From contig CALJTT010000005.1 in NCBI GenBank assembly GCA_937975855.1, forward strand, positions 1 through 52,944: a stretch of 52,944 nt of DNA, in the 5' to 3' direction. How positions within the stretch are numbered: position 1 is the stretch's first letter; the number at the start of each line of letters is the position of its first letter. The notes under the pieces were generated by a model. That model was not told the origin of the DNA, ran no database searches, and saw nothing but the letters and a program-made list of their open reading frames with translations. Below, one piece after another: positions 1 through 52,944 of the stretch. The DNA is from Minisyncoccota bacterium. Its GTDB lineage: Bacteria; Patescibacteriota; Minisyncoccia; Phycocordibacterales; UBA918. Both the position numbers and the translations under genes were made by a program.

Positions 1-535
1 CGCCGGCGCCCGTTCGCCGCGCACCACCTCGATACCCAATTAGGAAATGTTTTGGGTCTTCGTCTAGATCAATAAAATCATCAACCGCTGCGCGCAGAGC
101 TGATGATGCACTGCGACCAAACGTAATCGCTTCTACCTGGCAGCCCATACTCTGGATGTACTCAACGCCAGGGATAAAATCGCCGTCACCGGTGGCGAAC
201 ACAATGGCGTCGACTTTGTTAGCGAGTTTAATTCCATCAACCACCATCCCGACGTCCCAGTCGGCTTTTTTGGCTCCACCGTAGAAAATCTGTAGGTCTT
301 TGGTTTTGATCTCAATCCCAATTTTTTCCATCGCCTCAAAGAAAGCGCTTTCTTCACCGCCCTCTGTGTTTACCACGTATGAAACGGCGCGGATAAGTTT
401 GCGGTCCTGCACTGCTGCTGACACAACGTTAGCAAAATTAACCTTCGATTTGTATAAATTCTTGGCTGAGTGATACAAGTTTTGTGTATCGATGATCACC
501 GCTACGCGCTGATCGGGGTGTCTAATTACAGACAT
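1..535 (-). CDS. NYN domain (LabA/DUF88) PIN-like nuclease, 3' end outside window
   Basis: Hand translation from ATG 535: MSVIRHPDQRVAVIIDTQNLYH...KKADWDVGMVVD...ATGDGDFIP; shows the IDxxN, KxxxD and GDGDF motifs of NYN. Not in the ORF track because it is truncated. Confidence 0.9.
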   Translation of the reverse strand, partial: MSVIRHPDQRVAVIIDTQNLYHSAKNLYKSKVNFANVVSAAVQDRKLIRAVSYVVNTEGGEESAFFEAMEKIGIEIKTKDLQIFYGGAKKADWDVGMVVDGIKLANKVDAIVFATGDGDFIPGVEYIQSMGCQVEAITFGRSASSALRAAVDDFIDLDEDPKHFLIGYRGGARRTGAG

Positions 536-644
536 ATATATAGTATTAAAATAAGTAAGTGAGTCACTACCTGTGACTCGTGTCGTTGTTATAAAAAAGA
601 AACAAGGAACGACAAGTCCACTATAGCGTAAATAAAGGAAAAAG

Positions 645-670
645 AAAGCGGCCCGTAAAGTGCGGGCCGC
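645..670 (-). terminator. Intrinsic terminator for 699-1418
   Basis: AGCGGCCCG...CGGGCCGCT stem, followed by a T-run on the minus strand. Confidence 0.7.
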
Positions 671-698
671 TGACAGTTTTGTATTTGTTCGACAAAGA

Positions 699-1418
699 TC
701 AGTAACCAGTGTCTCTTCGAGCTTTCTCACTCATCACGACCAGCAGTGGAACCTTGGTGACATGGATAAGCTTCAGCCACTCGATTGGGCTGGGTACCGA
801 ACGTGACATGAAGTCGATGGGAATCGGCGGTTTGTCTTTGCCGTATCCCCAGCGACTTTGCCAGTCCGACGGACTGCTGCGGTTGACATGTTTATCAATG
901 ATCAGCAGTACCTGCCCGTTGACTTTCTGAATTGCCTGGACCTCCTCCTTCAAACGATCCATATGTTCAGGCGTCAAGTAGGTTGTGCCATTACCACCGC
1001 TCATGGAAGGACGATGTTGGTCTCCAAACGTTGTGATGGTCAACTGACGTTGGTCAGCAACGGGTGCATTGTCTCTGCCAGGTATCCACATCGCACCGTG
1101 TTTGTCGTTGGGGCCGATAGCGATCGTTGGAGCCTGTGGCCTGCCATTTCCCGCTGGATTCAGCAGGAGGTGGCCAGTCCGAGTCTGGTACTCATTCCGG
1201 AATCCCGGCCCCATACCACCGTCGGTATCGATGCCCCAGACTCCCTGAACGTTTTGCACGAACGTTAACGAACTCCCAGTATGGACACCGGTTGGCGCGG
1301 GCGGACTAGCCTGTAGAGCAAGCATCTCAGCGCTACGCACCATTTGTTCTTGGGCTGAGAAAACCCAGCCACCCATAGATTCAGGGTCGAGGTATTCAGG
1401 AATGTTAGTTGAAGTCAT
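699..1418 (-). CDS. Hypothetical protein (239 aa), divergent from TrmB regulator
   Basis: Long ORF; ATG 1418 has GGAGG upstream; terminator downstream; no recognisable motif. Confidence 0.65.
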   Translation of the reverse strand: MTSTNIPEYLDPESMGGWVFSAQEQMVRSAEMLALQASPPAPTGVHTGSSLTFVQNVQGVWGIDTDGGMGPGFRNEYQTRTGHLLLNPAGNGRPQAPTIAIGPNDKHGAMWIPGRDNAPVADQRQLTITTFGDQHRPSMSGGNGTTYLTPEHMDRLKEEVQAIQKVNGQVLLIIDKHVNRSSPSDWQSRWGYGKDKPPIPIDFMSRSVPSPIEWLKLIHVTKVPLLVVMSEKARRDTGY

Positions 1419-1497
1419 AGCTTCCTCCACAAGTTTGAATGACCGCAAGATCTTTTTGGTCTGCAGTAATCATAATCACTTTTAACGAGTGGCAAAC

Positions 1498-1513
1498 ACC
1501 ACCATACGGTGGT
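1498..1513. promoter_or_regulatory. Palindromic operator candidate ACCACC-ATAC-GGTGGT
   Basis: Perfect 6-bp inverted repeat in the divergent promoter, just upstream of the TrmB gene. Confidence 0.55.
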
Positions 1514-1524
1514 AAGGTACACCT

Positions 1525-2283
1525 ATGAACATACAAGACTCACAAAGTAACCCTCTGGAGGCCATTGGCCTGTCCAAAAACGAAGCTCGGCTGTACTGCA
1601 GTTTGGTTGAACATAACAGCACGACGGTCAGTGAACTGTTTAAAAATACCGGCGTCCACCGACGTAACATCTATGACTCGCTGGAACGACTACTGGAGAA
1701 AGGCCTTATTTTTCAGGTCCTCGAAGCCAAGGAAAACACCTACAAGGCCGTGCATCCGCAGAAGCTGTACGAGATGTTGCGTGAGCGCGAGGCGGCTGCG
1801 TCTCCCACTATCGACGTACTGACCAAAAGTTTTGAAACGCAGCCTCAGACCGACGCAGCGTTTATTTACAAAGGCCGAGAGGGTTATAAAAACTACATGC
1901 GCGACCTGGTGCGTGTCGGCGAGCCGGTGTACTTCCTTGGTGCTAAGGCACTGTGGTTTACTCCCGGGATGGACCTACGTTTCTTGACCGACTTTCAAAA
2001 GACTATGAAGAAACAAGAAAAGCAGTACAAGACCCTATTCGACCCGCGTGTGCCAGACGAGTTGCCAGAAGCTATGGAAAAAGTTGGTGGCCAATACAAA
2101 GTGTTACCCAAAGGCGCCGAGACCGTAGGTGTGATGGACGTGTTTGGTGACTACGTGGTGTCGTTCACCAGTGCTGGTGTGGGTGACTTTGGTGAGGATG
2201 GAAAGATATTCGTGACCATCAACCGCGACCTGGCTGATAGTTATCGCACTTGGTTTGATTTGATTTGGGATAGTATTAAATAA
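1525..2283 (+). CDS. TrmB-family transcriptional regulator
   Basis: LEAIGLSKNEARLYCSL...YDSLERLLEKGL wHTH, then YKGREG and a C-terminal effector domain ending FDLIW. Confidence 0.9.
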   Translation: MNIQDSQSNPLEAIGLSKNEARLYCSLVEHNSTTVSELFKNTGVHRRNIYDSLERLLEKGLIFQVLEAKENTYKAVHPQKLYEMLREREAAASPTIDVLTKSFETQPQTDAAFIYKGREGYKNYMRDLVRVGEPVYFLGAKALWFTPGMDLRFLTDFQKTMKKQEKQYKTLFDPRVPDELPEAMEKVGGQYKVLPKGAETVGVMDVFGDYVVSFTSAGVGDFGEDGKIFVTINRDLADSYRTWFDLIWDSIK

Positions 2284-2350
2284 ATTTACTAGACATCAGT
2301 CAGGCTATTTACATAGAGTCGTATTATTAGTACGGTAGCAGAGGTGCACC

Positions 2351-3439
2351 TTGAAAACGGAGGCAGTAATGCTTGTGCAAATTTTGAACTTACGGTTCTA
2401 TGACTGGACGCGATATACCCAGACTCTGGGGTTTCCTGCTATAGATAACTCCGGTTATTCGTTCTTTGTAGGACACAACCTCTCAAGTTATTCTAACAAG
2501 CGTATCTCAAGATACCGGGGTAAGTTTGACTCATACATAAAGAGGTTCGAAAAGCCGAATCGCAAAATTTCGAATCTTCTCGCGGTAGTCGGAGTGATGC
2601 TTGCGGTCGTCGCGGGGGTGTTGTTGTTTCCTGAACTGGATAAAGTTGTCAACTCGAGCCAAGGACTTTTGGCAGTTTTTGCTTACGTACTGTTGCTGAC
2701 AATCTTGGTCATTTCCCCAAACCAGCTGTGGGCCTTGAAGACGATTCATCAGATGAAGTCAGACTTGCCCGCTATGCAGAAGAAAGTCAGAGCTAAACTG
2801 GACGAGATCTACCAAGACAACGATGCTGACCTAGAGTTGTCGACTATGGTGCCAAAGTGGTTACAACAGTTTCAGGCTACTTTATCGGATGACGGTCTAG
2901 CCTGTAATCCTGCTCAGCGGGTAACGGCTGGCGACGATTGCTCCTGGCGTGTTGTTGACGTTCAAGCTTCGGGAACTGGTTCGTTGACCGGTCGTGATGT
3001 CACCATTTTCGTATCGAATGATCACGGTGAAGGTCGGACGCTGATTCAACCAAGTCGCGACACAGTCGAAACCTGGTTCAAAGATCAGCTGGCCAGGATG
3101 CGAGTTGGCGTTCGTGAAGGCACCCACACAATGGCGGCAATCAAGGCAGTTGATGCTTCAGAGGTGCTGGCAGTTGCCTGGCAGTTCCCAGATGACGTGA
3201 TGACCGAAGCTGCCCGGCTGAAGGCTATGACAGAAATGAAGTTGTCTGAACGTCCAGCGGTGGAGATCTATGGACAAGCGTGCGACGAGGGACAGATTCT
3301 CGTTTCAGGCATTGCCTACGCTGACCGCGAGGTTCTCTATGCCCCGACCCAGACCGTTCTGGCATTGGCTGGCGTAGTTGCTAGTCACCTATCTAGTGTG
3401 GGTGATCACCCTGCTCTGGAAGGCAAGATTGCAGCCTAG
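2351..3439 (+). CDS. Hypothetical membrane protein (2 TM helices)
   Basis: 362-aa ORF with two hydrophobic segments; GAGGT before the TTG start; terminator follows. Confidence 0.7.
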   Translation: MKTEAVMLVQILNLRFYDWTRYTQTLGFPAIDNSGYSFFVGHNLSSYSNKRISRYRGKFDSYIKRFEKPNRKISNLLAVVGVMLAVVAGVLLFPELDKVVNSSQGLLAVFAYVLLLTILVISPNQLWALKTIHQMKSDLPAMQKKVRAKLDEIYQDNDADLELSTMVPKWLQQFQATLSDDGLACNPAQRVTAGDDCSWRVVDVQASGTGSLTGRDVTIFVSNDHGEGRTLIQPSRDTVETWFKDQLARMRVGVREGTHTMAAIKAVDASEVLAVAWQFPDDVMTEAARLKAMTEMKLSERPAVEIYGQACDEGQILVSGIAYADREVLYAPTQTVLALAGVVASHLSSVGDHPALEGKIAA

Positions 3440-3464
3440 CTGCAGCCAAACAGTCCTCGAAAAC

Positions 3465-3537
3465 AAACAGCGCGCTTCGGCGGGCTGTTTTTTACTATAA
3501 AACAAAATCTCACCTCTTTGCAAGGTGAGATTTTGTT
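3465..3537. terminator. Back-to-back terminators for the convergent genes
   Basis: AAACAGCGCGC-TTCG-GCGGGCTGTTTTT (+) and AACAAAATCTCACCT...AGGTGAGATTTTGTT. Confidence 0.75.
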
Positions 3538-3550
3538 CGTGTTTTGAAAC

Positions 3551-3817
3551 TTATCGCTTGAGGCCCATTTTTTCGATCAGGGCTTCGTACGCTGCGAAGT
3601 CTTTCCTTTGGATGTACTTCAGGTGCTTGCGGCGATCCGCTACCATCTGCAGTAGTCCACGACGTGAGTGGAAGTCTTTTTTGTGAGTTCGTAGGTGTTT
3701 GGCCAGTTCTTCAATCTTTCGACTAAGGAGTGCTACTTGTGCCTCTGGTGAACCAGTGTCACCTTCGTGTCGCTGTGTTTTTACCAGCGTGTTCTTCTTG
3801 ATTTGCTTTGATAGCAT
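3551..3817 (-). CDS. rpsO: 30S ribosomal protein S15
   Basis: DTGSPEAQVALL...HKKDFHSRRGLLQMV signature. Confidence 0.98.
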   Translation of the reverse strand: MLSKQIKKNTLVKTQRHEGDTGSPEAQVALLSRKIEELAKHLRTHKKDFHSRRGLLQMVADRRKHLKYIQRKDFAAYEALIEKMGLKR

Positions 3818-3974
3818 GTAGGGTAAAAGTTACGTCAGCTGCAGTATATAGTCCACGATCTAAGGTGTGTGGTACCGCGAGCGACGGTCAATCCAAAATT
3901 TGGATTTCAGAATACTAGCATAAATTGAGAAAAAATCAAGGACCCAGCGTTAGCCGGGTCCGTAGGTGTGCTTT

Positions 3975-4286
3975 TTATTCCTCGAGGTAATCACCAGGAA
4001 ACAATCGACGATTCTCCCGATCGATTTCTCTTTCAGCGTGGGTCATACCGCGCTGAAGTCGAATTCGTGGGTCAGGAATTTCTTTCCAGTTCTCGTCGGT
4101 TTGCTGTTCGAAGTGGTATGAGTAGCGAAGATCGCCACCGTCCCATTCCTGGTAACCCAGAGGGTCGACACCGTAAATGTTGCTGGGTGGGTATTTGCGA
4201 CTTAAGTCACGGATACACCGACCTTCCCACTTCACGGTTTCAGATTTTTTGTTATGTTCAATAGATGTACAGATGACTCGTAGCAT
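3975..4286 (-). CDS. Hypothetical protein (103 aa)
   Basis: AAGGAG SD before ATG; own promoter; hairpin downstream. Confidence 0.6.
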   Translation of the reverse strand: MLRVICTSIEHNKKSETVKWEGRCIRDLSRKYPPSNIYGVDPLGYQEWDGGDLRYSYHFEQQTDENWKEIPDPRIRLQRGMTHAEREIDRENRRLFPGDYLEE

Positions 4287-4289
4287 ATC

Positions 4290-4475
4290 GTTCTCCTTGG
4301 ATGGTGGAACGATAGCGTTATTTCCCGCTTCCGAGGCCGAAGGGACTAAGAACCGTATATTGACCAGCGCGACTGATGGCTACATCTTCGCTGGCTGCTG
4401 TCACTGACAGCATTAGGTCGCCGCAAATGGCTTGACTCAGTTTTTATATTATACATTTTTTACACAAAAAGTCAA
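4290..4475 (-). promoter_or_regulatory. Sigma70 promoter (TTGACT-16-TATAAT) plus ~150-nt structured 5' leader
   Basis: -35 at 4470-4475, -10 at 4448-4453; stems TGCTGTC/GACAGCA, GCCAGCG/CGCTGGT, CTGAG/CTTAG with G-U pairs on the minus strand. Confidence 0.55.
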
Positions 4476-4530
4476 TTTGTAATAAATGTCGCAAAATAAT
4501 TAATCCCGTTTATTGTTATAATCGTTTTAC

Positions 4531-5442
4531 ATGGACATTCAATCTTTGAAACGTCAGTTCCTGGAGTACCTCGAGATCGAACGGGGACGCAGTGTGAAGA
4601 CAGTCGAGAACTACGACCGTTACCTAGAGCGGTTTATTGAGTTTGCCAAGGTAAAGAAACCAACTGACATCACCGAGAAACAGATCCGCGAGTTTCGAAT
4701 GTATCTCAACCGACAGAAAGGAACTAAGGTCGGTGGTCGAATGGAGCCAATGAAACGCCGGACGCAGAACTATTACCTCATTGCCCTGCGCGCGTTTCTA
4801 AAATACATGAGGAAGTTGGACATCAAAGTAATATCGCCAGAACAGATTGAGTTGGCCAAGGTGCCTGATCGATCGCTTGACCTTATTTCACATGCCGAGC
4901 TGCAGCGACTGCGAGCGGCGCCAAACACAAAAGAAATCGAAGGTAAACGTGACAGGGCCATCCTGGAGTTGTTGTTCTCGACTGGGCTGCGTGTGTCCGA
5001 GCTGTGCGGCCTGTCGATCGACGATGTTGATCTGACACGCGACGAGTTCTCAGTGCGCGGAAAGGGCGACAAGGTACGAGTGGTGTTTTTGTCCGATGAT
5101 GCCCGCGCTGCCTTGCAGAGCTATTTAAAGGCCCGCAAAGACTTGGACGACGCGATGTTTGTTCGGTACGGCAGAAAGGTAAACGACGGTGGCGAGTTGC
5201 GACTGCAACCACGCGCTGTGCAGAGAATATTAAAGAAATACGCGACGCTAGCGGGAATAACGCGCAAAGTCACCCCACACGTCATCCGTCATTCATTCGC
5301 GACTGACCTGCTACAAAACGGAGCTGACATCCGCAGTGTGCAGGCTTTGCTTGGCCACGCCAGCATCAATACTACCCAGGTGTACACACACGTCACCGAC
5401 AAGCACCTACGCGAGGTGCACAAGAAGTTTCATGGGAAATAA
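4531..5442 (+). CDS. xerC: XerC/XerD-family tyrosine recombinase
   Basis: Catalytic set GLRVSEL, GKGDK, HVIRHSFAT, LLGH, TQVY; SAM-like N-terminal domain. Confidence 0.9.
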   Translation: MDIQSLKRQFLEYLEIERGRSVKTVENYDRYLERFIEFAKVKKPTDITEKQIREFRMYLNRQKGTKVGGRMEPMKRRTQNYYLIALRAFLKYMRKLDIKVISPEQIELAKVPDRSLDLISHAELQRLRAAPNTKEIEGKRDRAILELLFSTGLRVSELCGLSIDDVDLTRDEFSVRGKGDKVRVVFLSDDARAALQSYLKARKDLDDAMFVRYGRKVNDGGELRLQPRAVQRILKKYATLAGITRKVTPHVIRHSFATDLLQNGADIRSVQALLGHASINTTQVYTHVTDKHLREVHKKFHGK

Positions 5443-5479
5443 GGAAACCGGCCCAGGTAAGGGCCGGTCTTTATGTTGA

Positions 5480-5887
5480 TCACACAAGTGAACCTCCTCC
5501 GTCAGAATCGGTTACAAGTGTCGGGCGTGTTAGAGACTGTCCACAGACACCTTCAGAGTAAGGTTTTACAACCATGAAGGCGCCACCTGTTCTCATAACC
5601 CACCATGAAAGGTGTGTTTTATGGAGGTCGCAGAGACGAAATACTTCTTCTCTGGTCAGTAGTTTTGTTTCATCTCCAGCCGATTCAGGATTAGCTTCTC
5701 TAGATTTCCTTTCCCAAGCAGCCCAGCAAGCTTCACCAAAGGTGCCGTCACCAGTCATAGGCCAGAAGATAGCGAATGAAGGGTCGTCTTGCCGTTGAAC
5801 GAGGCTAGTTGTCAAAGGAGGAGTTTTATGTCCGCGTTCCTGTGACGACGTCGTCCCGCCACCTGTATGCAAGGTGTCATGTAGCAT
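5480..5887 (-). CDS. Hypothetical protein (135 aa) downstream of attenuator
   Basis: AGGGAG SD before ATG 5887; hairpin at 5447-5468 after the stop. Confidence 0.55.
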   Translation of the reverse strand: MLHDTLHTGGGTTSSQERGHKTPPLTTSLVQRQDDPSFAIFWPMTGDGTFGEACWAAWERKSREANPESAGDETKLLTREEVFRLCDLHKTHLSWWVMRTGGAFMVVKPYSEGVCGQSLTRPTLVTDSDGGGSLV

Positions 5888-5927
5888 GTGATTCTCCCTG
5901 TATTTGTAATGAACAATAAAGTACGAA

Positions 5928-6082
5928 ACAAAAAGCGCTCCCAGTCGGGAGCGCTTTTTGTAATAGTGATGTTTCGTCTTACACTAAAGCCCCCGACTGA
6001 GTCAGTTCTGGAACCACTGGGACGAGAGTGTGTGTGTAAGCCATCGTGAATTCAGTATTTCACGATTTAAAATTCTTGGCAA
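5928..6082 (-). promoter_or_regulatory. Leader-peptide transcription attenuator (Thr/Val/Pro-rich leader)
   Basis: TTGCCA-17-AATACT promoter; terminator 5928-5961; antiterminator segment CAGTCGGGGGCTTT (5986-5999) is complementary to the terminator 5' arm and loop. Confidence 0.7.
5979..6044 (-). CDS. Leader peptide MAYTHTLVPVVPELTQSGALV (21 aa)
   Basis: ATG close to the predicted TSS; ORF overlaps the antiterminator segment. Confidence 0.6.
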   Translation of the reverse strand: MAYTHTLVPVVPELTQSGALV

Positions 6083-6086
6083 GTAT

Positions 6087-6452
6087 TTAAGCAGCTAGGC
6101 CGTGATAGATAGAAATTGCAACTGTGTCTGAGTTTGCGCTGAATGTGCCTCGGTCGCTGGCGTAGAAAAATGTTCCTTCAATGTCGATTCGGTGTAGGTA
6201 TGCCTCGTCAGTGTCGATCAGTTCTGATTGTCGCAAGAGGCTGCCCTGTGCCGTGACTGCAGTAACTCGCCCGAAAGGGTCGGTTTCAAAATGCATCGGC
6301 ACTACGACGGTTTCCCGCGGGAAGTGCCCGTTGTCTTTGATTGAACTGGCTGTGAGGATATCAGCATGGAAAAATGCTGGCAGTACGAGCGATAGTACAA
6401 GCAGGCCGCCGCACCAAAGGAGAATATTGAATCGTTGTTGTTTCGTAAACAT
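6087..6452 (-). CDS. Small membrane-anchored hypothetical protein
   Basis: N-terminal TM helix, 121 aa. Confidence 0.7.
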   Translation of the reverse strand: MFTKQQRFNILLWCGGLLVLSLVLPAFFHADILTASSIKDNGHFPRETVVVPMHFETDPFGRVTAVTAQGSLLRQSELIDTDEAYLHRIDIEGTFFYASDRGTFSANSDTVAISIYHGLAA

Positions 6453-6550
6453 GACAGTCTTATATCATAAATAAAGTATTTGTCAATAGATAAACAGACG
6501 ACCCTGTTAAGGGCCGTCTGTTTATCTAGATTGTTTATTCTAGCCTTGTA

Positions 6551-7615
6551 CTATAGTCGCCAAATCTTTCGAGCTGCCTTCCAAACAAATCGAGCTGCGA
6601 ATATAAGTACCAGTAGATATAGTCCGTATTGCACAACGTATAGCAGGAAGATTCCAAAGAAGGCAGTCAGACCAATTAGTGTCTGAGTAAATTTGTCACT
6701 GAGGTCTTCCCAGGCTCGCTCCCACATGCGGCTGTGTTCGCCCACTTGTACAGGGTTAGAGCGACTGAAGTTTGCGTAAAATTCTACGACGTTCAGACGT
6801 TCGCTCAGGTCAGCTGACTGCTGGGCGTAGTTGCTCAGTTGGCTGGTGAGGCTGATCTTACGCTGGGTTAAATAGTCGATTTGCTGAAGCTTTTCTCGGA
6901 TTGCTTCGCTGAGTGTTGCGGCGTCTTTGTTGCTGCGGGCGAACGTTACGATTTCGTCGTAGGCAACTTCTGCCTCTGCAAGTGTTCGTTCGACACTGGC
7001 AAGTTGTTGCCGGACAATGTTACTTTGGTTGTCTAGATTTTCTTTATGTCGGGTGACACTCTCGGTGTTGCGACTGATTGTGACATCGCTTGACGATTCA
7101 AATTGTGACAGCACACCAGCGACTCGATCTTCCTCTACAAAAAATCGAGCGTTACAGTTGTTTACGTTAGTGTTGATGTACTTGAAGTGGATTGCCTCTT
7201 CCGCCTTGAGGTTCGTCAGAGTCTCGCAATGATTTTCAAACTTGCGACTATTGGCATGCAGGTTATATGAGGTTGTTTCGTATCGCTCGAGACCAGACGT
7301 GTATCCGTCTGGTTGAGGCACAGGCACCATTACGGGTTCAGGGCGATAGCTGCTGAGCATGTCGTCAGCGTAGTTTCCATCCATGGCTCGACCCATACTT
7401 GGCGCCATCGCAACACTTTCTTCCATGGCTATCTCGTCCATGTACACACCACCGTAGCCCGGTTCGAAGAAGGCTTGTTTGTTGTAGCCAGTGTTGTTAA
7501 AACCGACTCCTCCAAACAAAGTCTGGAACACGACCAACGAAACAACGAGGGTAATAAACGCCCCTAACCCAAACAGGCCAAAGCGTACAAATTTGTTTTC
7601 TAAGAGCGGCATCAT
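6551..7615 (-). CDS. DUF4349-like membrane protein with coiled coil
   Basis: N-terminal TM, Met/Pro-rich linker, long coiled coil, C-terminal TM. Confidence 0.65.
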   Translation of the reverse strand: MMPLLENKFVRFGLFGLGAFITLVVSLVVFQTLFGGVGFNNTGYNKQAFFEPGYGGVYMDEIAMEESVAMAPSMGRAMDGNYADDMLSSYRPEPVMVPVPQPDGYTSGLERYETTSYNLHANSRKFENHCETLTNLKAEEAIHFKYINTNVNNCNARFFVEEDRVAGVLSQFESSSDVTISRNTESVTRHKENLDNQSNIVRQQLASVERTLAEAEVAYDEIVTFARSNKDAATLSEAIREKLQQIDYLTQRKISLTSQLSNYAQQSADLSERLNVVEFYANFSRSNPVQVGEHSRMWERAWEDLSDKFTQTLIGLTAFFGIFLLYVVQYGLYLLVLIFAARFVWKAARKIWRL

Positions 7616-7715
7616 AGGTAATGAACTTTAACTATTATGAATATATTGTAGCAAATAAAACTAAACCGGCAGAGCTATGAAGCCCGCCGGTTTAGTTTTA
7701 GTCGTAGTATTGTGT

Positions 7716-8564
7716 TTAATCAGCGTACAACCCAAGTGTCGCCAACACTCCGGCCCAGTTTTTTGTCCACTCGATCAGATCGCGAGTTTCTAGTTCTACT
7801 GTTACAGCAGGGATGCCTATACTCGCCAGCCATCCCTCGGCGTCACCAGTGATTGGGTATGCGGTCCAGAGGCCGGCTGCTTCATACCCGGCGGCTGTGG
7901 CGTAGGTGTTCATGATAGTCTCTGTGCCTGGCAAGACGCCTGCTCCACATTCGCTGGTGAACACCGCTCCACCCTTGCTGTGCCAGAACACGACACCTTC
8001 AGGAGTGTTTGCAAGAACGTAGTCACGTAGTGCTGCTGCCTCTGGTTCGGAAAATGCTGATGCGCCGGCACTGACAGTCTGCCCGAGCCAGGTGCTGGTC
8101 GCCGCCCATCGACAATCAAAGTTACGGTTCAGGTCGATGTCGTTGCCGTTAAACCGACGAGCTTGTTTACTGGCCTGTGCTGGTTGTGCGTAGCCGTCGG
8201 GGTTGAGATTTGGGATGATGTGGACGGTGACGTTTTCCGGAATGACCATCTGGTTGATCTGAAATTCTTCGATCACGCCCTCAGCCAGTCTGACAGTGTT
8301 TTCCTCATAGCCGCCGTGGATACCACCAACGAACAGCACGTCATTTTCTCCGTTGCCAAATGTGTGGGCAGTGATGTCACGTCCTGCAACTGATTTTCCA
8401 ATAACTGAAACAGTCGAAGTTGGAACTACTACAACCGGTGTTTCTATTACCATAGCTGGTTCGGGCTGTGGTACCGGGGCTGCCGGTACTGGCCAGTACG
8501 CCCAAACGGCGAGGAGCACTACTCCTAATGTCAGTAGTGCTCCAAAAATAGTCGCCTTATTCAT
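7716..8564 (-). CDS. M14 zinc carboxypeptidase (MpaA-like murein peptide amidase), membrane anchored
   Basis: GGIHGGYE, NPDG, DLNRNF, FWHS and TVELE motifs intact. Confidence 0.85.
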   Translation of the reverse strand: MNKATIFGALLTLGVVLLAVWAYWPVPAAPVPQPEPAMVIETPVVVVPTSTVSVIGKSVAGRDITAHTFGNGENDVLFVGGIHGGYEENTVRLAEGVIEEFQINQMVIPENVTVHIIPNLNPDGYAQPAQASKQARRFNGNDIDLNRNFDCRWAATSTWLGQTVSAGASAFSEPEAAALRDYVLANTPEGVVFWHSKGGAVFTSECGAGVLPGTETIMNTYATAAGYEAAGLWTAYPITGDAEGWLASIGIPAVTVELETRDLIEWTKNWAGVLATLGLYAD

Positions 8565-8570
8565 ACTGGT

Positions 8571-9467
8571 CTAGTTGGCTGAAAGAAGTTCTAGTACAGC
8601 CTTCACACCAGCTTCGTTCTTGTTCCATTCAGTACTTTCTCGATCAGACAGAAGAACGCTGATAGCAGGGATACCCTCTTCAGCCAACCAGTTGGTCATG
8701 TCTCCGTTGATTTGGTACGCGTCGAACTCTGCCTCGACTGGGTAGCCAGCAGATGCTGCAAAGGTGGCCGCAAGTTCAGCAGACGCTTTGCTCGGTGCAC
8801 CTTCACATGCGCTTGGGTACACCTTGCCTTCTGCTGCGAACCAGACTACTGCTCCGACAACGTTCACTTCGGCTACGTAGTCACGCAGTGCTGCTGCTTC
8901 TGGTTCTGAGTAAGCCGCGCTTCCTCCACTCACAGTCTGGTCACGCCACTTACTGCTTGCTGCCCAGTCGCAACCAAAGTTACGATTAAGGTCAACGTCG
9001 TTTGCGTTGAATCGGCTGCCGCTAGCGAGTCCGTCAGGGTTCATGACTGGAATCACTGTCACACGCATTCCTTCTGGCACAGCTTCTTCATTTTTTGTTA
9101 GGTAGTCAATTAACTCTTCCCCTAGTGCTACAGTGTTGGCAGAGTCTGCGCCGTGCACACCAGTGATAAATAGAACTTCATTTGTTCCATTACCAAAGTG
9201 ATGAGCAGTTAGTTCAGTTTCGTTTACTGAGCTACCGATTTTCATTTCACTAGCGTAAGTCATAGTGTCTTCTGTGCTACTTGCCAGTAGTTCGTCCAAT
9301 GGCTGTGCGCCGTCGCCAATTCCGCCATCTGGCTCTACCGGTATGGTTTCAACTGGTGGCAGGTCGTTATTTATGGTTTGACCCTCTCCACTTCCGCTCA
9401 ACATATAAGCGCCAACGCCGAGTGCTAGTAGGATTAATAATGCCAAAATAAGGTGTGTTGTTTTCAT
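8571..9467 (-). CDS. M14-family paralog lacking catalytic residues
   Basis: NPDG and DLNRNF retained; HGADS, VVWFA and SVLLS replace HGGYE, FWHS and TVELE; start at MKTTHL. Confidence 0.8.
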   Translation of the reverse strand: MKTTHLILALLILLALGVGAYMLSGSGEGQTINNDLPPVETIPVEPDGGIGDGAQPLDELLASSTEDTMTYASEMKIGSSVNETELTAHHFGNGTNEVLFITGVHGADSANTVALGEELIDYLTKNEEAVPEGMRVTVIPVMNPDGLASGSRFNANDVDLNRNFGCDWAASSKWRDQTVSGGSAAYSEPEAAALRDYVAEVNVVGAVVWFAAEGKVYPSACEGAPSKASAELAATFAASAGYPVEAEFDAYQINGDMTNWLAEEGIPAISVLLSDRESTEWNKNEAGVKAVLELLSAN

Positions 9468-9577
9468 ATGATAGGTATTGTACGTAAGACGCAGCGATTT
9501 GGCCACCTTGTCACACTTTTTGCTTGCTAGGATGGCTTTTGCCAGTATAGTAATAATATAATTTTAGATATTCACTT

Positions 9578-9880
9578 ATGGCTATTTTACTTAAAAACTT
9601 GCTCGCCTCTCTATTACTAGCTTTCGTTATGGGAATGTTTGTGACAACAGTTCATGCAAATGAAGGAGGAGCTGGGGAATTTAATTTTCAGCAACACTTA
9701 GATAGCGAGGAGATCGAGAATACAAATACAAGTGTTGAAGAAGAAAATCATGATCACAGTTCGCACGACCATGGTTCAGACGAAGAGATAGCGAAACTCA
9801 AAGCACAGGTGCGAGTCCTGATGGAAAAATTAATTGAGTTGTTGACAGCTCAGTTGGCAAAGCAGAATGCTGGTCAGTAG
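9578..9880 (+). CDS. Secreted His-rich small protein with C-terminal coiled coil
   Basis: Signal peptide ending VHA; NHDHSSHDHGS tract. Confidence 0.7.
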   Translation: MAILLKNLLASLLLAFVMGMFVTTVHANEGGAGEFNFQQHLDSEEIENTNTSVEEENHDHSSHDHGSDEEIAKLKAQVRVLMEKLIELLTAQLAKQNAGQ

Positions 9881-9934
9881 TTGCGCAGAACAAAAAGAAC
9901 GGCGGCCGATGGCCGCCGTTCTTTTTGTTTGTCT

Positions 9935-12376
9935 CTATACTGATGCCAGTTCTACGTCTGCACTAGTCAGGTTTATCGTGCCTCCCTTTTGGATTGCTCC
10001 GGCGATGATCTTGCTAGCGACTGCTTCTTCGATTACATCTTGGATGACACGTTGCATCGGGCGAGCACCGAATTCTGGGTGGTAGCCTCGCTCGACTAGT
10101 ATCTGCAATAGTTCGTCCGAGACTTGCAGTTCGTAGCCTTGATCTTTAACTCGTTCATATAGTCCCTTCAACATCATGCCGGCGACCTGGAATTGTTCGC
10201 CGCGGTTAAGTGGTTCAAATATAATAGTGCTGTCAAACCGGTTGATAAGCTCGGGTCGGTAGATGCCGTCACGGATTATCTTTTGGATGATCTCGTCGTT
10301 TAGGTGGTCTAGTTCTTTTCGGTTTTGGACTGTTTCGAGGATGAGCTTGCTACCGGCGTTACTGGTTGCAATGATGATGCAGTTACGTGCGTTGATTACT
10401 TGTCCTCGACCGTCGGTGAATTTTCCTTCGTCTAGTACCTGCAGAAAGATGTCGTGTACCGGCTGGGCGGCTTTCTCAAACTCGTCGAGCAGAACCACGC
10501 TGTACGGATGCTCACGCATGAGTGAAGGTAATACCCCAGCGTGTTCGCTGGTTCCAACTAGACGTTCGACCGCGTCGACACCGCTGTACTCCGACATGTC
10601 GAGTCGGCGCAATGTATGTTCCCCACCAAAGAAAACTGTTGCCAACGCTTTAGCCGTCTCGGTCTTCCCTACACCAGTTGGCCCAAGGAACAGGAATGAC
10701 CCAATTGGCTTTTCGCTTGACTGAATCCCGGCCCGCGCCCGGCGCATTGTGCCGGCGATGGCGTTCAGGGCATTTTGCTGGCCAATGACTAGTCGGTGCA
10801 AGTTGTCCTCTAGGTGCATCAGCTGGTCTCGCTCTTCTTCACCGATTGGGCCGGCTGGCATGCCGGTACGTTCGTTGATGACCTCGTAGACTAGATCCTC
10901 GGTGACTACACTTACACCGTTGCCGGTAGCTTTGCTATTAACACCAAGCAAGAGAGAGATCGCCTTGTCAGGCATGACTCCCTCAACGATGTAACGGTCG
11001 GCTGCCTCGGCGACTGCAACTAGTGCCCCGTAGGTAATAAGCGAGTTATTTTTTCGTTCTTCTTGCAGTGCGATTTTCTGTAGGACTCGAACGGTGGCAC
11101 TTCGGTCAGGGGTTTCGATTAATACTTCGGAGAAACGCCGTACAAACCCACCAAGAGTCTCGAGGTGCGAGTGGTACGCGCTGGGAGTATCAGTTGCGAT
11201 AAAGTGAATGTTCTGTAGTCCCAAATACTGGTCGATCAGTTCTGGCACGTACACGCCCAACGCTTCGGCTTCTTTAATAAACGTACTGAGGTTTTCGATC
11301 ACCACAATGATGTGGCCAGCCCTGGTCGCCTCGTCGAACATAGTGAGTAGTGTTAGCTCGAGTGATTGCTTGTCTTTGTGCGCAGCGAACAAGCGATTGG
11401 TGTCTAGTACATATATATGTTCGCCGGTTAGTGAGTCGATTGATTGGCCGCTTTTCATTCGGCGCGCGACCTCCATCACCAGGTCGATTTTTCCAACGCC
11501 GGCTTCACCAACAATTAAGACGTTGCTGGCTTTGCCTTGGGCCAGGATGCCCTCGATCTTCTCCACCTTTTCTGCGGCAAAAGCGCTGTCGCGGGTAAGA
11601 GTAGAAAAAACCGCGCTGGTGCGAATGTCCCGAGAGAACTTCTTTAGTTGATATGCAATACCGTAAGACAGCTCGGTACCGACGCCTTCAGTTTTAGACA
11701 AGTTGTCACGACTCCACCACCGGGAAAATCTTTTATTCTCGTGATAAGTTCCCACTACCCAACGTAGCGACCCCAGGAATATTTCTTCACGAATGCCGTG
11801 CTGTTTTAACATCTCTGCAAAGGCAACGTCGTTTTGCAGGATGTATTTTCCGAGTCCGATCAAACTAAAGACTTCCTCTTCTGGCAGTGCCACCATCGCC
11901 GCGGTGATCTGTTGTCGCGGGTTGGTTAAATAGTTTTGGATTGACTCTAGCGGCACGTTCGATCGCAACAGAACCGTCTGACCAAAAGTCGATGTAGCAA
12001 AAGCGTGCGCGATGTCGTCTTCTTTCTTGAGAATCGTTCGGGCGACTTCGTATGTCACGCCGCTGATCGGACGCTCTTCGATCCCGAGGATAGAAGTTAA
12101 CCCTTTGAAGTAGTAGCTGTTGTGATAACACTTGGCCAAAAACGCGTCGAGCCATAGCGCTAATCCCATCAGTGAAATTCCGGCTGCGACGTTGCGATAT
12201 TCAGTCAGGCCCGGTACGAGTGTCGGTGCAAAAAAGGATACAGCTGTAGCAACAGTGCCAAGCAAGAAAGCAAAAAATCCTAGGTGCCGCAGCCGATCGA
12301 GAGCGCGCCGGCTGACGAGCCTTTCCAGCGCCACTGCTGGCTGATATTGTCTGATGTCGTCTTGCAGGGTTTTCAT
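9935..12376 (-). CDS. ClpA/B-like AAA+ ATPase with N-terminal TM helices
   Basis: D2 motifs GPTGVGKT, RLDMSEY, LLDEFEK, RPELINRFD, GARP; D1 GEAGVGKID is degenerate. Confidence 0.9.
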   Translation of the reverse strand: MKTLQDDIRQYQPAVALERLVSRRALDRLRHLGFFAFLLGTVATAVSFFAPTLVPGLTEYRNVAAGISLMGLALWLDAFLAKCYHNSYYFKGLTSILGIEERPISGVTYEVARTILKKEDDIAHAFATSTFGQTVLLRSNVPLESIQNYLTNPRQQITAAMVALPEEEVFSLIGLGKYILQNDVAFAEMLKQHGIREEIFLGSLRWVVGTYHENKRFSRWWSRDNLSKTEGVGTELSYGIAYQLKKFSRDIRTSAVFSTLTRDSAFAAEKVEKIEGILAQGKASNVLIVGEAGVGKIDLVMEVARRMKSGQSIDSLTGEHIYVLDTNRLFAAHKDKQSLELTLLTMFDEATRAGHIIVVIENLSTFIKEAEALGVYVPELIDQYLGLQNIHFIATDTPSAYHSHLETLGGFVRRFSEVLIETPDRSATVRVLQKIALQEERKNNSLITYGALVAVAEAADRYIVEGVMPDKAISLLLGVNSKATGNGVSVVTEDLVYEVINERTGMPAGPIGEEERDQLMHLEDNLHRLVIGQQNALNAIAGTMRRARAGIQSSEKPIGSFLFLGPTGVGKTETAKALATVFFGGEHTLRRLDMSEYSGVDAVERLVGTSEHAGVLPSLMREHPYSVVLLDEFEKAAQPVHDIFLQVLDEGKFTDGRGQVINARNCIIIATSNAGSKLILETVQNRKELDHLNDEIIQKIIRDGIYRPELINRFDSTIIFEPLNRGEQFQVAGMMLKGLYERVKDQGYELQVSDELLQILVERGYHPEFGARPMQRVIQDVIEEAVASKIIAGAIQKGGTINLTSADVELASV

Positions 12377-12768
12377 ATGGTGATTAAAAACAAACTAAGA
12401 CTGCCTCCGACCAGGCCAATGATAATAACGGGCAGTAATATCCAAGTGATGTAAATGAGCATCCCCACACAGAATGTGACCAACAGCGCGACTAGTCCTA
12501 TTAGTATGAGTACTGTCCGCACAATCGCCCCAATAACTCGTGACAGTATATTGATGACAACAAAGCCAGCCAGGTCTTCAAAATTCCAGGTGTTGCCGCG
12601 ACCCTCAGTCACTCGTTTGAACGGCGCAAACCACGACCGCATCAGTTGTGGAATAGAAAAGAAGTGAACGACAAACCAAAGATAGTTGCGCCACACACCA
12701 CCGATCTCCCGCCAGGCCCGAGTATAGTGCCAAACAAAGTAGTCGTATATGATGAGTGGGAGGAACAT
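12373..12768 (-). CDS. Small membrane protein translationally coupled to the Clp ATPase
   Basis: Hydrophobic and Trp-rich; 4-nt ATGA overlap with the Clp gene. Confidence 0.85.
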   Translation of the reverse strand: MFLPLIIYDYFVWHYTRAWREIGGVWRNYLWFVVHFFSIPQLMRSWFAPFKRVTEGRGNTWNFEDLAGFVVINILSRVIGAIVRTVLILIGLVALLVTFCVGMLIYITWILLPVIIIGLVGGSLSLFLITI

Positions 12769-12903
12769 TACAAATAGTATATCAAATAAAAAGACCGCGG
12801 CTTACCACGGACTTTCCTCTCCTGAGAACTGGTGTCGCAGTTCTCGGGCGTGCATAGCTCTTCTCGGCTATATCTTTTTTGTTGATTTTTGTTTTGCCTG
12901 CTC

Positions 12904-13500
12904 CTAATCCTTTTTTGTTCGGGCACTTTCCTCCTTCAATTCTTCAGTAGAGAATGTTGTGAGACCAACAATGACTAGGATCACAAATATGATCCACAAT
13001 AGCCAGCTGGTTCTGGTATAGGTTCGTGTAGCCGAGAAGCTTTCGAGCGAGCCTTCGATTTTCGAACTAAACGTTAGACTTCTCCAGGACGGATGCTTTA
13101 AGGCGAAGTCGGTGTTGTTTACGGCCCAGGTTGTCGTCCAGCCACCGTCCTCGTCTCTTTCATGGTTGAGTTTTGTAGCGTAGGAAACCCTGATGACAGG
13201 ATCCTCGGCTTGTTCTTTGCATGTACGCGTTTTTTTATCACGTTTCAAGCAGAGCAACATCTGTTTAACACCTACGTGTACGACGCGACCATCTACAGAG
13301 AGTTGTTTTATTTTCGCCACCGTCACGTTTTGGCTGGTTCCATGACTTGAAGTCAGCCAGTTTACTTTAGTTTTTTCGTAGTTCTCCGGTTTCCAGAAAT
13401 CCTCACTGATATCATGTGGAGGTGTGGCACGAAAATTAGAGATTGCTACAACCGCCGCTAAAGAAAGAAAAAAACAACCGAAAATTTTTGAAAGTGACAT
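12904..13500 (-). CDS. Hypothetical membrane protein
   Basis: N- and C-terminal TM segments; TTGACA-17-TATAAC promoter upstream. Confidence 0.7.
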   Translation of the reverse strand: MSLSKIFGCFFLSLAAVVAISNFRATPPHDISEDFWKPENYEKTKVNWLTSSHGTSQNVTVAKIKQLSVDGRVVHVGVKQMLLCLKRDKKTRTCKEQAEDPVIRVSYATKLNHERDEDGGWTTTWAVNNTDFALKHPSWRSLTFSSKIEGSLESFSATRTYTRTSWLLWIIFVILVIVGLTTFSTEELKEESARTKKD

Positions 13501-13642
13501 TCTATGCCCCCTTAGATAAAAACAAAACGATCCAACCGCGCCGGATCTTCTATGTTTGTTATAGCGGTTGCATTTTTGTTTGTCAATGAAAAGAAAACCG
13601 GCGCGCCCTTAGGCTACGCCGGTTTTCTTTAACTCTTACAGC

Positions 13643-13900
13643 TTACGCTGCTGCCTCTTCGGCTGGAGCGTCGTCGTTTGCTGCGTCATCTGCTGGTGCA
13701 GCGGCTGCTTTTGTTACGTTGGCTGCAGCTGGTCCTTTCGGTCCTTCTTCGATGTCGAAAGTCACTGTGTCGCCTTCGTTGATTTCGTCAAAGCCTTCGC
13801 CTTGAACTGAAGTTGCGTGAAAGAATACGTCCTTTTCACCTTCTTCTGGTTTGATAAATCCGAAACCTTGGTCTCGCTTGCTGATGATTGTTCCTCGCAT
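13643..13900 (-). CDS. cspA: Cold-shock domain protein with Ala/Asp-rich tail
   Basis: GFGFI, DVFFH, GPKGPAAANV. Confidence 0.93.
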   Translation of the reverse strand: MRGTIISKRDQGFGFIKPEEGEKDVFFHATSVQGEGFDEINEGDTVTFDIEEGPKGPAAANVTKAAAAPADDAANDDAPAEEAAA

Positions 13901-14013
13901 GTTGTTCTTTTTATGTTTTTATAAACAAAACGTCACTTCTCCTCTCTAGTGGTGGATTGGTTTTAGCAATGCTTTGTTATTGGTAGTAAACCACAGTGGG
14001 AATAGTTTGCAAG

Positions 14014-14655
14014 CTAAAATTTCGTTGTTTCGTCGTTTAGCAACGGCACGAACTCGATTCCCGCTTCGTCTAACTGACCAGCAAACAGTCCGTGAGTCAG
14101 TGCTATTCCTGCTTCACTTAACACTGCATCGTGTATGGGAAAAGCTTTCTCAGGTTTTACTTCTTTGGCGTAGCGAATGGCGTCGCTAGCTTTGCACCAC
14201 GGCCCGGCCACTGGCAGTGCTAGAACCCGAACGGGTTTTTCTGGGTTTGTGTATGCGTCGCCTGGGTAGAACAGTTCGTTGTTTATAAAGTAGCCTGTGT
14301 TTTGCACTATCCCGTACTCGTCAATGATCTCGACATGTTCACCGTCGAATGCTTCGATGGCGATTCCTTCATGGTCGGCTGTATCGCGACCTTCGACGAC
14401 TGTAAACGTGACACCAAGATCAGTCAGAACCTTCCCGACACTGGTATTTGTCATGACGATAGCGTTAGGATTTTTCTCAAGCATTGCTTGTAGTGACTCA
14501 CTGTGTAAATGATCAGCGTGTTCGTGGGTGATGAGAATCAGGTCGATGTTCTCAACCTCGTTTTGACTGGTACTGAACTTGCCCGGGTCAGTAAGGATCC
14601 GCTTCCCAGCTACTTCGACCAGTAGGCAGCATTGTCCGTATTTGGTGATTTGCAT
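14014..14655 (-). CDS. MBL-fold metallo-hydrolase
   Basis: THEHADH, ILTDPG, YPGDA, PIHD. Confidence 0.9.
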   Translation of the reverse strand: MQITKYGQCCLLVEVAGKRILTDPGKFSTSQNEVENIDLILITHEHADHLHSESLQAMLEKNPNAIVMTNTSVGKVLTDLGVTFTVVEGRDTADHEGIAIEAFDGEHVEIIDEYGIVQNTGYFINNELFYPGDAYTNPEKPVRVLALPVAGPWCKASDAIRYAKEVKPEKAFPIHDAVLSEAGIALTHGLFAGQLDEAGIEFVPLLNDETTKF

Positions 14656-14667
14656 AATTTAAATTTA

Positions 14668-15024
14668 CTACTTATCAGACCACACCGCTAACTCGTTCCC
14701 ACTCGGGTCGGTGAAATGAAAACGGCGGCCGCCGGGAAAGGAAAAGATTTCGTTGACGATTGTACCGCCTGCTGTGCGGACGCTGGCTTCGCTCTCTGCC
14801 AGATCGTCGGCATATAGGATTGGGGTTGTGCTCCCCTTTAAGACTTCACCAATATAAAATCCGCCGTCGATGTGGTCACCTTTGAAGTCGATGTAGGACA
14901 GTTTGTCACCGTCAAAGTAGTCAGTGAATTTCCAATCGAAAGCTTTTGAATAAAAGTCTTTGATCGAGTCAAAGTCCGTACAGGCAAATTCGATGTACTG
15001 GATCTGTTGGTTGATGAGTTTCAT
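14668..15024 (-). CDS. VOC/glyoxalase family protein
   Basis: YIEF...FPGGRRFHFTDPSGNELAVWS. Confidence 0.92.
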   Translation of the reverse strand: MKLINQQIQYIEFACTDFDSIKDFYSKAFDWKFTDYFDGDKLSYIDFKGDHIDGGFYIGEVLKGSTTPILYADDLAESEASVRTAGGTIVNEIFSFPGGRRFHFTDPSGNELAVWSDK

Positions 15025-15049
15025 ATAGATAGATTACGATTTAACAAAC

Positions 15050-15490
15050 TTACTTTTGGTGACGCGCTGGGTCGAATTGCTCAAGTAGCAGCTCGACATT
15101 TGGAAATAATTTGAACTGATCAGCGTTGTCTTTACCTAGCCAGTCGATCGCGATGCATTCGTCTGACGGCGTGAAGTCAAGATGTTCGAGAATGGTCTCA
15201 TAACAAACATTTGATCCCCATTTGGGCTTGTATCTGATCAAGATGTCACCGGCTACAAAATAAGAAGGATGGTCGGCAATCCAGCTGGCCTGCAGTCCCA
15301 TCTCTTCCTGTAGCTCTCGTTGTAATTCGTCAGCGGGCTTGGCTCCCCAGTCCAATCCTCCCCCGGGCAAGTCCCACATGTCCGTGTCTTCGTTGCGAGC
15401 AACTAAAAACTTGTCACGCGTTTCGTTCAACACTAACGCCTTGACGCTGATGCGATAAAAGCATTCCGGCACCTCAGTAATATTATTCAT
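15050..15490 (-). CDS. NUDIX hydrolase
   Basis: LPGGGLDWG...RELQEEMGL Nudix box. Confidence 0.9.
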   Translation of the reverse strand: MNNITEVPECFYRISVKALVLNETRDKFLVARNEDTDMWDLPGGGLDWGAKPADELQRELQEEMGLQASWIADHPSYFVAGDILIRYKPKWGSNVCYETILEHLDFTPSDECIAIDWLGKDNADQFKLFPNVELLLEQFDPARHQK

Positions 15491-15529
15491 ATGTTCAGCC
15501 TACCGCATCAACATAATCGCGGCAATTGG

Positions 15530-16147
15530 TTAGTGATTGTGTTGCTCTTGCTCAAACACGTGCGCTGAGTCAGCTGGCGAGTCGGGACTGAGTAACAGTA
15601 ATTCGCAATTTCCAAAGTGGAAGTCTGTTAACACTTCCTTCCATTCTAGGTTGTAATATGCAGCGTAGAGCATTTTCCCGATGTCACCATGGGTGACAAG
15701 TAAAATAGATCCAGCATGATGTTTGTTTTGTAGCTCGTGTAAAAGTTCCTGTGCTCGCTTGATTACATCAGGAAACGTCTCTCCTCCTTCAGGTGAAAGG
15801 AAATATGTAATGACATCAGTTTCAATAATATTAGGACTACAGAGCTCTTTGATCGACGAGATCGGCTTTCCGCTCATTGTGCCGAAGTCTCTCTCAATCA
15901 AGTCTGGGTGAACAGTCGGCTTCTCTTGATCTAAAGTTTCGCAAATAATCTCTGCTGTGTGTTTAGCCCTCTCCAAGGGTGAACAATAAACAGCGTCAAA
16001 CTTGAGTCCGGTTTCTTTTATATGTGCTGCAGTAGTCTTGGCTTATTCTAAACCAAGCTCAGTCAAAGGTTCGTCCCGGTGCCCGTTGAGTATCCCGTTG
16101 GCGTTGTCGACGTTTTGTCCGTGGCGAGCGATGTAGATGTTAAGCAT
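15530..16147 (-). pseudogene. Histidine phosphatase (PGAM family) with in-frame TAA at codon 35
   Basis: MLNIYIARHGQ...LTELGLE*AKT...SPLERA...VTHG in a single frame; stop at 16043-16045. Confidence 0.85.
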
Positions 16148-16222
16148 AATTCGAGTATAGCATCAGCTTGTCGATAGCGTGTGAAAGGAGTATTGTAAAC
16201 AAAATCAGAGGGGACTACAGGC

Positions 16223-16420
16223 ATGTGTAACATCCGTTCGTTTCTTTTTGTGACGTTCTTCTCGTTCTTTCCAAGCGTCACAACAACAGCAGAAGAAGGC
16301 CACACCCTTCCGCATGTCGTGATCGCGGCCGACCAAAGTGGCAGTATGCACTCGAGTAAAAATATCCGCGTTCAAACCACAGCTATCATCAACGCGGTAG
16401 AAAAATATCTGACGATGTGT
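16223..16420 (+). pseudogene. N-terminal fragment of a secreted vWA-domain protein
   Basis: Signal peptide plus VVIAADQSGSM (DxSxS MIDAS), then runs into the antisense of a NUDIX gene. Confidence 0.6.
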
Positions 16421-16638
16421 TCCTGTGTCCAGTCGGCTGGGCCGACCAGTGTGATGTCGAGACCAGCCTCTTCCATCGCTTCTCTTTTAACTGCTTCATT
16501 CGGGTCTTCCCCTGGATCGACGTGTCCGCCTGGTCCATACCAACGTTTGTATTTGTCGTGCATGCGCAGAAGAACTGCATCGTCATTAACAATAAATACT
16601 TCAACACAAAGGTCGAGTGCGTAGTGTAAGTGGGCCAT
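16421..16638 (-). pseudogene. 3'-truncated NUDIX hydrolase
   Basis: PGGHVDPGEDPNEAVKREAMEEAGL Nudix box, but only ~72 NUDIX-like residues. Confidence 0.7.
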
Positions 16639-16647
16639 AGAATTTAA

Positions 16648-17190
16648 TTATACCTGAGTCTGTAAAAATTCTCGCACTGCCTCGATCGGTTTAATTTTTA
16701 AATACGTCTCGTAGTTGTCTTCTTCGTTTAGTTCGGCGCGAGTAACAGTGTGTCCGTCGGGGATGTATATCACGTCCCAGCCGAACGCTTCTCCGTCGTA
16801 CGGATGTTCTGGGATCGTACCAGCATGTTCACCGCTCCAGTATTTTTCTACGGTACCGTCGTAGTAGCCGTACGTGCATTTCGCTACACAGCCCCGACCC
16901 TTGCCGTCGACCAGGCGACACAGTTCTTCGTACCCCAGCTCTTCCACAAACGATTTTATATAAGTGCCAGGCAGTCTGCCCATGGCTTCAAACTCGAGGG
17001 ATACGTCTTCGACTAATACCGGCTCGCCCACCAGCTTGTAGGCCTGATGAACTTTATGTTGCATAATCTCTTGCTGGTCGAGAGACTGAATTTCCTCCAG
17101 GTCAACTTTCTGATGTTTGATCGGAAGTCCCAAAAGTTTCTCCAAGTAGTCAGCTTTGTTTTGATTGCCGGTTATAAAGGTGACGTTCAT
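16648..17190 (-). CDS. Non-canonical purine NTP pyrophosphatase (ITPase/Ham1)
   Basis: FITGNQNK, VEDVSL, LPGTYIK, FGWD. Confidence 0.92.
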   Translation of the reverse strand: MNVTFITGNQNKADYLEKLLGLPIKHQKVDLEEIQSLDQQEIMQHKVHQAYKLVGEPVLVEDVSLEFEAMGRLPGTYIKSFVEELGYEELCRLVDGKGRGCVAKCTYGYYDGTVEKYWSGEHAGTIPEHPYDGEAFGWDVIYIPDGHTVTRAELNEEDNYETYLKIKPIEAVREFLQTQV

Positions 17191-17193
17191 AAA

Positions 17194-17718
17194 CTATTTG
17201 AAACGCAATTCTCCCCCTTCAAGCAATTCGAATCCTTTTAGTGTAGTTAAGTATTCAGGGTCTTCGCCAGTCTCGTGATCGGAAAATTCTTCCGCCACAA
17301 CTTCTTTCTTGCGATCAAGAATATCTTGCTTGGTGAACCATTCGAACATCGAGTGATCCTCGGGATCGAGCTTGATTTGATCGATTGGCTCTACAAACTG
17401 GGCAAAGTAGATGACTTCTATAGAGTGTGAACCTTTCACGTCGTTCATGTACGTGAACGAACCAAACGGGTCGCCGACGGTGATGGTCATTCCAAGCTCT
17501 TCTGTGATTTCGCGCTTGAGACCGGCGACGATGTCTTCACCAAAGTCCACGTGCCCGCCTGGCAGTTCGAATACTCCGGGCAGGAAAGCTTTGGTGTCGG
17601 CTCGTTTGGGCATAAATAATTTATGCTCGCCATTAAATTCTTGATGGATAAAGCCGCAGGCGCTGATCACCTGTTGTCCGTGTGCCGGGGTGGCACTGTC
17701 GTGAGATGTTTTAGTCAT
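17194..17718 (-). CDS. NUDIX hydrolase
   Basis: LPGGHVDFGE...KREITEELG. Confidence 0.9.
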   Translation of the reverse strand: MTKTSHDSATPAHGQQVISACGFIHQEFNGEHKLFMPKRADTKAFLPGVFELPGGHVDFGEDIVAGLKREITEELGMTITVGDPFGSFTYMNDVKGSHSIEVIYFAQFVEPIDQIKLDPEDHSMFEWFTKQDILDRKKEVVAEEFSDHETGEDPEYLTTLKGFELLEGGELRFK

Positions 17719-17816
17719 ACTCAATTATATTAAATTTTGTAAGAGATACCACGGTGCGTTACCGCCGGCGCTGTAGTGATCTCAATGTAGCATTAGCTGA
17801 CGATCTTGCCTAGCGC

Positions 17817-17981
17817 TTGCCCTGCCAGTATTCCTTTGCTACTGTGCGGGTATGACATTGTTTCAAGTCATCGCAGCGCAGCATCATATTCCCGCACCAA
17901 CAGGCGGGACTGGTTTGCGTTGATCTTGAAATGAATACTCTCACAAGATGAACGTAACCCCCTCCCGCGTGGAGGGGGTTT
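17817..17981 (+). promoter_or_regulatory. Leader-peptide attenuator (Gln-His-His leader)
   Basis: TTGCCC-17-TACTGT promoter; 1:2 TCCCGC/GCGGGA; 2:3 17904-17928 with 17944-17968; 3:4 AACCCCCTCC/GGAGGGGGTT. Confidence 0.72.
17852..17923 (+). CDS. Leader peptide MTLFQVIAAQHHIPAPTGGTGLR (23 aa)
   Basis: ATG 6 nt after the -10 box (leaderless); overlaps segments 1 and 2. Confidence 0.65.
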   Translation: MTLFQVIAAQHHIPAPTGGTGLR

Positions 17982-18036
17982 GCCGTTGCGCCTATGAAAG
18001 CAACTACAGTTCATTAGAGAAGAAGGAGTGTCAGCG

Positions 18037-18936
18037 ATGACACCAGCAGAACAAGTCGAGCGGTACTTTTGGGGGACGACAGCACAATCGGACCATATTG
18101 GGGCCGAGGTCGAAACGTCGTTTATAACCAGTGGAGGAATTCCGATTTCTCTGGATGTGTCACAGCGCATCATGCGTGACCTGGTTAACAATGGGGGGTG
18201 GCGCGTTGGCGATACAAAGAATGATGGAGAGTTCATCGCAACTGTCGTCAGTCCGTTTGGCGACGTGCTGTCGTATGAGTTGGGTCGACAGAATCTTGAG
18301 TTGGCGACAGTGCCAGTCGATCCGGCTGGTCTGATTGCTCACACTCGCAAGCAGCTGGATGTTGTCTATCGGGTTGCTGCAAAGCACGATGCCTACCCGC
18401 ACTTTGCGCCAATACTCGATACGAACGAAGATTTGTTGGCATTGCCAGACAAGCGCGACGTCACATGGCTGACTCTCGACGGTCGTTCGGCACTTCGACC
18501 GCTGGCTACCATTTCGTCAGTGCAGTTTACGCTGCCGGTTACCGTCGATACAGCAATACCAATTCTTAACCGTTTTGGTGCCCAAGTTGCTGAGTTTCTG
18601 GCGGACTATCCTCAGGAAGATGTGTGGTATCAGTACGTCGCTGAGTCGTCGGCTGGTTACCGGTCGGATCGCTACGGTGGTCCGTCACACTTCGAATCGC
18701 TCGCAGACTATTGCCAACAGCTTGTTCAACACGATGTTGTCGTTGATACAAAGTTGGTGCCGATGGCACAAGTCGACACTCTAGACATTCCCTTGTTCCT
18801 TCGGTCGGTGTGGTGGTATTCCCGTTTGCGGAAACACGGTGACCAACTGTGTGTCGAGGTGAGGCCGTTGCCCCGCCGCGGTGACGACCAACTAGACCAC
18901 CAACTACAGCGCGTTCTAGCAGTTGCGCGCGGATAA
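18037..18936 (+). CDS. Glutamate-cysteine ligase-like carboxylate-amine ligase
   Basis: IGAEVE, SYELGRQNLELAT, SSVQF, VEVRPLP; AAGGAG SD 8 nt before ATG 18037. Confidence 0.75.
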   Translation: MTPAEQVERYFWGTTAQSDHIGAEVETSFITSGGIPISLDVSQRIMRDLVNNGGWRVGDTKNDGEFIATVVSPFGDVLSYELGRQNLELATVPVDPAGLIAHTRKQLDVVYRVAAKHDAYPHFAPILDTNEDLLALPDKRDVTWLTLDGRSALRPLATISSVQFTLPVTVDTAIPILNRFGAQVAEFLADYPQEDVWYQYVAESSAGYRSDRYGGPSHFESLADYCQQLVQHDVVVDTKLVPMAQVDTLDIPLFLRSVWWYSRLRKHGDQLCVEVRPLPRRGDDQLDHQLQRVLAVARG

Positions 18937-19039
18937 CAATCGGAGGAGCTAAACCGGCTCCTCCCCTTTCTCGAGGTTTGCATCTGACTGATGGAAGTCT
19001 CGACGAAGGTTATATAATCAAAACTCACAACAATTCCCC

Positions 19040-19528
19040 ATGAACTACATGTTTGGCTACGGCTCTATTATGAACAAGACCAGTTTGGCAAAAACCATCG
19101 CCGACCCGAGTGATGCGATTCCCGCCGAGTTGCAAGGATACCAGCGCAAGTGCAATGCGTTGTGTTTAGAAGTACGTGACGGTCACTCCTACCTATATAT
19201 GAACATCGTCCCGAATGAATCTATGTCTGTGCATGGCATGTTGGTTCCTGTTACCGACGAGGAGTTAACTTTGATGAAAGAGCGAGAGGCTGAATATACA
19301 GCCGTTAATGTGACCTCTCAAATATCGCCTGCTATAGAAGGTGAGATTGTAGCGTTTGTTGCACCCGATGCTCCGCGACCTGATTATAAAATCCCCCGTA
19401 GCTACCTCGACACCTGTACGCGAGATATGGACGAGGTCGAGCGTGAGCAATGGATAGCTGATACCATCATAGAAAACGAGGTCGTCGAAGATCTTGATGA
19501 TCCAATTTACGAAAACGCTGCGTTTTAG
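19040..19528 (+). CDS. Gamma-glutamylcyclotransferase family protein
   Basis: FGYGSIMN N-terminal motif; ERE-x-x-Y. Confidence 0.85.
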   Translation: MNYMFGYGSIMNKTSLAKTIADPSDAIPAELQGYQRKCNALCLEVRDGHSYLYMNIVPNESMSVHGMLVPVTDEELTLMKEREAEYTAVNVTSQISPAIEGEIVAFVAPDAPRPDYKIPRSYLDTCTRDMDEVEREQWIADTIIENEVVEDLDDPIYENAAF

Positions 19529-19598
19529 GTGTTTGGACACAACCAATGAAAAAGGCCCGAGTACGAAACGCGGGCCTTTCCCTGTTCGTTCTCGGGCC

Positions 19599-19826
19599 TT
19601 AATAGTCTGAAGCGATATCGTGTCGGAATTCAAGCGTGCCAAGCTTGCCGCAACTATGAATTTGCGAGTAAGCTGCGGTGCGTGCTGCGGCGATATCACT
19701 TTGACGGTGCACCAGCACGGCAATCCGGCCGCCGTCTCCGAGAATCTGTCCTTCTGAAACGCGTCGAGTTGCAGCGTGGTACAGATTCGCCAGACCGTGC
19801 ATCCCTTGTGGAAGAACCTGTGGCAC
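19599..19826 (-). pseudogene. C-terminal fragment of phosphoribosylamine-glycine ligase (PurD C-domain)
   Basis: LYHAAT...DGGRIAVLV...ARTAAY...FRHDIA matches the PurD C-terminus; no N-terminal part. Confidence 0.7.
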
Positions 19827-20287
19827 AGATCAAACACGATCTCACCACTGTGCTTGCCCCCAAGTTAATCCGTCTGGGTGCTCTCGGGTATCAGTGCTGT
19901 GATGTGCTGTGTGATCAGTCTGGTCAGTTGTATTGGACGGATCTCAACCCTCGTCCTGGGGCGATCGTCTATGTCTATGAGCTGGTGAAGCGTCTGGTAC
20001 AGCAGCACCACCTTTACCCCTTGGACACTGCGACGGACACACCCAATACGGGAGTGTATCACCGCAGCGTTGCTCTGCCAGCAGGCTGCCGGACATTCCA
20101 GGCAGTGCAGCAACGGCTGGGAGACTTGCTGCCGCCTGACGGGGAGGGATTTGTAGTGGTGGGCAATCCCGGCCTTATCCCGTTTGGGAGTCTCGACATC
20201 ACGGCAGTGGTGTCACGGTATACAGGTGATAACAGCGCTGTGGCAGCATCGCTTTGGTCGCAGGTGGATCATACACTTAGTCAGTGA
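19810..20287 (+). pseudogene. C-terminal fragment of an ATP-grasp protein
   Basis: GYQCCDVL...YWTDLNPRPG ATP-grasp C-motif; the upstream part of the ORF is antisense of the PurD fragment. Confidence 0.6.
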
Positions 20288-20367
20288 AATGGTCCGATCA
20301 GCAAAAACAAAAAAGAGGGGTTCGCCCCTCTTTTTCTTATAGTAAAGAACATTGCTATACTTCTTGC

Positions 20368-21180
20368 ATGAAACTCTATTCGTGGAACGTTAATGGTATT
20401 CGGGCGGTGCAGAAGAAGGGTTTGCTTGAACCTTTTCTGGCGAAACATCAGCCGGATGTTCTGTGTATCCAGGAAACAAAGGCTCAGCCTGACCAGGTCG
20501 AGGATGATTTTGCTGAGTTGTTCCCTGAATACCACCAATATTGGTACTCAGCCGAGAAAAAAGGCTACAGTAGCACGGCCATTTTCACCAAAACTGAACC
20601 ATTGGACGTATTGAACGGATTGCCAGAAGATATAGTAAAAGCCTTTGATTTAAAAGATTCATACGGTGATACTAATAACGAAGGGCGCGTGATGGTGGCT
20701 GAGTACGATCCTTTTTACATCGCGACAGTCTATACCCCAAATGCCAAAGACGACTTGTCGCGTATAGCTACGCGGCAGCAGTGGGACCCGGCGTTTCTGG
20801 CATACATGAAACAGCTGCAGACGGTGAAACCGGTCGTGTTTTGTGGCGATTTCAATGTGGCACATACGGAACTGGACCTGGCGCGACCAAAACCTAATGT
20901 AGGGAAGAAGGGATTTACAGCAGAAGAACGGTCGGGGTTCGATGCGATGTTGGCCGCAGACTTTGTCGATACCTTGCGAGTGTTCGAGCCTGAAACAACT
21001 GATCTCTATACCTGGTGGAGTCACTGGGGTGGAGCGAGGGAACGTAATGTTGGCTGGCGGATCGACTATGTAATGGCACACGAGAGCCTTAAAGATTTGC
21101 TGCAGAACGCACGAATCCACCCAACTGTATTAGGGAGTGATCATTGTCCAGTGTCGGTAGAAATGGCCGTGGAACTATAA
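20368..21180 (+). CDS. xth: Exodeoxyribonuclease III
   Basis: SWNVNGIRA, IQETK, GDFNVAH, GWRIDY, SDHCP. Confidence 0.97.
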   Translation: MKLYSWNVNGIRAVQKKGLLEPFLAKHQPDVLCIQETKAQPDQVEDDFAELFPEYHQYWYSAEKKGYSSTAIFTKTEPLDVLNGLPEDIVKAFDLKDSYGDTNNEGRVMVAEYDPFYIATVYTPNAKDDLSRIATRQQWDPAFLAYMKQLQTVKPVVFCGDFNVAHTELDLARPKPNVGKKGFTAEERSGFDAMLAADFVDTLRVFEPETTDLYTWWSHWGGARERNVGWRIDYVMAHESLKDLLQNARIHPTVLGSDHCPVSVEMAVEL

Positions 21181-21248
21181 AAGACACTTATCCCCACTTA
21201 TACACAACTTGTCCTTTACACTGTCCTTGAGAGTGCTATTCTCTATGT

Positions 21249-21563
21249 AGGCCCAGCAAGGGCGCGCAACTCCCCCGGTGAGATCTGCACAGGAAACATC
21301 CTGAACAGACCCCACCGGAGGAATCGTAAAGAGATCATTCACAAGAACTGAGTTTATTACCTCCAAACTCTATTTGAACAAATTTTGTTCAAAACCACCC
21401 AAAAACGATCATTTCTACAAAGAAAAGATCAAGTACAACGAAGAGCTTCAACACCGGTTCGATCATTTAGATCACCACATGAAGCTACAATAGCTTCAAG
21501 CAAGCTCCAAAAGGCCCGGAAGTCGGGCGGCCAGGATACTGGCCATCGACTCCCGGGCCTTTT
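21249..21563. ncRNA. Candidate ~315-nt structured non-coding RNA
   Basis: No credible ORF; at least 7 hairpins, including a 17-bp stem at 21271-21322. Confidence 0.5.
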
Positions 21564-21591
21564 CTAATGCTTGGTTCTAATATAAAAGACA

Positions 21592-23067
21592 TTAATTAAC
21601 CTTATGCTCCCGTTTAATGTCCTTTAAAGCAGCAGCTTCTTCCTCTTCTTGTTTACGTTTCCCTGCCTCGGCCAATTCCCTTAATTCTTTTTCCTCTAGT
21701 TTAAATAGTTCCACACCGCGGGCCTCCATATGTTCGACTGTGTTTTTACTCGCGTCCTCTAACGCTTCTTCAAGTAGAGCGTGTAACACCCAACCTAGTT
21801 TACGTCCAGGCTTCTCGCCGGTTAGTTCCATCAAACGATCTCCGTTTGTCTTGAGCATTTTGACGCTGATTGGGTCGCGCAACGCTTCGTCTACCATCGC
21901 TTTGTATTTACGAAACCGAAAGGGCTGTTCTTTGGGTCGCCCAGTACCTACTCGGTCACAAACCCTTAAGTTTAAGAGGTTTTCGATGTTATCTTCCCCT
22001 ATCCGGGTGATGGTTCGCCTCACTGCCGACAGAGTAATCTCGTCTGGGTCAGCAAAAAACATATGCCAGCGCACCAGGTTAACGACTTGTTCAGTTAGTT
22101 CGCGCGGTGCCCGCAGATGTTTGAGGATAGACTTGGCCATTCTGGCTCCCACTACCTCATGACCGTAGAAAGAGTATTCCTTGTGCTTCCCTTTTCCTCG
22201 AGTGCGCGGTTTGGCCACATCGTGTAACAGGGCCGCATAGCGCATAAACAAAGGATATTCCTTGTCTGCCGCTGCCTGACAGGTCCGCAGATTGTGCTCG
22301 TAGACGTCAAACGCATGCGCCCCGCCCTGGTCACAGCCGATTCCTTCTAGTAGTTCTGGAATGACGTATTTGAGCAAACCTAGGCGTTCCATCATGACAA
22401 TCCCTTGCAACGGGGTGTCTGACATCAAGAGTCTTGAGAACTCGTCTGCAATTCGTTCGACAGCAATACGTTCTAGGTTAAGGCTATTTGCATGAATGGA
22501 CGCCATGGTCTCGCTTTCAATAGCAAAGTTAAGCTGAGCTGCCAGACGCACCGCCCGCATCATACGCAGAGCGTCTTCGTTAAAGCGTTCATCTGGGTTC
22601 CCTACGGTCTTGAGGCGCTTTTTCTCTAGGTCCCCTGCCCCGTCAAACAGGTCAACTGTTGTTTGGTCGGCAATGCGGTAGGCAATGGCGTTGATGGTGA
22701 AGTCCCGCCGTTCCAGGTCCTCTTCTAGCGATACACCAAACTCGACCTTGTCAGGTCGTCGGGCGTCTGAGTACTCGCTTTCGGTTCGATATGGGGTGAC
22801 CTCGATGATTTGCAGAGTCTCTGCCTCGCTATCAGTTTTAACTCCGACAGTTCCAAAATCGTTGTTACAGAAGGTTTCATCCTCGCCCCACAACGCTTGA
22901 ATTTGGCCTGGGTGAGCGTCTGTCGTCAGGTCCCAGTCTTTTGGAGTGCGTCCCAGCAGCAGGTCACGCGTGCATCCACCCACCAAATACGCTGTATAGC
23001 CAGCCTTTTCCAGGGTGTCTGCAACGTGTTGTACCTCAACAGGGATATTGGTGGGAGAAATTTGCAT
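21592..23067 (-). CDS. cca: CCA tRNA nucleotidyltransferase with HD domain
   Basis: VGGCTRD, DWD, RRDFTINA, EDALR, LLHDVAKP. Confidence 0.93.
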   Translation of the reverse strand: MQISPTNIPVEVQHVADTLEKAGYTAYLVGGCTRDLLLGRTPKDWDLTTDAHPGQIQALWGEDETFCNNDFGTVGVKTDSEAETLQIIEVTPYRTESEYSDARRPDKVEFGVSLEEDLERRDFTINAIAYRIADQTTVDLFDGAGDLEKKRLKTVGNPDERFNEDALRMMRAVRLAAQLNFAIESETMASIHANSLNLERIAVERIADEFSRLLMSDTPLQGIVMMERLGLLKYVIPELLEGIGCDQGGAHAFDVYEHNLRTCQAAADKEYPLFMRYAALLHDVAKPRTRGKGKHKEYSFYGHEVVGARMAKSILKHLRAPRELTEQVVNLVRWHMFFADPDEITLSAVRRTITRIGEDNIENLLNLRVCDRVGTGRPKEQPFRFRKYKAMVDEALRDPISVKMLKTNGDRLMELTGEKPGRKLGWVLHALLEEALEDASKNTVEHMEARGVELFKLEEKELRELAEAGKRKQEEEEAAALKDIKREHKVN

Positions 23068-23132
23068 CGTTCTATTGTAGCAAAATAACGTTGCTTTTTC
23101 GCTTGTTTGACGTATCATGTCAACGTTCACTT

Positions 23133-23204
23133 GCACCTATAGTGAAATGGATATCATTACTGACTTCGGATCAGTCGTTGGGGGTTCGAATCCCTCTGGG
23201 TGCA
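23133..23204 (+). tRNA. tRNA-Arg (TCG)
   Basis: Cloverleaf; ACTGA-CTTCGGA-TCAGT anticodon arm; GGTTCGAATCC; CCA not encoded. Confidence 0.95.
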
Positions 23205-23380
23205 CATAAACAAAAAGATCTACCTTTAGGTAGGTCTTTTTGTTTACTGGTTAGCATCTGGGATGAGAAAGGCGGAAAAACACAGTCTGGGAGACTGTGA
23301 ATTTGAGCCAGGGTCGTGAGCGTATAGTTTCAAGGAGCAAAGCGACTATGAAAGTAACGACTCCTGACCGAATCCCTCTG
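23205..23380 (+). repeat. Terminator plus palindromic tRNA-trailer element
   Basis: Terminator 23208-23246, then hairpins, ending in CGAATCCCTCTG, a 12-bp copy of the tRNA T-arm. Confidence 0.6.
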
Positions 23381-23398
23381 TTTGTTATAATCACTGGA

Positions 23399-23683
23399 AT
23401 GGAACTATTGGAAAAATACCTAGAGACGTTTAAAAAAGAAGGTTTTTCTAGTGTCTATGCGTGGGAAGATCCAGCTGGCACCACCTATCCTGAACATGCG
23501 CACAAAGGCAAAGTCTCCCTGGCCGTAACAGCTGGCTCAATTACCTTTGATTTTGAAGGTGCGAAGAAAGGGTTGGTCGCTGGCGATCGGTTTGATGTTC
23601 CCGTGGGAGCGTTACACACAGCCGTTGTTGGTCCAGATGGTTGGGCTGTAATGGTGGGTGAAGAGATTGAGGGCGACTCGTAA
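23399..23683 (+). CDS. Cupin domain protein (copy 1)
   Basis: YPEHAHKGKV...GDRFDVPVGALHTA. Confidence 0.88.
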   Translation: MELLEKYLETFKKEGFSSVYAWEDPAGTTYPEHAHKGKVSLAVTAGSITFDFEGAKKGLVAGDRFDVPVGALHTAVVGPDGWAVMVGEEIEGDS

Positions 23684-23728
23684 AGATGTGCTGCAATTGA
23701 AGTAGTTTTTGTTATATACTTGTAGCAT

Positions 23729-24013
23729 ATGGAACTCTCGGAACGCTACATGCAAACATTCGAAGATGAAGGCTTCCCTTCTGTTTACGAATGGACTGAC
23801 CCGGCCCGGACTGAATACCCAGAACATGCTCACAAAGGCAAAGTGTCTTTGTTCTTGACCGACGGGTCAATCACTATCGATTTTGAAGGAACTTTTAAGG
23901 AATTAAAGGCCGGAGACAGATTCGATGTGCCAATCGGCAAATTACACACAGCTACGGTCGGCCCACGCGGGTGGATTGTAGTGGTTGGCGAGGAATTTGA
24001 GGAGGGGCCATAA
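23729..24013 (+). CDS. Cupin domain protein (copy 2, tandem duplicate)
   Basis: Same 94-aa length and motifs as copy 1. Confidence 0.88.
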   Translation: MELSERYMQTFEDEGFPSVYEWTDPARTEYPEHAHKGKVSLFLTDGSITIDFEGTFKELKAGDRFDVPIGKLHTATVGPRGWIVVVGEEFEEGP

Positions 24014-24115
24014 ATTAATTTGCACAATAAGCAGCAAAACAATCCCGCTTACCCTAGCGGGTTTGTTTATATCTCAAACGAAACATATGTAAATAGTATA
24101 TAATATACAAACTAT

Positions 24116-24781
24116 ATGGTTCGGAATCAGGAAAATTATGATCAGGCGGTGCAATTGCGAGAGCGCGGCTTTACCCTGCAAGAGATCGCTAGGGTATGCG
24201 ATGTGTCGAAGTCTACGGTCAGTAAATGGTTGAAAAACAACGCTATTTCAGCGAATATCACCAAACAAAACAAACGTCGGGCTGGGCAAGAAAACGCCAA
24301 GCGACTGAAGCTGATGCAGAAGGCGCGTGGTGTCGAGCGCGCGACTCGGTACTCTGAGTCACTAAAAAATGCTGAGACAGAGTTCAAGCACTACAAAACC
24401 TCTACCCTCTTTATGGCTGGTCTTATGTTGTATTCAGCGCACGGTGACCGCCAGAACGCGTCTAAGGTGCGGTTCTCCTCAACGGACGCTCAGGCCCACA
24501 AGATCTTTATAAAGTTTGCCAAAGAGTACCTGGGCGTTGATGTGGGTGACATACGTTTGTGGTTACAGCTGTATCAGGATCAAACCGAATCTGTCTGTAT
24601 GAAACGCTGGAAGAAATTCACTGGTCTTCCCTACCAACAGTTTTATCGCACCCAATTTGTGCAAACGAATACAAAAAACGCATTGCATTATGGTGTTGGA
24701 AATACTATAATCAGCCGCACAGTTTTGCAGAGAAAGTTACTTAAATGGGTAGACTTAGCGCAGAAAGAGCTTGCAAAATAA
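24116..24781 (+). CDS. HTH protein with LAGLIDADG-like C-terminal domain
   Basis: LRERGFTLQEIA...VSKSTVSKWL HTH; GLMLYSAHGD, FSSTD, YGVG. Confidence 0.7.
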   Translation: MVRNQENYDQAVQLRERGFTLQEIARVCDVSKSTVSKWLKNNAISANITKQNKRRAGQENAKRLKLMQKARGVERATRYSESLKNAETEFKHYKTSTLFMAGLMLYSAHGDRQNASKVRFSSTDAQAHKIFIKFAKEYLGVDVGDIRLWLQLYQDQTESVCMKRWKKFTGLPYQQFYRTQFVQTNTKNALHYGVGNTIISRTVLQRKLLKWVDLAQKELAK

Positions 24782-24796
24782 GGATACTTTCACACC

Positions 24797-24867
24797 GCGG
24801 CTATAGTTAAGTGGTATAACACATCGTTGCCAACGATGAATCAAGAGTTCGATTCTCTTTAGCCGCA
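24797..24867 (+). tRNA. tRNA-Gly (GCC)
   Basis: Cloverleaf; CATCG-TTGCCAA-CGATG anticodon arm. Confidence 0.96.
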
Positions 24868-24963
24868 CCGTCAACAAAACACCAGCTGATGCTGGTGTTT
24901 TGTTTTGAAAGATTGTGCATGTAGCTGACGTATACTAGAAATATAGACATTTATTTTCTTACT

Positions 24964-25608
24964 ATGAAACAAACATCACAATCAGGTTTTTCAACGTTAC
25001 AAATCATTCTTGCCCTAACGGCCACTGCGGTTGTGTTTGGTTTGATATCGACCTTCTCGGGATCGCCTAAAGAGCAAGTGACGGCTGATACGTCAGGGGA
25101 AGTTAGAGAGAGTGACACTCCAATCGAAACATACGCCAACAACAAAGCTGCCGAATTGGTTGCCCCAGCAACAGAGGCAATAACAGAAAAGAACGAGGAA
25201 ATAAAGGCTGAAATGGACGTGGAGACAGTTGAGACGCCGATTGTTGAGTCAGAACCCGTTGTCGTAGAAACAGCCCCTACCCCAGAGCCGGTAGTTGTTG
25301 CGACGGCAGGAACTTTTACAGAATATGATGAGTCGAAGCTTGCGGCGGATGGTACTAATGTGTTGTTCTTCCACGCTGATTGGTGTCCGTCTTGTCGTGG
25401 CTTAGAGAAAGACCTGAATGCTAATCTCAGCGAGATTCCAGAAAACGTGCATATTTTAAAGCTAGATTACGACACTGAGACTGAATTGAAGAAGAAGTAT
25501 AAGGTTATTCGGCAGCACACTATGGTTGTGGTTGATGCTGACGGGAATGAGATTAAGAAATTAACCGGTCTAACTAACACGCTCAATCAGGTTCTGAGCC
25601 AGCTTTAG
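24964..25608 (+). CDS. Membrane-anchored thioredoxin
   Basis: FFHADWCPSC; N-terminal TM and Glu/Pro/Thr-rich linker. Confidence 0.9.
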   Translation: MKQTSQSGFSTLQIILALTATAVVFGLISTFSGSPKEQVTADTSGEVRESDTPIETYANNKAAELVAPATEAITEKNEEIKAEMDVETVETPIVESEPVVVETAPTPEPVVVATAGTFTEYDESKLAADGTNVLFFHADWCPSCRGLEKDLNANLSEIPENVHILKLDYDTETELKKKYKVIRQHTMVVVDADGNEIKKLTGLTNTLNQVLSQL

Positions 25609-25611
25609 TCT

Positions 25612-26355
25612 ATGGAAATTGAGACACTAACACTTTCCTTCCTAGCCCTGTCATTTTTCTCTGGAGTTTTGACAGTTTTGGCGCCTTGCATATTACCTTT
25701 GCTGCCGGTAATCATTGGTAGTAGCGCTGGTGCACGCAGCAAAGCTACGCCGTACATCGTCATTGGTTCCCTATCGCTGTCGATTATCGTGTTTACTTAC
25801 CTTCTGAAGGCGAGCACGCTGTTTATCGACATCCCGACGTCATTCTGGGCTTATTTTTCAGGCTCTATTCTACTTGTGATTGGTTTGATTTTTGCCTTCC
25901 CTGCCCTATGGGAGCGCGTACCAGGGGTTAGCAAGCTATCGACCAGCGGAAATGCCGTTATTGGCAGCGGGTACACCAAGAAAAGCTTTTGGGGCGACGC
26001 AACTATTGGTGCTGCCCTTGGCCCAGTGTTCTCTAGCTGCAGTCCCACCTACTTCCTTATCTTGGCTGCTGTTCTCCCTGCTAGTTTCTGGCTAGGTACG
26101 GTGTATCTACTGGCGTATGTTGCCGGATTAGCCTTTGTGTTGTTAATGATTGCCCTACTTGGCCAACGGTTTGTGAGCAACATCGCTTGGGCCGCCAATC
26201 CTCACGGATGGTTCAAACGCGGAATCGGCGTGCTGTTCCTGGTAGTTGGTCTAGCTATCTTTACAGGCTTAGACAAACAGTTCGAAGCGTTTATTCTTGA
26301 TACAGGCTTCAACACAGTACAGTTTGAGAACCGTCTGTTAGAGGAAACTCTCTAA
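25612..26355 (+). CDS. ccdA: CcdA/DsbD-type disulfide transporter
   Basis: APCILPLLP and SSCSP motifs; about 6 TM helices; next to thioredoxin. Confidence 0.88.
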   Translation: MEIETLTLSFLALSFFSGVLTVLAPCILPLLPVIIGSSAGARSKATPYIVIGSLSLSIIVFTYLLKASTLFIDIPTSFWAYFSGSILLVIGLIFAFPALWERVPGVSKLSTSGNAVIGSGYTKKSFWGDATIGAALGPVFSSCSPTYFLILAAVLPASFWLGTVYLLAYVAGLAFVLLMIALLGQRFVSNIAWAANPHGWFKRGIGVLFLVVGLAIFTGLDKQFEAFILDTGFNTVQFENRLLEETL

Positions 26356-26461
26356 CTGTGTAAAAGACTGGGGATATGGGGATAAAGGACAGACTAACCA
26401 GTCTGTCCTTTATTGTTATTTGTTATAATACAAGGATATTATGGATATATACTTAGATATA

Positions 26462-26951
26462 TGTACCACGTGAAACGTTATACATGAAACAAGTTGATAA
26501 AAAAGGTAAAAGAAACCAAGTTGGTGCGTATGGTGAACAAATTGGTGTTAGATTCCTTGAAAATAAAGGTTTCTCTATTCTAGACACAAATTACCTCAAG
26601 AAATGGGGTGAAATTGATATTGTTGCACGGGAAACGGTGGGCAAGAAGGAGTTAGTTCACTTTGTGGAGGTTAAAACCGTTTCTTATGAAACAAGGGAAG
26701 CTTTAAATAATGCCGTTTCCCATGAAACTTGGCGGCCAGAAGAGCAGGTGACAGCATCTAAGCTTAAGAAGCTGCATAGAGTGATAGAAACTTGGCTATT
26801 GGAGCATAACTACGAATTTGACTGGCAAATAGACGTTCTGGCAGTAAGGATTGTTTTGCAAGAGAAGCACGCGACCGTGAAGTACATCCCTAATGTTATT
26901 TAGTTTAAGTAGTTTCATGTGCAACAGGGTATAGGTGTACCACGTGAAACG
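26462..26951. repeat. Cluster of six parS-like 16-bp palindromes
   Basis: Sites at 26462, 26621, 26678, 26714, 26911 and 26936 resemble TGTTTCACGTGAAACA. Confidence 0.8.
26484..26903 (+). CDS. yraN: YraN (UPF0102) PD-(D/E)XK nuclease family protein
   Basis: GAYGE, GEIDIVA, FVEVK. Confidence 0.9.
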   Translation: MKQVDKKGKRNQVGAYGEQIGVRFLENKGFSILDTNYLKKWGEIDIVARETVGKKELVHFVEVKTVSYETREALNNAVSHETWRPEEQVTASKLKKLHRVIETWLLEHNYEFDWQIDVLAVRIVLQEKHATVKYIPNVI

Positions 26952-27063
26952 TTTGTCACTACATTATTCTTTATAATAATTAATATTGTTTGTAATTTGG
27001 CAGAACACTTTTGCTCAAAAGAAAACCGTCCAGACTAGATGTCTGGACGGTTTTCTTTTTCTG

Positions 27064-27134
27064 TCGGGGAGCGGAGAATCGAACTCCGGCCACACGCTCC
27101 CAAAGCGCGTACACTACCATTATGCTACACCCCG
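27064..27134 (-). tRNA. tRNA-Pro (TGG)
   Basis: CGGGGTG...CGCGC-TTTGGGA-GCGTG...GTTCGATTC...CCCCGA. Confidence 0.95.
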
Positions 27135-27296
27135 AGCGAGCTGGCAGATAAAAGTTTACTTTTATCTGAGCTGCGAGCGAAGGGGTGAAAGCTTTTGCTT
27201 ACACCCTCGGAACGTTGTTCCACTTCACGCTCGAACTGGTGACCAATGTGTCACCAAAGTCCGCAAAATATACCACCTCTACGACAAAAATGCGAG

Positions 27297-27671
27297 TCAG
27301 TTAATCCTTCCAAGTAATGCAGAAAAATCGCCCAGTCGGGTCACGCTAGAATGAAAGTGGAAAATAGTCTCGTCACTATGGTGACCAATGGCGTATATTG
27401 GAACATTGTTTGCTAAAGCTGCGCCCATCTCAACATACATTCCGGTGCCGCCAGGATCGCCGACTATTATAAAAAATTCAGCCTCAGCTATGGCCTCAAT
27501 CTCAGTTGTGGCTAGTTGTGCAGCATCAGCAAGGTGCTTTGTGTATGGTCGATCAAAATAATCCGCTTTAGTCCAATCGAAGGTCATCTTGTGATCTCGT
27601 TTATTCAGCTCCTTGATCATTTCCTGTACCTCAGGAATACGTTTGGTTCGTGACGAAATATAGAATCTCAT
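27297..27671 (-). CDS. Nucleoside 2-deoxyribosyltransferase-like protein
   Basis: FYISS N-terminus; GTGMYVEMGAALA. Confidence 0.7.
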   Translation of the reverse strand: MRFYISSRTKRIPEVQEMIKELNKRDHKMTFDWTKADYFDRPYTKHLADAAQLATTEIEAIAEAEFFIIVGDPGGTGMYVEMGAALANNVPIYAIGHHSDETIFHFHSSVTRLGDFSALLGRIN

Positions 27672-27720
27672 GTTCTGAATTATACATAATTACAAATCTG
27701 GTAGAATGTGAGAAATTTCT

Positions 27721-28602
27721 ATGGAACTCTGGTTTTTATTTGCTATTGCAGGGATGTTGTTTTCGGGATTGTCCAACTTTATTTTTAAGTTGGCAGCAAA
27801 GAATAACTTTGATTCGGAAGCTTTTAGTTTATATGGTGGAGTTACTTCTATAATTTTGTTGACACCTGTAGTGCTCTTGTTCGACACGTTTTATTTGGAG
27901 CAACCAGTCGCTGCGGGGATAATTTTTGTGGCCAGTATCGTCGCGGCGTTCATTGGAGTGTGGAAGGTGTACGCTTTGCGTTTTATTGATACAACGATTT
28001 ACTTTCCTTTGTTCAAGCTGCTTTCACCGCTGATTGCAATTATGATTGGGGTATCATTTTTTGCTGAATCTTTTTCTGGGAAGGAATGGATTGGTCTAGG
28101 GTTAGGGCTTGTGGTTCCTCTACTTTTAATCAATCGAGCAGAGAGTCAGAGACAAAATAACTTGCTGTATGGACTTATGTTGGTAGGGCTTACTGGAGCA
28201 TTGTCTGCCTCGGTAGCGGCCGCTCACAAATGGGCGACTGATCTGTCACCAAACGCACTTACTTTAACTTTGGCTGCTGGCTTCGGTATTGTTGTTGGGT
28301 CTTGGTTAGCATTGATTTTAAAGCGCGGAGTTGTAGCTGGAACTCAGCATATCGTGCAAGTAGAGAATAAAAGGCAGCTTCTCATTTGGGCGACCGCCCG
28401 AAGTGTAGTGGTTAGTGCGTCAGTAGCGTTGGTCTTGTATGCGTACAGTGCCGGCGGTTCTTTGGCAGTGGTGCACACGATCCACTCCATGTACATCCTC
28501 ATCCCCATAGTCCTCGCCATCATCTTCTACAACGAACACTGGAACTGGCAGAAGGCTACAGCGATTGTGTTGTCTGTCGCGTCGTTGGCTTTGTTGGGGT
28601 AG
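27721..28602 (+). CDS. DMT/EamA family transporter
   Basis: About 10 TM helices in two repeats. Confidence 0.85.
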   Translation: MELWFLFAIAGMLFSGLSNFIFKLAAKNNFDSEAFSLYGGVTSIILLTPVVLLFDTFYLEQPVAAGIIFVASIVAAFIGVWKVYALRFIDTTIYFPLFKLLSPLIAIMIGVSFFAESFSGKEWIGLGLGLVVPLLLINRAESQRQNNLLYGLMLVGLTGALSASVAAAHKWATDLSPNALTLTLAAGFGIVVGSWLALILKRGVVAGTQHIVQVENKRQLLIWATARSVVVSASVALVLYAYSAGGSLAVVHTIHSMYILIPIVLAIIFYNEHWNWQKATAIVLSVASLALLG

Positions 28603-28627
28603 GGGGATAGTTTGTTATAATGCCAAC

Positions 28628-29113
28628 ATGAGTGAACGACATAAGGCAGTACCGTCTTCTTACTTAATTCTTAGGAAGGAAGGAAAAATTTTGTTAGGTA
28701 AACGCTGCAACACAGGTTATTACGACCAATGGTATGGAGTTCCTGCCGGGCACGTTGAAGAAGGAGAGTTGCCATTGGCTGGATTGATTCGCGAATGCGA
28801 AGAAGAAATCGGTATAACTCTTGACCCAGCAGATGTCGCGCTGGCCCACACGATGTACCGTGGTCAGCAGGCAGATGGTACAGAACGTGTAGACTTCTTC
28901 TTTGTGGCCGAGTACCAGGAAAAATACGAGCCAACCAATCAGGAACCAGACAAATGCTCAGAGTTATCGTGGTTTTCTGAAGATGCTTTGCCGAGCAATG
29001 TAATGCATCATGTTGTGGTAGCGATCGGGCATGTAACTGCGGGAGATATTTACTCTGAACTTACAGCCAAGGAGATCCTGGAGCATGACAAAGCCTACGA
29101 GGAAGGGATTTAG
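28628..29113 (+). CDS. NUDIX hydrolase
   Basis: PAGHVEEGE...RECEEEIGI; NQEPDKC. Confidence 0.9.
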   Translation: MSERHKAVPSSYLILRKEGKILLGKRCNTGYYDQWYGVPAGHVEEGELPLAGLIRECEEEIGITLDPADVALAHTMYRGQQADGTERVDFFFVAEYQEKYEPTNQEPDKCSELSWFSEDALPSNVMHHVVVAIGHVTAGDIYSELTAKEILEHDKAYEEGI

Positions 29114-29114
29114 T

Positions 29115-29156
29115 ATGAAAAAACAAGTATTTTATATTCATGGGGGTGAGTCGTAG
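29115..29156 (+). pseudogene. 13-codon remnant MKKQVFYIHGGES of an alpha/beta hydrolase N-terminus
   Basis: Starts 1 nt after the NUDIX stop; strand-HGG oxyanion pattern, then a stop. Confidence 0.5.
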
Positions 29157-29218
29157 ATAGATAGTAGGTAAACGTTTTATTGCAGTGCAATTATAATAGT
29201 CGTGGTACATTAAGTTTT

Positions 29219-30163
29219 ATGTATAGTCCAAAACCAATCAAAGAACACTTTTTGCCAGCAGAAGACGGTCACAAAGTTTATTTTGCAGAATACGGAAATC
29301 CTGACGGGACTCCAATCGTATCACTCCATGGTGGTCCTGGTTCACAGTGTAAACCAAAGCATGCCGGTCGGCTTAATTTAGAAAAGTATCGAGTGATTAT
29401 CTTTGATCAGCGCGGATGTGGCAAAAGTGAGTACGAAGACATGCTTAAGGAGAACACTACCCAGAAATTAGTTTCAGATATAGAGCGAATTCGGGAAGTA
29501 TTAAATATCGACAACTGGTTCGTTACTGGTGGAAGTTGGGGGTCCGCCTTATCACTTGTCTACGCACAAACGTACCCAAAGAGTGTCCGTGGGCTTTTGG
29601 TTTCCGCTATCTTTTTGGGGGATCAGTCTAGTGTTGACTGGTTTAGTAGTTCTGTCGGATCTTCCACTCTATATACAGATGTTTGGGAGCACAGAAATCA
29701 ATCGCTGGTAGATTGTGGTTTGACAGAGGGAGCTACTGCTCAACAAATAAATGAGAGTCTAAACAACTCAGAAGGTGAAGCTCAAAAGAAATTAGTTGCG
29801 TCCACTATGAATTGGGAAGGTAATTTAATGAGCGCGCAGAGTGACGTGTCATACATGACACCAGATGAGGTGAGTGAGGAAGATGTTACTTATGCAAAAA
29901 TATTCATGCACTACGAAAGTAACGGTTTCTTTTTTGAACCGAATCAAATCTTGTCCAACGTCGAAAAAATAAAGACAGTTCCGATGATCACCGTGCATGG
30001 CCGGCATGACATTTTATGTCCGTTCAAGAGTGCTTGGGATTTGCACAAAGCTCACGGCAACTCTGAAATTGTCCCGTTGCCCCAAAGTAACCATGGGTTT
30101 TCAGCTGATGGTGAAATTGCTAGACGGTATGCATTTGAGAGTTTTTTGTTGAAACACGCTTAA
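29219..30163 (+). CDS. pip: Prolyl aminopeptidase (S33)
   Basis: LHGGPG, FDQRGCG, GGSWG, HGRHD. Confidence 0.9.
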   Translation: MYSPKPIKEHFLPAEDGHKVYFAEYGNPDGTPIVSLHGGPGSQCKPKHAGRLNLEKYRVIIFDQRGCGKSEYEDMLKENTTQKLVSDIERIREVLNIDNWFVTGGSWGSALSLVYAQTYPKSVRGLLVSAIFLGDQSSVDWFSSSVGSSTLYTDVWEHRNQSLVDCGLTEGATAQQINESLNNSEGEAQKKLVASTMNWEGNLMSAQSDVSYMTPDEVSEEDVTYAKIFMHYESNGFFFEPNQILSNVEKIKTVPMITVHGRHDILCPFKSAWDLHKAHGNSEIVPLPQSNHGFSADGEIARRYAFESFLLKHA

Positions 30164-30218
30164 TCGCGTGAAAGATTTAGCCCTCTCGCCCGTCTTCGAG
30201 TATAATGGTCACTAATAT

Positions 30219-30833
30219 ATGAGTGATCAGGTAGCACATACTGATATGGGTGGGGAATCAAGTGGATACGAAGCTCGATTCTTAGAAGCGTACGACGAAT
30301 ACAACGACGCTCTCTTTCGGCATGCCAAATTGCGAATCAGCAACCACGAGCGTGCGATTGATCTGGTTCACGACACATACACCAAAGTTTGGGCTTATGT
30401 ACGTCAGGGATACGAGATCAAAACCTTTCGACCATTTTTATACAAAGTGTTGAACAACCTCATCATCGATGAGTATCGAAAGAAGAAAAATCAATCGCTC
30501 GACGCCTTGCTCGAACAAGAGGGGATTGACGAGGGCAGTTTTGAGGAGTTGTCGGAGAGTTCTGTTGAAGCATTAGCCGCGACCCTTGATGGTCGCAAGG
30601 CGTTTGACCTGCTTGACGAGTTGCCAGACACGTATCGTGAGGTGATCATTTTGCGCTTTGTCGACGGACTTGGCCCCAAAGAAATGGCCGAGCTGATCGA
30701 AGAGAAGGAGAATGTTATCTCAGTTCGAATCCATCGAGCGCTGAAGATACTTCGGCAAAAGATCGAGGCAGCCGATGAACTGGCTACTGAGAAACGTAAA
30801 GCCGCCGCCCGAAAGAAAAAAGCTACAAAATAA
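30219..30833 (+). CDS. ECF sigma-70 factor
   Basis: Region 2 (DLVHDTY...FLYKV..NLIIDEYRK) and region 4 (LPDTYREVIILRF...RIHRA). Confidence 0.93.
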   Translation: MSDQVAHTDMGGESSGYEARFLEAYDEYNDALFRHAKLRISNHERAIDLVHDTYTKVWAYVRQGYEIKTFRPFLYKVLNNLIIDEYRKKKNQSLDALLEQEGIDEGSFEELSESSVEALAATLDGRKAFDLLDELPDTYREVIILRFVDGLGPKEMAELIEEKENVISVRIHRALKILRQKIEAADELATEKRKAAARKKKATK

Positions 30834-30835
30834 AC

Positions 30836-32362
30836 ATGAAACGATTCAGCGAACAATTTCATAAAAAATCTCAGACTGTAAAGCTCAACAAAGCCGAGCA
30901 GGCTGATTTGCGTTCCCGAGTTGTTTCGTACATGGAGTATCACCCATTGCCGGCAGAGATGAAATTGACTTCAGCAGCCAAAACTAAAAAAGCATCTGCT
31001 CAACCTATAATGCGCGAGCCTTTTGCTATTTATAACGTACCGTTTGCTCAGTTATTTAAATTCGGCAGTATGTTTGCTTTCATCATGGTGATGGTGGTGC
31101 CATTTGTCGCCGAGCGAGCTATTCCTGGCGACACTCTCTACGCCGTCAAGGTTAATTTTAATGAAGAAGTACGCAGCACTTTGGCCTGGAGTCCATATCA
31201 AAAGGTTGAATGGGAAACTGTTCGTTTGAATCGCCGCATCGCCGAGGCGAAGTTGCTGCAAAAAGAAGGCCTTCTTACTGATGTGGTTGAGGCTGAAGTA
31301 GCCGCCGCGGTAAAGTACCACGCTGAAAACGCCAAAGCCGAGATCGAAACCCTGCGCGCTTCAGACGCCGACGAAGCAGCCATTGCTTCTATTGAACTTG
31401 ATGCAAACCTGACACTGCAGGCACAGTCTTTTGACTCTGTTTTAGGTGACGAAGCAGCTGGTTCAACTGGCACCGACCTAATTGCTGATGCTATTGACGC
31501 TTCATTAGTTAAACAACTTTCAAACGCAACTACCAGTTTGCCCGCCTTGCCAAAACTCATTGCTCGTGTCGAACAAAACACCACCCGCGTACGAGAGCTT
31601 GAGAAGACACTTATCGGCCAAGTTGGCTCCGAGGTTATGTCTGACGTGACGCGTCGTATTGTAGACCTAGAGCGAGTAGCGGCTGAAGCATTCAACCTGC
31701 CAGAAGAAGAGGTAAAGAAAGCCCAGACGTTGTTGGTTGACGTTATCAGCCGGGCTCAGACTTTGGTTGTGTACATGACGGAACTAGACGTGCGTGAGAC
31801 TGTCGCGATCAACACAGCCGTGCCAGTAGTCCTCACAACCGATGAGATTAACATCAACCGCACAGAAATAATGAGCCAGATTGATACTTATATTTCTCAG
31901 ATCAACAATAGCGAAGTGGAAGAAGAGGCTTTGTTGGAGAAGTTGGCTGTAGCAGCGCAGCAGATGGAGGATATAAAAGCTGAACTGCAGGACGTTGATG
32001 TCTATGAGACTTACCTAGCACGTAGCGCCGACGCACTAGCTCTTGGCCACGATGCTGTTATCTTGATTGAGCAGTCAGGTGTGTCAGTTTCTAACCAGAT
32101 CCCCGCAGTGGGCGTAGCCAGCAGTACAGAATCTATTGCAACCAGCACAGCCACATCTACAGAGGAGATCGCAGAGCCATCTGAAGAAGAAACGCCCGTT
32201 ATGGAAACCGGTGATATCGAAATAGTCGCAAGTACCACTGATCAAATCATCGAGCCAGTAGTGCCTACCAGCACAGCCCCGACAACTGAAGAGGTTGACG
32301 TCGTAGACGATATTTCGTCTAGTAGCACCCAAACACAGTCAGAACTTGACGAAGAAATTTAG
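30836..32362 (+). CDS. Putative anti-sigma membrane protein (DUF5667-like)
   Basis: Follows the ECF gene; TM then AIPGDTLYAVK...E; Thr/Ser/Glu-rich tail. Confidence 0.7.
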   Translation: MKRFSEQFHKKSQTVKLNKAEQADLRSRVVSYMEYHPLPAEMKLTSAAKTKKASAQPIMREPFAIYNVPFAQLFKFGSMFAFIMVMVVPFVAERAIPGDTLYAVKVNFNEEVRSTLAWSPYQKVEWETVRLNRRIAEAKLLQKEGLLTDVVEAEVAAAVKYHAENAKAEIETLRASDADEAAIASIELDANLTLQAQSFDSVLGDEAAGSTGTDLIADAIDASLVKQLSNATTSLPALPKLIARVEQNTTRVRELEKTLIGQVGSEVMSDVTRRIVDLERVAAEAFNLPEEEVKKAQTLLVDVISRAQTLVVYMTELDVRETVAINTAVPVVLTTDEININRTEIMSQIDTYISQINNSEVEEEALLEKLAVAAQQMEDIKAELQDVDVYETYLARSADALALGHDAVILIEQSGVSVSNQIPAVGVASSTESIATSTATSTEEIAEPSEEETPVMETGDIEIVASTTDQIIEPVVPTSTAPTTEEVDVVDDISSSSTQTQSELDEEI

Positions 32363-32539
32363 AAGAGTATATTGAATTTATGCAGTTTGTGTACCAAAAT
32401 CGATCAGTCAGTAAAAACGTCGCGATCGCTTCGATTCTGCTGCTGATCCTGCTCGTTTAGCAGGTCAGTTTTGGTATAAGAACACAGCACGCTCCTAATC
32501 AAAACCGACCCGCCCAAATGCAGGTCGGTTTTGATTAGG
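32346..32539 (+). promoter_or_regulatory. Leader-peptide attenuator (Ile/Leu/Val-sensing candidate)
   Basis: TTGACG-16-TATATT; 1:2 32443-32453 with 32459-32468; segment 2 (32460-32475) is 14/16 identical to segment 4 (32520-32535); terminator 32494-32539. Confidence 0.85.
32380..32460 (+). CDS. Leader peptide MQFVYQNRSVSKNVAIASILLLILLV (26 aa)
   Basis: Leaderless ATG; the last 8 codons are all Ile/Leu/Val. Confidence 0.8.
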   Translation: MQFVYQNRSVSKNVAIASILLLILLV

Positions 32540-32580
32540 GATAAAAAGTTCTTTGCGTAACAACAAGATGGGAGGAAAAG

Positions 32581-32865
32581 ATGATCCAAATATTTCAGTG
32601 GGTGAAACGGCTCTGGTTTAGCCCTGATCCTGGTGGACGAATCACCTTCGAAACAGCTTTTGCTGGATGGACAGGAGAAGCACTCGAGTGGTCGCGCGAA
32701 CGTGCCGAAGCTGGGTTTGACGGTTACGGAGATCCACTACCAACCAGCCTGATCGAATCTGCAAGGGTTCTGTCAACACAATGGTCCTACGGACCGCCGC
32801 CGCCAATCTGCCCACGTCTGCTGGCAGAAACACATGGGGCAGGTTGCCTCGCAACAACATCCTGA
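32581..32865 (+). CDS. Hypothetical protein (94 aa)
   Basis: GGAGG SD; first ORF after the attenuator. Confidence 0.55.
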   Translation: MIQIFQWVKRLWFSPDPGGRITFETAFAGWTGEALEWSRERAEAGFDGYGDPLPTSLIESARVLSTQWSYGPPPPICPRLLAETHGAGCLATTS

Positions 32866-32876
32866 GGAGGAACAGC

Positions 32877-33104
32877 ATGAGACGGAGAAGTTTTCTCTTA
32901 TCAACAGCAGCATTTGTGGCCGCTGCCGTGACACCAGTCGCGGCAGCAGAGTCACTTCCCGAACTAGTCCAAGCTTTTCTTCGTACACACGGCGGAGAAG
33001 TCGAAATGAAACTCTCGGTAATGTTCGGTGGATGGGTGACTTTCGAGAATGCAAGTGCTGATCAGGTTTACCAAGCGATCGCTTCAGTTCAGCTGGACTA
33101 CTAA
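32877..33104 (+). CDS. Small exported protein with twin-arginine-like signal
   Basis: GAGGAGG SD; MRRRSFLLSTAAFVAAAVTPVAAA. Confidence 0.65.
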   Translation: MRRRSFLLSTAAFVAAAVTPVAAAESLPELVQAFLRTHGGEVEMKLSVMFGGWVTFENASADQVYQAIASVQLDY

Positions 33105-33107
33105 ACC

Positions 33108-33383
33108 ATGGACGGAACGGCACCAGGCAAAGGAATTCATCCAGGGAAAGTTGCAGATCGCGAGGAAGTCCAGATAGCTCTTAAAAGAGTTGCTCTAGAC
33201 GATCCAGCAATCGTGTCCGATCTGTGCAACTTACGATTCACCGTGCACTGGTTAAGGGGATACATCAAGGTCCGCACCAAGGATCGTGGTCCTGACAACG
33301 TGGTGACTCATTACGAAGCGATGAGGCACGTCATGGCGAAAACGACTTTGCGAGTGTCCAAACGGGACGAAATGACCCTTTGA
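33108..33383 (+). CDS. Hypothetical protein (91 aa)
   Basis: Starts 3 nt after the previous stop; terminator at ~33400-33440 follows. Confidence 0.5.
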   Translation: MDGTAPGKGIHPGKVADREEVQIALKRVALDDPAIVSDLCNLRFTVHWLRGYIKVRTKDRGPDNVVTHYEAMRHVMAKTTLRVSKRDEMTL

Positions 33384-33449
33384 CCTCTTTTTGTGTACAA
33401 CGAAACCCGCGCCGGGAAACTGGCGCGGGTTTGTTCGTTTTCGTTCTTT

Positions 33450-34358
33450 TTAAGAAGGGAAGCTTAGCCAGTCCTTGTAGTCCTCTTCCTGGCCACACAC
33501 TATATTGAAGAAAGTTTGTTTGATTTCATTCGCAGCTGTCAGATCGTACTCAGCCAGAGTCTTGCCTTTTTGATCAATTTTATCAATGGGCGATATTTCA
33601 GCTGCTGTACCAGTAAAGAATGCACTATCAAAATCAGCCACTTCATCTAGCGTGATGTCTCGCTCTACTGTTGTGTAACCCATGTTACTTGTGAAGGTAA
33701 TGACTGAATCGCGAGTGATCCCAGCTAGAATTTTGCCAAGTTTTGGTGTGTGTAGTTCCTTTCCTTTGATAAAGAATATGTTTTCGCCTGGACCTTCTGC
33801 GATATTGTCATTATGGTCAAGTAGCAGGGCCTCCAGATAACCGTTCCTTTTTGCTTGGACAGTAGCCAGAATAGAGTTTACATAGTGACCTGAAATCTTT
33901 GCGTCGCATATCGTGCTTTTTTCAGATATGCGTCGGTAGTCGGATACTTCCACTGATACAGAGTCAGCTAGATACTGGCCCCAGGCCCACGCAGCTATAA
34001 ACACGTGTGTACTGTTTTTGGTTGGGTTGATGCCCATTGAGCTGTCGTCAAAGTACACTATTGGTCGAATGTATGCTTCGGATAGGTTGTTCTCAGTGAC
34101 TGCCTGATGACACGCTTCCATTAATTCAGACTTTGAGTAGGGAATTTCAAGGAATATTTTTTCAGCCGAGTAGAAAAGACGATCGACGTGTTCTTCCAGT
34201 CTGAATATGTGAGTTTTGTTGTCAGTTGTTTCGTAAGCCCGAATTCCTTCGAACACACCAGACCCATAATGGAGCGTATGAGTAAGCGGTGACAAATTCG
34301 TTTCGCTAAATGGAACCAAAGTGCCGTTTAGCCAAACTTTATGATTTTTTTCTAGCAT
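33450..34358 (-). CDS. ilvE: Branched-chain amino acid aminotransferase
   Basis: LHYGSGVFEGIRAY, AKISGHY, EGPGENIF, GITR, TGTAAE. Confidence 0.96.
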   Translation of the reverse strand: MLEKNHKVWLNGTLVPFSETNLSPLTHTLHYGSGVFEGIRAYETTDNKTHIFRLEEHVDRLFYSAEKIFLEIPYSKSELMEACHQAVTENNLSEAYIRPIVYFDDSSMGINPTKNSTHVFIAAWAWGQYLADSVSVEVSDYRRISEKSTICDAKISGHYVNSILATVQAKRNGYLEALLLDHNDNIAEGPGENIFFIKGKELHTPKLGKILAGITRDSVITFTSNMGYTTVERDITLDEVADFDSAFFTGTAAEISPIDKIDQKGKTLAEYDLTAANEIKQTFFNIVCGQEEDYKDWLSFPS

Positions 34359-34432
34359 AAGAAGTAAAGTGTATCAAAAAATGATCGGGCATGCATTTCT
34401 AAGTCACCCTCCTTCCTTTTTTTTGAGTGCTG

Positions 34433-34574
34433 TGATATATTGAAATTAATGAAAATTTTACAAACAGCCTCATATTTCTTTTGGTTTACCAACCGGGAAA
34501 CTCGGGCTGTTTTGACGTAATGTGAACACATTCTCAAAAACCGCGGGTTTCCTACAAGGAACCCGCGGTTTTTG
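34433..34574 (+). promoter_or_regulatory. Leader-peptide attenuator (aromatic amino acid-sensing candidate)
   Basis: TGaTATATT extended -10; 1:2 AAACAGCC/GGCTGTTT; 2:3 GGAAACTCG/CGGGTTTCC; terminator 34535-34574 with T-run. Confidence 0.85.
34449..34520 (+). CDS. Leader peptide MKILQTASYFFWFTNRETRAVLT (23 aa)
   Basis: Leaderless ATG; five consecutive aromatic codons YFFWF. Confidence 0.8.
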   Translation: MKILQTASYFFWFTNRETRAVLT

Positions 34575-34704
34575 TTGGTCGAAAGAAGGATATATTCTAA
34601 AAATGTCTTGCTTTCGGCTCACAATCTCAGTGAGTTCGAATCAACGGGGCCGACCATCGGACGCCCAAACTTAGATCTTCAACAATAAACGAAAGGGCAG
34701 TAAG

Positions 34705-35790
34705 ATGCTTGACTCTACAGACGGATTCGATCCGACTCAATCGCAACCACTTTCAATTGGAGGGTGGGAGACCCAAATAAGCGATCAGCCAGTCGTTTTG
34801 GCGAAGTGGCAGAGAGGCCGGCTGGAAACAGTACTGAATCAACAGTATTTGCCGGCAGTTCGGGAACTATTTCTGGGTAAGCGCCCACAAGGTAATCGGT
34901 GGTTTGCTGAGCAAAATGCGCCGGCGCCGATAGTTAGATTCGACATGGCGCCGATGATCGATGTTCCCGACGAATCGGGTAAAGAAGATCAAGTCACAGC
35001 AGCGCGCGCTGCCGTGGGGCTGGGTATCTGGGAGATCGAGGCAAACACGGCTGGACTTGGCATAGCCACGAAATTGGGTTTGCCGGTTGCGGCACGTCTT
35101 TTCTCCACCCTGCAACAATCTGGTATAAGTCGTATTGGGTATGCAGCGTCAGAATCACGTTCTAACCAAGCTGGTGATTTGCAAGTGCTGATGTCCAATC
35201 TGGAGTCTTACGGAGTGGAAACTGTTCCGGTTAATCTGGACGGCGAAATTCCGGCCGACCTGCCGCTATGGCTTCGCGCTGGAGCAGAGGACTTGGTGGC
35301 TGGCGGTTCGTTGCTGAGTCGACTCCCGCAATGCTTGATGTGGCATCCTGATGGTGGCGGATCGAAACAGTATCTCTTCGATCTTGATCCAAGCGTCACA
35401 CGTGCAAGCGATATCGTAAATCTTGCGTCGGTTCCAACTCGGTTTGACACAGGTGTGGTGCTCAAGCCTATCAATGGTTGGGGCGCTCGAGACATAACCA
35501 TACACGCTCGGGAACAGCCGTTTAAAAAACGGTCAGACAAGGCTGGTCGTTTGTTTTCGACCCTCCAGAGACTCCGTGCACAGGGCGCGGACTCGCAGTA
35601 TCTGCTGCAACGGTTTGCGCCGCCGCAGTCCATTGGTGAGGGCTTTCTGGCGTGGCGAGTGTTGGCGGTGTGGCAGCCTAAGCGACAGGCGTACCAGATC
35701 ATCGGGGGTATCTGGAACTACCGCAAGGGCGATATTCGCTTGCACGGTACACCAGAAACGATCAACGGTCCGATATTAGTCGATAAATAA
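34705..35790 (+). CDS. ATP-grasp ligase (glutathionylspermidine synthase / circularly permuted type)
   Basis: VRFD, WEIEAN-x-AG, SKQYL, VLKPINGWGA, YLLQRF. Confidence 0.65.
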   Translation: MLDSTDGFDPTQSQPLSIGGWETQISDQPVVLAKWQRGRLETVLNQQYLPAVRELFLGKRPQGNRWFAEQNAPAPIVRFDMAPMIDVPDESGKEDQVTAARAAVGLGIWEIEANTAGLGIATKLGLPVAARLFSTLQQSGISRIGYAASESRSNQAGDLQVLMSNLESYGVETVPVNLDGEIPADLPLWLRAGAEDLVAGGSLLSRLPQCLMWHPDGGGSKQYLFDLDPSVTRASDIVNLASVPTRFDTGVVLKPINGWGARDITIHAREQPFKKRSDKAGRLFSTLQRLRAQGADSQYLLQRFAPPQSIGEGFLAWRVLAVWQPKRQAYQIIGGIWNYRKGDIRLHGTPETINGPILVDK

Positions 35791-35861
35791 CCTCGTCCTC
35801 AAAGGGGCGTCGCACTGCGACGCCCCTTTCTCAATTATTAATTATCAATTAAGATGTTGTT

Positions 35862-36764
35862 ATGAGTAAATTTTCAATTGCCATTCACGGAGGAGCGGGT
35901 GCGCTGAGTGACGTGAGTGAGCATCGAACAGCTTTGACCGAAATTATTAACGAAGCCGCTAACTTGGCTTCTAATGCGTCGGCAATTGATGTGGTCGAGC
36001 GAACAGTTGTACTTTTAGAAAACCATCCGTTGTTTAACGCTGGGAAAGGTTCTGTTCTAAACAATAAAGGTGAAGTCGAGTGTGACGCTGCGATCATGAA
36101 TGGTACAGATCTCGATGCTGGGGCTGTTGCAGGAGTTAGAGGAATTAAAAATCCCGTCGCGTTGGCTCGAAAAGTTATGAGTGATAGCGAGCACGTGATG
36201 CTGGTAGGTGATGGAGCTTTAGAATTCGCCGCAAGTGTTAACGCTCCAACGGAGCAGCTAGATTATTTTGTCGTAGAGTCACGGCTGAAGCAGCTAGAAG
36301 AAGCAAAAAAAGCCGGCAAGGTTGTACTTGATCACAGTGATACTGAAGAAGAGAAGTTGGGTACAGTCGGTGCTGTGGCAATTGACGATAAGGGAAATCT
36401 AGCGGCAGCAACCTCTACCGGGGGTATTGTTAACAAGAAGTTTGGGCGAGTTGGTGACTCTCCGGTAGTCGGTGCAGGCGTGTACGCAGAGAATGGATTG
36501 TGTGCTGTTTCTGCAACTGGGTTTGGTGAGCAATTTTTACGCACAACCCTGAGTAAACATATTGGTGACTGGATGAGATACAATCATGTTGATGCTCAAT
36601 CAGCTGCTCAGGCTGGCATTGACTATCTGGTTGAAAAAGTGAATGGATTGGGTGGTGTGATTGTGGTTGATGCAAATTATAATATCGGTATTGCTCACAG
36701 TACCCCATTGATTTTGTCGGCTAGTATTTGTTCGGGAGAGACAGGCGCAAGACTTGATTTTTAA
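35862..36764 (+). CDS. iaaA: Isoaspartyl peptidase / L-asparaginase (Ntn hydrolase)
   Basis: IHGGAG, FNAGKG, GTVGAVA, ATSTGG, GRVGDSP. Confidence 0.95.
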   Translation: MSKFSIAIHGGAGALSDVSEHRTALTEIINEAANLASNASAIDVVERTVVLLENHPLFNAGKGSVLNNKGEVECDAAIMNGTDLDAGAVAGVRGIKNPVALARKVMSDSEHVMLVGDGALEFAASVNAPTEQLDYFVVESRLKQLEEAKKAGKVVLDHSDTEEEKLGTVGAVAIDDKGNLAAATSTGGIVNKKFGRVGDSPVVGAGVYAENGLCAVSATGFGEQFLRTTLSKHIGDWMRYNHVDAQSAAQAGIDYLVEKVNGLGGVIVVDANYNIGIAHSTPLILSASICSGETGARLDF

Positions 36765-36991
36765 TTCAAAGAGAAAAGCCGTCGGACCCCTCCGACGGCT
36801 TTTCCCATTTGGGTTTAAGAATATTCTAGGAAAGAACTACGCTATATACTTCCCGCGCCGCTATCTTCAGTCATGCGGGAATTGCTATGATACGCTTGCT
36901 TACTAAACTTACAATAAAATGCGTGTGTACATTGAGTGAATCTGGTCAATCTGATACGCTTCCATTAAGTTGTCAATAAAATCATCTCGTT

Positions 36992-38098
36992 ATGTTTGAA
37001 TCGCTCTCGTCCTTTGTAGCCACATATGTACCAATTACCCACGTCACTTTGCCTATGTTTGGGGTAGTAGACGTACATAAATTAATAGTAGCCGTTGCTG
37101 TTTTTCTGGTTCTGTCCGCTTTGTTTTGGTTTTTGCGGATGATCTTGTTGGTGCGGTTGGAGACATTGGCAGGGCGCACCGTTCGGAAATTCGACGACAC
37201 AGTGGTCGAGGCGATTCGGTCGATTCGACCCTGGGTCTACGTTTTGGTGTCCTTGTACGCCGCGCTGTCACTGTATGAGATGCCGGATACATTTGGACGA
37301 GTTGTTACGGGAGCGTTGTTGTTGGCGTTTGTGTGGCAGGCGATTCAAGTTGTGCGATGTTTCATTTCTTACACAGTTACTAATTACTTAGAGAAGGACG
37401 AGGACGGTGACGGGGAAGTTGACCCAGCATCAGCCACGATGTCGCATCTGGTCACGTTGATAGCTCAGATTTTGTTGTGGGTGGTTGGAATTATATTTGT
37501 TTTGTCGAACATCGGTGTCGAAGTTACTTCATTGATCGCTGGGTTAGGGATTGGCGGGATCGCGGTGGCGTTTGCGCTGCAGGGAGTTTTATCTGACCTG
37601 TTTGCTTCATTTTCGATTTACTTTGACAAGCCTTTTCGCATCGGTGACTTTATTGTTGTCGGATCAGACTCGGGTACGGTCGAGAACATCGGGGTAAAGT
37701 CCACACGATTGCGAACCTTGCAGGGTGAAGAGTTGGTGATCAGTAACGCCGAACTTACAACCGCTCGTGTTCAAAATTTTAAAAAGATGAACGAACGACG
37801 TGTTTCTTCCGAAGTTGGCATTACATACGAAACACCGCAAGAACGAGTCCGAGAGGTGAACGGAATTGTGGAACGAATCTTTGCTGACATGGAAGGGGTG
37901 CGGTTTGATCGCACGCACCTCAAAAGTTTTGGTGACAGTGCGCTTATTTTTGAGATTGTTTACCATGTAGAGACTTCTAATTATGCTGAGTTCATGGATG
38001 TTCAACAGCAGTTCAACTTTACCTTGATGGAACGGTTTGCCGAGGTTGGTATCGAGTTCGCCTACCCAACGCAGACTATTTACCACAAAGCGGCATAA
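36992..38098 (+). CDS. mscS: MscS mechanosensitive channel
   Basis: GLGIGGIAVAFALQ, DKPFRIGDFI, GIEFAYPT. Confidence 0.95.
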   Translation: MFESLSSFVATYVPITHVTLPMFGVVDVHKLIVAVAVFLVLSALFWFLRMILLVRLETLAGRTVRKFDDTVVEAIRSIRPWVYVLVSLYAALSLYEMPDTFGRVVTGALLLAFVWQAIQVVRCFISYTVTNYLEKDEDGDGEVDPASATMSHLVTLIAQILLWVVGIIFVLSNIGVEVTSLIAGLGIGGIAVAFALQGVLSDLFASFSIYFDKPFRIGDFIVVGSDSGTVENIGVKSTRLRTLQGEELVISNAELTTARVQNFKKMNERRVSSEVGITYETPQERVREVNGIVERIFADMEGVRFDRTHLKSFGDSALIFEIVYHVETSNYAEFMDVQQQFNFTLMERFAEVGIEFAYPTQTIYHKAA

Positions 38099-38157
38099 GT
38101 CTAGATGGATAAAAGAAAAGGCGCGCCCCGCGGGCGCGCCTTTTCTTGTTGCTTTGT

Positions 38158-39240
38158 TTAATTTCCTTCTTGCAAGATGGCTAGTAGGAATGGTGTGAGA
38201 GTCTCTTCGAACACTTGTGATCGGATTGCCAGATTGCCTCCCAGGTGCCCATCAAGTGAAAATCCAGTTTCTTCCTCGATTGTCATCTCAACGTGCGACA
38301 GAGTTATGGCTCGCAGGCTGCCTGGTCCGTCTGTGGCGTCGTCACCGCGGGTTACGATCATTCCGATAACGTTCCCATCAGCGTCAAGCACTGGCCCTCC
38401 AGAGGCGCCCTCAGCACCCACAACACTGCCTCGGATTGAGAACACATCAGCTCGGTTTGATCCAAATGTATATAGTTCAGAAATACTAGTGTCTGCCCGC
38501 CTCGGGATCAGATCGGTGGCCGCTCCTCCTCGCAACAAGTCACCGGCTGGGTAGCCCGCAGCAACAACGTCAGAATTTCTGTCATTAGTTGAAAGGAATT
38601 CGGTAGAGTAAGGCAGGGCAGGGAAGGCAGCTGGAAGTGGCAGTCCACTGATTGTCCCGTCTACATACAGCAAAGCATAGTCACGCTCTCCGGTGCCAGT
38701 TGGAACAGCGTCGTTTAGTACAGAGGCGTTTTCCTGCACCCAGGCTGGAGGAATGTATAGCAGGGCAGCAGTGTACATCGCGCTGGCTGGGTTGCCAGAA
38801 CGGATGACGCATTCCGCCTCGCCATAGTCGTCGGTTGCCGCCAAGAGCAGGAACTGCGCCACATGTGCGTTGGTCATGATGACTCCGTCTGGGTCGATAA
38901 AGAAACCAGTTCCGGTGGTGGTGCGAATCTGTGTCTCAGTCCGGAACGTACAAAAAATATTCACCGTTGCATCCAGAGGGTCGCTGGTGGTCGGGTCGCT
39001 CAAACCAACCGCGTTCCCAACCGCAGCTTGTTGGTAAGCGGCGCTTTTTAAAAGAATATCAGGAATAGAAGATAGACGACTCGGAAGTTCGTTCATGAAC
39101 GACCCCTGATTCGATTCTTCCACCATCGCTGATGGCGCGCTGTCGTCGCTAAATAAGTTTGTAATACCACCGGCGAGGGAGTTGGTTAAGGCAACGTAGC
39201 CAGTAAGTATCCCAATAAAAAGATCAGAAATAAATGACAT
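38158..39240 (-). CDS. Trypsin-like (S1) serine protease, exported
   Basis: TNAHV, DYALL, GASGGP catalytic triad motifs. Confidence 0.88.
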   Translation of the reverse strand: MSFISDLFIGILTGYVALTNSLAGGITNLFSDDSAPSAMVEESNQGSFMNELPSRLSSIPDILLKSAAYQQAAVGNAVGLSDPTTSDPLDATVNIFCTFRTETQIRTTTGTGFFIDPDGVIMTNAHVAQFLLLAATDDYGEAECVIRSGNPASAMYTAALLYIPPAWVQENASVLNDAVPTGTGERDYALLYVDGTISGLPLPAAFPALPYSTEFLSTNDRNSDVVAAGYPAGDLLRGGAATDLIPRRADTSISELYTFGSNRADVFSIRGSVVGAEGASGGPVLDADGNVIGMIVTRGDDATDGPGSLRAITLSHVEMTIEEETGFSLDGHLGGNLAIRSQVFEETLTPFLLAILQEGN

Positions 39241-39315
39241 ATGTGAAAGTATAACATCGAGAACTCTTGTTTATTTACCACAATTTGTTTATACTCTCGA
39301 TCACATATTCTAATC

Positions 39316-39386
39316 GCGGGATTAGTTAAATGGTATAACATCTGCCTTCCAAGCAGAGGTCAGGAGTTCGATTCCCCTATCCCGCA
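39316..39386 (+). tRNA. tRNA-Gly (TCC), integration target
   Basis: Cloverleaf; TCTGC-CTTCCAA-GCAGA anticodon arm. Confidence 0.96.
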
Positions 39387-40841
39387 CATCATCGAAAAAC
39401 TAGCATCAGAAGGGGTGTTTGCTAGTAAGTCATACGGACTTTTAACCTTAGTTTCCAATACTTTTCTATCTTTCAGCGAACCGTTCGATAGTACTTCGTA
39501 GGCTATTTCTCGCTTCCGCTTTGGCGATGCCTTCACATACCTAGATTTGGCCCTATTGCTGAACAAAAACAGGTTTTTCGTCCGTTCGAGAGTGACGTAC
39601 GGGTCTTGGTGGTTCTGCTTCATTTGTTGCAAATTTTGCTCGAGTGACAACTTTGCCAGTTTAATTTCTTTTTGCTTTTCGTCGTAGATTGTCTGGTCGA
39701 TATTGCTAGCCAGAAAGGCATCAAGTAGTCGACCTTCCTTTTCTTTGATGGCAGTGATTTCAGTTTCAAGGTTTGCTAAGACCTCAGTATTGAACGTGTC
39801 TTCATGCTCAACCTTTTCTTTGGCTGCTTGGTACATGAGTTCAATTAACTCTTCGTCAAACTTGATATCGTCAAATATCTGCACAAACTGCTCTTCCAGT
39901 TTCTCTTGTCTTAAGAATAATTTCTTCTGGTCGCAGATACCTTTCCCATTAGTGCAGTGATAATACGTGTAGCCTTTTTGTACCTCTGCGGTAACGGCAC
40001 ACCCACAGACACCGCAGGTAAATAGTCCAGTTAGCGGGAAGAGGTGTTTTTGTTTGCGAGGTTTCGCACCACCCGTCATTACCTCTTGGCAAGTTTCAAA
40101 CTTGTCTTTGGTTGTCATGGTCGGACAGGCTGATTTGTAATAGTTACCACCGTAACGAATTATTCCGTGGTAAATAGGGTTCTGCAAAATGTGACGTACG
40201 GTACCAGGATGTACTTTTTTGCCAGCAGTGGTTCGCAAACCTCTTTGATATAATTCAGCAGCTAATTCCTTAAAACTGTATCTACCAGTTGAATAGAGGT
40301 CGAACATTATCTGCACGTACTTGCTACGCACAGGGTCGAGTATAAGTGTCTTGTCGGCTTTGTTATTTAGATAGCCAAATGGTGCGTAGCAGGGGTAGCC
40401 ACCTTGGTTTAGTTTCTCTCGATTTCCCCGTTTGACATTCTCAGACAGGTCTCGCGAAAATTGGTTTGCCACACCAAGTTCAAACAACATCAGATAGACA
40501 GGTTCACTAGGTAGGTATTCCTTACTGGGAGTCTGGATACTTTTTATGACTGACTGTTGCAACAGGTCAATTACCAAACCACCATCGACTAAGTTTCGAG
40601 CTAGTCTGTCCAGTTTCCACACCAACAACCCGTCAGCTTTACCAGACTGAATACGATTCATCACTTCAGCAAACACTGGCCTGCCAATTGTTTTAGCAGA
40701 GCGGCTTTCATGGTGGACTTCAGATATTTCAAGATTATTTCTAGCTGCATACTCACGCAACTCTCGCTCTTGTGCATCCAGTGATTGAACTTGTCTGTCT
40801 TCAGATTCTTGTGATTTTCGGCAGTATAAGATGTATTTCAT
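39360..40841 (-). CDS. Large serine recombinase (integrase); last codons are antisense to the tRNA
   Basis: YCRKS catalytic Ser, LDRLARN, APFGY, CGVCG...YYHC Zn ribbon, coiled coil. Confidence 0.95.
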   Translation of the reverse strand: MKYILYCRKSQESEDRQVQSLDAQERELREYAARNNLEISEVHHESRSAKTIGRPVFAEVMNRIQSGKADGLLVWKLDRLARNLVDGGLVIDLLQQSVIKSIQTPSKEYLPSEPVYLMLFELGVANQFSRDLSENVKRGNREKLNQGGYPCYAPFGYLNNKADKTLILDPVRSKYVQIMFDLYSTGRYSFKELAAELYQRGLRTTAGKKVHPGTVRHILQNPIYHGIIRYGGNYYKSACPTMTTKDKFETCQEVMTGGAKPRKQKHLFPLTGLFTCGVCGCAVTAEVQKGYTYYHCTNGKGICDQKKLFLRQEKLEEQFVQIFDDIKFDEELIELMYQAAKEKVEHEDTFNTEVLANLETEITAIKEKEGRLLDAFLASNIDQTIYDEKQKEIKLAKLSLEQNLQQMKQNHQDPYVTLERTKNLFLFSNRAKSRYVKASPKRKREIAYEVLSNGSLKDRKVLETKVKSPYDLLANTPSDASFSMMCGIGESNS

Positions 40842-40860
40842 ATGATAACGATCGTTAGCA

Positions 40861-41688
40861 TTACGTCACAGTATATAAACTTCGTAATTCTTGCAACTGG
40901 TTAGTATCTAGATTGTATGTTGCATGAAATGTTGGGTTCTCAACTACTGGTCTGTCTTCGTTTGGTTTAGTTATGTATGCGTACATAGGTTTATAGTCTG
41001 ATAGATAATCCATAATCTCTCCCGCTATGTGTTCATAGGAAACTATCTCAGGTTTATACAGACCTCTACTAGAGAAGTATTTCTTTCGCCCGATAAGACG
41101 TTTATCCAGCGCGTCTTTAGTCAGATACTTTGTCATGTACAACTCAACGTTTGGGACGTTAGTAATATTCTTCTTTTTGATAAAACCCTGCTCCCACAAT
41201 GCTGCAAATTCACCCGTTAAGTATTCATGACGAGCGTTAATCATTGGTAAGTTAAAGAATGCTGCATGGTAGTGAACTGCACCTCGGTCTTGGAATTCTG
41301 GTACGACAACATATTTCACGACGCACTCTTTCGTGCCAAAAGTGTGATAGTTGAGTCGTTTGATGTAATTGGTGAATAATGGATTAGCTTCCTGGACGGT
41401 TTTAATATTTTCGTGGATGGTATAGGTAATAAATTGAGGTTTAATAACTACATCTTGTTCATCTTTCCACATTCGTGCATTAGCATTCACTAGACGTATC
41501 AGAGCATTTTTTGTACGACTCAATGAACTAGCGGTAATTTCTTGCTCATGTAAGGCACGACGTTTCCGATATGGCGCCTGTTTTCTGCTTGATTCCAAGT
41601 TAAACCCAACAGGCTTGGCAAACTGCTGTGCTTCTACGATGTGGCCAGAAATGATTATTTTGTAATAACTAACTCTTGCTCTGCTCAT
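40861..41688 (-). CDS. HUH rolling-circle replication initiator
   Basis: Motif I FITYT, motif II EFQDRGAVHYH, motif III YMTKYLTK; likely start MSRAR. Confidence 0.85.
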   Translation of the reverse strand: MSRARVSYYKIIISGHIVEAQQFAKPVGFNLESSRKQAPYRKRRALHEQEITASSLSRTKNALIRLVNANARMWKDEQDVVIKPQFITYTIHENIKTVQEANPLFTNYIKRLNYHTFGTKECVVKYVVVPEFQDRGAVHYHAAFFNLPMINARHEYLTGEFAALWEQGFIKKKNITNVPNVELYMTKYLTKDALDKRLIGRKKYFSSRGLYKPEIVSYEHIAGEIMDYLSDYKPMYAYITKPNEDRPVVENPTFHATYNLDTNQLQELRSLYTVT

Positions 41689-41704
41689 GAATGGTGTCGA
41701 ATTA

Positions 41705-41810
41705 TGTGTATATAAAATCAAGTCACTTTCTGCTCCGCAGAAAGGCCGTCGTGCGGCCTTTCGCCTCACCCCTTTCGGGGGTGAGGGCGAGGCGAAGGCC
41801 GACCGCGACC
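41705..41810 (-). other. Putative double-strand origin
   Basis: GC-rich hairpins next to GACTTGAT (41717-41724), similar to phiX174/pC194 CTTGAT nick sites; directly upstream of rep. Confidence 0.5.
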
Positions 41811-41960
41811 ACCACCCACCTCTTTCGGGAAGGAAAATGACGTGTAGAGTTGCGCAAATGACGCCAAGTGAGACTGCGCCCGCTCGACAGACACAGCAAT
41901 ACCGCACCTTCGTTGCAGGTATTGCTGATATCTCTCTACGAGTGCGTGACTAAACTCCAT
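41766..41960 (-). CDS. Small element protein (64 aa), possible accessory/directionality factor
   Basis: Helical N-terminal ~45 aa; co-oriented upstream of rep and int. Confidence 0.55.
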   Translation of the reverse strand: MEFSHALVERYQQYLQRRCGIAVSVERAQSHLASFAQLYTSFSFPKEVGGGRGRPSPRPHPRKG

Positions 41961-42028
41961 GTTGCCACCATATAAAAAAGGCCGTACAAAGGGTACGGAA
42001 CAGATATGGAATTATTCTGCAATTAAAA

Positions 42029-42868
42029 TTAACCTTTTAAATCAAGGTAATAACCGTATCCTGTTTCACTCTTGATAATGTCTTCATTAAGACGTTCTTT
42101 AACTGGAAGGATGCCAAGACGTTGTTTAATGTTGCGAATAACTACAGTGAGCGATTCTTTATCGGGTTTAGTCACTTTTTCTACACCTGGCTTGAGACAT
42201 CTAATAAGGTCTAGGTATGGCGTACGATAATTATCAGATGTATACAGTTCAGCAATCACCCGAAATTCTTGCGAAGTAACATTAAAACTACTGGTAACGT
42301 TGCCTAAATTAAAATCTCCAGTCTCTAGGTTTAAAGCAAACACATCTTGTGATTTTATTTCTTCTACTGGTTGAGATGTAGCTAGGGCACTGACTAGCTC
42401 TAGATGTAGATTTTTGATTTCACGTACATACGAATCACGCTCACCTTCGAACCAATGCAAATATGACTTTAGTTGCTCGGTACGCTCTCGTTTAGTGAAA
42501 AATTCATGACCATTGAGCCACTTTTTCATTCGAGGATGATCTTTTCCCCAAATAAGAAGTAGCGCTACAGGGTCTTGCTGTTCATCTGGTTCGTGGCTGT
42601 TCCAGTAGTGTTTGATTGGCAGATACACCCGAACATAAGACATTATAAAATAAGCCTGATGAAAATTAGATTGTTCGACTTTGATGTTATCTGTATTCAG
42701 TTGAACTTTGCGATAAAAATCCTTCTCTTCAGCATCAAGAACTGCCTTTAACTGTGGGGTGTCGAGTATGAATTTTATGTACCCGTGGATGTGTTTGTAA
42801 TAATCGGTATCTGACTGACTTTCCTCAATAGCCTGCAGCCGTCTATCCAGAAGATTAACTAATTCCAT
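42029..42868 (-). CDS. Hypothetical protein with C-terminal OmpR-like winged helix
   Basis: LTVVIRNIKQRL...IKSETGYGYYL; overlaps the XRE stop codon. Confidence 0.65.
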   Translation of the reverse strand: MELVNLLDRRLQAIEESQSDTDYYKHIHGYIKFILDTPQLKAVLDAEEKDFYRKVQLNTDNIKVEQSNFHQAYFIMSYVRVYLPIKHYWNSHEPDEQQDPVALLLIWGKDHPRMKKWLNGHEFFTKRERTEQLKSYLHWFEGERDSYVREIKNLHLELVSALATSQPVEEIKSQDVFALNLETGDFNLGNVTSSFNVTSQEFRVIAELYTSDNYRTPYLDLIRCLKPGVEKVTKPDKESLTVVIRNIKQRLGILPVKERLNEDIIKSETGYGYYLDLKG

Positions 42869-43074
42869 TACACCAAATCTTTAATGTCTACCTTAAGAGC
42901 CTTCGCAAATTTTTCCATACTGGTCAAAGTGATGTTTTTCTCACCTCGCTCAATCATCCCCACGTATGTTCGGTGTACGTTGGCCAGTTCACCAAGCCGT
43001 TCTTGAGAAAGATCGCGTTCATCACGCAGACTACGCACTCGTTTACCAAAGTTAGTTAGGATACGTGGTTTCAT
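42868..43074 (-). CDS. XRE-family HTH regulator (C-protein-like)
   Basis: LSQERLGELANVHRTYVGMIERGEKNITL. Confidence 0.92.
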   Translation of the reverse strand: MKPRILTNFGKRVRSLRDERDLSQERLGELANVHRTYVGMIERGEKNITLTSMEKFAKALKVDIKDLV

Positions 43075-43129
43075 TACATACAGGGTATGTAATTGCTAAC
43101 TTTGATTCTACATACTATAGTTAGCACAT

Positions 43130-43408
43130 ATGTACTGCTATGTTTATATTGTCCAATGCGCTAACGGTGGTTTGTATACAGGTATTACCAAGAATCTACG
43201 TAGGCGAATCAGGCAACACAACGGCATCACAAAAGGTGGTGCGTACTATACCCGCATGCATCGACCAGTTTTCTTTGTACATATCGAAAGATATCCGACT
43301 AGAAAAGCAGCAAGACTGAGGGAATTAGAGATACAGTCTTGGGGTCATGATGAAAAATTACTTTTATTGAAGCAAACAACTAAAGCAGAGGTGCTGGCGG
43401 CAATTTGA
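43130..43408 (+). CDS. GIY-YIG nuclease (UPF0213-like)
   Basis: YVYIV...LYTGIT...RIRQHN...GAYYT...E. Confidence 0.9.
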   Translation: MYCYVYIVQCANGGLYTGITKNLRRRIRQHNGITKGGAYYTRMHRPVFFVHIERYPTRKAARLRELEIQSWGHDEKLLLLKQTTKAEVLAAI

Positions 43409-43508
43409 ATACCTGATTTACTTTACATGTGTAAAAATATGTGCTATTATATTGCCAGCCTTGGGTAATATCCCAATGTTCCAACTACAACCAGCCTAGA
43501 GGTGTCCA

Positions 43509-43919
43509 ATGTCTAAAGTTGATTCCCGCAAGTTCACTGTGGTGACCTTCTATCGTCCAGGTTCTTTCTTCTCGGAAGAATCCACGCAAGAGGTCACAAC
43601 GCATGACCCGAAAGAAATTGCCAAACTGGCACCAGAACACTCATTTTGCTTCACCATTCGCGACTACGTGGCCAAAACGACCATTGTCGACGGCGAAGAG
43701 TTTGAAAAAACGGAAGCAGAAGGTGAATCCACCGGCCGCTTTTATATCGGCGGCAGTGTCTATACTGTCGACGAAATGAGGGCGCAATTTGGGGAAGATT
43801 CCGACAAGCGTATCCTTATTTCAAACATGGAAAGCAATGGTTGGCCAGCCGTTATTCAGTGCAAAACTGGAAACTGGCAGCCATTTGGTGAAAAGGACGA
43901 ACTTCTCGAAGCCGCCTAA
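43509..43919 (+). CDS. Hypothetical protein (136 aa)
   Basis: GAGGT SD and upstream promoter; inside the element. Confidence 0.7.
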   Translation: MSKVDSRKFTVVTFYRPGSFFSEESTQEVTTHDPKEIAKLAPEHSFCFTIRDYVAKTTIVDGEEFEKTEAEGESTGRFYIGGSVYTVDEMRAQFGEDSDKRILISNMESNGWPAVIQCKTGNWQPFGEKDELLEAA

Positions 43920-43966
43920 CAGCCCATAAGCGTAAGTCCCACGACTTCGTTTGTGGGCTGCTTTTG

Positions 43967-44012
43967 TTAAAATCTGCCCAAAACTGTTCGAACATCGTTG
44001 AACAGCCCGCAC
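43967..44012 (-). other. Orphaned 3' end of the integrase gene at the distal att site (CGLFNDVRTVLGRF*)
   Basis: In frame with the integrase after recombination at CCCGCAC. Confidence 0.75.
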
Positions 44013-44204
44013 CAATGAAAAGCGCCTCCGGGCGTTTTTCGTTTGGGCGGGATAAGCAAAGCATTGCTTTGCGTGGGGAATCGAAAAGAGTGAACATGTT
44101 GCGCGCAGCGAAGCGAGCACGACAGTGAACGGCGGGGTCGCGTAGCACAGTAGTTTGGAGACGAAGTCGAACAAAATACTGATGCGAAGGTGTTCGATTC
44201 CCCT
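44013..44204 (+). repeat. Displaced tRNA-Gly terminator plus palindromic trailer
   Basis: Terminator 44014-44044; inverted copies of the tRNA 3' end (44043-44054, 44075-44085); direct copy GTTCGATTCCCCT (44192-44204). Confidence 0.7.
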
Positions 44205-44220
44205 TTGTTATACTGACTAC

Positions 44221-44673
44221 ATGGAAACTATTACCTACCAGAACCTCACAACAACTGACGAGCTAGATATATTACTTGGCAAAGAATCAAGATATAAAGA
44301 TTTTCATTATCTCTATGAAACAGAAACGATTGATTTATTAAAGCGTAACTTCACACTAGTAAATGGTCTGTATCTGTTTGCATTGCACGATGCTGCTTTC
44401 GCTGGTTTCGTGTCCTGTGACACTGACTGGTGGGAACCCAATTGTTTTTTCTTGCGTGAGTTATTTGTCAGCCCAGATTTCCAAGGTCAAAAAATTGGTT
44501 TTACATTGGTACAAAAATGTATTGACCACGCCAAGCTACATAACGCGGAAAAGTTGATCACACAAACTGCTCACGAAAATATTCCAATGCAGACTCTTTG
44601 TGAATCGTTTGGTTTTAAAAAATGGGATAATCCACGTTGGGACGACGGCATTAATTACAAGTTATCTTTATAA
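44221..44673 (+). CDS. GNAT acetyltransferase
   Basis: LFVSPDFQGQKIG; N-x-x-M...FGF. Confidence 0.9.
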   Translation: METITYQNLTTTDELDILLGKESRYKDFHYLYETETIDLLKRNFTLVNGLYLFALHDAAFAGFVSCDTDWWEPNCFFLRELFVSPDFQGQKIGFTLVQKCIDHAKLHNAEKLITQTAHENIPMQTLCESFGFKKWDNPRWDDGINYKLSL

Positions 44674-44684
44674 ATAATTTACCC

Positions 44685-45194
44685 ATGAAAGATAACTTTG
44701 GAGCGGTCTGTGAAGAGGCGATTAGAATTCTGGTCGAGCACATGCCAACAGCGGACACTCTTATCAAACCAACTTTGCTGCACAGTATTAGAGTAGGTAC
44801 TTATCTATACAACAATAGATACTCCCAAAACATTGTTCTAGGTGGTTACCTCCACGACATAATCGAAGATACAGAAATAGATAACAAACTTATCGAAGAA
44901 AAATTTGGTAAGTCGGTTCTCGATATTGTCCTGGCTAATTCTAAAGATCCAAGCCTGGCTGAGGATACAAATCAAGAGTTGCTGCAAAGATGCCTTGCAT
45001 ACGGGGAGGATGCTTTGGTTGTAAAGACGGCTGATATTTTAGATAATTATAAATACTACAAAATAATCAATAGCCAAAAAGGTCTGGACGACTGTTCAAG
45101 AAATACTGAGTATCTTTTACAAATAGTCCCAGCCGATTTTGAGAGTGAGGTCTTTACAGAACTTAAGGAATTTCACGCTGACGTGAAGGACTAA
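44685..45194 (+). CDS. HD-domain protein, (p)ppGpp hydrolase-like (Mesh1/SAH)
   Basis: LHSIRVG, LHDIIEDT, VKTADILDN. Confidence 0.8.
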   Translation: MKDNFGAVCEEAIRILVEHMPTADTLIKPTLLHSIRVGTYLYNNRYSQNIVLGGYLHDIIEDTEIDNKLIEEKFGKSVLDIVLANSKDPSLAEDTNQELLQRCLAYGEDALVVKTADILDNYKYYKIINSQKGLDDCSRNTEYLLQIVPADFESEVFTELKEFHADVKD

Positions 45195-45243
45195 TTTTAC
45201 AGTCTTCGTGCCGGTGGTGTCTTTGGTCTGGTACAATTTCTGA

Positions 45244-47364
45244 ATGAAAGAAGATGGATTTCCGCCACCAGAGAGAGAAGTTGACGCTATAGAAATTTTG
45301 GAAGAGCGTTTTCCTGAATCTGAATATGTTTCAGAGATAACCCACCCAGAAACTGGCGAGTCTTTTCGGGTTTTTGACTTGCAAACAATGAAAGACTTTG
45401 TTGGCAAGAGGCTGGAAGTTTCTTTGCAAAACAAAAAACACCGCGTCAATAAATTCAAAGTCTTAAACGCTTTGTTTGAGAGACATCAAGGAGAAATTTG
45501 TCTAACTTCTGAGCAAGTTTCACAAGGTAATTTTGATGCGAAACCTTTATTCTACTCCCCGGTCTCTGCCGAGAGTGCAGGAGATTCACTTGAAATCGCA
45601 GACGCTGAATTCCAGATACCTTTATGGGAATTAAGGCCTACAGAACTTAGCGATCGTGATCGAGAATATCCTACAGAAGGAGAAGACTCTCTCACTAACC
45701 TTGAAGCATATGCAGGAATTACATTATTTCATCCAGATTACGGTGATGCTAGGCGCAACCCAAGGGATGGTAAATTATACGTAAAGAATCCTGACTATGA
45801 CTCACAAGATCCCGAGAGTCCCAAAAGAATAGAGCTCAACGATACTGCTCTTCGTTTGTATAATTTGGCCAGCGCCTTGAGAACTAGAAAAACTGCAGAC
45901 GGTCTCGAGAATAGGACTGCCCGAGAGGGTCTATTAGAAGACTTGCCGAACTTGTTAGCGAGTGGCGCGCTAAAATTAGAGGACTTGCCAGAAGTAACCT
46001 TGTCAAAAGATGGAGGGTATCATGAAGACTTTATTGACAAGCAAGTTGCAAAAAATGGATTTGTGAACCTGGCTGGCGTTCGCCAGTATTCTGGCAAACA
46101 ATATGCTGGTATGGAAGTTCGTTCACTAGGAAAAGAAAATGCGATAGTTTTTGATTCCGAAGGAAATTTGGTTTCCAGCTTTACAGTAGTGCCAAAAGGA
46201 TTAGCGATTACAGACGAGGTGGAGAGTACGGGTAAGATTATCCCCCGGACTAACGCCAAGTTAACCAAGCCGATCCACGTTAACTACAAAAAACTGGTCC
46301 CTGATGTTGATGAAGGATTTCGTTCGGAAACAGTTATTCATAAACGGGAGGCAATCGCAGCACAAGTTACGCAGGCAGTTAGGCAGATCTTAGAGCTTGC
46401 AAATAACGCTGAGGCGTTGCTAAAAAGTGAGTACAATGAAGATATTGTTGACGCCAACATGGTCACAGCAGTCCGGAATGATTTACTTGATCAGGCGAAA
46501 AGGGTGATTGTTTTAGCGAGTACCAGCCCTGACGCCGAAATTCTAGAACAACAGTTAGAGATCTTTGAGGCAGACACTCGTGCATTCGTGGCGTTGAGTA
46601 AAAACACAGGCTTAGAACAATTGCTTGAAAGACCACTAGAAAAAGTTCCAGCCTCCGAGTTATCAGAGGATGACAAAACAACCATGCGTGATTTACTGGA
46701 GGCTAATTATTTGGCTGAATATCCTGGCGAAGAAAACGAATCTTTCCGTGACGGCGTCGCCGCTTCTTTTGAAGATGCTTTACAATTACCGGATACAGAA
46801 TTTTTTATACTTCGTGATCAAGACCGAATAGTGAGTTTCAATCGGTTTGACCACATGGAAGATAAACAGGGTCAGTTGCAATATTTTGGCTCCTTTAATG
46901 CCAGCCCTCTATATAAGGGAATAGGTGGAAATTTGTTAGAAGAAACTATTGCTGTACGTTTGCAAGAAACAGAGAGAATCTTTGCCCATTGCGATCCCAA
47001 CTCCGTCATCAGCCAGAAGTACATCGAGTCAGGTTTTTCAGCCACGCAGTTAGGTGAAGCTTGGGGTAAGCCAAGTTTTGAAATCTGGCGTTCCAGAAAA
47101 TCAAACGACGATCTGAAAACCAAAGTAATGTCAATTGAAGATTTAAAAGATCTGGCCTCGGTTTCTGTGAGTCCAGATGATGATTATTTTGTACGTGAGG
47201 TTGAAGAGAAAGACTCTTTCGAAGAGCTTGATGATGGACTATCTTATCTTTTGACTCGTTATTTTACACACGAAGGCAAAACTTACGCTGCGTTTGAGCT
47301 AAATACAGAATTATCTAAATCTTTTGTACACGTAGAGCCTGAAGAGGAAGGGCTTGTTGCCTAG
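45244..47364 (+). CDS. Large acidic protein with C-terminal GNAT-like domain
   Basis: 706 aa; FGSFNASPLYKGIGG...FAHC...YIESGF. Confidence 0.7.
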   Translation: MKEDGFPPPEREVDAIEILEERFPESEYVSEITHPETGESFRVFDLQTMKDFVGKRLEVSLQNKKHRVNKFKVLNALFERHQGEICLTSEQVSQGNFDAKPLFYSPVSAESAGDSLEIADAEFQIPLWELRPTELSDRDREYPTEGEDSLTNLEAYAGITLFHPDYGDARRNPRDGKLYVKNPDYDSQDPESPKRIELNDTALRLYNLASALRTRKTADGLENRTAREGLLEDLPNLLASGALKLEDLPEVTLSKDGGYHEDFIDKQVAKNGFVNLAGVRQYSGKQYAGMEVRSLGKENAIVFDSEGNLVSSFTVVPKGLAITDEVESTGKIIPRTNAKLTKPIHVNYKKLVPDVDEGFRSETVIHKREAIAAQVTQAVRQILELANNAEALLKSEYNEDIVDANMVTAVRNDLLDQAKRVIVLASTSPDAEILEQQLEIFEADTRAFVALSKNTGLEQLLERPLEKVPASELSEDDKTTMRDLLEANYLAEYPGEENESFRDGVAASFEDALQLPDTEFFILRDQDRIVSFNRFDHMEDKQGQLQYFGSFNASPLYKGIGGNLLEETIAVRLQETERIFAHCDPNSVISQKYIESGFSATQLGEAWGKPSFEIWRSRKSNDDLKTKVMSIEDLKDLASVSVSPDDDYFVREVEEKDSFEELDDGLSYLLTRYFTHEGKTYAAFELNTELSKSFVHVEPEEEGLVA

Positions 47365-48155
47365 ATCTCTACTCCACCAGCACATCCCCACAAACTCTCA
47401 AATAAATACTTGTGTGTACCAGCAATAAACTGGTCGGTGATAATGATCCCCACCATGTATTCGTCAGTCAACGTAATATAAGACACTTTGTTGTCATATA
47501 TCTGCATGACGGTCTGAAAGGAAGAAAGCGACTCGCCAGCCTTTATGAGCTTGGTGTGAGTCACTTCTCCGTCATACGAAGTCAAAAATTTTCGGGCCTC
47601 AGGAGAATCAATTACTAAACCACGCTTCTTTACATCTTTGTCTTCCCTCATAACGGAATACTCGGCGTTGAGATCAGGTATATATTTAGAAATAGATTCC
47701 AGATCTGCGTAGGTAAGAATCTCTTCTGTGGCAGTGAGGCTATCCATCAACACTTCCCAAACTCCGTCCTTTCCTTCATAAAACTGCACACCTGGCTTTC
47801 CGACACTTAGGTTAAATAGAGACGATAGTTTTCCAGAGGTGGTCAAGAACTGTTGTCTGGTCCGTTCGATACGCTCTTTTTGGTCGTCGATTACTTTAGA
47901 TATCGCCACTGGATGTTTTGGCACGAAACGCGCCACCTTGCTGCCAGTGCTTACTTTTTGGGCTAGTTCAAGAGTAATTAATTCCTCAAGTATTTTATAT
48001 ACAAATGGCCGTGATAGGGCCGTACCGCTTGGAATAGCTTTAGCGATAGAGCTTGCTGGAGACTCTCCCAGCTTTAAAAGCACCTCATATACAATAGCTT
48101 GCTCGCTTGAAAGGCCAGCATCGGTGATTTGTTGGGTATATTCTAATTGGATCAT
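47361..48155 (-). CDS. TrmB-family transcriptional regulator
   Basis: AGLSSEQAIVYEVLL, KPGVQFYEGKDG, IYDNKV, FESLW. Confidence 0.9.
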   Translation of the reverse strand: MIQLEYTQQITDAGLSSEQAIVYEVLLKLGESPASSIAKAIPSGTALSRPFVYKILEELITLELAQKVSTGSKVARFVPKHPVAISKVIDDQKERIERTRQQFLTTSGKLSSLFNLSVGKPGVQFYEGKDGVWEVLMDSLTATEEILTYADLESISKYIPDLNAEYSVMREDKDVKKRGLVIDSPEARKFLTSYDGEVTHTKLIKAGESLSSFQTVMQIYDNKVSYITLTDEYMVGIIITDQFIAGTHKYLFESLWGCAGGVEI

Positions 48156-48184
48156 GGTTGTATAATAACAGCTATTCTTGTAAT

Positions 48185-48202
48185 TGTCACAATACTGTGA
48201 CA
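48185..48202. promoter_or_regulatory. Palindromic operator candidate TGTCACA-ATAC-TGTGACA
   Basis: Perfect 7-bp inverted repeat 30 bp upstream of the TrmB start. Confidence 0.65.
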
Positions 48203-48283
48203 GAAATATGTTGATAAATAAGTAATTTGAGCACTTAAAAACAACAATATAAGCAGATATAGCAACATGTTTGTATAAAGTAT

Positions 48284-48312
48284 TTGACAATACAATAATA
48301 ATCTGCTATAGT
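48284..48312 (+). promoter_or_regulatory. Strong sigma70 promoter TTGACA-17-TATAGT with extended TG
   Basis: Direct motif match. Confidence 0.8.
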
Positions 48313-48318
48313 ATAGAA

Positions 48319-48917
48319 AGTTAAGAAGCAAGACAAGGAGAGAGAACCGAGTCACTTCAAGGAGAGAGATCCTTCCAGGGAATCAAGAGAAATACAACCC
48401 GAGACGCTCACGCAGCAAAGCTGCTGGTGACCACAGCCAAAAGTGTGGCAGACAAAGAGTGAAAGGAACAACTTGTATCACTCAACGATTCGTTTGCAGA
48501 TGCTGGAAAGAGGCCGCAAACCCCTTTCATCACAAGGCATCACCCGCAAAACCCGCAATCATTGATTGCAGGAACGTCGGCTGGGCACAACTCCCTAACC
48601 AAGAGTTGTTTCCAGAAACGTTCCTTAGCCCTGACCTGATAAGTCAAGGATGAGAGGAGAGAGAATTGACAACTGAATATCAAACAAGCTGCCGGGCTAA
48701 ACACCTGGTGGCAGAAACTGGAACACAAGCGAACCAAAAACTGCTTGTGTCTCCACACTACACCCCAAGCCTTAGATAGGAGTTGGAGGGTGGTGTGGCG
48801 ATCTCAGGAGAGAGCCCGTTCAGTATCTATGCAGGGAGTACCTGTAGTAGCAATAGTCTGAATGAAAACGGTCCGCCATACGCAATAGTGCGTAGGATCA
48901 CAGAGGGAGTACCTCAA
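48319..48917 (+). ncRNA. ~600-nt hairpin-array RNA / 5' leader
   Basis: About 12 consecutive stems; GGAGAGAG x4; AGG-GAGTA-CCT x2; no convincing ORF. Confidence 0.7.
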
Positions 48918-49616
48918 ATGCAAATCGTATTTAAAACCGCCGATGACCGTGATTTTTCCAGTGTTGATTTTCAACGCTGGATTGAGACGGAAGGGGTCGG
49001 TTTCGAGACTGACTTTGATTCTTGTGCCAGCTTCTCTGAAGCGGGCAGCGAAAAACGCCCACGTTTAGTGTGGACGACTTCTTGGTCTGGTTTTGTTTAC
49101 AAGTGGATCGTAAACAAAAAGTGGTGGGTCTATGATGGTGCTGAGAAAGGTTTCTTAGCCCAAGACCTCCTGCCGCCAGTTCTGGCTGAGGCCAAAGACG
49201 TGGAGATCGTCCGTGTCTTTGGTACTTACGGAAACTTCGAGGGCCCAGATGCTCTCGAATCCTACCAGAGCGCAAAGCGCTGGTGGGAAGAAATCACAGG
49301 GGTCTTCTACGACTCCTTTGAAACGTTCGGCTTCTTCCATCACGGTGGGTGGAAGAAGTCGGAATGGACCAAGCTCGTTTATGAGCTGGTTCAGAACCCC
49401 GAAATGCAGTTCGAAAACCTCGACGAAGCCGAGGTTGCTCGACTGGAAAAAGCCGAGGCGATCACATGGGCCTATCGTAGGCTTTGTGACCGCACTTCGG
49501 GTGGTCACAGTATTGGCGCAGGACGTATGAGCCTCCGCCAATTTGCTGAATTGATCGTCTACATGCGGTCAATTCACCAGGATCATTGGCCGAATACGCC
49601 AGTGACTCCGATGTAA
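48918..49616 (+). CDS. Hypothetical protein (232 aa, Trp-rich)
   Basis: ATG 48918 follows an SD-containing hairpin. Confidence 0.75.
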   Translation: MQIVFKTADDRDFSSVDFQRWIETEGVGFETDFDSCASFSEAGSEKRPRLVWTTSWSGFVYKWIVNKKWWVYDGAEKGFLAQDLLPPVLAEAKDVEIVRVFGTYGNFEGPDALESYQSAKRWWEEITGVFYDSFETFGFFHHGGWKKSEWTKLVYELVQNPEMQFENLDEAEVARLEKAEAITWAYRRLCDRTSGGHSIGAGRMSLRQFAELIVYMRSIHQDHWPNTPVTPM

Positions 49617-49621
49617 AAACT

Positions 49622-49832
49622 GTTCCGGGGCGTTCGCGCCTCGGAACCTTCTCGAACTGAAGTAAAAAGTTTATGGTTTTCTTAAACTACAAGATGGCAT
49701 CTTGGTTTGAGATTCTTATAAAGTGTCTGATTTGTTCAGATGCTTTTAGGAAATACCGCTCAAACCGGCCTGCTTAGCAGGAAACAATAGTTTGGTGAGT
49801 CTCATGATGAGGCGATAAATCCGGGAGGATTA
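49622..49832 (+). ncRNA. Intercistronic hairpin array
   Basis: About six adjacent stems, including GTTCCGGGGCG-TTCG-CGCCTCGGAAC. Confidence 0.55.
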
Positions 49833-49835
49833 GAT

Positions 49836-50261
49836 ATGCTCAAGTTTGAAGCAACTTTCGGCGTCACCGCCGGTTACGGTCACGGCAACGCCGGTGGCAC
49901 CGCCGATCCAGCGGCCGTCGTGGCCCGCGTTTGGCGTGAGGCACTGGAGGCAGAATTTGCTGTTTCCAAAATTTTGGTCGGCGGCATTGTGACCGCCGGT
50001 CGGGTGGTTTACCCGGCCGACTTTGGCTGCCCGGATGATGGGGAGGTCGTCGCCACAGTCAGTGGCGATGCTAATCCAAAATTCGTCGAGCCTGACAAGC
50101 TCGACGATTTCCGCGAGGCGGTTATTCGCGTCGTGGAAACGGTCAAGGACGCGCTCAAGCAAGAGCGCGTTCAGCTGGTATTCGCCAGCAACTTTGGGTT
50201 CGTTTACTACGAACCCGAGTCGACCGGCGGGACGCAGCGCTGGGGTTGCGCTGCAGACTAA
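49836..50261 (+). CDS. Hypothetical protein (141 aa)
   Basis: GGAGG SD; alpha/beta pattern; GVTAGY and FGCP-x-x-GE. Confidence 0.75.
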   Translation: MLKFEATFGVTAGYGHGNAGGTADPAAVVARVWREALEAEFAVSKILVGGIVTAGRVVYPADFGCPDDGEVVATVSGDANPKFVEPDKLDDFREAVIRVVETVKDALKQERVQLVFASNFGFVYYEPESTGGTQRWGCAAD

Positions 50262-50482
50262 AAGAATGAAGAGTGACGACAGGTCGCTCTTCATTTTCCG
50301 GCAGGAAATAAATCATGCAGGTTGGTTAAGTCTCGCAGGTTGGTTTGGTTACCAGACTGCGAGCTCCATTTGAGGACTTCATTGCGTATGCGGTGGAGAG
50401 TTCAAATGGGGATATAAAACCCAAAGAAATGAGGAGTAACACTCCGCCAAAAGTGAGTGTAAAAAATTGAAGGAGAAAAGAA

Positions 50483-51193
50483 GTGGGAAAGAAACGTAGA
50501 GGCAATAGAAAAAATAATTTTTCTCCTCTGGCTACAACGCCAGAGGCAGCGGAAAAAATAAACAAAAATCAGCGCCTGCAAGAAATTTTGCAGGCGCTTG
50601 GCGCCGAACCGACACTCTATCGAAAGATAGGGAGTCATTCGTATTACGGTACGGGTGGCGATAGATGGAGGTCATCGACCCTCAGGTCCTACCAGACGGT
50701 CACCTATCAGGTGACCGGCGGAAAAAGGATTGATATCGGTGATCTCTCCCAAAAGGAGCTGGTCAATGCGGGAATTCGCATTGTGGATCAATCATGGGAA
50801 GAAGCGCAGGCGGCTGCCGAAAAGCAACGTCGCCTGCGTAATGCTGTCCGGCGTGCGATTGAAACGACGCGATATGAGATCGTGTCGTTTAGTAAAAAGT
50901 CGAACACCAAAGGCATTCGAGCTAGCCGCCAGGGTACGTTACTACAGCTGCGCGCTCGACCGCATGATTACGGTGAGCGCGTAAACGTAAATGGTGACTT
51001 TGGTGGTCATCGTTTACGCAACATGGGTGGCGGATACACGAGTATTCGCCGTGTCGACCAAAACAAGTGGGTGAACATGCCTGCAAAGTTCTGGTCACTT
51101 CAGCAAGACGAATTGTGTGACTTTCTAGCACAGTTCGTCACAGAAGAGGATTTGGCCCAAGAAAACAAGGGAGAATGTCGTGACGCAATTTAG
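50483..51193 (+). CDS. Basic hypothetical protein (236 aa)
   Basis: AAGGAG SD before GTG; Arg/Lys-rich. Confidence 0.7.
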   Translation: MGKKRRGNRKNNFSPLATTPEAAEKINKNQRLQEILQALGAEPTLYRKIGSHSYYGTGGDRWRSSTLRSYQTVTYQVTGGKRIDIGDLSQKELVNAGIRIVDQSWEEAQAAAEKQRRLRNAVRRAIETTRYEIVSFSKKSNTKGIRASRQGTLLQLRARPHDYGERVNVNGDFGGHRLRNMGGGYTSIRRVDQNKWVNMPAKFWSLQQDELCDFLAQFVTEEDLAQENKGECRDAI

Positions 51194-51599
51194 TCTTAAA
51201 TCCAGGAGGCGACTCTTAGAGAGTCGCCTCGACTCTCTCCAGAAGCGAGTCGAAAACGCGAAATGGTTCTTGCTAGGACTAGATGTCCAGCAGAAGCCTT
51301 TTGTTCTCGGGGAGGAAAGTATCTTCTATGGAGTTAGGGTATATCCTTACTTCCATGAAGAGGTTGATAAACTCGAACGAGAAATAAAAAAAGACCTGAA
51401 AAGGGTCAAAGACAAAATTACCGAGATCAACGTGCACCTCAAGCGAGGTGCACGACCGAAAGAAAAAGATTTGGGTCGAGCGTTCACCGAATCTCGGTTC
51501 GGGACTAGTGACAGAGTTTACTTCGTTACGAGTCATGTCTTTGCTGGCCAAGAAATAAACGGACAGACGCTTGAATATATCAATCGTTTATGCAAATGA
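51180..51599 (+). CDS. Basic hypothetical protein (139 aa)
   Basis: GGGAG SD; overlaps the previous gene; terminator 51630-51665 follows. Confidence 0.65.
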   Translation: MTQFSLKSRRRLLESRLDSLQKRVENAKWFLLGLDVQQKPFVLGEESIFYGVRVYPYFHEEVDKLEREIKKDLKRVKDKITEINVHLKRGARPKEKDLGRAFTESRFGTSDRVYFVTSHVFAGQEINGQTLEYINRLCK

Positions 51600-51694
51600 T
51601 TGATCGAGGTTCTTCCAAAGTAAAGGTTACCCCAACCGCACGGTTATGTGGTTGGGGGTTTTATTAGACTCCCGAAACATCGGTGGTCTATAGA

Positions 51695-51815
51695 GTTATT
51701 CCTACAAAACAGACGATATACCATACTGCGTACATTTTCGTGTCACGACCACTGTCGGGCTCGATCTATCTCTCTCCGTGTACGCTTGGTATGTCTTCTG
51801 TGTTGTGGGTGTAAT
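51695..51815 (+). ncRNA. Long irregular stem-loop with pyrimidine-rich bubble
   Basis: 51701-51723 pairs with 51787-51809 (G-U pairs on +); ATCTCTCTCC lies in the bubble. Confidence 0.55.
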
Positions 51816-52004
51816 GTATTTAAAACACAAAACCGCCCTGGCTGAGGACGGTCTTGCAATTGTGTGATGGGAAATAGTGGTGGTAGCCTCTAAGTATTTC
51901 CTACATAGTGTTTTACCTCCACTACCCAAAAATTATAGCATACGAGTTTTGAGAAAAAGAAAAGGCGGGACAATTAGTCCCGCCTTTTCTTTGTACCTGC
52001 CTGT

Positions 52005-52277
52005 TTATTTTACAGAGTCCTTTAGAGCCTTTGCTGCTCGGAACTTTGGTACCCGCATTGCTGGCACTTGAACAGCTTCTCCTGTTCGTGGGTTTCGAGC
52101 TTCTCGAGCGTTTCGCATCTTTGCTTCAAAGATACCAAACCCTGCGACTGATACTTGATCCCCATCTTTCATCGCTGCTTCGATTGTTTCGAAGACGCAG
52201 TCTACTGCGCGCTCTGCGTCAGCTTTTGTAGTGTCGAGTACCTCGTGCACTTTGCTGGTGATGTCTGCTTTGTTCAT
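52005..52277 (-). CDS. hup: HU DNA-binding protein
   Basis: MNKAD...GFGIF...ARNPRTGE...PKFRAAKALK. Confidence 0.96.
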   Translation of the reverse strand: MNKADITSKVHEVLDTTKADAERAVDCVFETIEAAMKDGDQVSVAGFGIFEAKMRNAREARNPRTGEAVQVPAMRVPKFRAAKALKDSVK

Positions 52278-52450
52278 AGTGTTAAAAATTATTCAGTCGT
52301 GCGTATCGCGACGTGCCGCACGGTTATTAATGCAGTACAAGCATTATATAGTAACGTATCTTAAAAGCGCAATCAGCCGCACAGGGAAAAGGTGTGTTGT
52401 AATTTATTCTGCTTTTGCGCAAAGCTCGCCCGGTTGTTAGGATACCCAAC

Positions 52451-52944
52451 ATGAAAATTGGAGTAATGGGCGCAGCCGGCAGTTTTACAGAGCAAGCCGC
52501 CCTGACGTACGCAGCAAAAAATAATTGGAATGATCCAGACGGAAACTTATTGGTAGAGATAACCGCTGTACTGCAGGCCCTCTCAGACGGTGTGGTCGAC
52601 GTGGCTGTATTTCCGATTCAGAACTCTGTCAGTGGCATTGTCGAGTCGTCTATTCGCGGCATGGCGCAGTTTACGTTCACGGTAGAAGATCTGTTCGAGA
52701 TGGAGATCGACCAAAACTTGCTGGTAAAGCCTGGAACCACAGCTTCACACGTGACCGAGATTACATCACAACGTCCAGCGATTGGGCAGTGTAAGTCTTA
52801 CCTAGAGCGTGTGTGGGACGGCACAACTGTCAGCGAGTATGTCGATACAGCCAAAGCCGCCGCTGACCTGTCGAACGGCACCCTGTCAGCTACAACTGCG
52901 GTCATCGCGTCAGCTCGATGTGCAGAGATCTACGGGCTAGAGAT
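52451..52944 (+). CDS. pheA: Prephenate dehydratase domain protein (partial)
   Basis: Hand translation: MKIGVMGAAGSFTEQAA...FPIQNSVSG...AIGQC...DTAKAA...YGLE. Confidence 0.85.
   Translation, partial: MKIGVMGAAGSFTEQAALTYAAKNNWNDPDGNLLVEITAVLQALSDGVVDVAVFPIQNSVSGIVESSIRGMAQFTFTVEDLFEMEIDQNLLVKPGTTASHVTEITSQRPAIGQCKSYLERVWDGTTVSEYVDTAKAAADLSNGTLSATTAVIASARCAEIYGLE

What the first reader, a model, noticed from the sequence alone, without database searches (positions are those of the whole stretch)
5928..34574. A panel of four amino-acid-coded leader-peptide attenuators controlling non-biosynthetic genes
Seen: four loci (5928-6082 -, 17817-17981 +, 32346-32539 +, 34433-34574 +) share one design. 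Each has a promoter, an ATG at or near the TSS, a 21-26 aa peptide, and mutually exclusive 1:2, 2:3 and 3:4 pairings ending in a terminator. The candidate control codons differ: T/V/P, QHH, ILLLILLV and YFFWF. Established: this is the trp/his/ilv/phe ribosome-stalling attenuator logic, normally placed before amino-acid biosynthesis operons. Here the downstream genes are orphans and two amide-bond ligases, in a lineage thought to be largely auxotrophic. Inference: the cell reads tRNA charging of separate amino-acid classes, perhaps as a proxy for host supply, to switch on accessory genes.
Basis: partly seen in the sequence, partly recalled or inferred. Interest (0 to 1): 0.9.

Follow-up and report, generated by a model that had tools for sequence, protein, structure and literature searches.

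The report
Leaderless leader-peptide attenuators in a CPR genus
Two of the four sites belong to conserved families of tiny translated leader genes that most likely switch downstream genes on when aromatic or aliphatic amino acids run short, in a small-genome bacterium that cannot make those amino acids itself.

Summary
All four loci exist as described. Each has a short ATG ORF of 21-26 codons a few bases after a -10 element, and a segment that can pair with the 5' arm of a downstream GC hairpin. Loci 3 and 4 are well supported. Each belongs to a genus-wide family (models R2 and R1) with a conserved leaderless small ORF and a covarying intrinsic terminator. The antiterminator pairing is also conserved: 90% and 77% of cells paired, against 23-57% when partners are slid. 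No promoter lies between terminator and cargo gene. R1 peptides carry an aromatic run (YFFWF type). R2 peptides carry either an aromatic or an aliphatic run. The same leader design precedes DAHP synthase in 3 of 3 genus genomes that have it, although chorismate synthase was not found in 5 of 5 genomes searched. Cargo genes in the window are a glutathione-synthetase-like ATP-grasp ligase (locus 4), a GCS2-like ligase (locus 2) and orphans. Loci 1 and 2 are unconserved look-alikes without a codon run, and locus 2 lacks a U-tract. The organism is a Patescibacteria (CPR) MAG. Verdict: a new variant of leader-peptide attenuation. The "four amino-acid classes" reading is only half supported. There are no expression data.

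The parts
34433..34441 (+). Locus 4 promoter: extended -10 (TGnTATATT). The ATG follows after 7 nt, so the mRNA is predicted to be leaderless.
   Evidence: Read. A -10-like element ends 5-8 nt before the ATG in 17 of the 24 R1 members that have a TAnnnT (7 of 31 have none).
34449..34520 (+). Locus 4 leader ORF MKILQTASYFFWFTNRETRAVLT (R1 family). The aromatic run is at 34473-34487.
   Evidence: ATG at model position 1 in 32 of 33 members. Frame 0 is open for >=20 codons in 32 of 33, against 17 and 11 in the other frames.
34493..34508 (+). Locus 4 small hairpin (region 1:2, CCGGG-AAA-CUCGG) and region 2, which pairs with 34540-34552 as the antiterminator.
34537..34577 (+). Locus 4 intrinsic terminator (hairpin 34537-34572, -24 kcal/mol, then a U-tract).
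   Evidence: In the family, 13 of 13 stem pairs show changes on both sides and 97% of cells are paired.
34705..35790 (+). Locus 4 cargo: 361-aa ligase with an ATP-grasp fold, like glutathione synthetase and glutathionylspermidine synthetase (YgiC/YjfC).
   Evidence: 82 remote relatives. No Pfam family in 25 of 25 members. AF2 model pLDDT 90.4. Foldseek top hits 7uk8, 5oes, 2ioa, 2hgs with E 2e-9 to 4e-7 and TM 0.5-0.56.
32346..32373 (+). Locus 3 promoter TTGACG-16-TATATT, overlapping the stop codon of the DUF5667 gene.
   Evidence: Promoter score >=10 of 12 in 24 of 26 R2 members.
32380..32460 (+). Locus 3 leader ORF MQFVYQNRSVSKNVAIASILLLILLV (R2 family). The aliphatic run is at 32434-32457.
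32448..32474 (+). Locus 3 small hairpin (32448-32464) and region 2 (32460-32474). Region 2 mimics the terminator 3' arm.
   Evidence: Family antiterminator 89.6% paired against 23-50% slid.
32494..32539 (+). Locus 3 terminator (core hairpin 32501-32532).
32581..32865 (+). Locus 3 cargo: 94-aa orphan.
   Evidence: No match in 60 relatives. No Pfam or NCBIfam family.
30219..32362 (+). ECF sigma factor (30219-30833) and DUF5667 protein (30836-32362). These are the conserved anchor upstream of the leader array.
5925..6082 (-). Locus 1: promoter 6082-6054, ORF 6044-5979, region 2 at 5999-5989, terminator 5958-5931 plus U-tract. It is an attenuator look-alike without a codon run.
   Evidence: rank 2 of 519; partial R2 match, E 0.002.
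17817..17981 (+). Locus 2: weak promoter 17817-17845, ORF 17852-17923, hairpin 17890-17909, GC hairpin 17956-17980 without a U-tract.
18037..18936 (+). Locus 2 cargo: 299-aa protein resembling GCS2 (glutamate-cysteine ligase family 2). A GGACT-like gene (19040-19528) follows it.
   Evidence: ESM Atlas nearest clusters carry GCS2, scores 0.98, 0.95 and 0.94 (a lead, not an alignment). GGACT Pfam match.

Best explanation
Loci 3 and 4 are ribosome-mediated transcription attenuators on leaderless transcripts. They belong to two related families, here called R2 and R1, that are spread through one genus of Patescibacteria (CPR). A sigma-70-type promoter places an AUG at or next to the transcript's 5' end. 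A 21-40-codon ORF carries a run of hydrophobic codons: Phe/Trp/Tyr in R1 and in about half of R2, and Leu/Ile/Val in the rest, including window locus 3. Directly after the run lies a small hairpin. Its 3' half plus flank (region 2) is complementary to the 5' arm of an intrinsic terminator. Inferred mechanism: if the ribosome runs through to the stop codon, it covers region 2, the terminator forms and transcription stops. If the ribosome stalls in the run because the matching charged tRNAs are scarce, region 2 pairs with the terminator's 5' arm and RNA polymerase reads on. Read-through passes a structured UTR with no promoter of its own and enters the cargo gene. Cargo is variable: ATP-grasp and GCS2-like ligases, DAHP synthase, a glutamine amidotransferase and many small orphans. 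The modules sit in tandem downstream of an ECF sigma / DUF5667 gene pair. Loci 1 and 2 have the same layout but no codon run and no detectable conservation. They are at best general translation-speed sensors or decayed paralogues. Shown here: conservation, frame, covariation, gene context. Inferred: translation, stalling, amino-acid response.
For: R1 (locus 4):
- A genus DNA search first found the leader in 6 other species although the cargo gene is not shared.
- Model R1 then gave 33 members in 32 genomes.
- ATG is at model position 1 in 32 of 33. Frame 0 is open for >=20 codons in 32 of 33, against 17 and 11 in the other frames.
- 28 of 32 peptides have >=4 aromatic residues in their best 10-residue window.
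- Terminator: 97% of cells paired and 13 of 13 pairs with compensatory change.
- Antiterminator: 77.1% paired against 37-57% when slid, 9 of 12 pairs changed on both sides, and 0 of 500 shuffles reach the observed score. This includes loop-to-arm pairs such as 71:144 (AU 12, GU 7, CG 6).

R2 (locus 3):
- It is syntenic after the DUF5667 gene.
- 30 of 30 fetched loci have a leaderless ORF.
- Promoter score is >=10 of 12 in 24 of 26.
- Antiterminator: 89.6% paired against 23-50% slid, 6 of 11 pairs changed on both sides, 1 of 500 shuffles.
- Region 2 is kept at nucleotide level even where the stop codon precedes it (window, L169, L170).

Both families:
- No promoter lies between terminator and cargo. 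Best scores are at or below shuffled, and 0 of 31 and 1 of 26 reach 10 of 12.
- Cargo link: aroFGH-type DAHP synthase (TIGR00034, 454 bits) occurs in 3 of 128 genus genomes. In 3 of 3 it is preceded by an aromatic leaderless ORF plus terminator.
- The GCS2-like ligase cluster has aromatic leaders in 9 of 9 cases, the ATP-grasp cluster in 5 of 6, and the 361-aa family in 2 of 2.
- R2-type and R1-type matches lie in tandem on one strand, 0.4-4.4 kb apart, in 9 genomes (coordinates).
Against: - There are no expression data. No RNA run holds the stretch.
- At equilibrium the full leaders always keep the terminator, whatever 30-nt stretch is masked (loci 1, 3, 4).
- In transcripts cut before the 3' arm, the antiterminator forms at loci 1, 2 and 4 even without a ribosome and is lost only with a ribosome at the stop codon. 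At locus 3 it forms for only 1 of 8 stall positions. So the protective 1:2 step is weak in silico.
- The outer 1:2 helix of R1 is not supported (59% paired, like the shuffles).
- The R2 small hairpin shows no covariation (103 of 500 shuffles reach it).
- R2 peptides look like single-pass membrane peptides, with a polar N-terminus, about 15 hydrophobic residues and a recurrent GSVGV end. Their run is not one amino-acid class across species.
- Most cargo genes have no known link to aromatic or aliphatic amino acids.
- The covariation counts come from related sequences and overstate independence.
- Leader-cargo associations may reflect common descent.
- Loci 1 and 2: no relatives were found.
Confidence: 0.7

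Rival explanations
1. The small ORFs are independent genes for functional small hydrophobic or membrane peptides, each with its own promoter and terminator. The downstream genes are merely neighbours in a variable region.
For: R2 peptides have a polar N-terminus, a hydrophobic stretch of about 15 residues with mixed F/L/I/V/M/W composition, and a recurrent GSVGV end. The strong promoter and strong terminator bracket only the small ORF. The cargo differs between species.
Against: - Region 2 is conserved as nucleotides even when it is untranslated or read in another frame (window, L169, L170, L213/L219).
- Region 2 covaries with the terminator arm.
- R1 peptides have only 5-6 hydrophobic residues followed by polar ones.
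- The UTR after the terminator is conserved and structured (z < -2 in 22 of 26 R2 and 20 of 31 R1) and holds no promoter.
- Leader type goes with cargo type.
- DAHP synthase is preceded by such a leader in 3 of 3 cases.
- A dual role, as both peptide and leader, is not excluded.
Confidence: 0.12
2. The leaders sense general translation stress or a small molecule through nascent-chain-dependent arrest, like the erm, cat or tnaC leaders, rather than amino-acid supply. The hydrophobic or aromatic nascent peptide would be an arrest sequence.
For: - In silico, any delay before the stop codon favours the antiterminator at loci 1, 2 and 4.
- Loci 1 and 2 have no amino-acid run.
- The R2 run composition varies.
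- Most cargo is not amino-acid metabolism.
Against: - The aromatic run is the most conserved peptide feature of R1, while the residues after it vary and the RNA pairing there is kept.
- R2 cores range from 0 to 7 aromatic residues of 10, with peaks at 2 and 5-6.
- The design stands before DAHP synthase, the classic target of aromatic attenuation, in 3 of 3 cases.
Confidence: 0.12
3. Loci 1 and 2, and possibly all four, are non-coding. They would be small RNAs, protein- or ligand-controlled attenuators, or ordinary 3'-end terminators of the upstream genes, with chance ORFs.
For: - At loci 1 and 3 a same-strand gene ends about 130 nt upstream of the terminator.
- At locus 2 a sister strain has 5 base changes in the ORF, all 4 changed codons are non-synonymous, and the stems stay compatible (my mapping onto the fold).
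- Locus 2 has a weak promoter and no U-tract.
- No relatives of loci 1 and 2 were found.
Against: - For loci 3 and 4, the ATG, reading frame and codon-sized indels are conserved.
- 115 of 183 intergenic terminators that have an upstream same-strand gene lie within 40 nt of its stop, so 130 nt is atypical.
- Loci 2 and 4 lie between divergent genes, where no 3'-end terminator is needed.
- No Rfam family reaches its gathering score.
Confidence: 0.06

Closest known systems
Classical leader-peptide transcription attenuators of aromatic amino-acid genes: E. coli trpL, pheL-pheA and pheST, and Corynebacterium glutamicum aroR-aroF
   Same: Both have a short leader ORF with Phe/Tyr/Trp codons, alternative antiterminator and terminator hairpins, and read-through when the ribosome stalls. 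In C. glutamicum the AroR leader (Phe-Tyr-Phe) controls the DAHP synthase operon (passage read in PMC11802643). Here 3 of 3 DAHP synthase genes carry an aromatic leader.
   Different: - The transcripts here are predicted to be leaderless: there is no Shine-Dalgarno and the AUG lies 6-8 nt after the -10.
- The lineage lacks chorismate synthase (0 of 5 genomes).
- Most cargo is ligases and orphans rather than biosynthetic operons.
- The modules form tandem arrays after an ECF sigma / DUF5667 pair.
- The protective 1:2 element is only a 4-5 bp hairpin.
- No Rfam leader family reaches its gathering score (Phe_leader scores 25.6 bits against 55, driven by the terminator).
Polycysteine leaderless short ORFs of mycobacteria (Canestrari et al., bioRxiv 10.1101/834739; abstract and outline read)
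   Same: Both are leaderless short ORFs acting as amino-acid-responsive cis sensors. Several loci share one design and form a 'ribulon'.
   Different: [quoted passage not shown] Here the run is aromatic or aliphatic and the switch is an intrinsic terminator. The phylum also differs.
Small hydrophobic peptide genes, such as type I toxins or small membrane proteins (recalled class, not tested by any search)
   Same: R2 peptides are 21-40 aa with a hydrophobic stretch. The RNAs are strongly structured, and the terminators are flanked by A- and T-tracts.
   Different: No antisense partner was looked for. The R1 peptides are not membrane-like. RNA-level conservation of region 2, the linkage to cargo, and the promoter-less UTR all point to cis regulation.

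Membership tests
Ribosome-mediated leader-peptide transcription attenuator (trp/his/leu/phe type) | A short translated ORF lies in the leader of the regulated transcript. | tested here: inconclusive
   The sequence signature of coding is met for R1: ATG in 32 of 33, and frame 0 open in 32 of 33 against 17 and 11. The promoter-ATG geometry is met for R2. Translation itself is not shown, and no RNA run was listed.
Ribosome-mediated leader-peptide transcription attenuator (trp/his/leu/phe type) | The ORF contains a run of codons for the regulatory amino acid(s). | tested here: met
   Locus 4 / R1: 28 of 32 peptides have >=4 aromatic residues in 10. Locus 3: ILLLILLV. Across species the R2 run is aromatic (23 of 55 with >=4) or aliphatic (25 of 55 with <=2 aromatic). 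This is not met at loci 1 and 2, which have no run.
Ribosome-mediated leader-peptide transcription attenuator (trp/his/leu/phe type) | An intrinsic terminator lies between the leader ORF and the regulated gene. | tested here: met
   Met at loci 1, 3 and 4. The R1 stem covaries in 13 of 13 pairs. Not met at locus 2, which has a GC hairpin but no U-tract.
Ribosome-mediated leader-peptide transcription attenuator (trp/his/leu/phe type) | An antiterminator (2:3) is mutually exclusive with the terminator. | tested here: met
   R1: 77.1% paired against 37-57% slid, 0 of 500 shuffles. R2: 89.6% against 23-50%, 1 of 500. In the window's own genome the loci rank 2, 9 and 25 of 519.
Ribosome-mediated leader-peptide transcription attenuator (trp/his/leu/phe type) | A protector pairing (1:2) blocks the antiterminator when the ribosome does not stall. 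| tested here: inconclusive
   The R1 small hairpin is 76.8% paired, with 3 of 5 pairs changed on both sides. The R1 outer helix is not supported. The R2 small hairpin is 79% paired but shows no covariation. In the folds the antiterminator beats 1:2.
Ribosome-mediated leader-peptide transcription attenuator (trp/his/leu/phe type) | The regulated genes serve supply of the sensed amino acid. | tested here: inconclusive
   DAHP synthase is preceded by such a leader in 3 of 3 cases. Otherwise the cargo is ligases, a glutamine amidotransferase and orphans. The rest of the shikimate pathway was not found.
Ribosome-mediated leader-peptide transcription attenuator (trp/his/leu/phe type) | Read-through rises on starvation for the amino acid. 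| not testable with these tools
   This needs reporter assays, Term-seq or metatranscriptomes.
Rfam leader families (Phe_leader RF01859, Trp_leader, Leu_leader and the like) | A match at or above the family's gathering score. | tested here: not met
   The whole window at gathering threshold gives only 4 tRNAs. Permissive scans of the four loci give nothing near gathering. The best is Phe_leader at 25.6 bits against 55, at the locus 1 terminator.
Mycobacterial leaderless polycysteine sORF attenuators | A leaderless sORF with a Cys run that controls RBS access of the next gene. | tested here: not met
   The leaderless geometry is shared. However, the run is not Cys and the switch here is a terminator. 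The comparison rests on the abstract only.

The most novel reading that the evidence does not exclude
A CPR genus with no aromatic amino-acid pathway runs a 'ribulon' of leaderless leader-peptide attenuators. They would read Phe/Trp/Tyr-tRNA and Leu/Ile/Val-tRNA charging as a gauge of what the host supplies. The attenuators are wired in tandem cassettes behind an ECF sigma / anti-sigma-like pair. On starvation they would switch on a fast-evolving set of glutathione-synthetase-like and GCS2-like ligases and small orphan proteins, amounting to a starvation-triggered host-interaction or scavenging programme.
Probability: 0.3. Interest if true: 0.85.

Novelty: new variant of a known kind. Interest (0 to 1): 0.72.

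Why it matters
Gene regulation in Patescibacteria (CPR) is almost unknown. My full-text searches found no paper that combines 'leader peptide', 'attenuation' and 'Patescibacteria'. A wider search on CPR terms listed none on attenuation among its 12 listed rows.

If these modules work as inferred, they give three things:
- A sequence-readable sensor of amino-acid supply in an obligate auxotroph.
- A set of co-regulated cargo genes (ATP-grasp and GCS2-like ligases, small orphans) that can now be suspected of roles in nutrient acquisition from the host.
- A compact leaderless attenuator design (promoter, AUG at +1, run, 5-bp hairpin, terminator) that can be tested directly in reporter systems.

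They also show that attenuator leaders can outlive the biosynthetic pathway they are classically tied to.

Tried and rejected
**Searches that found nothing**
- Relatives of locus 3 by plain DNA search in the genus gave only terminator-like fragments. The family was then found through synteny.
- DNA searches for loci 2 and 1 gave no leader homologues. The locus 1 hits were generic terminators matching on both strands.
- Cargo-protein searches: the 94-aa protein matched 0 of 60 relatives. The 361-aa protein matched 1 of 60 and only itself in the word-index search. The 299-aa protein had 1 weak match in 127.
- Metagenome scans with the locus 1 and locus 2 cargo proteins found no relatives.
- No RNA holder was listed for the stretch, so expression could not be examined.

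**Strain and breadth checks**
- The contigs laid informed only locus 2. The sister-strain contig over loci 3-4 has 7 differences in 4.4 kb. The table of differences was cut, with 1214 rows not shown.
- Outside the genus, R1 matched 0 of 150 other genomes of the order at E <= 1e-5.
- R2 matched 7 of 150. By inspection one is convincing (L266, MKSNWFSFFFFAYNRVAGNFASI) and one doubtful (L264). Four are terminators at gene ends, and one partial match (L269) was not inspected.

**Pairings and scans that failed or were weak**
- The outer 1:2 helix of R1 was rejected.
- Covariation of the R2 small hairpin was not shown.
- Equilibrium folding with ribosome masks never removes the terminator at loci 1, 3 and 4.
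- My genome-wide scan for further modules used crude gene calls (ORFs >= 90 aa) and missed locus 3. Among 61 leader-position terminators and the 16 best antiterminator scores, I saw no further module by eye.

**Rows dropped before counts**
- 12 of the 45 R1 matches were removed by an E-value cut before A3. They were 10 partial matches and 2 weak full-length matches, all on the opposite strand.
- A6 still holds one reverse-strand partial row.
- Of 30 R1 loci, 3 (L088, L089, L091) were judged non-members. Of 41 weaker R1 hits, 35 were judged non-members.
- Of 39 weaker R2 hits, 14 were judged non-members by eye.
- For L201 I used the shorter ATG.

**Tools and files**
- Supplementary files of papers were not consulted.

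Full report
**Setting**

The window is contig C5 of a 660,831-base, 30-contig genome that is 66% complete. Its genus holds 128 species genomes of 0.5-1.7 Mb. Public records that encode relatives of a window protein are titled Parcubacteria, Paceibacteria, Minisyncoccia, Saccharibacteria and the like, so this is the Patescibacteria/CPR radiation. Runs that hold the DNA are marine metagenomes, and none is on record as RNA.

**The observation**

All four loci are present. Each has an ATG ORF of 21, 23, 26 or 23 codons that starts 6-9 nt after a -10-like hexamer.

- The consensus promoter scan lists locus 1 (TTGCCA-17-AATACT with TG) and locus 3 (TTGACG-16-TATATT).
- Locus 4 has only an extended -10, and locus 2 a weak promoter (my reading of the sequence).
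- All four leaders fold much better than shuffles (z -5.2 to -7.3).
- A hairpin-plus-T-tract scan of the whole genome recovers the terminators of loci 1, 3 and 4 but not locus 2, whose GC hairpin is followed by UUUGCCGUU.
- Complementarity between the 100 nt upstream and the terminator's 5' arm ranks locus 1 second, locus 4 ninth and locus 3 twenty-fifth of 519 terminators.
- No Rfam family reaches its gathering score at any locus.

**Locus 4 belongs to a conserved family (R1)**

The 361-aa gene downstream has only one weak relative among 60 relatives' genomes. Even so, a genus DNA search hit the leader itself in six other species. The alignment showed a small ORF kept in frame, with an aromatic run of the type YFFWF, YYFWWF, YFWFWF or YFFFWF.

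A covariance model found full-length matches across the genus.
- Of 30 loci fetched, 27 are members.
- Six more came from 41 weaker hits.
- This gives 33 members in 32 genomes (alignment A3).

Evidence for coding:
- ATG stands at model position 1 in 32 of 33.
- The frame is open for >=20 codons in 32 of 33, against 17 and 11 in the other two frames.
- Length differences inside the run are in whole codons.

The residues after the run vary (TNRETR, TKREAR, TSGEAR, TTGNPG), while the small hairpin encoded there keeps pairing.

Pairing evidence:
- The terminator stem covaries in 13 of 13 pairs.
- The antiterminator joins the loop and 3' half of the small hairpin to the terminator's 5' arm. It is 77.1% paired against 37-57% when partners are slid. 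Nine of 12 pairs change on both sides, and 0 of 500 shuffles reach the observed score.

**Locus 3 belongs to a second, related family (R2)**

Plain DNA search failed. In relatives, however, the gene homologous to 30836-32362 (DUF5667, preceded by an ECF sigma factor) is followed by the same module: TTGACA-N17-TATAnT, then 6-9 nt, ATG, a 24-38-codon ORF and a terminator.

- Model R2 matched 83 of 128 genomes at E <= 1e-3, partial terminator matches included.
- All 30 fetched loci have the leaderless ORF.
- 24 of 26 have a promoter score of >=10 of 12.
- 25 more members came from 39 weaker hits.

The peptides start polar (M-x-x-A/T-x-T-T, like R1). They then carry about 15 hydrophobic residues and often end in GSVGV.

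The nucleotides behind that end (GCGGGTCGGTTGG) copy the terminator's 3' arm. They are kept even where the stop codon comes before them, as in the window, L169 and L170. This antiterminator is 89.6% paired against 23-50% slid, with 6 of 11 pairs changed on both sides. The small hairpin before it is compatible at 79% paired but shows no covariation.

**What the run is**

In R1, 28 of 32 peptides have >=4 aromatic residues in their best 10-residue window.

In R2 the count ranges from 0 to 7, with peaks at 2 and at 5-6. Of 55 peptides, 25 have <=2 aromatic residues and are rich in L, I and V, and 23 have >=4. Examples are WFFFFMF, FFGFIIFWFF and VWFMFFFSFY on one side, and LLALLLILAL, LGLILIAILL and the window's ILLLILLV on the other.

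Leader type goes with cargo. The leader is aromatic for:
- 9 of 9 members of a 310-374-aa cluster that starts with a GxExE-like motif;
- 5 of 6 members of an ATP-grasp cluster;
- 2 of 2 members of the 361-aa family (the window and G026).

These units may be inherited together, so this shows linkage of leader and cargo. It is not independent evidence of matching.

**The strongest functional pointer**

One R2 leader (VWFMFFFSFYAF) precedes an aroFGH-type DAHP synthase (Pfam E 5e-83; TIGR00034 at 454 bits). The enzyme occurs in only 3 of 128 genus genomes. In the other two it is also preceded by a leaderless aromatic ORF plus terminator, MNLKSPARNLFWFYFF... and MISNHITRTFFWFYFF....

This is the arrangement known for C. 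glutamicum aroR-aroF (passage in PMC11802643). Yet chorismate synthase was found in 0 of 5 genomes searched, four of them >=94% complete, while the control rang in 14 of 14 genomes. The single PF00275 match per genome may be MurA (recalled, not tested).

**Cis linkage**

Between terminator and cargo start codon lie mostly 73-130 nt in R1 and 40-240 nt in R2.
- These UTRs are strongly structured: z < -2 in 20 of 31 R1 and 22 of 26 R2 members, although not in the window's two copies.
- They hold no promoter-like site beyond shuffled expectation (0 of 31 and 1 of 26 reach 10 of 12).
- R2-type and R1-type modules lie in tandem on one strand in 9 genomes, including the window (coordinates).
- Some genomes carry three or more modules in a row (for example G104 and G088).

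**Cargo in the window**

- Locus 4: the 361-aa protein has 82 remote relatives and no Pfam family. Its confident model (pLDDT 90.4) matches YgiC/YjfC, glutathionylspermidine synthetase and eukaryote-type glutathione synthetase (E 2e-9 to 4e-7, TM 0.5-0.56). A beta-aspartyl peptidase gene follows it.
- Locus 2: the 299-aa protein is nearest to GCS2 clusters by language-model features (0.98, a lead only). A GGACT-like gene and an ATP-grasp-like ORF follow it.
- Locus 3: a 94-aa orphan.
- Locus 1: a 135-aa orphan.

**Loci 1 and 2**

Neither has relatives in the genus or in the metagenome collection.

Locus 1 has the best antiterminator score after one other site in the genome. It also has a partial R2 match (E 0.002 in a 12 kb search) and an N-terminus (MAYTHT) like R2 leaders, but no run.

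Locus 2 carries an R2-like region 2 (GGCGGGACTGGTTTG, my comparison). In a sister strain, 5 base changes alter 4 codons, all non-synonymously, while QHH and the stems stay. It has a weak promoter and no U-tract. I treat both as diverged paralogues or general translation-speed sensors, with low confidence.

**Mechanism in silico**

With the full leader, the terminator is always the minimum-energy fold, whatever ribosome mask is applied. This is expected for a kinetic switch.

In transcripts cut before the 3' arm:
- At loci 1, 2 and 4 the antiterminator forms unless a ribosome sits at the stop codon.
- At locus 3 a long-range pairing of the ORF's 5' part competes, and the antiterminator wins for only 1 of 8 stall positions.

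The safest reading is this: a ribosome that reaches the end of the ORF enforces termination, and a ribosome held in the run permits read-through. The role of the 1:2 hairpin is kinetic and unproven.

**Comparison and novelty**

Leader-peptide attenuation is textbook knowledge. Leaderless amino-acid-sensing short ORFs are known from mycobacteria, where they are polycysteine and act on translation (abstract of 10.1101/834739).

What is new here:
- the phylum;
- the leaderless terminator-based design;
- two paralogous families with aromatic and aliphatic variants;
- tandem cassette arrays behind an ECF sigma / DUF5667 pair;
- persistence in an auxotroph, with ligases and orphans as cargo.

No paper combining leader peptide, attenuation and Patescibacteria was found. 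Outside the genus, R1 was found in 0 of 150 genomes of the order and R2 convincingly in 1 of 150.

**Verdict**

This is a new variant of a known kind. Confidence is 0.7 that loci 3 and 4 are ribosome-mediated attenuators. Everything about expression and amino-acid response is inference.

Noticed in passing
window 30219-38098; relatives L189-L218 and L062-L091: The leader modules form tandem cassettes downstream of an ECF sigma factor and a DUF5667 protein. They end near an MscS channel or a ValRS-like gene. An R2-type match lies 0.4-4.4 kb upstream of an R1-type match on the same strand in 9 genomes.
   Followed up: partly
L192, L191, L195, L193, L189, L196 (after the terminators); L064 1640-1700: A long, near-perfect hairpin with an ...ATTGAAG / CTTCAAT... 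apex follows the terminator in many relatives. The UTRs fold with z < -2 in 22 of 26 R2 and 20 of 31 R1 members. The window's own two copies lack it. Its function is unknown; it could be a second control layer or a processing site.
   Followed up: partly
L259 (G105), L260 (G148), L261 (G078): An aroFGH-type DAHP synthase is present in only 3 of 128 genus genomes. Chorismate synthase was not found in those three. It is an orphan first enzyme of a missing pathway.
   Followed up: partly
L089 (G133:C3) 1501-1623: A weak R1 match whose ORF reads MLLLKLRLLILEDLLRRSSCL. It lies directly upstream of a serine-hydroxymethyltransferase-like gene (my reading of its N-terminus) and may be another kind of leader.
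   Followed up: no
window 13537-13632 (+): A full-length R2-like match (E 9.5e-6 in a 12 kb search) on the strand opposite to both flanking genes. It may be a remnant of a leader module or only a bidirectional terminator.
   Followed up: no
G000:C1 about 12220-12440 (+), outside the window: A TTGACA-N17-TATATT promoter is followed by a long palindromic hairpin without an ATG at +1. It has the top antiterminator-type score in the genome (z -4.6) and may be a small RNA.
   Followed up: no
window 17781-18194: A sister strain (run X2) differs densely here, with 17 changes in the locus 2 leader and many in the first 150 nt of the cargo gene. The only difference listed in the upstream gene is at 17064. 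The table was cut, so relative rates cannot be judged.
   Followed up: partly
G000:C19 about 38243-38369 (+), outside the window: A 41-codon, very basic ORF (MTRIIALSPKKNTSKRPYKSPKRLEAKREMLAKKASKRGKK) lies directly after a TGTATACT -10 element and before a terminator. It suggests that leaderless small genes are a wider habit of this genome.
   Followed up: no
L069 / L119 (G135:C10 1014-1145 and 487-620): Two R1-type leaders lie in tandem about 0.5 kb apart: one is YFWWF and the other is Trp-only (VWWW). L090 (G105) also has a Trp-rich variant, WQWWW.
   Followed up: no

Follow-up and report, generated by a model that had tools for sequence, protein, structure and literature searches.

A putative ribosome-mediated transcription attenuator carried by a self-contained cassette in front of three orphan genes of a Minisyncoccota bacterium

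The window, by which we mean the whole stretch of 52,944 nucleotides from a Minisyncoccota bacterium analysed here, contains a short leader upstream of three orphan genes, and we believe, on balance, that this leader is a ribosome-mediated transcription attenuator organized as a self-contained cassette. Its architecture is conserved among related genomes, more than expected by chance. The original prediction had described it as a textbook Ile/Leu/Val leader. What stands of that description is the attenuator hardware (a presumably translated ORF, an antiterminator overlapping its stop codon and a terminator), which is kept in 60 copies; the assignment to the ilv/leu type does not hold, as there is no Rfam match, the cargo is non-biosynthetic and the sister copies carry different codons.

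The leader of the window and the genes behind it

The cassette opens with a plus-strand promoter at 32346-32373 (-35 box TTGACG, 32346-32351; spacer of 16 nt; -10 box TATATT, 32368-32373) that matches the consensus at 10 of 12 positions and overlaps the 3' end of a DUF5667 gene, whose stop codon lies at 32360-32362. On the minus strand of the locus the best promoter-like site is weak (9/12), and no convincing antisense promoter was found there. Six nucleotides past the -10 box begins a small ORF (32380-32460, plus strand; 26 codons plus TAG) that has no Shine-Dalgarno sequence and encodes MQFVYQNRSVSKNVAIASILLLILLV, the C-terminus of which is ILLLILLV, as originally noticed. Since an ATG located some 6-8 nt past the -10 box, the usual spacing in the family, implies a leaderless mRNA, the transcript of the window copy would have its 5' end at the AUG or within 1-2 bases of it. 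The peptide carries 13 hydrophobic residues (VAIASILLLILLV) at its very C-terminus, a segment shorter than the approximately 17 residues needed for a membrane span, so that it is too short to cross a membrane.

An intrinsic terminator follows at 32494-32539 (plus strand), with arms at 32494-32513 and 32520-32539 and a loop at 32514-32519. The arms, of 20 nt each, are 95% complementary and include an A-tract and a T-tract, the latter (TTTTGATT, 32529-32536) within the 3' arm. The putative antiterminator segment (segment 2; 32459-32476, plus strand) begins at the stop codon of the small ORF and can pair with 32497-32513. The claim that this segment nearly duplicates a terminator arm proved correct: positions 32460-32473 (GCAGGTCAGTTTTG) are identical at 13 of 14 nucleotides to 32520-32533 in the 3' arm, and complementary at 12 of 14 to 32500-32513 in the 5' arm. 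Within the upstream transcript, segment 2 is the best duplex partner of the terminator 5' arm (dG -16.8 kcal/mol), a strength matched by 1 of 1000 dinucleotide shuffles, and the fold of the window leader has a z of -7.0 (200 shuffles). Two further helices are predicted. The 5' strand of P1, a long-range anti-antiterminator (32385-32399, plus strand), pairs over 15 nt (80%) with 32469-32483 and is part of the MFE structure, and the hairpin P3 (32448-32464, plus strand; CCUGC 32448-32452 with GCAGG 32460-32464) would lock the 5' end of the antiterminator segment.

The terminator is separated by 41 nt, in which the best promoter-like match is 6/12, from ORF1 (32581-32865, plus strand; 94 aa, coding score 0.115). 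The Shine-Dalgarno sequence of ORF1 (GGGAGG, 32570-32575) lies outside the conserved pairings. ORF2 (32877-33104, plus strand; 75 aa, coding score 0.231) has an N-terminus, MRRRSFLLSTAAFVAAAVTPVAAA, that by eye looks like an export signal, and ORF3 (33108-33383, plus strand; 91 aa, coding score 0.144) begins 4 nt after the ORF2 stop. Although their codon scores are inside the range of real genes, the three are orphans, as had been stated: none matches a Pfam or NCBIfam family, the sole relative of ORF1 and ORF2 is a 99%-identical twin, ORF1 found no usable match in the ESM Atlas, and no relative of ORF3 turned up among 1.84 billion representatives. A two-way terminator at 33403-33432 (13 pairs, 9 of them G-C) marks the end of the three-gene unit as well as that of the convergent ilvE gene (33450-34358, minus strand), a branched-chain aminotransferase that passes the NCBIfam cut-offs and was thus correctly named and placed on the opposite strand.

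At the gathering score, Rfam detected four tRNAs and no leader family in the whole window; when the search was relaxed to E values of up to 10, there were just hairpin-like chance matches far below gathering, again with no leader family. A crude genome-wide pattern scan returned the window copy and one doubtful candidate (C1:8007-8096). A weak match at 13499-13631 to the covariance model described below (R1) was discarded as a further copy, being merely an intergenic terminator.

A family of related cassettes in the genus

A DNA BLAST search of 32300-33460 against 40 relatives yielded nothing useful, because the cassette family is too diverged; it was located first by synteny and then by a covariance model. 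This model, R1, detected 58 full-length copies (E <=3e-8), spread over 50 of the 128 genus genomes, whereas 150 genomes from elsewhere in the order had no copy. Of about 53 readable genus genomes, 13 have a homologous cassette immediately 3' of the DUF5667 stop codon; in the relatives without it there is a plain terminator, and the next backbone gene follows after a short distance of 0.15-0.43 kb. There are also tandem copies, in the variable region, and many copies are either far from any DUF5667 gene or part of a tandem array.

Conservation was counted on 60 aligned copies from 50 genomes, and these copies are related to each other. The promoter scored 11/12 in 45 copies, 10/12 in 13 and 9/12 in two, and TTGAC was invariant in the alignment (A2). 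All 60 copies have an ATG-initiated small ORF of 21-40 codons, with the ATG aligned in a single column in 56. Between the ATG and the antiterminator, frame 0 is uninterrupted in 59 of the 60, versus 3 and 25 copies for the two alternative frames, and the stop codon falls between -4 and +27 nt from the start of the antiterminator in every copy. In an alignment-free analysis, in which the terminator arms were taken from model-defined columns (in an earlier analysis of 13 sequences they had been defined by eye), the terminator 5' arm had its best partner between -30 and +25 nt from the stop codon in 59/60 copies, and the strength of this pairing was equalled by 10 or fewer of 200 shuffles in 52/60. 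The terminator itself is paired in 93.6% of the cells, with 98 double-change cells, in an alignment that was fitted to this helix. For the antiterminator helix, to which the alignment was not fitted, 76.2% of the cells are paired versus 71.7% in shuffles (reached by 0 of 500), with 41 double-change cells versus 22.4 in shuffles and 23-46% pairing in slid controls; this covariation is modest, and related sequences can outdo every shuffle without any structure. Copies with unusual terminators (G044, G061, L118 and L135) have equally unusual antiterminator segments to match. As to the leader upstream of the terminator, a P1-like helix between the first 45 nt and the stop-codon region appears in the leader-only MFE structure of 57/60 copies and a local hairpin equivalent to P3 in 30/60, the antiterminator segment of the ribosome-free leader being 77% paired internally.

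The gene cargo is heterogeneous. Inspection of the genes that follow the leader in relatives, which the original prediction had proposed as a check, revealed unrelated accessory genes and, among the cargo proteins scanned, no ilv/leu biosynthesis. These mutually unrelated genes comprise a family of about 320 aa, ATP-grasp-like proteins, a DAHP synthase (preceded by one sister copy with an aromatic-rich leader) and many small orphans. A GCS2-like assignment of the 320-aa family was rejected, since it relied on motifs recognized by eye and one weak Pfam match, which was to another protein. From the terminator to the first gene behind it, no promoter-like site exceeds 8/12 in 45 of the 52 cases, whereas the cassette promoter reaches 10-11/12 in 58 of 60 copies. 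No Pfam family of ilv/leu biosynthesis was detected in 42 scanned cargo proteins (41 of them in the insertion hot spot), ilvD was above the cut-off in 0 of the 128 genus genomes, and the source genome (66% complete) yielded neither ilvD nor KARI nor Iso_dh. These results speak against the proposal that the orphans replaced a lost ilv operon. Furthermore, as no branched-chain pathway was seen in the genus genomes, the supply of branched-chain amino acids would depend on uptake.

Ribosome position, candidate signal and alternative explanations

We propose that the near-consensus sigma-70-type promoter drives an RNA that would begin at, or within 1-2 bases of, the AUG of the 26-codon frame, and that the position of the ribosome on this frame would select between two folds. 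In one of them, P1 and P3 would lock 32459-32476, the terminator at 32494-32539 would form and transcription would end before ORF1; in the other, 32459-32476 would pair with 32497-32513 and RNA polymerase would read through into the three promoter-less orphans. A ribosome at the last codons or at the stop would mask the antiterminator segment and lead to termination, and one stalled ribosome, or two in a row, at Ile19-Leu-Leu-Leu-Ile23 would open P1 and P3, free the segment and allow read-through. These candidate sensing codons (32434-32448, plus strand; ATT CTG CTG CTG ATC) come from the A-site stretch defined below and from a masking model with an assumed ribosome footprint of -15 to +13 nt. 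According to the model, a single ribosome lets the antiterminator of the window copy form only if it sits at codons 2-8 or 22-23, and a disome only if it is led by codons 17-23 (ASILLLI); the antiterminator forms neither in ribosome-free RNA nor with a ribosome anywhere from codon 24 to the stop. In behaviour, the modelled window copy would thus resemble the classical trp type.

An equilibrium switch was considered and rejected, because the terminator persists in the full-length MFE folds of 54-58 of the 60 copies under every ribosome mask. With the terminator winning at equilibrium, the switch would have to be kinetic. In snapshots taken before the terminator 3' arm exists, the antiterminator was present in 38/60 copies without ribosome, in 43/60 with a stalled ribosome and in 6/60 with the ribosome at the stop. 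Since 38 copies form it ribosome-free, the logic may differ from copy to copy.

Over the family, with the sensing stretch defined as A-site positions 13-28 nt upstream of the antiterminator, 85% of the codons in it specify F, L, I, V or W; genome-wide, the codon shares of L, I and V are 9.0%, 6.2% and 7.8%, respectively. The stretch varies among copies, from Phe/Trp-rich to Ile-rich, Leu/Val-rich or mixed hydrophobic, and some copies have near-homopolymeric runs such as IISIII or FFFF, the run never being one single amino acid across the family. For the window copy, the likeliest signal would be a shortage of charged Leu/Ile tRNA. A branched-chain specificity is plausible, and the orphan genes may respond to branched-chain amino acid starvation, as originally suggested. 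Most sister peptides have a polar N-terminal half followed by 17-20 hydrophobic residues and a (S/G)(G/W)(S/P)VG(V/I)-like tail. Since such a run is as long as a membrane helix, selection may act on the peptide itself. In 12 close pairs, the differing codons were synonymous in 50 cases and non-synonymous in 156, with replacements that stay hydrophobic, and the conserved stretches were conserved at the nucleotide level. The stop codon of most sister copies corresponds to a position 7 codons downstream of the one in the window copy. In G006 and G061 the peptide is shortened as in the window copy, and all three retain the antiterminator.

The same hardware could, however, convey a general signal. 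The cassette would then report the distance between ribosome and RNA polymerase, the gate would open upon any slowdown of translation (by an overall amino acid shortage, by ribosome-targeting antibiotics of neighbours or by poor leaderless initiation), and the hydrophobic codons would not point to any particular amino acid. We judge this rather unlikely. It would account for sensing codons that change from one copy to another, for cargo genes unrelated to each other and for the fact that the main contrast in the snapshots is the one between the ribosome at the stop and the other two states, and antibiotic-responsive leader-peptide attenuators are on record, mef/mel (PMC4335068, in its accessible part) being an example. 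Nevertheless, the hydrophobic run has been retained through mostly non-synonymous change, so that codon classes appear to be selected, the IISIII and FFFF runs are typical of amino-acid sensors, and the DAHP synthase stands behind an aromatic-rich leader. Another explanation, to which we assign a low probability, is that the small frame is the gene of a small membrane peptide, with the hairpin as a leaky terminator that sets a high ratio of peptide to cargo and with RNA pairings that serve mRNA stability. The layout of most sister peptides, with its hydrophobic run and tail, the hydrophobic nature of the replacements and the strong promoter and terminator that the cassettes own are all in keeping with it, but the shortened copies (window, G006 and G061) still keep the antiterminator, the window copy having 13 hydrophobic residues, and the 50 synonymous versus 156 non-synonymous codons, together with the conservation at the nucleotide level, argue against it. 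Moreover, a membrane peptide gives no reason why the segment at the stop codon should copy a terminator arm and co-vary with it, or why the cargo genes should lack promoters.

A type I toxin-like locus, in which the translation of a small hydrophobic toxin would be restrained by a tightly folded mRNA with a 5'-3' helix, seems to us very improbable. The size and hydrophobicity of the peptide, the long-range helix in 57/60 copies and the tandem cassettes in the variable region agree with such a locus, and a toxin was mentioned in the original prediction as the case that would contradict its reading. The lack of a convincing antisense promoter (9/12 at best on the minus strand), the constant orientation of the cassettes into promoter-less genes and a window peptide too short for a membrane span do not agree with it, and the partner of the segment at the stop codon is the terminator rather than a ribosome-binding site. 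Hardly credible, finally, is the view of the hairpin as a terminator belonging to the sigma/DUF5667 operon, with a small ORF and a repeat that arose by chance. The hairpin does lie 132 nt past the DUF5667 stop in the same orientation, but promoter, ATG, open frame and antiterminator are kept in 60 copies, which already contradicts it, many copies are in tandem arrays or far from DUF5667 genes, and the cassette-less relatives have a plain terminator and the short gap of 0.15-0.43 kb mentioned above.

Implications and comparison with known systems

Returning to the ribosome-mediated attenuator, we put forward as a tentative proposal that a portable unit made of a promoter, a leaderless sensor ORF and a switchable terminator, which arose in these ultra-small bacteria with their dependence on amino acids, its codon run re-tuned to aromatic residues, isoleucine or Leu/Val, has been placed before horizontally exchanged accessory genes, often in tandem, and constitutes a ribosome-read regulon that reports scarce host-derived amino acids; the window copy would be a Leu/Ile member that switches on three secreted or otherwise unassigned orphans. 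Ribosome-mediated attenuation is a textbook mechanism, and to our knowledge it is described almost solely for free-living bacteria, before their biosynthetic operons. Its logic would operate here in a different setting, as a mobile, self-promoted and leaderless module in a genus with genomes of 0.5-1.7 Mb, where variable accessory genes at an insertion hot spot would be under its control. Should the codon runs prove to be true sensors, they would offer a direct read-out of the nutrients that limit these hard-to-culture organisms and a functional handle on dozens of orphans (of the kind "expressed when Leu/Ile or Phe is scarce"). At about 200 nt, the cassette is small enough to be tested in a laboratory host.

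The classical ribosome-mediated attenuators are the enterobacterial trp, leu, ilvGMEDA/ilvBN, pheA, thr and his leaders. With these the cassette shares a short leader ORF and would share three mutually exclusive pairings (anti-antiterminator, antiterminator and terminator), and the window copy would also share a codon run placed where a stalled ribosome frees the antiterminator and, according to the masking model, a predicted termination when translation does not take place. However, the enterobacterial leaders are Shine-Dalgarno-led and control the biosynthetic operon of the amino acid that they sense, whereas the cassette has a presumably leaderless start and precedes orphan or accessory genes. 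In addition, its hydrophobic run is mixed and variable between copies, it brings its own consensus promoter, it recurs, partly in tandem, before unrelated genes, and it has no match among the curated Rfam leader families (Leu, Thr, His, Trp and similar leaders). Type I toxin mRNAs such as those of hok, ldr and the aapA type are, like the cassette, compact, with a 5'-3' helix, encode a small hydrophobic peptide and occur in tandem; they differ from it in that the cassette has no evident antisense RNA gene, is coupled to promoter-less genes and pairs with a terminator arm.

Our literature search found no paper linking such organisms with transcription attenuation. In the accessible part of a report on mef(E)/mel (PMC4335068), an antibiotic-inducible transcription attenuator with a leader peptide is described. 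As far as that part goes, the two systems would have in common a leader peptide and a terminator gate that travel with accessory or mobile genes and a trigger based on ribosome stalling, but no resistance gene lies 3' of the cassette and no known stalling motif was identified in it. A further parallel is offered by the mycobacterial polycysteine attenuators with leaderless short ORFs (Canestrari et al., bioRxiv 10.1101/834739). The portion of that work available to us describes a leaderless small ORF as first cistron, pausing on a codon tract that reshapes the downstream RNA, and many independent copies with control at the operon level, leading to the idea of a "ribulon". On this basis, the mycobacterial attenuators have a Cys tract and a cysteine-metabolism cargo, whereas the cassette has hydrophobic tracts and a heterogeneous cargo and, unlike them, an alternative structure that is an intrinsic terminator 41 nt before ORF1. 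Within the same limits, both would have in common a leaderless small ORF as first cistron (the start being deduced here from the promoter spacing), pausing on a codon tract and a large number of copies.

Anatomy and family of the cassette

Together, the cassette and the three orphan ORFs behind it span 32346-33383 (+). The first element is a promoter-like site (32346-32373, +; TTGACG, a 16-nt spacer and TATATT, with 10/12 matches), followed 6 bases later by the ATG of a 26-codon leader sORF, MQFVYQNRSVSKNVAIASILLLILLV, that ends with a TAG at 32458-32460 (+). Downstream, at 32494-32539 (+), lies a terminator-type hairpin of 20 bp (95% complementary), whose arms hold an A-tract and a T-tract, TTTTGATT, and which is shaped like an intrinsic terminator. 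A 14-nt stretch at 32460-32473 (+), whose first base is also the final one of the stop codon, repeats 13/14 positions of the terminator 3' arm and is therefore able to pair with the 5' arm at 12/14 positions, as an antiterminator segment. The leader fold has a z of -7 against shuffles, and nowhere in the RNA upstream does the terminator 5' arm find a better partner than this stop-codon segment, with an energy reached by 1/1000 dinucleotide shuffles. This bears out the small leader ORF and the near-duplicate of the terminator arm described in the original prediction, an observation that the comparative data strengthen considerably. ORF1 starts 41 nt past the hairpin and is preceded by a GGGAGG ribosome-binding site; scanning the gap between the two disclosed no promoter (best match, 6/12).

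The window, contig C5, belongs to a 661 kb genome (30 contigs, 66% complete). Since DNA BLAST of the cassette region found no relative, we sought relatives by synteny. The upstream ECF sigma factor is a core gene (59/61 genus genomes), and a backbone of sigma factor, DUF5667 protein, variable gap, MscS-type channel and 360-aa gene was found in 21 loci and then in 34 more. Short gaps after the DUF5667 gene (0.15-0.43 kb) hold a plain terminator only. Directly 3' of the DUF5667 stop, the arrangement of the window was present in 13 of the ~53 genus genomes with a readable 3' flank of this gene, in the shared order TTGAC(A), 17 nt, TATAtT, 6-8 nt, ATG, frame of 24-36 codons, terminator. The 13 synteny-found copies served to build a covariance model (R1), which yielded 58 full-length matches (E <= 3e-8) in 50 of 128 genus genomes, and none at E <= 1e-6 in 150 genomes from elsewhere in the order (>100 families). 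As sampled, the cassette is genus-restricted, and the window copy is one member of a genus-specific family of portable cassettes.

The stretch between the DUF5667 and MscS-type channel genes is an insertion hot spot (32363-36990 in the window; also L013 and L044-L063 in relatives), from 0.15 to ~5.6 kb long and with a content that differs in nearly every species. In the window it holds the cassette, the three orphans, ilvE, a 361-aa orphan (54% G+C) and an asparaginase-2 family gene. Tandem cassettes with one or few genes between them were found in five genomes, with four copies in G053 (locus L061) and in G093 (L141), three in G126 (L128), and two in G084 (L147) and in G125 (L146); the leader runs within a single array differ in flavour (Phe/Trp-rich, IISIII, mixed). 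A second cassette of the same build, which R1 did not detect, lies at 34440-34580 (+) of the window, in the divergent gap beside ilvE and before the 361-aa ORF (34705-35790). It shows TGaTATATT, an ATG 7 nt later, an sORF of aromatic flavour at 34449-34520, MKILQTASYFFWFTNRETRAVLT, and a terminator at ~34536-34575, the 5' arm of which pairs best with a segment -23 to -4 nt from the sORF stop (pairing energy reached by 13/1000 shuffles). A crude pattern scan also found, on contig C1 of the same genome (8007-8096, +), a small ORF, MQHQAFAIQMVRPVLFIFSIKSVTHNRTV, followed by a hairpin, with no clear -35 box. At 39316-40841, ~2.3 kb beyond the hot spot, a tRNA gene (39316-39386) adjoins a minus-strand 493-aa ORF that has 67.5% identity to its G022 counterpart and by eye looks like a serine recombinase.

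Leader frame, alternative pairings and predicted switching

We aligned 60 copies from 50 genomes to R1 (alignment A4). An ATG-initiated frame of 21-40 codons stands just past the -10 box in all 60, with the ATG in the same column in 56. Between the ATG and the start of the antiterminator segment, no stop interrupts frame 0 in 59/60 copies, and the same holds for the other two frames in 3/60 and 25/60; the sORF stop falls within -4 to +27 nt of the segment start in 60/60 (exactly 17 nt after it in 31). Since a -10 box 6-8 nt upstream of the ATG leaves no room for a Shine-Dalgarno sequence, we infer that the cassettes produce leaderless mRNAs.

In these copies the terminator helix, to which the alignment was fitted, is paired in 93.6% of cells, and 98 cells changed on both sides. 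Antiterminator covariation was scored on columns not fitted to the antiterminator pairing: 76.2% of cells are paired versus 71.7% in shuffles, and 41 cells show double changes versus 22.4 expected, neither value being reached by any of 500 shuffles, counts that overstate the significance because the copies are related. Slid controls gave 23-46%. Without any alignment, the best upstream-RNA partner of the terminator 5' arm lay between -30 and +25 nt relative to the stop in 59/60 copies, and in 52/60 no more than 10/200 shuffles did as well. Odd terminators are paired with matching odd segments (for example G044, G061, L118 and L135). When the leader is folded without the terminator, the antiterminator segment is 77% paired; a long-range anti-antiterminator helix (P1) pairs the stop-codon region with codons ~3-8 in 57/60 copies, and a small local hairpin (P3) is present in 30/60. 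Many leaders start with M-Q-x-x-(A/Y)-T-T-T (A4 columns ~55-70, codons 4-9), a motif missing from the window copy; its Thr codons (ACA ACA AC) are the 5' strand of P1 and may serve structure only or act as a second sensing site. In 32/60 copies (e.g. L046, L047, L073, L109, L117, L147), though not in the window copy, another palindrome, long and perfect, lies 6-80 nt past the cassette terminator. Its stem measures 12-27 bp (with two exceptions, 16-27 bp), its loop is usually 4 nt and no T-tract follows; the sequence is variable yet perfectly paired, often GGCCGG..GGAAAA..TTGAAG / CTTCAA..TTTTCC..CCGGCC, and it may be a site for RNase III, for protein binding or for recombination.

Across the 60 copies, sensing-window codons are 25% Phe, 21% Leu, 18% Ile, 16% Val and 5% Trp, with genome-wide shares of 9.0% for Leu, 6.2% for Ile and 7.8% for Val. 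The runs are Phe/Trp-rich (FFFFTF, IFFWFF, FWFWF), Ile-rich (IISIII, three copies), Leu/Ile/Val-rich (ILLLI in the window, ALLLIL, VILLVL, VVVVIL) or, for the remaining class, mixed. Among the codons that differ in 12 close leader pairs, 50 are synonymous and 156 non-synonymous; conserved stretches are conserved as nucleotides, and replacements in the run stay hydrophobic, which points to selection on RNA pairing and codon class and not on a precise peptide. This pattern fits a sensor, but it would also fit a peptide acting as a loosely constrained membrane helix, and most copies do encode 17-20 hydrophobic residues, although the window copy has only 13.

As for a sensor read by ribosomes, equilibrium folds favour the terminator in 54-58 of the 60 copies under any ribosome mask, and therefore any switch must be kinetic, as in classical attenuators. 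In snapshot folds, taken before the terminator 3' arm exists, the antiterminator formed in 38/60 copies without a ribosome, in 43/60 with a ribosome stalled ~20 nt upstream and in 6/60 with one at the stop codon. The robust prediction of this model is that a ribosome arriving at the end of the small frame would enforce termination. In the window copy, P1 is extra-strong and the stop codon lies ~7 codons further upstream. Its model, which assumes a footprint of -15 to +13 nt and minimum-energy folds, gives no antiterminator without a ribosome; the antiterminator is predicted when a ribosome occupies codons 2-8 or 22-23, or when the first ribosome in a queue of two is on codons 17-23 (A S I L L L I), and is absent again with a ribosome from codon 24 to the stop. 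Thus modelled, its behaviour would match the classical three-state logic, with the Leu/Ile codons at 32434-32448 in sensing position: a ribosome held on them would let the antiterminator form, and one at the sORF end would prevent it, so that transcription would terminate. We believe that the window element is an attenuator, probably ribosome-read on Leu/Ile codons.

Downstream genes and ilvE

The three ORFs after the leader are orphans, as proposed originally: none has a family in Pfam or NCBIfam, the sole relative of ORF1 and of ORF2 is a 99%-identical twin on one other 6-kb contig, and ORF3 had no relative among 1.84 billion cluster representatives. Their in-frame codon scores (0.115, 0.231 and 0.144 for ORF1, ORF2 and ORF3) lie in the range of 90-codon windows of the genome's long genes (5th percentile 0.089, median 0.234; off-frame median -0.60), which makes them look like real genes, if of foreign appearance; G+C in the three is 50-57% versus ~44% nearby. 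The N-terminus of ORF2 (32877-32950), MRRRSFLLSTAAFVAAAVTPVAAAE, resembles by eye a twin-arginine or Sec export signal.

The neighbouring gene at 33450-34358, convergent with the orphans, passes NCBIfam cut-offs as a true branched-chain aminotransferase, in agreement with the ilvE predicted on the opposite strand. Genes of this type are rare in the genus (6/61 genomes). The suggestion that the orphans had replaced a lost ilv operon is not supported, because the window's genome (66% complete) yielded no ilvD, KARI or isopropylmalate-dehydrogenase-type family, ilvD exceeded its cut-off in 0/128 genus genomes (14/14 control genomes scored), and a Pfam scan of 42 proteins, 41 of them in the hot spot, disclosed no cargo of an ilv or leu biosynthesis family. 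The cassette thus does not appear to be a remnant of ilv regulation. The G022 ortholog of ilvE likewise follows, in convergent orientation, a Leu-rich cassette (ALLLIL) whose cargo differs, an arrangement that shared ancestry of the hot spot may account for.

Following the leader in relatives, as had been advised, showed that cargo differs from copy to copy and that none matches the window's ORFs. After 10 copies, the first real gene belongs to a ~320-aa family lacking Pfam hits (fused in one genome to a class-I glutamine amidotransferase domain), ATP-grasp-like proteins follow 6, DAHP synthase follows one, and many are followed by 50-130-aa proteins without relatives. At least three aromatic residues are present in the sensing window of 9/10 leaders before the 320-aa family, of 5/6 before ATP-grasp-like genes and of the leader before DAHP synthase (FFFSFY), and Leu/Val-type leaders, including that of the window, precede mostly small orphans; this link is not independent evidence because leader and cargo are inherited together. 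DAHP synthase catalyses the first step in aromatic amino acid synthesis, and this is the one case found in which leader flavour agrees with the pathway of the cargo; at L107:1501-2928 (G102), the cassette with leader MYTVSTTIAEMQYNSQVWFMFFFSFYAFMSGSVGV stands directly before the gene (Pfam E = 5e-83). The best promoter match in cargo gaps is at most 8/12 in 45/52, and the cassette promoter scores 10-11/12 in 58/60; most cargo genes lack a promoter of their own.

Comparison with known attenuators

Our searches on Patescibacteria and the Candidate Phyla Radiation, which covered literature outside subscription journals, found nothing relevant on attenuators or transcription attenuation. The mechanism proposed here is the same as that of the trp, leu, ilv and phe attenuators; however, translation of those leaders starts from a Shine-Dalgarno sequence, whereas the cassette start would be leaderless, and the genes they regulate are unlike the cassette's cargo. 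The original reading of an Ile/Leu/Val attenuator leader holds for the attenuator, in view of the pairings and the conserved family, but not for membership of those leader families, which fails on the start, on the regulated genes and on the Rfam leader models, none of which matched the cassette. In concept, the nearest published relatives are the leaderless polycysteine short ORFs of mycobacteria, which are reported to act on the ribosome-binding site that serves the next gene and not on a terminator (10.1101/834739), whereas the cassette would act through its terminator.

Follow-up and report, generated by a model that had tools for sequence, protein, structure and literature searches.

A predicted leader-peptide attenuator with tandem aromatic codons upstream of an unannotated ATP-grasp ligase and its amidohydrolase partner in a marine Minisyncoccota bacterium

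The window analysed here is the whole 52,944 nt stretch of contig CALJTT010000005.1 (GCA_937975855.1) from a Minisyncoccota bacterium, for which the listed sequencing runs are four DNA runs from marine or seawater metagenomes, two of these being possible sources, and no RNA runs. At the locus in question a short leader ORF and an intrinsic terminator are followed on the plus strand by the genes for an ATP-grasp ligase of 361 aa (34705–35790) and for an Ntn hydrolase of the Asparaginase_2 family (35862–36764), and ilvE, assigned by a profile match, lies on the minus strand at 33450–34358. These neighbours are as the first-pass annotation had named them. The hydrolase matches PF01112 over residues 5–289 (E 2.6e-90) and is of the isoaspartyl/beta-aspartyl peptidase type; it scores 244.8 bits against the NCBIfam equivalog NF007589, below the cut-off of 567, so its exact activity is not assigned. 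Between the two genes, a GC-rich hairpin with a weak T-rich tail (35804–35826, plus strand) was recognised by reading the sequence and may act as a partial terminator or stabiliser; it was not listed by a simple consensus terminator scan. The two-gene unit is closed by a hairpin terminator at 36771–36806, which the scan placed on the minus strand with 16 pairs and which was read on the plus strand from the sequence. The ilvE gene is not conserved as a neighbour among related loci.

The leader mini-ORF consists of 23 codons and a TAA stop (34449–34520, plus strand), forms the ATG-started part of the open frame P0001 and would encode MKILQTASYFFWFTNRETRAVLT; homologous in-frame mini-ORFs are found within the genus. 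It contains five tandem aromatic codons at 34473–34487 (TAT TTC TTT TGG TTT, for Tyr, Phe, Phe, Trp, Phe), which we regard as the regulatory codons on the basis of the sequence and of the family statistics described below. Aromatic residues make up 8.7% of the residues in this genome's ORFs of at least 200 aa, and a single run of five or more occurs in the 164,107 residues of those ORFs; chance is dismissed as the origin of the run in the mini-ORF. A crude genome-wide scan for mini-ORFs coupled to terminators, which returned mostly the 3′ ends of genes, listed no second unit with a comparable aromatic run. Two minus-strand ORFs that cross the leader (34352–34537 and 34470–34622) were rejected, as their translated peptides are implausible.

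A promoter −10 element (34433–34441, plus strand), composed of a TG at 34433–34434 and a hexamer at 34436–34441, ends only 7 nt before the ATG, and inspection of the sequence 5′ of the mini-ORF revealed no Shine–Dalgarno sequence at this locus. Of the 24 loci of the family at which a −10-like hexamer was found, 18 have it 6–9 nt 5′ of the leader's ATG. This spacing suggests that the leader transcript is leaderless or nearly so, the start site being placed from the position of the −10 element.

The 278 nt leader folds far better than shuffled sequences (z −5.2, with 0 of 200 shuffles equal), and its minimum free energy (MFE) fold comprises an outer helix, a terminator hairpin (34536–34573) followed by a U-run, and three more hairpins at approximately 34577–34668. 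The 5′ strand of the outer helix, termed region 1 (34462–34470), pairs with 34504–34512, and the region 1 duplex reaches −14.0 kcal/mol against a shuffled mean of −7.2 kcal/mol, a value equalled by 5 of 300 shuffles. Region 2 (34495–34512), located inside the mini-ORF at codons 16–21, resembles the 3′ arm of the terminator and is able to pair with its 5′ arm, forming an antiterminator duplex of −11.5 kcal/mol that 9 of 200 shuffles equal. The terminator and U-run occupy 34536–34577 (5′ arm 34536–34552, loop 34553–34557, 3′ arm 34558–34573; ΔG −20.1 kcal/mol), and an A-run upstream makes the terminator bidirectional in form. This terminator escaped the simple consensus scan, probably through pairing of the flanking A-run with the U-run. 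Beyond it lies a second structured 5′ UTR domain (34574–34640) with a long variable hairpin at 34580–34616 and a short one at 34617–34635, in which compensatory changes are seen at 11 of the 19 predicted pairs when 11 sequences are compared. The tandem Tyr/Phe/Trp codons, the strong terminator behind them and the three further hairpins had all been proposed in the first-pass annotation and are borne out, as are the alternative pairings, since the antiterminator that overlaps the mini-ORF and the terminator both covary across 31 copies of the leader.

These copies come from the same genus. A DNA search recovered the element at 69–83% identity in 10 other genomes, and a covariance model (R1) run on 128 genomes of the genus, whose members have small genomes, gave full-length matches of at least 44 bits in 29, with inspection of 20 weaker matches adding two further aromatic leaders to give the total of 31. 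Those 20 weaker matches and the second match in the window (5926–6044) together contained, besides these two, two other leader-like mini-ORFs; the other weaker matches look like plain terminators and were rejected as leaders. Phe, Tyr and Trp account for 26% of residues across 30 leaders, the longest aromatic run is at least five in 22 of the 30 and at least four in 26, and 25 leaders contain all three residues. The order and make-up of the run shift between copies while its aromatic character is retained, and in 29 of the 31 copies an ATG stands in frame with the run and a stop codon lies 6–20 nt ahead of the terminator arm. Three copies are degraded, one by a stop codon within the run (L049) and two by weak runs (L054 and L062). 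In 9 of 10 pairs the leader shows higher nucleotide conservation than its downstream gene, and in close pairs it shows 98% identity against 76% for that gene, with almost no synonymous change. Judged by these sequence comparisons, the leader unit is a conserved family and not a product of chance.

The genus alignment allows the two competing structures to be compared directly. The terminator is 95.5% paired, with 19 of 22 pairs compensatory and 112 compensatory cells, and the antiterminator is paired in 88.2% of cells, with both members altered at 9 of its 11 pairs; none of 500 shuffles scored as high for the latter, and slid controls were 22–59% paired. The aligned sequences are kin, and the shuffle controls thus overstate the support. 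Both partners covary with one and the same set of terminator columns, as illustrated by alignment column 146, which forms UA, CG and UG with its antiterminator partner and AU, GC and CG with its terminator partner. In one copy, Arg is replaced by Glu and by Gln in region 2 while the hairpin is kept, which suggests that selection there acts on the RNA rather than on the peptide. The short 1:2 helix is 90.8% paired in the family alignment with mostly one-sided variation. Because the 5′ part of the alignment is poor, a column-wise tally of the 5′ helix was uninformative and a per-sequence duplex test was used instead, in which a helix of the region 1 type outscored 95% of shuffles for just 13 of the 29 family members. 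These data show directly which parts make up the switch, that they are conserved and that its two competing helices covary.

How far a ribosome is needed to operate these helices does not follow from folding energies. The equilibrium fold of the whole leader is the terminator with or without a ribosome on the aromatic codons, and in an RNA ending before the 3′ arm the antiterminator forms without a ribosome, with approximately 15 of 19 arm bases paired, a figure that drops only to 9.6 when a ribosome is placed at the stop codon. As the antiterminator forms by default in the free RNA, ribosome dependence is not shown by thermodynamics alone. The preference of equilibrium folds for the terminator whatever the ribosome placement would also suit a constitutively leaky terminator with a structured 5′ UTR that senses nothing, the mini-ORF being incidental to a U-rich RNA element, and the high diversity of the cargo genes fits this as well. 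We nevertheless consider such an arrangement very unlikely, as the frame, ATG and stop position are retained in 29 of 31 copies, the length differences ahead of the run are whole codons, aromatic identity survives codon changes and the alternative helix covaries.

The reading we favour, and consider probable, is ribosome-mediated (leader-peptide) attenuation of transcription, of the trp/phe type and on a probably leaderless transcript, in response to the supply of aromatic aminoacyl-tRNAs. For this model we infer the leaderless start, the dependence on a ribosome and the aromatic signal. RNA polymerase would start at or beside the ATG of the 23-codon mini-ORF. When charged tRNA-Tyr, tRNA-Phe and tRNA-Trp are plentiful, the ribosome would reach the stop codon and mask region 2 (34495–34512), whereupon the terminator at 34536–34577 would fold and transcription would end. 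A shortage of any one of these tRNAs would stall the ribosome at 34473–34487, where it would keep region 1 (34462–34470) apart, leaving region 2 free to pair with the 5′ arm of the terminator and allowing read-through into the ligase gene and probably also the Asparaginase_2 hydrolase gene. A search for chorismate synthase recovered it from all 14 control genomes and from none of 31 relatives, and the organism seems to lack the ability to synthesise aromatic amino acids; with such apparent auxotrophy, the switch would report on outside supply rather than control biosynthesis. What is predicted, most likely, is that a shortage of aromatic amino acids turns on the ligase and its partner hydrolase in an ultra-small marine bacterium.

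The same RNA switch could in principle respond to a different cue, namely stalling brought about within the exit tunnel by the aromatic nascent chain acting with a small molecule, instead of by a scarce charged tRNA, the small molecule being either a free aromatic amino acid, as for TnaC, or a ribosome-binding drug, as for erm leaders. Such a cue would agree with the nearly invariant Trp–Phe pair followed by Thr or Ser in the genus, with the presence of Trp beside Phe in 8 of 9 distant ligase leaders, and with gated genes that are not biosynthetic. The invariant Trp and Phe codons, however, sit within a helix (columns 41–47 with 75–80, 90.8% paired), so RNA pairing can explain their constancy. 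The residues preceding Trp–Phe interchange freely among Tyr, Phe and Trp, those following it change together with compensating RNA changes, and the spacing to the stop is not fixed, the peptides having 21–28 residues with variable tails. Exit-tunnel stalling is for these reasons judged unlikely.

We give hardly any credence to a further alternative, in which an RNA that binds a protein, tRNA or ligand (a T-box, TRAP-like element or riboswitch) governs the same terminator without translation. The conserved structured domain after the terminator might be taken for such an element, but it lies 3′ and not 5′ of the terminator, and the hairpin loops of the conserved structures differ in length and sequence. 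Rfam identified only four tRNAs at the gathering score, and at E up to 10 its matches to the leader were at chance level. The conserved frame of the mini-ORF also speaks against control without translation.

The gene under this predicted attenuator has little annotation of its own. At E up to 0.001 the ligase has no match in Pfam or NCBIfam, the only weaker match was to ATPgrasp_ST at E 0.28, a profile search of the PDB gave DcsG at E 0.36, and none of 50 relatives matched an ATP-grasp family. A full HMMER search of 1.84 billion representatives recovered 82 relatives; a word-based search of 5.8 billion proteins returned only the query itself, and a single-protein query found no relatives in metagenome contigs. 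The earlier description of the gene as an orphan ATP-grasp therefore holds in that no Pfam or NCBIfam family matches it, and fails in that relatives exist. Within the family R78, K221, K254 and Q302 are invariant and D80, E110, R318 and H347 nearly so.

The assignment of the ligase comes from its fold only. A structure model (pLDDT 92, pTM 0.91) aligns over the whole chain, residues 1–361, with the group that includes glutathionylspermidine synthetase, YgiC and eukaryotic-type glutathione synthetase (Z 20.5, 19.3, 17.7 and 16.7), the best match being glutathionylspermidine synthetase (PDB 2io7; Z 20.5, 293 residues aligned, rmsd 3.8) and YgiC scoring Z 19.3. Foldseek agrees, with E 9e-10 to 6e-8 against glutathionylspermidine synthetase and YgiC/YjfC. 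Small-molecule ligases score Z 15.6–20.5 against the model, whereas the graspetide enzymes MdnC, PsnB and 7mgv reach only 4.7, 4.9 and 5.2 and align with residues 140–361 only. Going by the match of the modelled fold to glutathionylspermidine synthetase and YgiC, the 361-aa ORF is probably a small-molecule-type ATP-grasp enzyme rather than a graspetide cyclase.

This has consequences for the alternative, raised in the first-pass annotation, that the leader peptide is itself a graspetide-like substrate. In its broader form, the mini-ORF would encode a functional RiPP-like peptide that is modified or extended by the ligase, the hydrolase would serve as its maturation protease, and the only task of the hairpin would be to balance peptide message against enzyme message. 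RiPP clusters do have a similar arrangement, with a short ORF and a hairpin next to ATP-grasp and peptidase genes, and the arrangement seen here recurs, with the leader at 9 of 11 ligase loci and the hydrolase at 12 of 12, and the peptide contains Thr, Ser and Glu. The fold scores above count against it, as does the distribution of the two components: of 128 genus genomes, a ligase profile detects the enzyme in just 2, whereas the leader family occurs in 29–31, at least 27 of them without the ligase. That the leader stands before unrelated small ORFs in most genus members also speaks against the peptide being a RiPP substrate. A ratio-setting hairpin would not need an in-ORF antiterminator that covaries with the terminator, and the near absence of synonymous change in the leader (98% against 76% identity behind it) is likewise unfavourable. 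The chance that the mini-ORF encodes a modified peptide of this kind is very slim, and the graspetide version is not supported.

The attenuator reading, already supported by covariation across the 31 copies and by aromatic codons kept despite changing order and identity, gains further weight from distant families. An aromatic mini-ORF with a terminator, defined here as at least three aromatic residues in seven with the ORF ending at the terminator, precedes the ligase at 9 of the 11 loci with upstream DNA, a set from 8 genera. In all nine of these leaders at most 9 of 200 shuffles match the duplex of mini-ORF and terminator arm, and Trp adjoins Phe in eight. Weighing on the other side, the distant leaders have just 3–4 aromatic residues in seven, AT-rich DNA is itself biased towards Phe and Tyr codons, and the gated genes serve neither aromatic biosynthesis nor tRNA charging. 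The proposed partnership with the hydrolase is likewise strengthened, an amidohydrolase lying directly downstream of the ligase at 12 of 12 ligase-family loci across the phylum; it is of the Asparaginase_2, M20, AstE/AspA or GATase_4 type, with M20 at six loci and Asparaginase_2 at three, and the latter pairing is also seen in genomes G123 and G916. Most likely, as far as modelled fold and gene order can tell, the pair acts on an amide bond that links a dicarboxylic acid or peptide to an amine or amino acid, one enzyme forming it and the other cleaving it.

Several characterised enzymes offer points of comparison. In the LysW carrier-protein pathway the ATP-grasp enzymes LysX/ArgX add a protecting gamma-glutamyl-type amide that the M20 hydrolase LysK removes, a pairing that resembles the six ligase loci with an M20 partner. 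LysX/ArgX (PDB 5k2m and 3vpb) differ in that their fold match to the ligase is much weaker (Z 8.1–8.4) and confined to the C-terminal half, and in that no kinase, reductase or transaminase genes were seen in the 1.5-kb flanks of the ligase loci. Glutathionylspermidine synthetase and YgiC (PDB 2io7 and 7uka) align over the whole chain across 286–293 residues; unlike them, the ligase has no Pfam match and no amidase domain, shares 13% identity, is always accompanied by a downstream amidohydrolase and stands behind an aromatic leader. The E. coli paralogues of glutathionylspermidine synthetase, YgiC and YjfC, are described in an excerpt of PMC12568646, citing Pederick et al. 2023, as peptide–spermidine ligases.

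In the remainder of the genus, the 13 small cargo ORFs scanned against NCBIfam and PHROGs gave no match to known families, nor did the 11 scanned against Pfam, and none of the small cargo ORFs resembles the ligase, the hydrolase or MscS. One incomplete cargo gene, at locus L061, has a weak match to glutamate–cysteine ligase/YbdK (E 7e-5), far below the cut-off. Tentatively, the leader may be a portable aromatic-starvation sensor of ultra-small, auxotrophic bacteria that switches on either a hitherto undescribed two-enzyme module for salvage or conjugation, pairing a glutathionylspermidine-synthetase-like ligase with an interchangeable amidohydrolase, or, in most species of the genus, fast-evolving small proteins that possibly act on a host or partner cell. 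If so, the ligase would be the first enzyme family linked to aromatic amino acid economy in these organisms. The predicted attenuator is coupled over a long evolutionary distance to an uncharacterised ligase–hydrolase pair, and in one genus it is re-used before many unrelated small genes. It thereby provides a testable handle on nutrient-supply sensing in ultra-small symbionts and on the role of an unannotated ATP-grasp family, for which the sensor codons hint at first substrates.

Leader-peptide attenuation is textbook knowledge for biosynthetic operons in free-living bacteria. A full-text literature search found nothing tying it to Patescibacteria, and nothing for Saccharibacteria among the matches listed. 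In the device described here, a single sensor would cover three amino acids and would probably be read from a leaderless transcript, in organisms apparently without aromatic synthesis. The classical E. coli attenuators trpL, pheL and pheST each sense a single amino acid, and their mRNAs carry a 5′ leader with a ribosome-binding site ahead of biosynthesis or charging genes. Like them, the present leader has a short ORF with tandem cognate codons and an intrinsic terminator whose helix (3:4) competes with an antiterminator (2:3); the 1:2 helix that completes their set of mutually exclusive structures has a weaker, putative counterpart here, and the antiterminator is by energy the default. These E. 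coli leaders are mentioned in excerpts of PMC11802643 and PMC3082878. The former, in the part that cites Neshat et al. 2014, also describes the aroR leader upstream of the aroF operon of Corynebacterium glutamicum as an attenuator in which stalling raises operon transcription. As portrayed in that excerpt, aroR is similar in being a leader-peptide attenuator with mixed aromatic regulatory codons (Phe-Tyr-Phe), and differs in lacking a Trp codon, in controlling the biosynthetic enzyme DAHP synthase and in having a prototrophic host. Here, by comparison, chorismate synthase was not found in the 31 genomes of the host group, the run has 5–6 codons that usually include Tyr, Phe and Trp, and the gated genes are a ligase–hydrolase pair or small unknown ORFs.

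The leader occupies a 278-nt stretch of the forward strand (34433–34710) that folds with a z-score of −5.2 against shuffled sequences, none of 200 equalling it. It begins with a −10-like element, read from the sequence as a TG at 34433–34434 and a hexamer at 34436–34441, followed by a mini-ORF of 23 codons at 34449–34520, which translates as MKILQTASYFFWFTNRETRAVLT. The five tandem aromatic codons covering Tyr, Phe and Trp described in the first-pass annotation are present as codons 9–13 (TAT TTC TTT TGG TTT, 34473–34487); aromatic runs of five or more occur once in the 164,107 residues of long ORFs from this genome, where Phe, Tyr and Trp have a share of 8.7%. Also borne out is its succession of a strong terminator, three more hairpins and an ATP-grasp gene, folding having placed a GC-rich hairpin with a 5′ A-run and a 3′ U-run at 34536–34577 (−20.1 kcal/mol in our own scan) and three further hairpins 3′ of it, inside the leader stretch. 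This main terminator is absent from the output of a simple consensus terminator scan of the window. Between the terminator and the start codon lies a conserved structured domain (34574–34640), with counterparts in 10 loci of the leader alignment, which consists of a long hairpin of variable length followed by a short one bearing a conserved GCAA, for which the tail of the terminator U-run is a possible alternative pairing partner.

The leader is one of a family. A DNA search of 128 genomes of the same genus (range 0.5–1.7 Mb; the window's genome is 0.66 Mb at 66% completeness) matched the stretch 34464–34587 at 69–83% identity in ten genomes, and the aligned copies have in common an ATG, an aromatic codon run, an in-ORF hairpin, the terminator and, ahead of the next start codon, another structured domain. 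A covariance model built from 11 copies finds full-length leaders (≥44 bits) in 29 of the 128 genomes, the window's own counted; a tally of 79/128 at E ≤0.01 is left out, being mostly partial matches to the terminator half, and two more aromatic leaders were seen among 20 weaker matches inspected. Across 30 leaders Phe, Tyr and Trp account for 26% of residues, with all three present in 25, and the longest unbroken aromatic run is at least four in 26 and at least five in 22. The aromatic codons differ in order and identity among species while the ATG is kept in frame, and 29 of 31 copies have their stop codon 6–20 nt 5′ of the terminator arm. Three leaders are degraded, one by a stop codon within the run (L049) and two by weak runs (L054 and L062). 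Of the 24 loci in which a −10-like hexamer was found, 18 have it 6–9 nt 5′ of the ATG, and the loci examined lack a ribosome-binding site before that ATG, so the transcript is probably leaderless.

The earlier proposal of complete alternative pairings is supported by covariation in 31 aligned copies. Pairing reaches 95.5% in the terminator, where 19 of 22 pairs have both-side changes, and 88.2% in the antiterminator, formed by mini-ORF codons 16–21 with the terminator 5′ arm (both-side changes in 9 of 11 pairs). The antiterminator helix was not in the model to which the alignment was fitted; none of 500 shuffles paired as highly, and slid controls reached 22–59%. The same terminator columns covary with both partners, the pattern that marks mutually exclusive structures. 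In one copy two Arg codons have become Glu and Gln with the hairpin retained, which points to selection on the RNA in that part. In 9 of 10 pairs nucleotide identity is higher in the leader than in the gene that follows it (e.g. 98% versus 76%). The first codons can pair with the end of the ORF in a helix that a stalled ribosome would melt; this pairing outscores 95% of shuffles in 13 of 29 copies, among them the window's own. Equilibrium folding gives the terminator in every case. If the RNA is truncated ahead of the 3′ arm, the antiterminator forms whether or not a ribosome occupies the aromatic codons, and placing one at the stop removes only part of it; since these folds do not separate the ribosome states, the decision would have to be kinetic, as in classical attenuators.

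The leader probably acts by leader-peptide attenuation. Chorismate synthase was found in 0/31 relatives, as against 14/14 control genomes, and the group, in those searched, therefore appears unable to make aromatic amino acids; the switch would report their outside supply. Among named systems the nearest is the Corynebacterium glutamicum aroR leader, described in the review PMC11802643 as Phe-Tyr-Phe before aroF. It shares leader-peptide attenuation but differs from the present system, in which three aromatic amino acids fall within one run, the start is probably leaderless, the host is ultra-small and apparently auxotrophic, the targets are non-biosynthetic and the leader is re-used as a portable cassette. 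A full-text literature search on leader peptides and attenuation returned nothing for Patescibacteria, and nothing relevant among the matches listed for Saccharibacteria.

Across most of the genus, what follows the leader and its second structured domain is a short ORF of 51–127 aa with its own ribosome-binding site and, where downstream DNA was read, a 3′ hairpin. The 27 cargo ORFs comprise three groups, with 9, 5 and 3 members, and 10 singletons; none is similar to the ligase, hydrolase or MscS, and those scanned matched no family in Pfam (0/11), NCBIfam (0/13) or PHROGs (0/13). A truncated cargo behind a Trp-rich leader has a weak glutamate-cysteine ligase/YbdK match (E 7e-5). An MscS gene lies 3′ of the cassette in five loci, the window's included, and the window's ligase–hydrolase pair therefore occupies the slot of the small ORFs elsewhere. 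Many otherwise dissimilar cargo proteins (L045, L046, L051, L055, L058 and L059 among them) carry an N-terminal Thr-Phe-Val-Pro-x-Gly-Asn motif, and several of the shortest end in Val-Asp-Leu; neither a family nor a function was found for them.

In the window the cargo is a 361-aa ORF (34705–35790, +) with a purine-rich ribosome-binding site, separated by a hairpin from an Asparaginase_2 gene (35862–36764, +) that is itself followed by a terminator. An MscS-type channel gene lies downstream of the two-gene unit and a divergent ilvE upstream of the leader. Both the isoaspartyl-peptidase and ilvE neighbours noted at first pass are present, but ilvE was not found as a conserved neighbour beside the leader or ligase loci examined. 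The 361-aa protein has no sequence match in Pfam, NCBIfam or PDB and no relative by word-based search; 82 relatives were found among 1.84 billion representatives, and an alignment with 50 of them gave a structure model of pLDDT 92. That model matches glutathionylspermidine synthetase (Z 20.5, 293 residues, rmsd 3.8), YgiC (Z 19.3), trypanothione synthetase (Z 16.7), the fungal ligase Cp1B (Z 15.6) and eukaryotic-type glutathione synthetases (Z 11.6–14.6), with Foldseek E-values of 9e-10 and weaker. Because of these matches, and because PMC12568646 reports that Cp1B couples a dicarboxylic acid with an amino acid and that YgiC/YjfC are peptide-spermidine ligases, the modelled protein is assigned to the small-molecule amide-ligase type of ATP-grasp enzymes. 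The first-pass alternative, a graspetide-like mini-ORF peptide serving as the ligase's substrate, is unlikely, the model reaching only Z 4.7–5.2 against graspetide macrocyclases, over the C-terminal half.

Family profiles place the ligase in 2/128 genus genomes, 5/401 sampled from the phylum (E ≤1e-10, leaving out six weaker matches) and 7/401 from the class. At all 12 ligase loci the next gene on the same strand encodes an amidohydrolase: Peptidase_M20 in six (L081 assigned by near identity to L080, not by domain scan), Asparaginase_2 in three, AstE/AspA in two and GATase_4 in one. Upstream DNA (340 nt) was available for 11 loci, all but L068, and nine of these have an ATG mini-ORF ending at a terminator-like hairpin, with at least three aromatic residues in seven; L077 and the N-terminally extended L078 have no such leader. 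In all nine, two of them from a single genus, pairing of the ORF 3′ part with the hairpin 5′ arm beats at least 95% of shuffles, and Trp adjoins Phe in eight. At L076 (G916:C12, 3522–3947) a DUF2000 gene follows the ligase and Asparaginase_2, overlapping the hydrolase stop.

The ligase gene is richer in G+C (0.50–0.55 across 34600–36000) than its flanks (0.39–0.47), and so is a trypsin-like gene at 38200–39200; either uptake from another source or a composition peculiar to the gene may account for this. Further on, a tRNA gene (39316–39386, +) runs into the 3′ end of the gene for a large serine recombinase (39360–40841, −), after which comes a replication-initiator-like gene (40861–41907, −), and 39316–41907 is likely an integrated mobile element.

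Variants of the cassette were also seen. One genome has two in tandem (L044 and L008; G121:C10, ~491–1145, minus), each heading a small ORF of its own; the second leader has three consecutive Trp codons and no mixed run. In another, which has an aromatic leader too, the paralogous L090 (G127:C34, 501–619, minus) keeps region 2 (the antiterminator 5′ strand) and the terminator unchanged, with a Ser/Arg-rich stretch in place of the aromatic run, which suggests that the codons sensed by the cassette may be exchangeable. In the window, a weak leader-model match (30.7 bits) at 5926–6044 (−) marks a second unit of like build, in which a 21-codon mini-ORF, Val/Pro/Thr-rich and not aromatic, directly follows a promoter-like AT-rich stretch and precedes a hairpin terminator. 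The end of the mini-ORF can base-pair with the 5′ arm of this hairpin, and behind the terminator lies a 135-aa ORF (5480–5887, −) without a family match.

Follow-up and report, generated by a model that had tools for sequence, protein, structure and literature searches.

The window analysed here, a stretch of DNA of 52,944 nucleotides, contains a 600-base segment that forms a structured RNA. This RNA is real and was previously uncatalogued, and we infer its function from the comparisons given below. Rather than a 600-nt RNA on its own, it is most likely the 5′ leader of a ≈3.7-kb operon (48.3–52.0 kb), and the operon that it heads is accessory, unusually tightly folded and sporadic among the ultra-small Patescibacteria. 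The locus has the following features (window coordinates, strand, description):

45244–47364, plus strand: gene for the "big" protein (706 aa, from the ORF list), convergent with the regulator gene
47364–48155, minus strand: gene for a TrmB/TrmBL2-like winged-helix regulator (Pfam TrmB PF01978, E 2e-06), divergent from the RNA promoter
48184–48202, no strand assigned: palindrome TTGTCACAATACTGTGACA, a likely operator, followed by a conserved ATATGTTGATAA box (48206–48217)
48284–48312, plus strand: sigma-70-type promoter, TTGACA-17-TATAGT with extended TG (11 of 12 positions match)
48318–48423, plus strand: leader 5′ domain, from alignments, with two GGAGAGAG (48337, 48361), a AGGGAAUC element and the hairpins GAGCCGAG..GCUC and 48410–48424
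48424–48624, plus strand: conserved core (match to model R1, 181.9 bits)
48630–48735, plus strand: leader 3′ module with hairpin 48630–48649, the third GGAGAGAG (48656–48663), UUGACAACUGAAUAU and hairpin 48688–48713
48736–48917, plus strand: less conserved leader part with hairpin 48723–48750, module 48751–48814, GAGUA hairpins 48830–48846 and 48901–48915, hairpin 48879–48894 and the Shine-Dalgarno (SD) site
48918–49616, plus strand: cargo gene c1 (232 aa), no family
49836–50261, plus strand: cargo gene c2 (141 aa), Mvol_0529 family (PADLOC PDLC01067, E 1.6e-19, residues 2–117 of 141)
50483–51193, plus strand: cargo gene c3, no family
51180–51599, plus strand: cargo gene c4, no family
51702–51809, plus strand: conserved 3′ hairpin closing the unit and exposing AUCUCUCUCCG (CUCUCUCC at 51770–51777)

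The promoter deserves the description "near-consensus" given to it in an earlier note on this DNA. The arrangement TTGACAATACA...TGnTAT followed by AGTTAA is conserved across the homologous loci, and the transcript probably starts near 48318. The AlphaFold model of the divergently encoded regulator (pLDDT 76) matches TrmBL2 chains over its full length (E 6e-15) and also TrmB (1.7e-09), while its C-terminal half matches PLD-fold proteins. The protein has an N-terminal TrmB winged helix, a coiled coil and a PLD-like C-terminal domain, as is typical of the TrmB family. Of 39 loci, 34 have a homologue of the regulator upstream of the RNA, and no second TrmB-like gene was found in G000. Related palindromes (TGTCAC...GTGACA) could be identified at the equivalent place in all 8 loci of the genus that were inspected. 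The regulator may bind the palindrome TTGTCACAATACTGTGACA and probably represses the leader promoter. The conservation of the "big" protein is confined to its C-terminal ≈300 aa, which in most loci are located by tblastn upstream of the regulator gene. The protein has no match among Pfam, NCBIfam, PHROG or PADLOC families; a weak Acetyltransf_1 match gives a GNAT-like hint for one homologue (in G077).

A scan of the whole window against Rfam 15 at the gathering threshold returned four tRNAs and nothing else. Positions 48100–49100, searched at E-values up to 10, gave four matches of 8–19 bits against cut-offs of 70–100. With membership defined as a covariance-model score at or above the gathering score of the family, the leader belongs to no Rfam 15 family (OLE, ROOL, GOLLD, HEARO, raiA, CsrB, EAR, RNase P, tmRNA, 6S and others). 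Such an RNA or operon type was not described in the literature searched (titles and abstract openings, together with passages of PMC9067536 and PMC6546367). No plus-strand terminator-like site is present within 48284–48917, and the cargo ORFs are co-directional and start 20–700 nt past the conserved modules; the RNA is therefore a leader and not a separate gene. The "large unclassified ncRNA or leader" of the earlier note, for which an Infernal search of Rfam had been proposed, is thus supported: the RNA has no family, covaries strongly and runs without a terminator into the first gene. The leader is non-coding, with ORFs of just 31–72 aa and homologues that vary by indels and by hairpins of variable length, which disposes of the coding region named in that note as a refutation. 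A TTG mini-ORF after GGAGAGAGAcUUUGACAA was inspected by eye. Its first codons are alike (M-T/K-T/I-E/K) and some copies stop at codon 5; since the conservation appears to be at the nucleotide level, it was not taken as a gene.

The segment from 48318 to ≈48735 is conserved across 26 distinct Patescibacteria loci, and BLAST similarity stops near 48722. Folding of 48318–48920 gives a minimum free energy of −198.3 kcal/mol (z = −6.5), which was equalled by none of 20 shuffled sequences. The core contains a CCACA/UGUGG hairpin, a candidate pseudoknot GUUUGC/GCAAAC, the helices Pa and Pb and CACCCG, and its 3′ part has two hairpins with a CUAACCA loop. Of the 42 core pairs in the covariance-model alignment, 29 show compensatory changes, and 95.9% of the cells are paired. 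None of 500 shuffles reached the observed values, and slid controls gave 9–12 pairs with 37–42% paired. The CCACA/UGUGG hairpin has additional compensatory changes in G135, G149 and G237. The pseudoknot remains a candidate because only a single clear compensatory event (L050) was seen, next to an ambiguous one (L035). A hairpin of the 5′ domain (columns 72–74/95–97 of alignment A3) has compensatory changes in 9–15 sequences per pair, and GGAGAGAGAcUUUGACAA in the 3′ module is kept even among divergent members. Several stems listed in the earlier note are borne out, namely 48412–48424, 48555–48569 and 48570–48625, which have compensatory changes in relatives. The stem 48753–48798 forms with the GGAGAGAG at 48807 a module, CUCCACAC...GUGUGGCGAUCUCA-GGAGAGAG (48751–48814), which a strict pattern detects in 5 of 28 leaders. 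The stems 48723–48750 and 48879–48894 are without comparative support, and 48457–48483 falls outside the consensus fold.

The exact core motif is found in 8 of 128 genomes of the genus, and likewise at 10 loci in genome contigs and at 28 in metagenome contigs. R1, a covariance model of the core and shorter than the full-length leader, matches 13 of the 128 genomes, in single copy each. Among 150 further genomes from the same order 5 have a match, and these represent five families. Viral contigs gave no match to the core motif. Short BLAST matches in G017, G028 and G052 were set aside; the two that were inspected (L005, L006) lie in coding sequence and match by chance.

The repetition of GGAGAGAG noticed earlier is statistically real. 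The window contains six copies on both strands against 1.26 expected, a number reached by none of 100 shuffles. Four are on the plus strand of the leader (48337, 48361, 48656 and 48807), where they are predicted in linkers and not in hairpin loops. The remaining two are the complement, at 51233 and 51770 of the same locus. Across 24 leaders the GA motif occurs 83 times against 6.4 expected, and twice on the antisense strand. The two GAGUA hairpins, in which the earlier note saw a translational operator and its upstream mimic, are real in this window: the 10-mer GGGAGTACCT occurs twice (48834 and 48905; 0.05 expected), and its second copy overlaps the SD site, 9–14 nt upstream of the ATG at 48918. 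They are not conserved in the family, GGAGTACC being seen only in a few other leaders.

The 3′ hairpin exposes CUCUCUCCG, the exact complement of the repeated GGAGAGAG of the leader, with CUCUCUCC in a predicted loop. Of 14 genomes examined, 11 have this hairpin downstream of the RNA, at distances of +1.2 to +10 kb and always at the end of a G+C-rich co-directional block; in G057 no such element was found within 11.5 kb. Its closing stem of 20 pairs is 90.1% paired with 12 compensatory pairs (0 of 500 shuffles). In G000 the motif has a 3′-hairpin context at a single locus, the leader operon. As the repeated GGAGAGAG has its exact complement in a conserved hairpin, pairing between the two RNA elements is indicated. 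When pairing of the leader with the 3′ loop is predicted, a GGAGAGAG copy takes part in the best duplex at 7 of the 9 loci, although which copy it is varies among loci. The duplex energy is clearly better than that of shuffled loops in only 3 of the 9 (0, 5 and 7 of 200 shuffles), while in the other six 18 to 136 of 200 shuffled loops match it.

The cargo between the two RNA elements varies by genome, is G+C-rich and has canonical SD sites. Families of the type III CRISPR accessory kind (Csx3, Csx3-AAA, Csx15, Csx16, Unk_01) are enriched, being found in 9 of 25 loci; the other 16 cargo sets hold none, and some have toxin-antitoxin (TA) or MoxR/VWA genes. NDK and DHH-like proteins are also encoded in the cargo. 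In the operon studied here, c2 matches the profile of the Mvol_0529 family, which the passages seen of PMC6546367 define as a type III CRISPR accessory family; no type III cas module (Cas10) was found beside it. L048/L051 and G065 likewise have c2 homologues downstream of the RNA. Cas10 (TIGR02578, TIGR02577) was found in none of five RNA-bearing genomes, among them G000, which is just 66% complete; the same profiles found it in 5–6 reference genomes. Searches of PHROGs and NCBIfam were uninformative for the cargo as for the "big" protein, and c1 had only weak leads in the ESM Atlas (at most 0.78). A convergent toxin-antitoxin pair directly follows the RNA in G104, G065 and G077, which makes read-through into the cargo less obvious there. 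Among cargo ORFs 61% have an SD site, among resident ORFs just 9%. In the congeners G104 and G081 the 16S 3′ end is GGATTAATTCCAATTGG, without CCTCC, and the 16S of G000 is unassembled.

The structure extends through the whole unit. From ≈48560 to 52040 the folding z-scores are −3 to −13, coding parts included, compared with −2.7 to +2.4 for the flanking genes. A check of the method gave −8.64 and −7.67 for coding segments and −1.58 for a control gene. Only two terminator-like sites were found on the plus strand of the operon (48993 and 49945). The same bracketed hyper-structure is seen in G135, G009, G081 and G067.

Our preferred reading, to which we give a probability of roughly 0.4, is that leader and 3′ hairpin act in cis as an RNA "chassis" for stability and expression control. 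One long transcript would start at the promoter, which the neighbouring TrmBL2-like repressor likely controls, pass the four cargo genes and stop at the conserved 3′ hairpin 51702–51809. The leader folds into the multi-helix core, probably with a pseudoknot, and leaves four predicted single-stranded GGAGAGAG between its helices, and the 3′ hairpin would offer CUCUCUCCG for pairing with them. Such a chassis might bracket interchangeable cargo of foreign type and keep the message compact. End pairing together with the dense local hairpins could then shield the message from nucleases and govern expression of the cargo. Several points speak against the chassis. Duplex energies beat those of shuffled loops in a minority of loci only, the copy that would pair changes between loci, G057 yielded no 3′ element, and a toxin-antitoxin pair comes directly after the RNA in three genomes. 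Among the sequencing runs listed for the sequence, four are of DNA and none of RNA. The core is also conserved more than the regulator protein, a pattern that would equally suit an RNA binding a conserved cellular partner.

Other explanations can be given for parts of these data. The core might be the aptamer of a riboswitch-like leader, possibly for a second messenger of the cyclic oligoadenylate type, that turns on cargo acting on the signal. The complex conserved junction with its invariant unpaired stretches, the candidate pseudoknot, the covariation of the core and the mutually exclusive pairings NGGU/GCCN′ and GGU/ACC would suit an aptamer, and the type III accessory families, NDK and DHH-like proteins would suit such a signal. 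We consider it unlikely, however, since the promoter already has a protein regulator attached and the first start codon is at least 290 nt past the core, with no conserved terminator or SD-sequestering platform. The SD hairpin is not conserved, the cargo is locus-specific and mostly (16 of 25 sets) without a type III accessory family, and the 3′ hairpin and the structure of the coding part are left unexplained. A promoter-proximal RNA heading operons of 1.2–10 kb full of stable hairpins that could pause or terminate transcription, and kept regardless of cargo, might instead modify RNA polymerase to read through these hairpins, as in processive antitermination or anti-silencing of the put or EAR kind. 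This we hold to be unlikely to the same degree, as neither EAR nor any other Rfam model matches at E-values up to 10, the operon has only the two internal terminator-like sites, and the repeated GGAGAGAG and its 3′ complement would have no role.

The earlier note had proposed a protein sponge or scaffold. In such a reading the RNA would act in trans, its GGAGAGAG copies would bind several copies of a protein or of another RNA, and the downstream genes would be mere neighbours. The 3–5 GA motifs per leader at conserved linker positions are consistent with this, as are the retention of the core sequence even where the regulator is only 26–36% identical and the convergent next genes in three genomes. 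Yet CsrA (PF02599) turned up in none of the five RNA-bearing genomes searched, four of them at least 94% complete, while the profile detects it in the controls E. coli, B. subtilis and T. maritima. In the window no terminator follows the conserved part. The RNA forms the head of a longer hyper-structured operon, whose own 3′ hairpin carries the complementary motif, and it is found in only ≈10% of the genus genomes, always together with regulator and cargo. A sponge is thus quite unlikely, and the complement argues for RNA–RNA pairing in its place. At the DNA level, several GGAGAGAG on the left and CTCTCTCC on the right could mark, as inverted repeats, the two ends of a cassette that is mobile or exchangeable and to which a DNA-binding protein such as the TrmBL2-like or the "big" protein attaches. 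The motif orientation is indeed inverted at the two borders, the cargo varies, the flanks beyond "big"/TrmB and beyond the 3′ hairpin are non-syntenic, and TrmBL2 is a chromatin-type DNA binder according to the titles of PDB entries. But the helices around the motifs covary, G–U pairs included, and the 3′ element folds better on the plus strand in four of six cases and equally well in two. No integrase or transposase family (Pfam, NCBIfam, PADLOC) was found among the flanking and cargo ORFs scanned, and the absence from viral contigs also counts against this reading, which is improbable.

The boldest reading, and a highly improbable one, is that the bracketed transcript is a message for another cell, by which an epibiont would hand a compact mRNA, proof against nucleases and crRNAs, to its host. 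The canonical SD sites and G+C-rich codons would suit the ribosomes of the host and not those of the epibiont, given the 16S ends of the two congeners and the contrast in SD use between cargo and resident ORFs. Cargo of the ring-nuclease type (Csx3, Csx15, Csx16, Csx3-AAA) could quench the type III CRISPR alarm of the host, and the conserved 5′ RNA and 3′ hairpin might serve as signals for packaging or transfer and for end pairing. This reading accommodates all the oddities together, and the transfer of RNA in it is purely hypothetical.

Patescibacteria account for a substantial fraction of bacterial diversity and, to our knowledge, very little has been learnt of their regulation. If the chassis reading is true, the locus stands for a hitherto unrecognised class of large RNA in bacteria and for a new type of operon organisation: interchangeable genes lie between a conserved 5′ RNA and a 3′ hairpin complementary to it, and selection for base pairing acts on the entire message, coding part included. 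It would tie together several puzzles: G+C-rich islands beside TrmB-like regulators in small genomes, type III CRISPR accessory genes in islands without Cas10, and canonical ribosome-binding sites in a lineage whose 16S appears to lack an anti-SD. With ≈200 nt and 42 supported pairs, the 5′ core lends itself to structure determination.

Several known systems share some of these features. Known 5′ mRNA stabilisers include the STAB-SD element in the cryIIIA leader from Bacillus thuringiensis, as well as the leader hairpins of ompA, aprE and ermC. Common to these and the present RNA are a long untranslated leader, stable hairpins, SD-like purine motifs without a start codon in range and a supposed protection of the message. 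The present leader is much longer and is built around a conserved multi-helix core; its motif is repeated 3–5 times and finds its complement at the operon's 3′ end. STAB-SD works by ribosome binding to the SD-like motif. Such binding to GGAGAGAG is unlikely as the 16S of the two congeners lacks CCUCC; judged on G104 and G081, the element would not pair with the 16S 3′ end of its own lineage. Like CsrB/RsmZ sponges, the RNA has a short repeated purine motif containing GGA, but its copies are predicted in linkers and not in hairpin loops, no CsrA gene accompanies it (five genomes), and it has no terminator in the window of the kind expected for a stand-alone transcript.

OLE, ROOL, GOLLD, HEARO and raiA likewise span hundreds of nt with many covarying helices, are sporadically distributed and have an unexplained biochemical role. 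Their covariance models do not match, and the present RNA is joined to an operon and comes together with a 3′ element and a regulator gene of its own. The put and EAR antitermination leaders, and the ops/RfaH leaders of horizontally acquired operons, are also promoter-proximal elements ahead of long, foreign-looking operons; they show no sequence or model similarity to the much larger leader described here and do not explain the 5′–3′ complementarity. The genomes of positive-strand RNA viruses and RNA phages are heavily base-paired coding RNAs, and flaviviruses have 5′–3′ cyclisation sequences. The resemblance comprises coding RNA structured throughout, a structured 5′ domain, a terminal 3′ hairpin and 8–10 nt of 5′–3′ complementarity, yet the present unit lies in chromosomal DNA behind a sigma-70 promoter, no replicase or capsid family was detected in its cargo, and viral contigs gave no match. 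In rRNA operons, finally, leader and trailer pair to form RNase III processing stems, so that complementary sequences also mark the ends of a long structured transcript; in the present operon only 8–10 nt are complementary, and the RNA that they enclose is protein-coding.

We put the probability that the region between 48318 and 48917 is a genuine, conserved RNA at the head of this operon near 0.9. The features of the locus are as follows.

45244–47364, + strand: 'big' gene, coding for a 706-aa protein
47364–48155, − strand: regulator gene, TrmB/TrmBL2-like
48184–48202: palindrome between the regulator and RNA promoters
48284–48312, + strand: promoter of the RNA
48318–48917, + strand: leader (5' RNA), from its inferred start
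48918–49616, + strand: cargo gene c1
49836–50261, + strand: cargo gene c2, Mvol_0529 family (PADLOC, E 1.6e-19)
50483–51193, + strand: cargo gene c3
51180–51599, + strand: cargo gene c4
51702–51809, + strand: 3' hairpin, a conserved long hairpin closing the unit
51960–51989: G+C-rich inverted repeat

The near-consensus promoter described in the earlier note was upheld, with 11/12 consensus positions and an extended TG, as were its four GGAGAGAG repeats (48337, 48361, 48656, and 48807). The 53-kb window holds six copies of GGAGAGAG on both strands (1.26 expected; six reached in 0/100 shuffles), the remaining two lying as the complement at the same locus (51233 and 51770). The GAGUA repeat is likewise present as the 10-mer GGGAGTACCT at 48834 and 48905 (0.05 expected), and its second copy covers the SD upstream of the ATG at 48918. 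The fold of 48318–48920 has a z of −6.5. The leader has no family match in Rfam: across the whole window, gathering thresholds returned only four tRNAs elsewhere, and E values up to 10 over 48100–49100 gave only four matches, all far under the cut-offs. The tRNA genes of the window lie at 23133–23204, 24797–24867, and 39316–39386 (+) and at 27064–27134 (−).

BLAST in relatives found two congeners with the same layout: an opposite-strand TrmB-type gene and a homologue of the RNA behind the same promoter, with different genes downstream. Of the 128 genomes of the genus, 8 carry an exact 22-base core motif, which also occurs at 10 loci in a species-representative genome collection (Patescibacteria MAGs and one 2.8-kb contig binned elsewhere) and at 28 metagenome loci, and was absent from viral contigs. 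The 2.8-kb contig is filed under a Bacteroidales MAG and carries a Patescibacteria-type TrmB gene with the RNA; its placement is probably a binning error. The motif searches yielded 26 distinct cores. Of the 47 pairs that RNAalifold predicted for them, 29 show compensatory changes.

A covariance model of the leader core, R1 (231 positions, 42 pairs, window 48424–48624), was then used to re-align 28 sequences. In this alignment, which is fitted to the model and hence biased towards structure (MAFFT-only alignments give the same helices), 95.9% of cells are paired and both sides change in 29/42 pairs. None of 500 shuffles attained any observed measure, a type of control that, here and for the 3' hairpin, overstates significance as the carriers are related and not independent; sliding the partners by 1–3 columns, the safer guide, left 9–12 such pairs and 37–42% pairing. 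Searching with R1 identified the RNA in 13/128 genomes of the genus, in single copy each (11 full-length, one fragment, and one marginal), and in 5/150 other genomes of the order, belonging to five families (20–108 bits). The seemingly invariant hairpin CCACA/UGUGG varies in compensatory fashion in members found this way (CCAGA/UCUGG, CUACA/UGUAG, and CCUAG/CUAGG), and one clear compensatory event suggests a likely pseudoknot, GUUUGC/GCAAAC, inside the loop of helix Pb. The RNA is thus real, sporadic (about one in ten genomes of the genus, all carriers being metagenome-assembled and that of the window 66% complete) and old.

Leaders are similar in sequence between 48318 and about 48722, and GGAGAGAGAcUUUGACAA (48656–48673 in the window) is retained even by the most divergent members. 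Downstream of GGAGAGAGAcUUUGACAA conservation is modular: the hairpin at 48688–48713 is seen again in many leaders, the unit CUCCAYR-hairpin-YRUGGGGAnCU-GGAGAGAG (48751–48814) in 5/28 under a strict pattern, and the two GAGUA hairpins are not shared by leaders in general. The GA motif (GAGAGAG or GGAGAGA) has 83 copies in 24 leaders against 6.4 expected, at recurring positions, and only 2 on the antisense strand. A TTG mini-frame directly follows the third GGAGAGAG (48666–48681, and the equivalent place in other leaders). Its initial codons are similar (M-T/K-T/I-E/K). In several divergent members a stop comes at codon 5, and in others the frame continues for 9–45 codons; its conservation looks nucleotide-level.

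A homologue of the regulator lies divergent and upstream of the RNA in 34/39 loci; two of the other five lack upstream sequence and three (L035, L040, and L054) form a divergent subgroup. The regulator carries a TrmB winged helix, and its structural model, built on nine sequences with a pLDDT of 76, matches TrmBL2, a chromatin protein of archaea, along the full length (E 6e-15). The 'big' gene, of no known family, is convergent with it in most loci. In the window and at L015, L019, and L020 the 'big' homologues are 700–1050 aa, with conservation limited to the C-terminal ∼300 aa; the ends of the two genes overlap in the window, and the homologue in genome G077 has a weak GNAT (Acetyltransf_1) match. 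Outside these two genes and the 3' hairpin, no gene order is common between genomes.

The dozen stems of the earlier note do not mark the complete extent of the structure. In a scan of 240-nt windows, noisy at 15 shuffles per window, fold z is −3 to −13 over ∼48560–52040 and −2.7 to +2.4 in neighbouring genes; the stems are therefore the beginning of a far longer structured run. With 200 shuffles, z reaches −8.64 at 49960–50259 (in c2) and −7.67 at 50483–50782 (in c3), against −1.58 for a control in the 'big' gene. Folds of the coding part are chains of near-perfect 8–12 bp hairpins, and in four further carriers (G135, G009, G081, and G067) strongly negative z is confined to the stretch between 5' RNA and 3' hairpin.

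Of 14 genomes examined, 11 have the 3' hairpin, at +1.2 to +10 kb; it is clear in nine and divergent in G237 and G205. The contigs of G065 and G077 end too early, and in G057 no such hairpin was found over 11.5 kb. The closing stem of the 3' hairpin comprises 20 pairs, with 90.1% pairing and compensatory changes in 12 (0/500 shuffles match this; slid partners give 4–7), and the fold is better on the + strand in 4/6 cases and equal in 2/6. Exposed on the hairpin is an invariant (A)AUCUCUCUCCG that complements the leader GGAGAGAG exactly; elsewhere in the genome of the window, 14 further copies of the 8-mer sit in unrelated contexts. G135 (L079) has a second AAAUCUCUCUCCG copy within its 10-kb cargo, at ∼+3932 from the RNA and ∼6 kb ahead of the terminal 3' hairpin, which may mark two tandem cassettes. 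The inverted repeat at 51960–51989, between the 3' hairpin and an opposite-strand HU gene, has A-run and T-run flanks (AAAAGGCGGGAC...GTCCCGCCTTTTC) and looks like a two-way terminator.

The cargo is co-directional with the RNA and variable between loci, with a G+C content of 50–61% in the window against a genome mean of 46.4%, and of 63–67% across 10 kb in G135 against 41–47% in the flanks. PADLOC assigned 12 proteins at 9/25 distinct loci to type III CRISPR accessory families, as defined in PMC6546367: Mvol_0529 (c2, and also L048 and G065), Csx3-AAA, Csx3, Csx15, Csx16, and 'Unk_01, sometimes fused to CARF'. In G150 the Csx3-AAA protein shares 52–56% identity with Nostoc plasmid genes that are annotated as Csx3. 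Cas10 profiles matched in 0/5 carriers (four at least 94% complete), while controls responded. Further cargo includes NDK, DHH-like, PPDK_N/PEP-utilising, DEAD helicase, ankyrin and MoxR/VWA proteins and toxin-antitoxin pairs; most cargo, including c1, c3, and c4, has no family. In three genomes the RNA is followed immediately by opposite-strand toxin-antitoxin pairs (ParE/RelE-like with RHH; HicA/HicB), at L015 10215–10709 (G104), L017 3271–4329 (G065), and L019 685–942 (G077), apparently inserted within the bracketed unit.

Of 54 cargo ORFs (crude longest-ORF calls), 61% have a canonical SD 4-mer ahead of their first start codon, against 9% of 407 resident ORFs (≥200 aa) in the genome of the window; with any start within 40 codons allowed, the shares are 91% and 21%. 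Start calls are crude in this comparison, and chance matches are more frequent in G+C-rich sequence. The assembly of the window lacks 16S; in two RNA-carrying congeners, G104 (L084) and G081 (L085), the 16S 3' end reads GGATTAATTCCAATTGG, without CCTCC, and E. coli has GGATCACCTCCTTA at the equivalent place. The cargo SDs look foreign, and since the congener 16S ends lack CCTCC, it is unlikely that GGAGAGAG acts by binding the resident ribosome.

We tentatively propose, at somewhat less than even odds, that leader and 3' hairpin form a cis-acting RNA chassis. Both would lie on one transcript, with inferred ends, under a TrmBL2-like repressor; their complementary motifs would pair, and end pairing and dense hairpins would keep a long message of foreign type compact and stable and perhaps gate its translation. 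Predicted duplexes between leader and 3' loop use a GGAGAGAG copy in 7/9 loci. Against this mechanism count the duplexes themselves, clearly better than with shuffled loops in only 3/9 loci, and the convergent toxin-antitoxin genes immediately after the RNA in three genomes. Some of the features could also, at lower probability, be explained by a ligand-sensing leader, by a processive antitermination RNA, by an RNA acting in trans or by cassette ends that work at the DNA level, each of which leaves other features unexplained.

The sponge role suggested earlier fell away in its CsrB-type form, which failed the tests for that class. The ORFs scanned contained no integrase, transposase, replicase or capsid families, and searches of the openly accessible literature gave no description of such an RNA or operon. 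As far as can be told, the covariance-supported core, the 3' hairpin with its complementary motif, the bracketing of a hyper-structured block and the SD/anti-SD contrast are apparently new. Closest in working to the proposed chassis are 5' stabilisers and RNA virus genomes, which are structured throughout and pair at their ends; the unit belongs to neither group.
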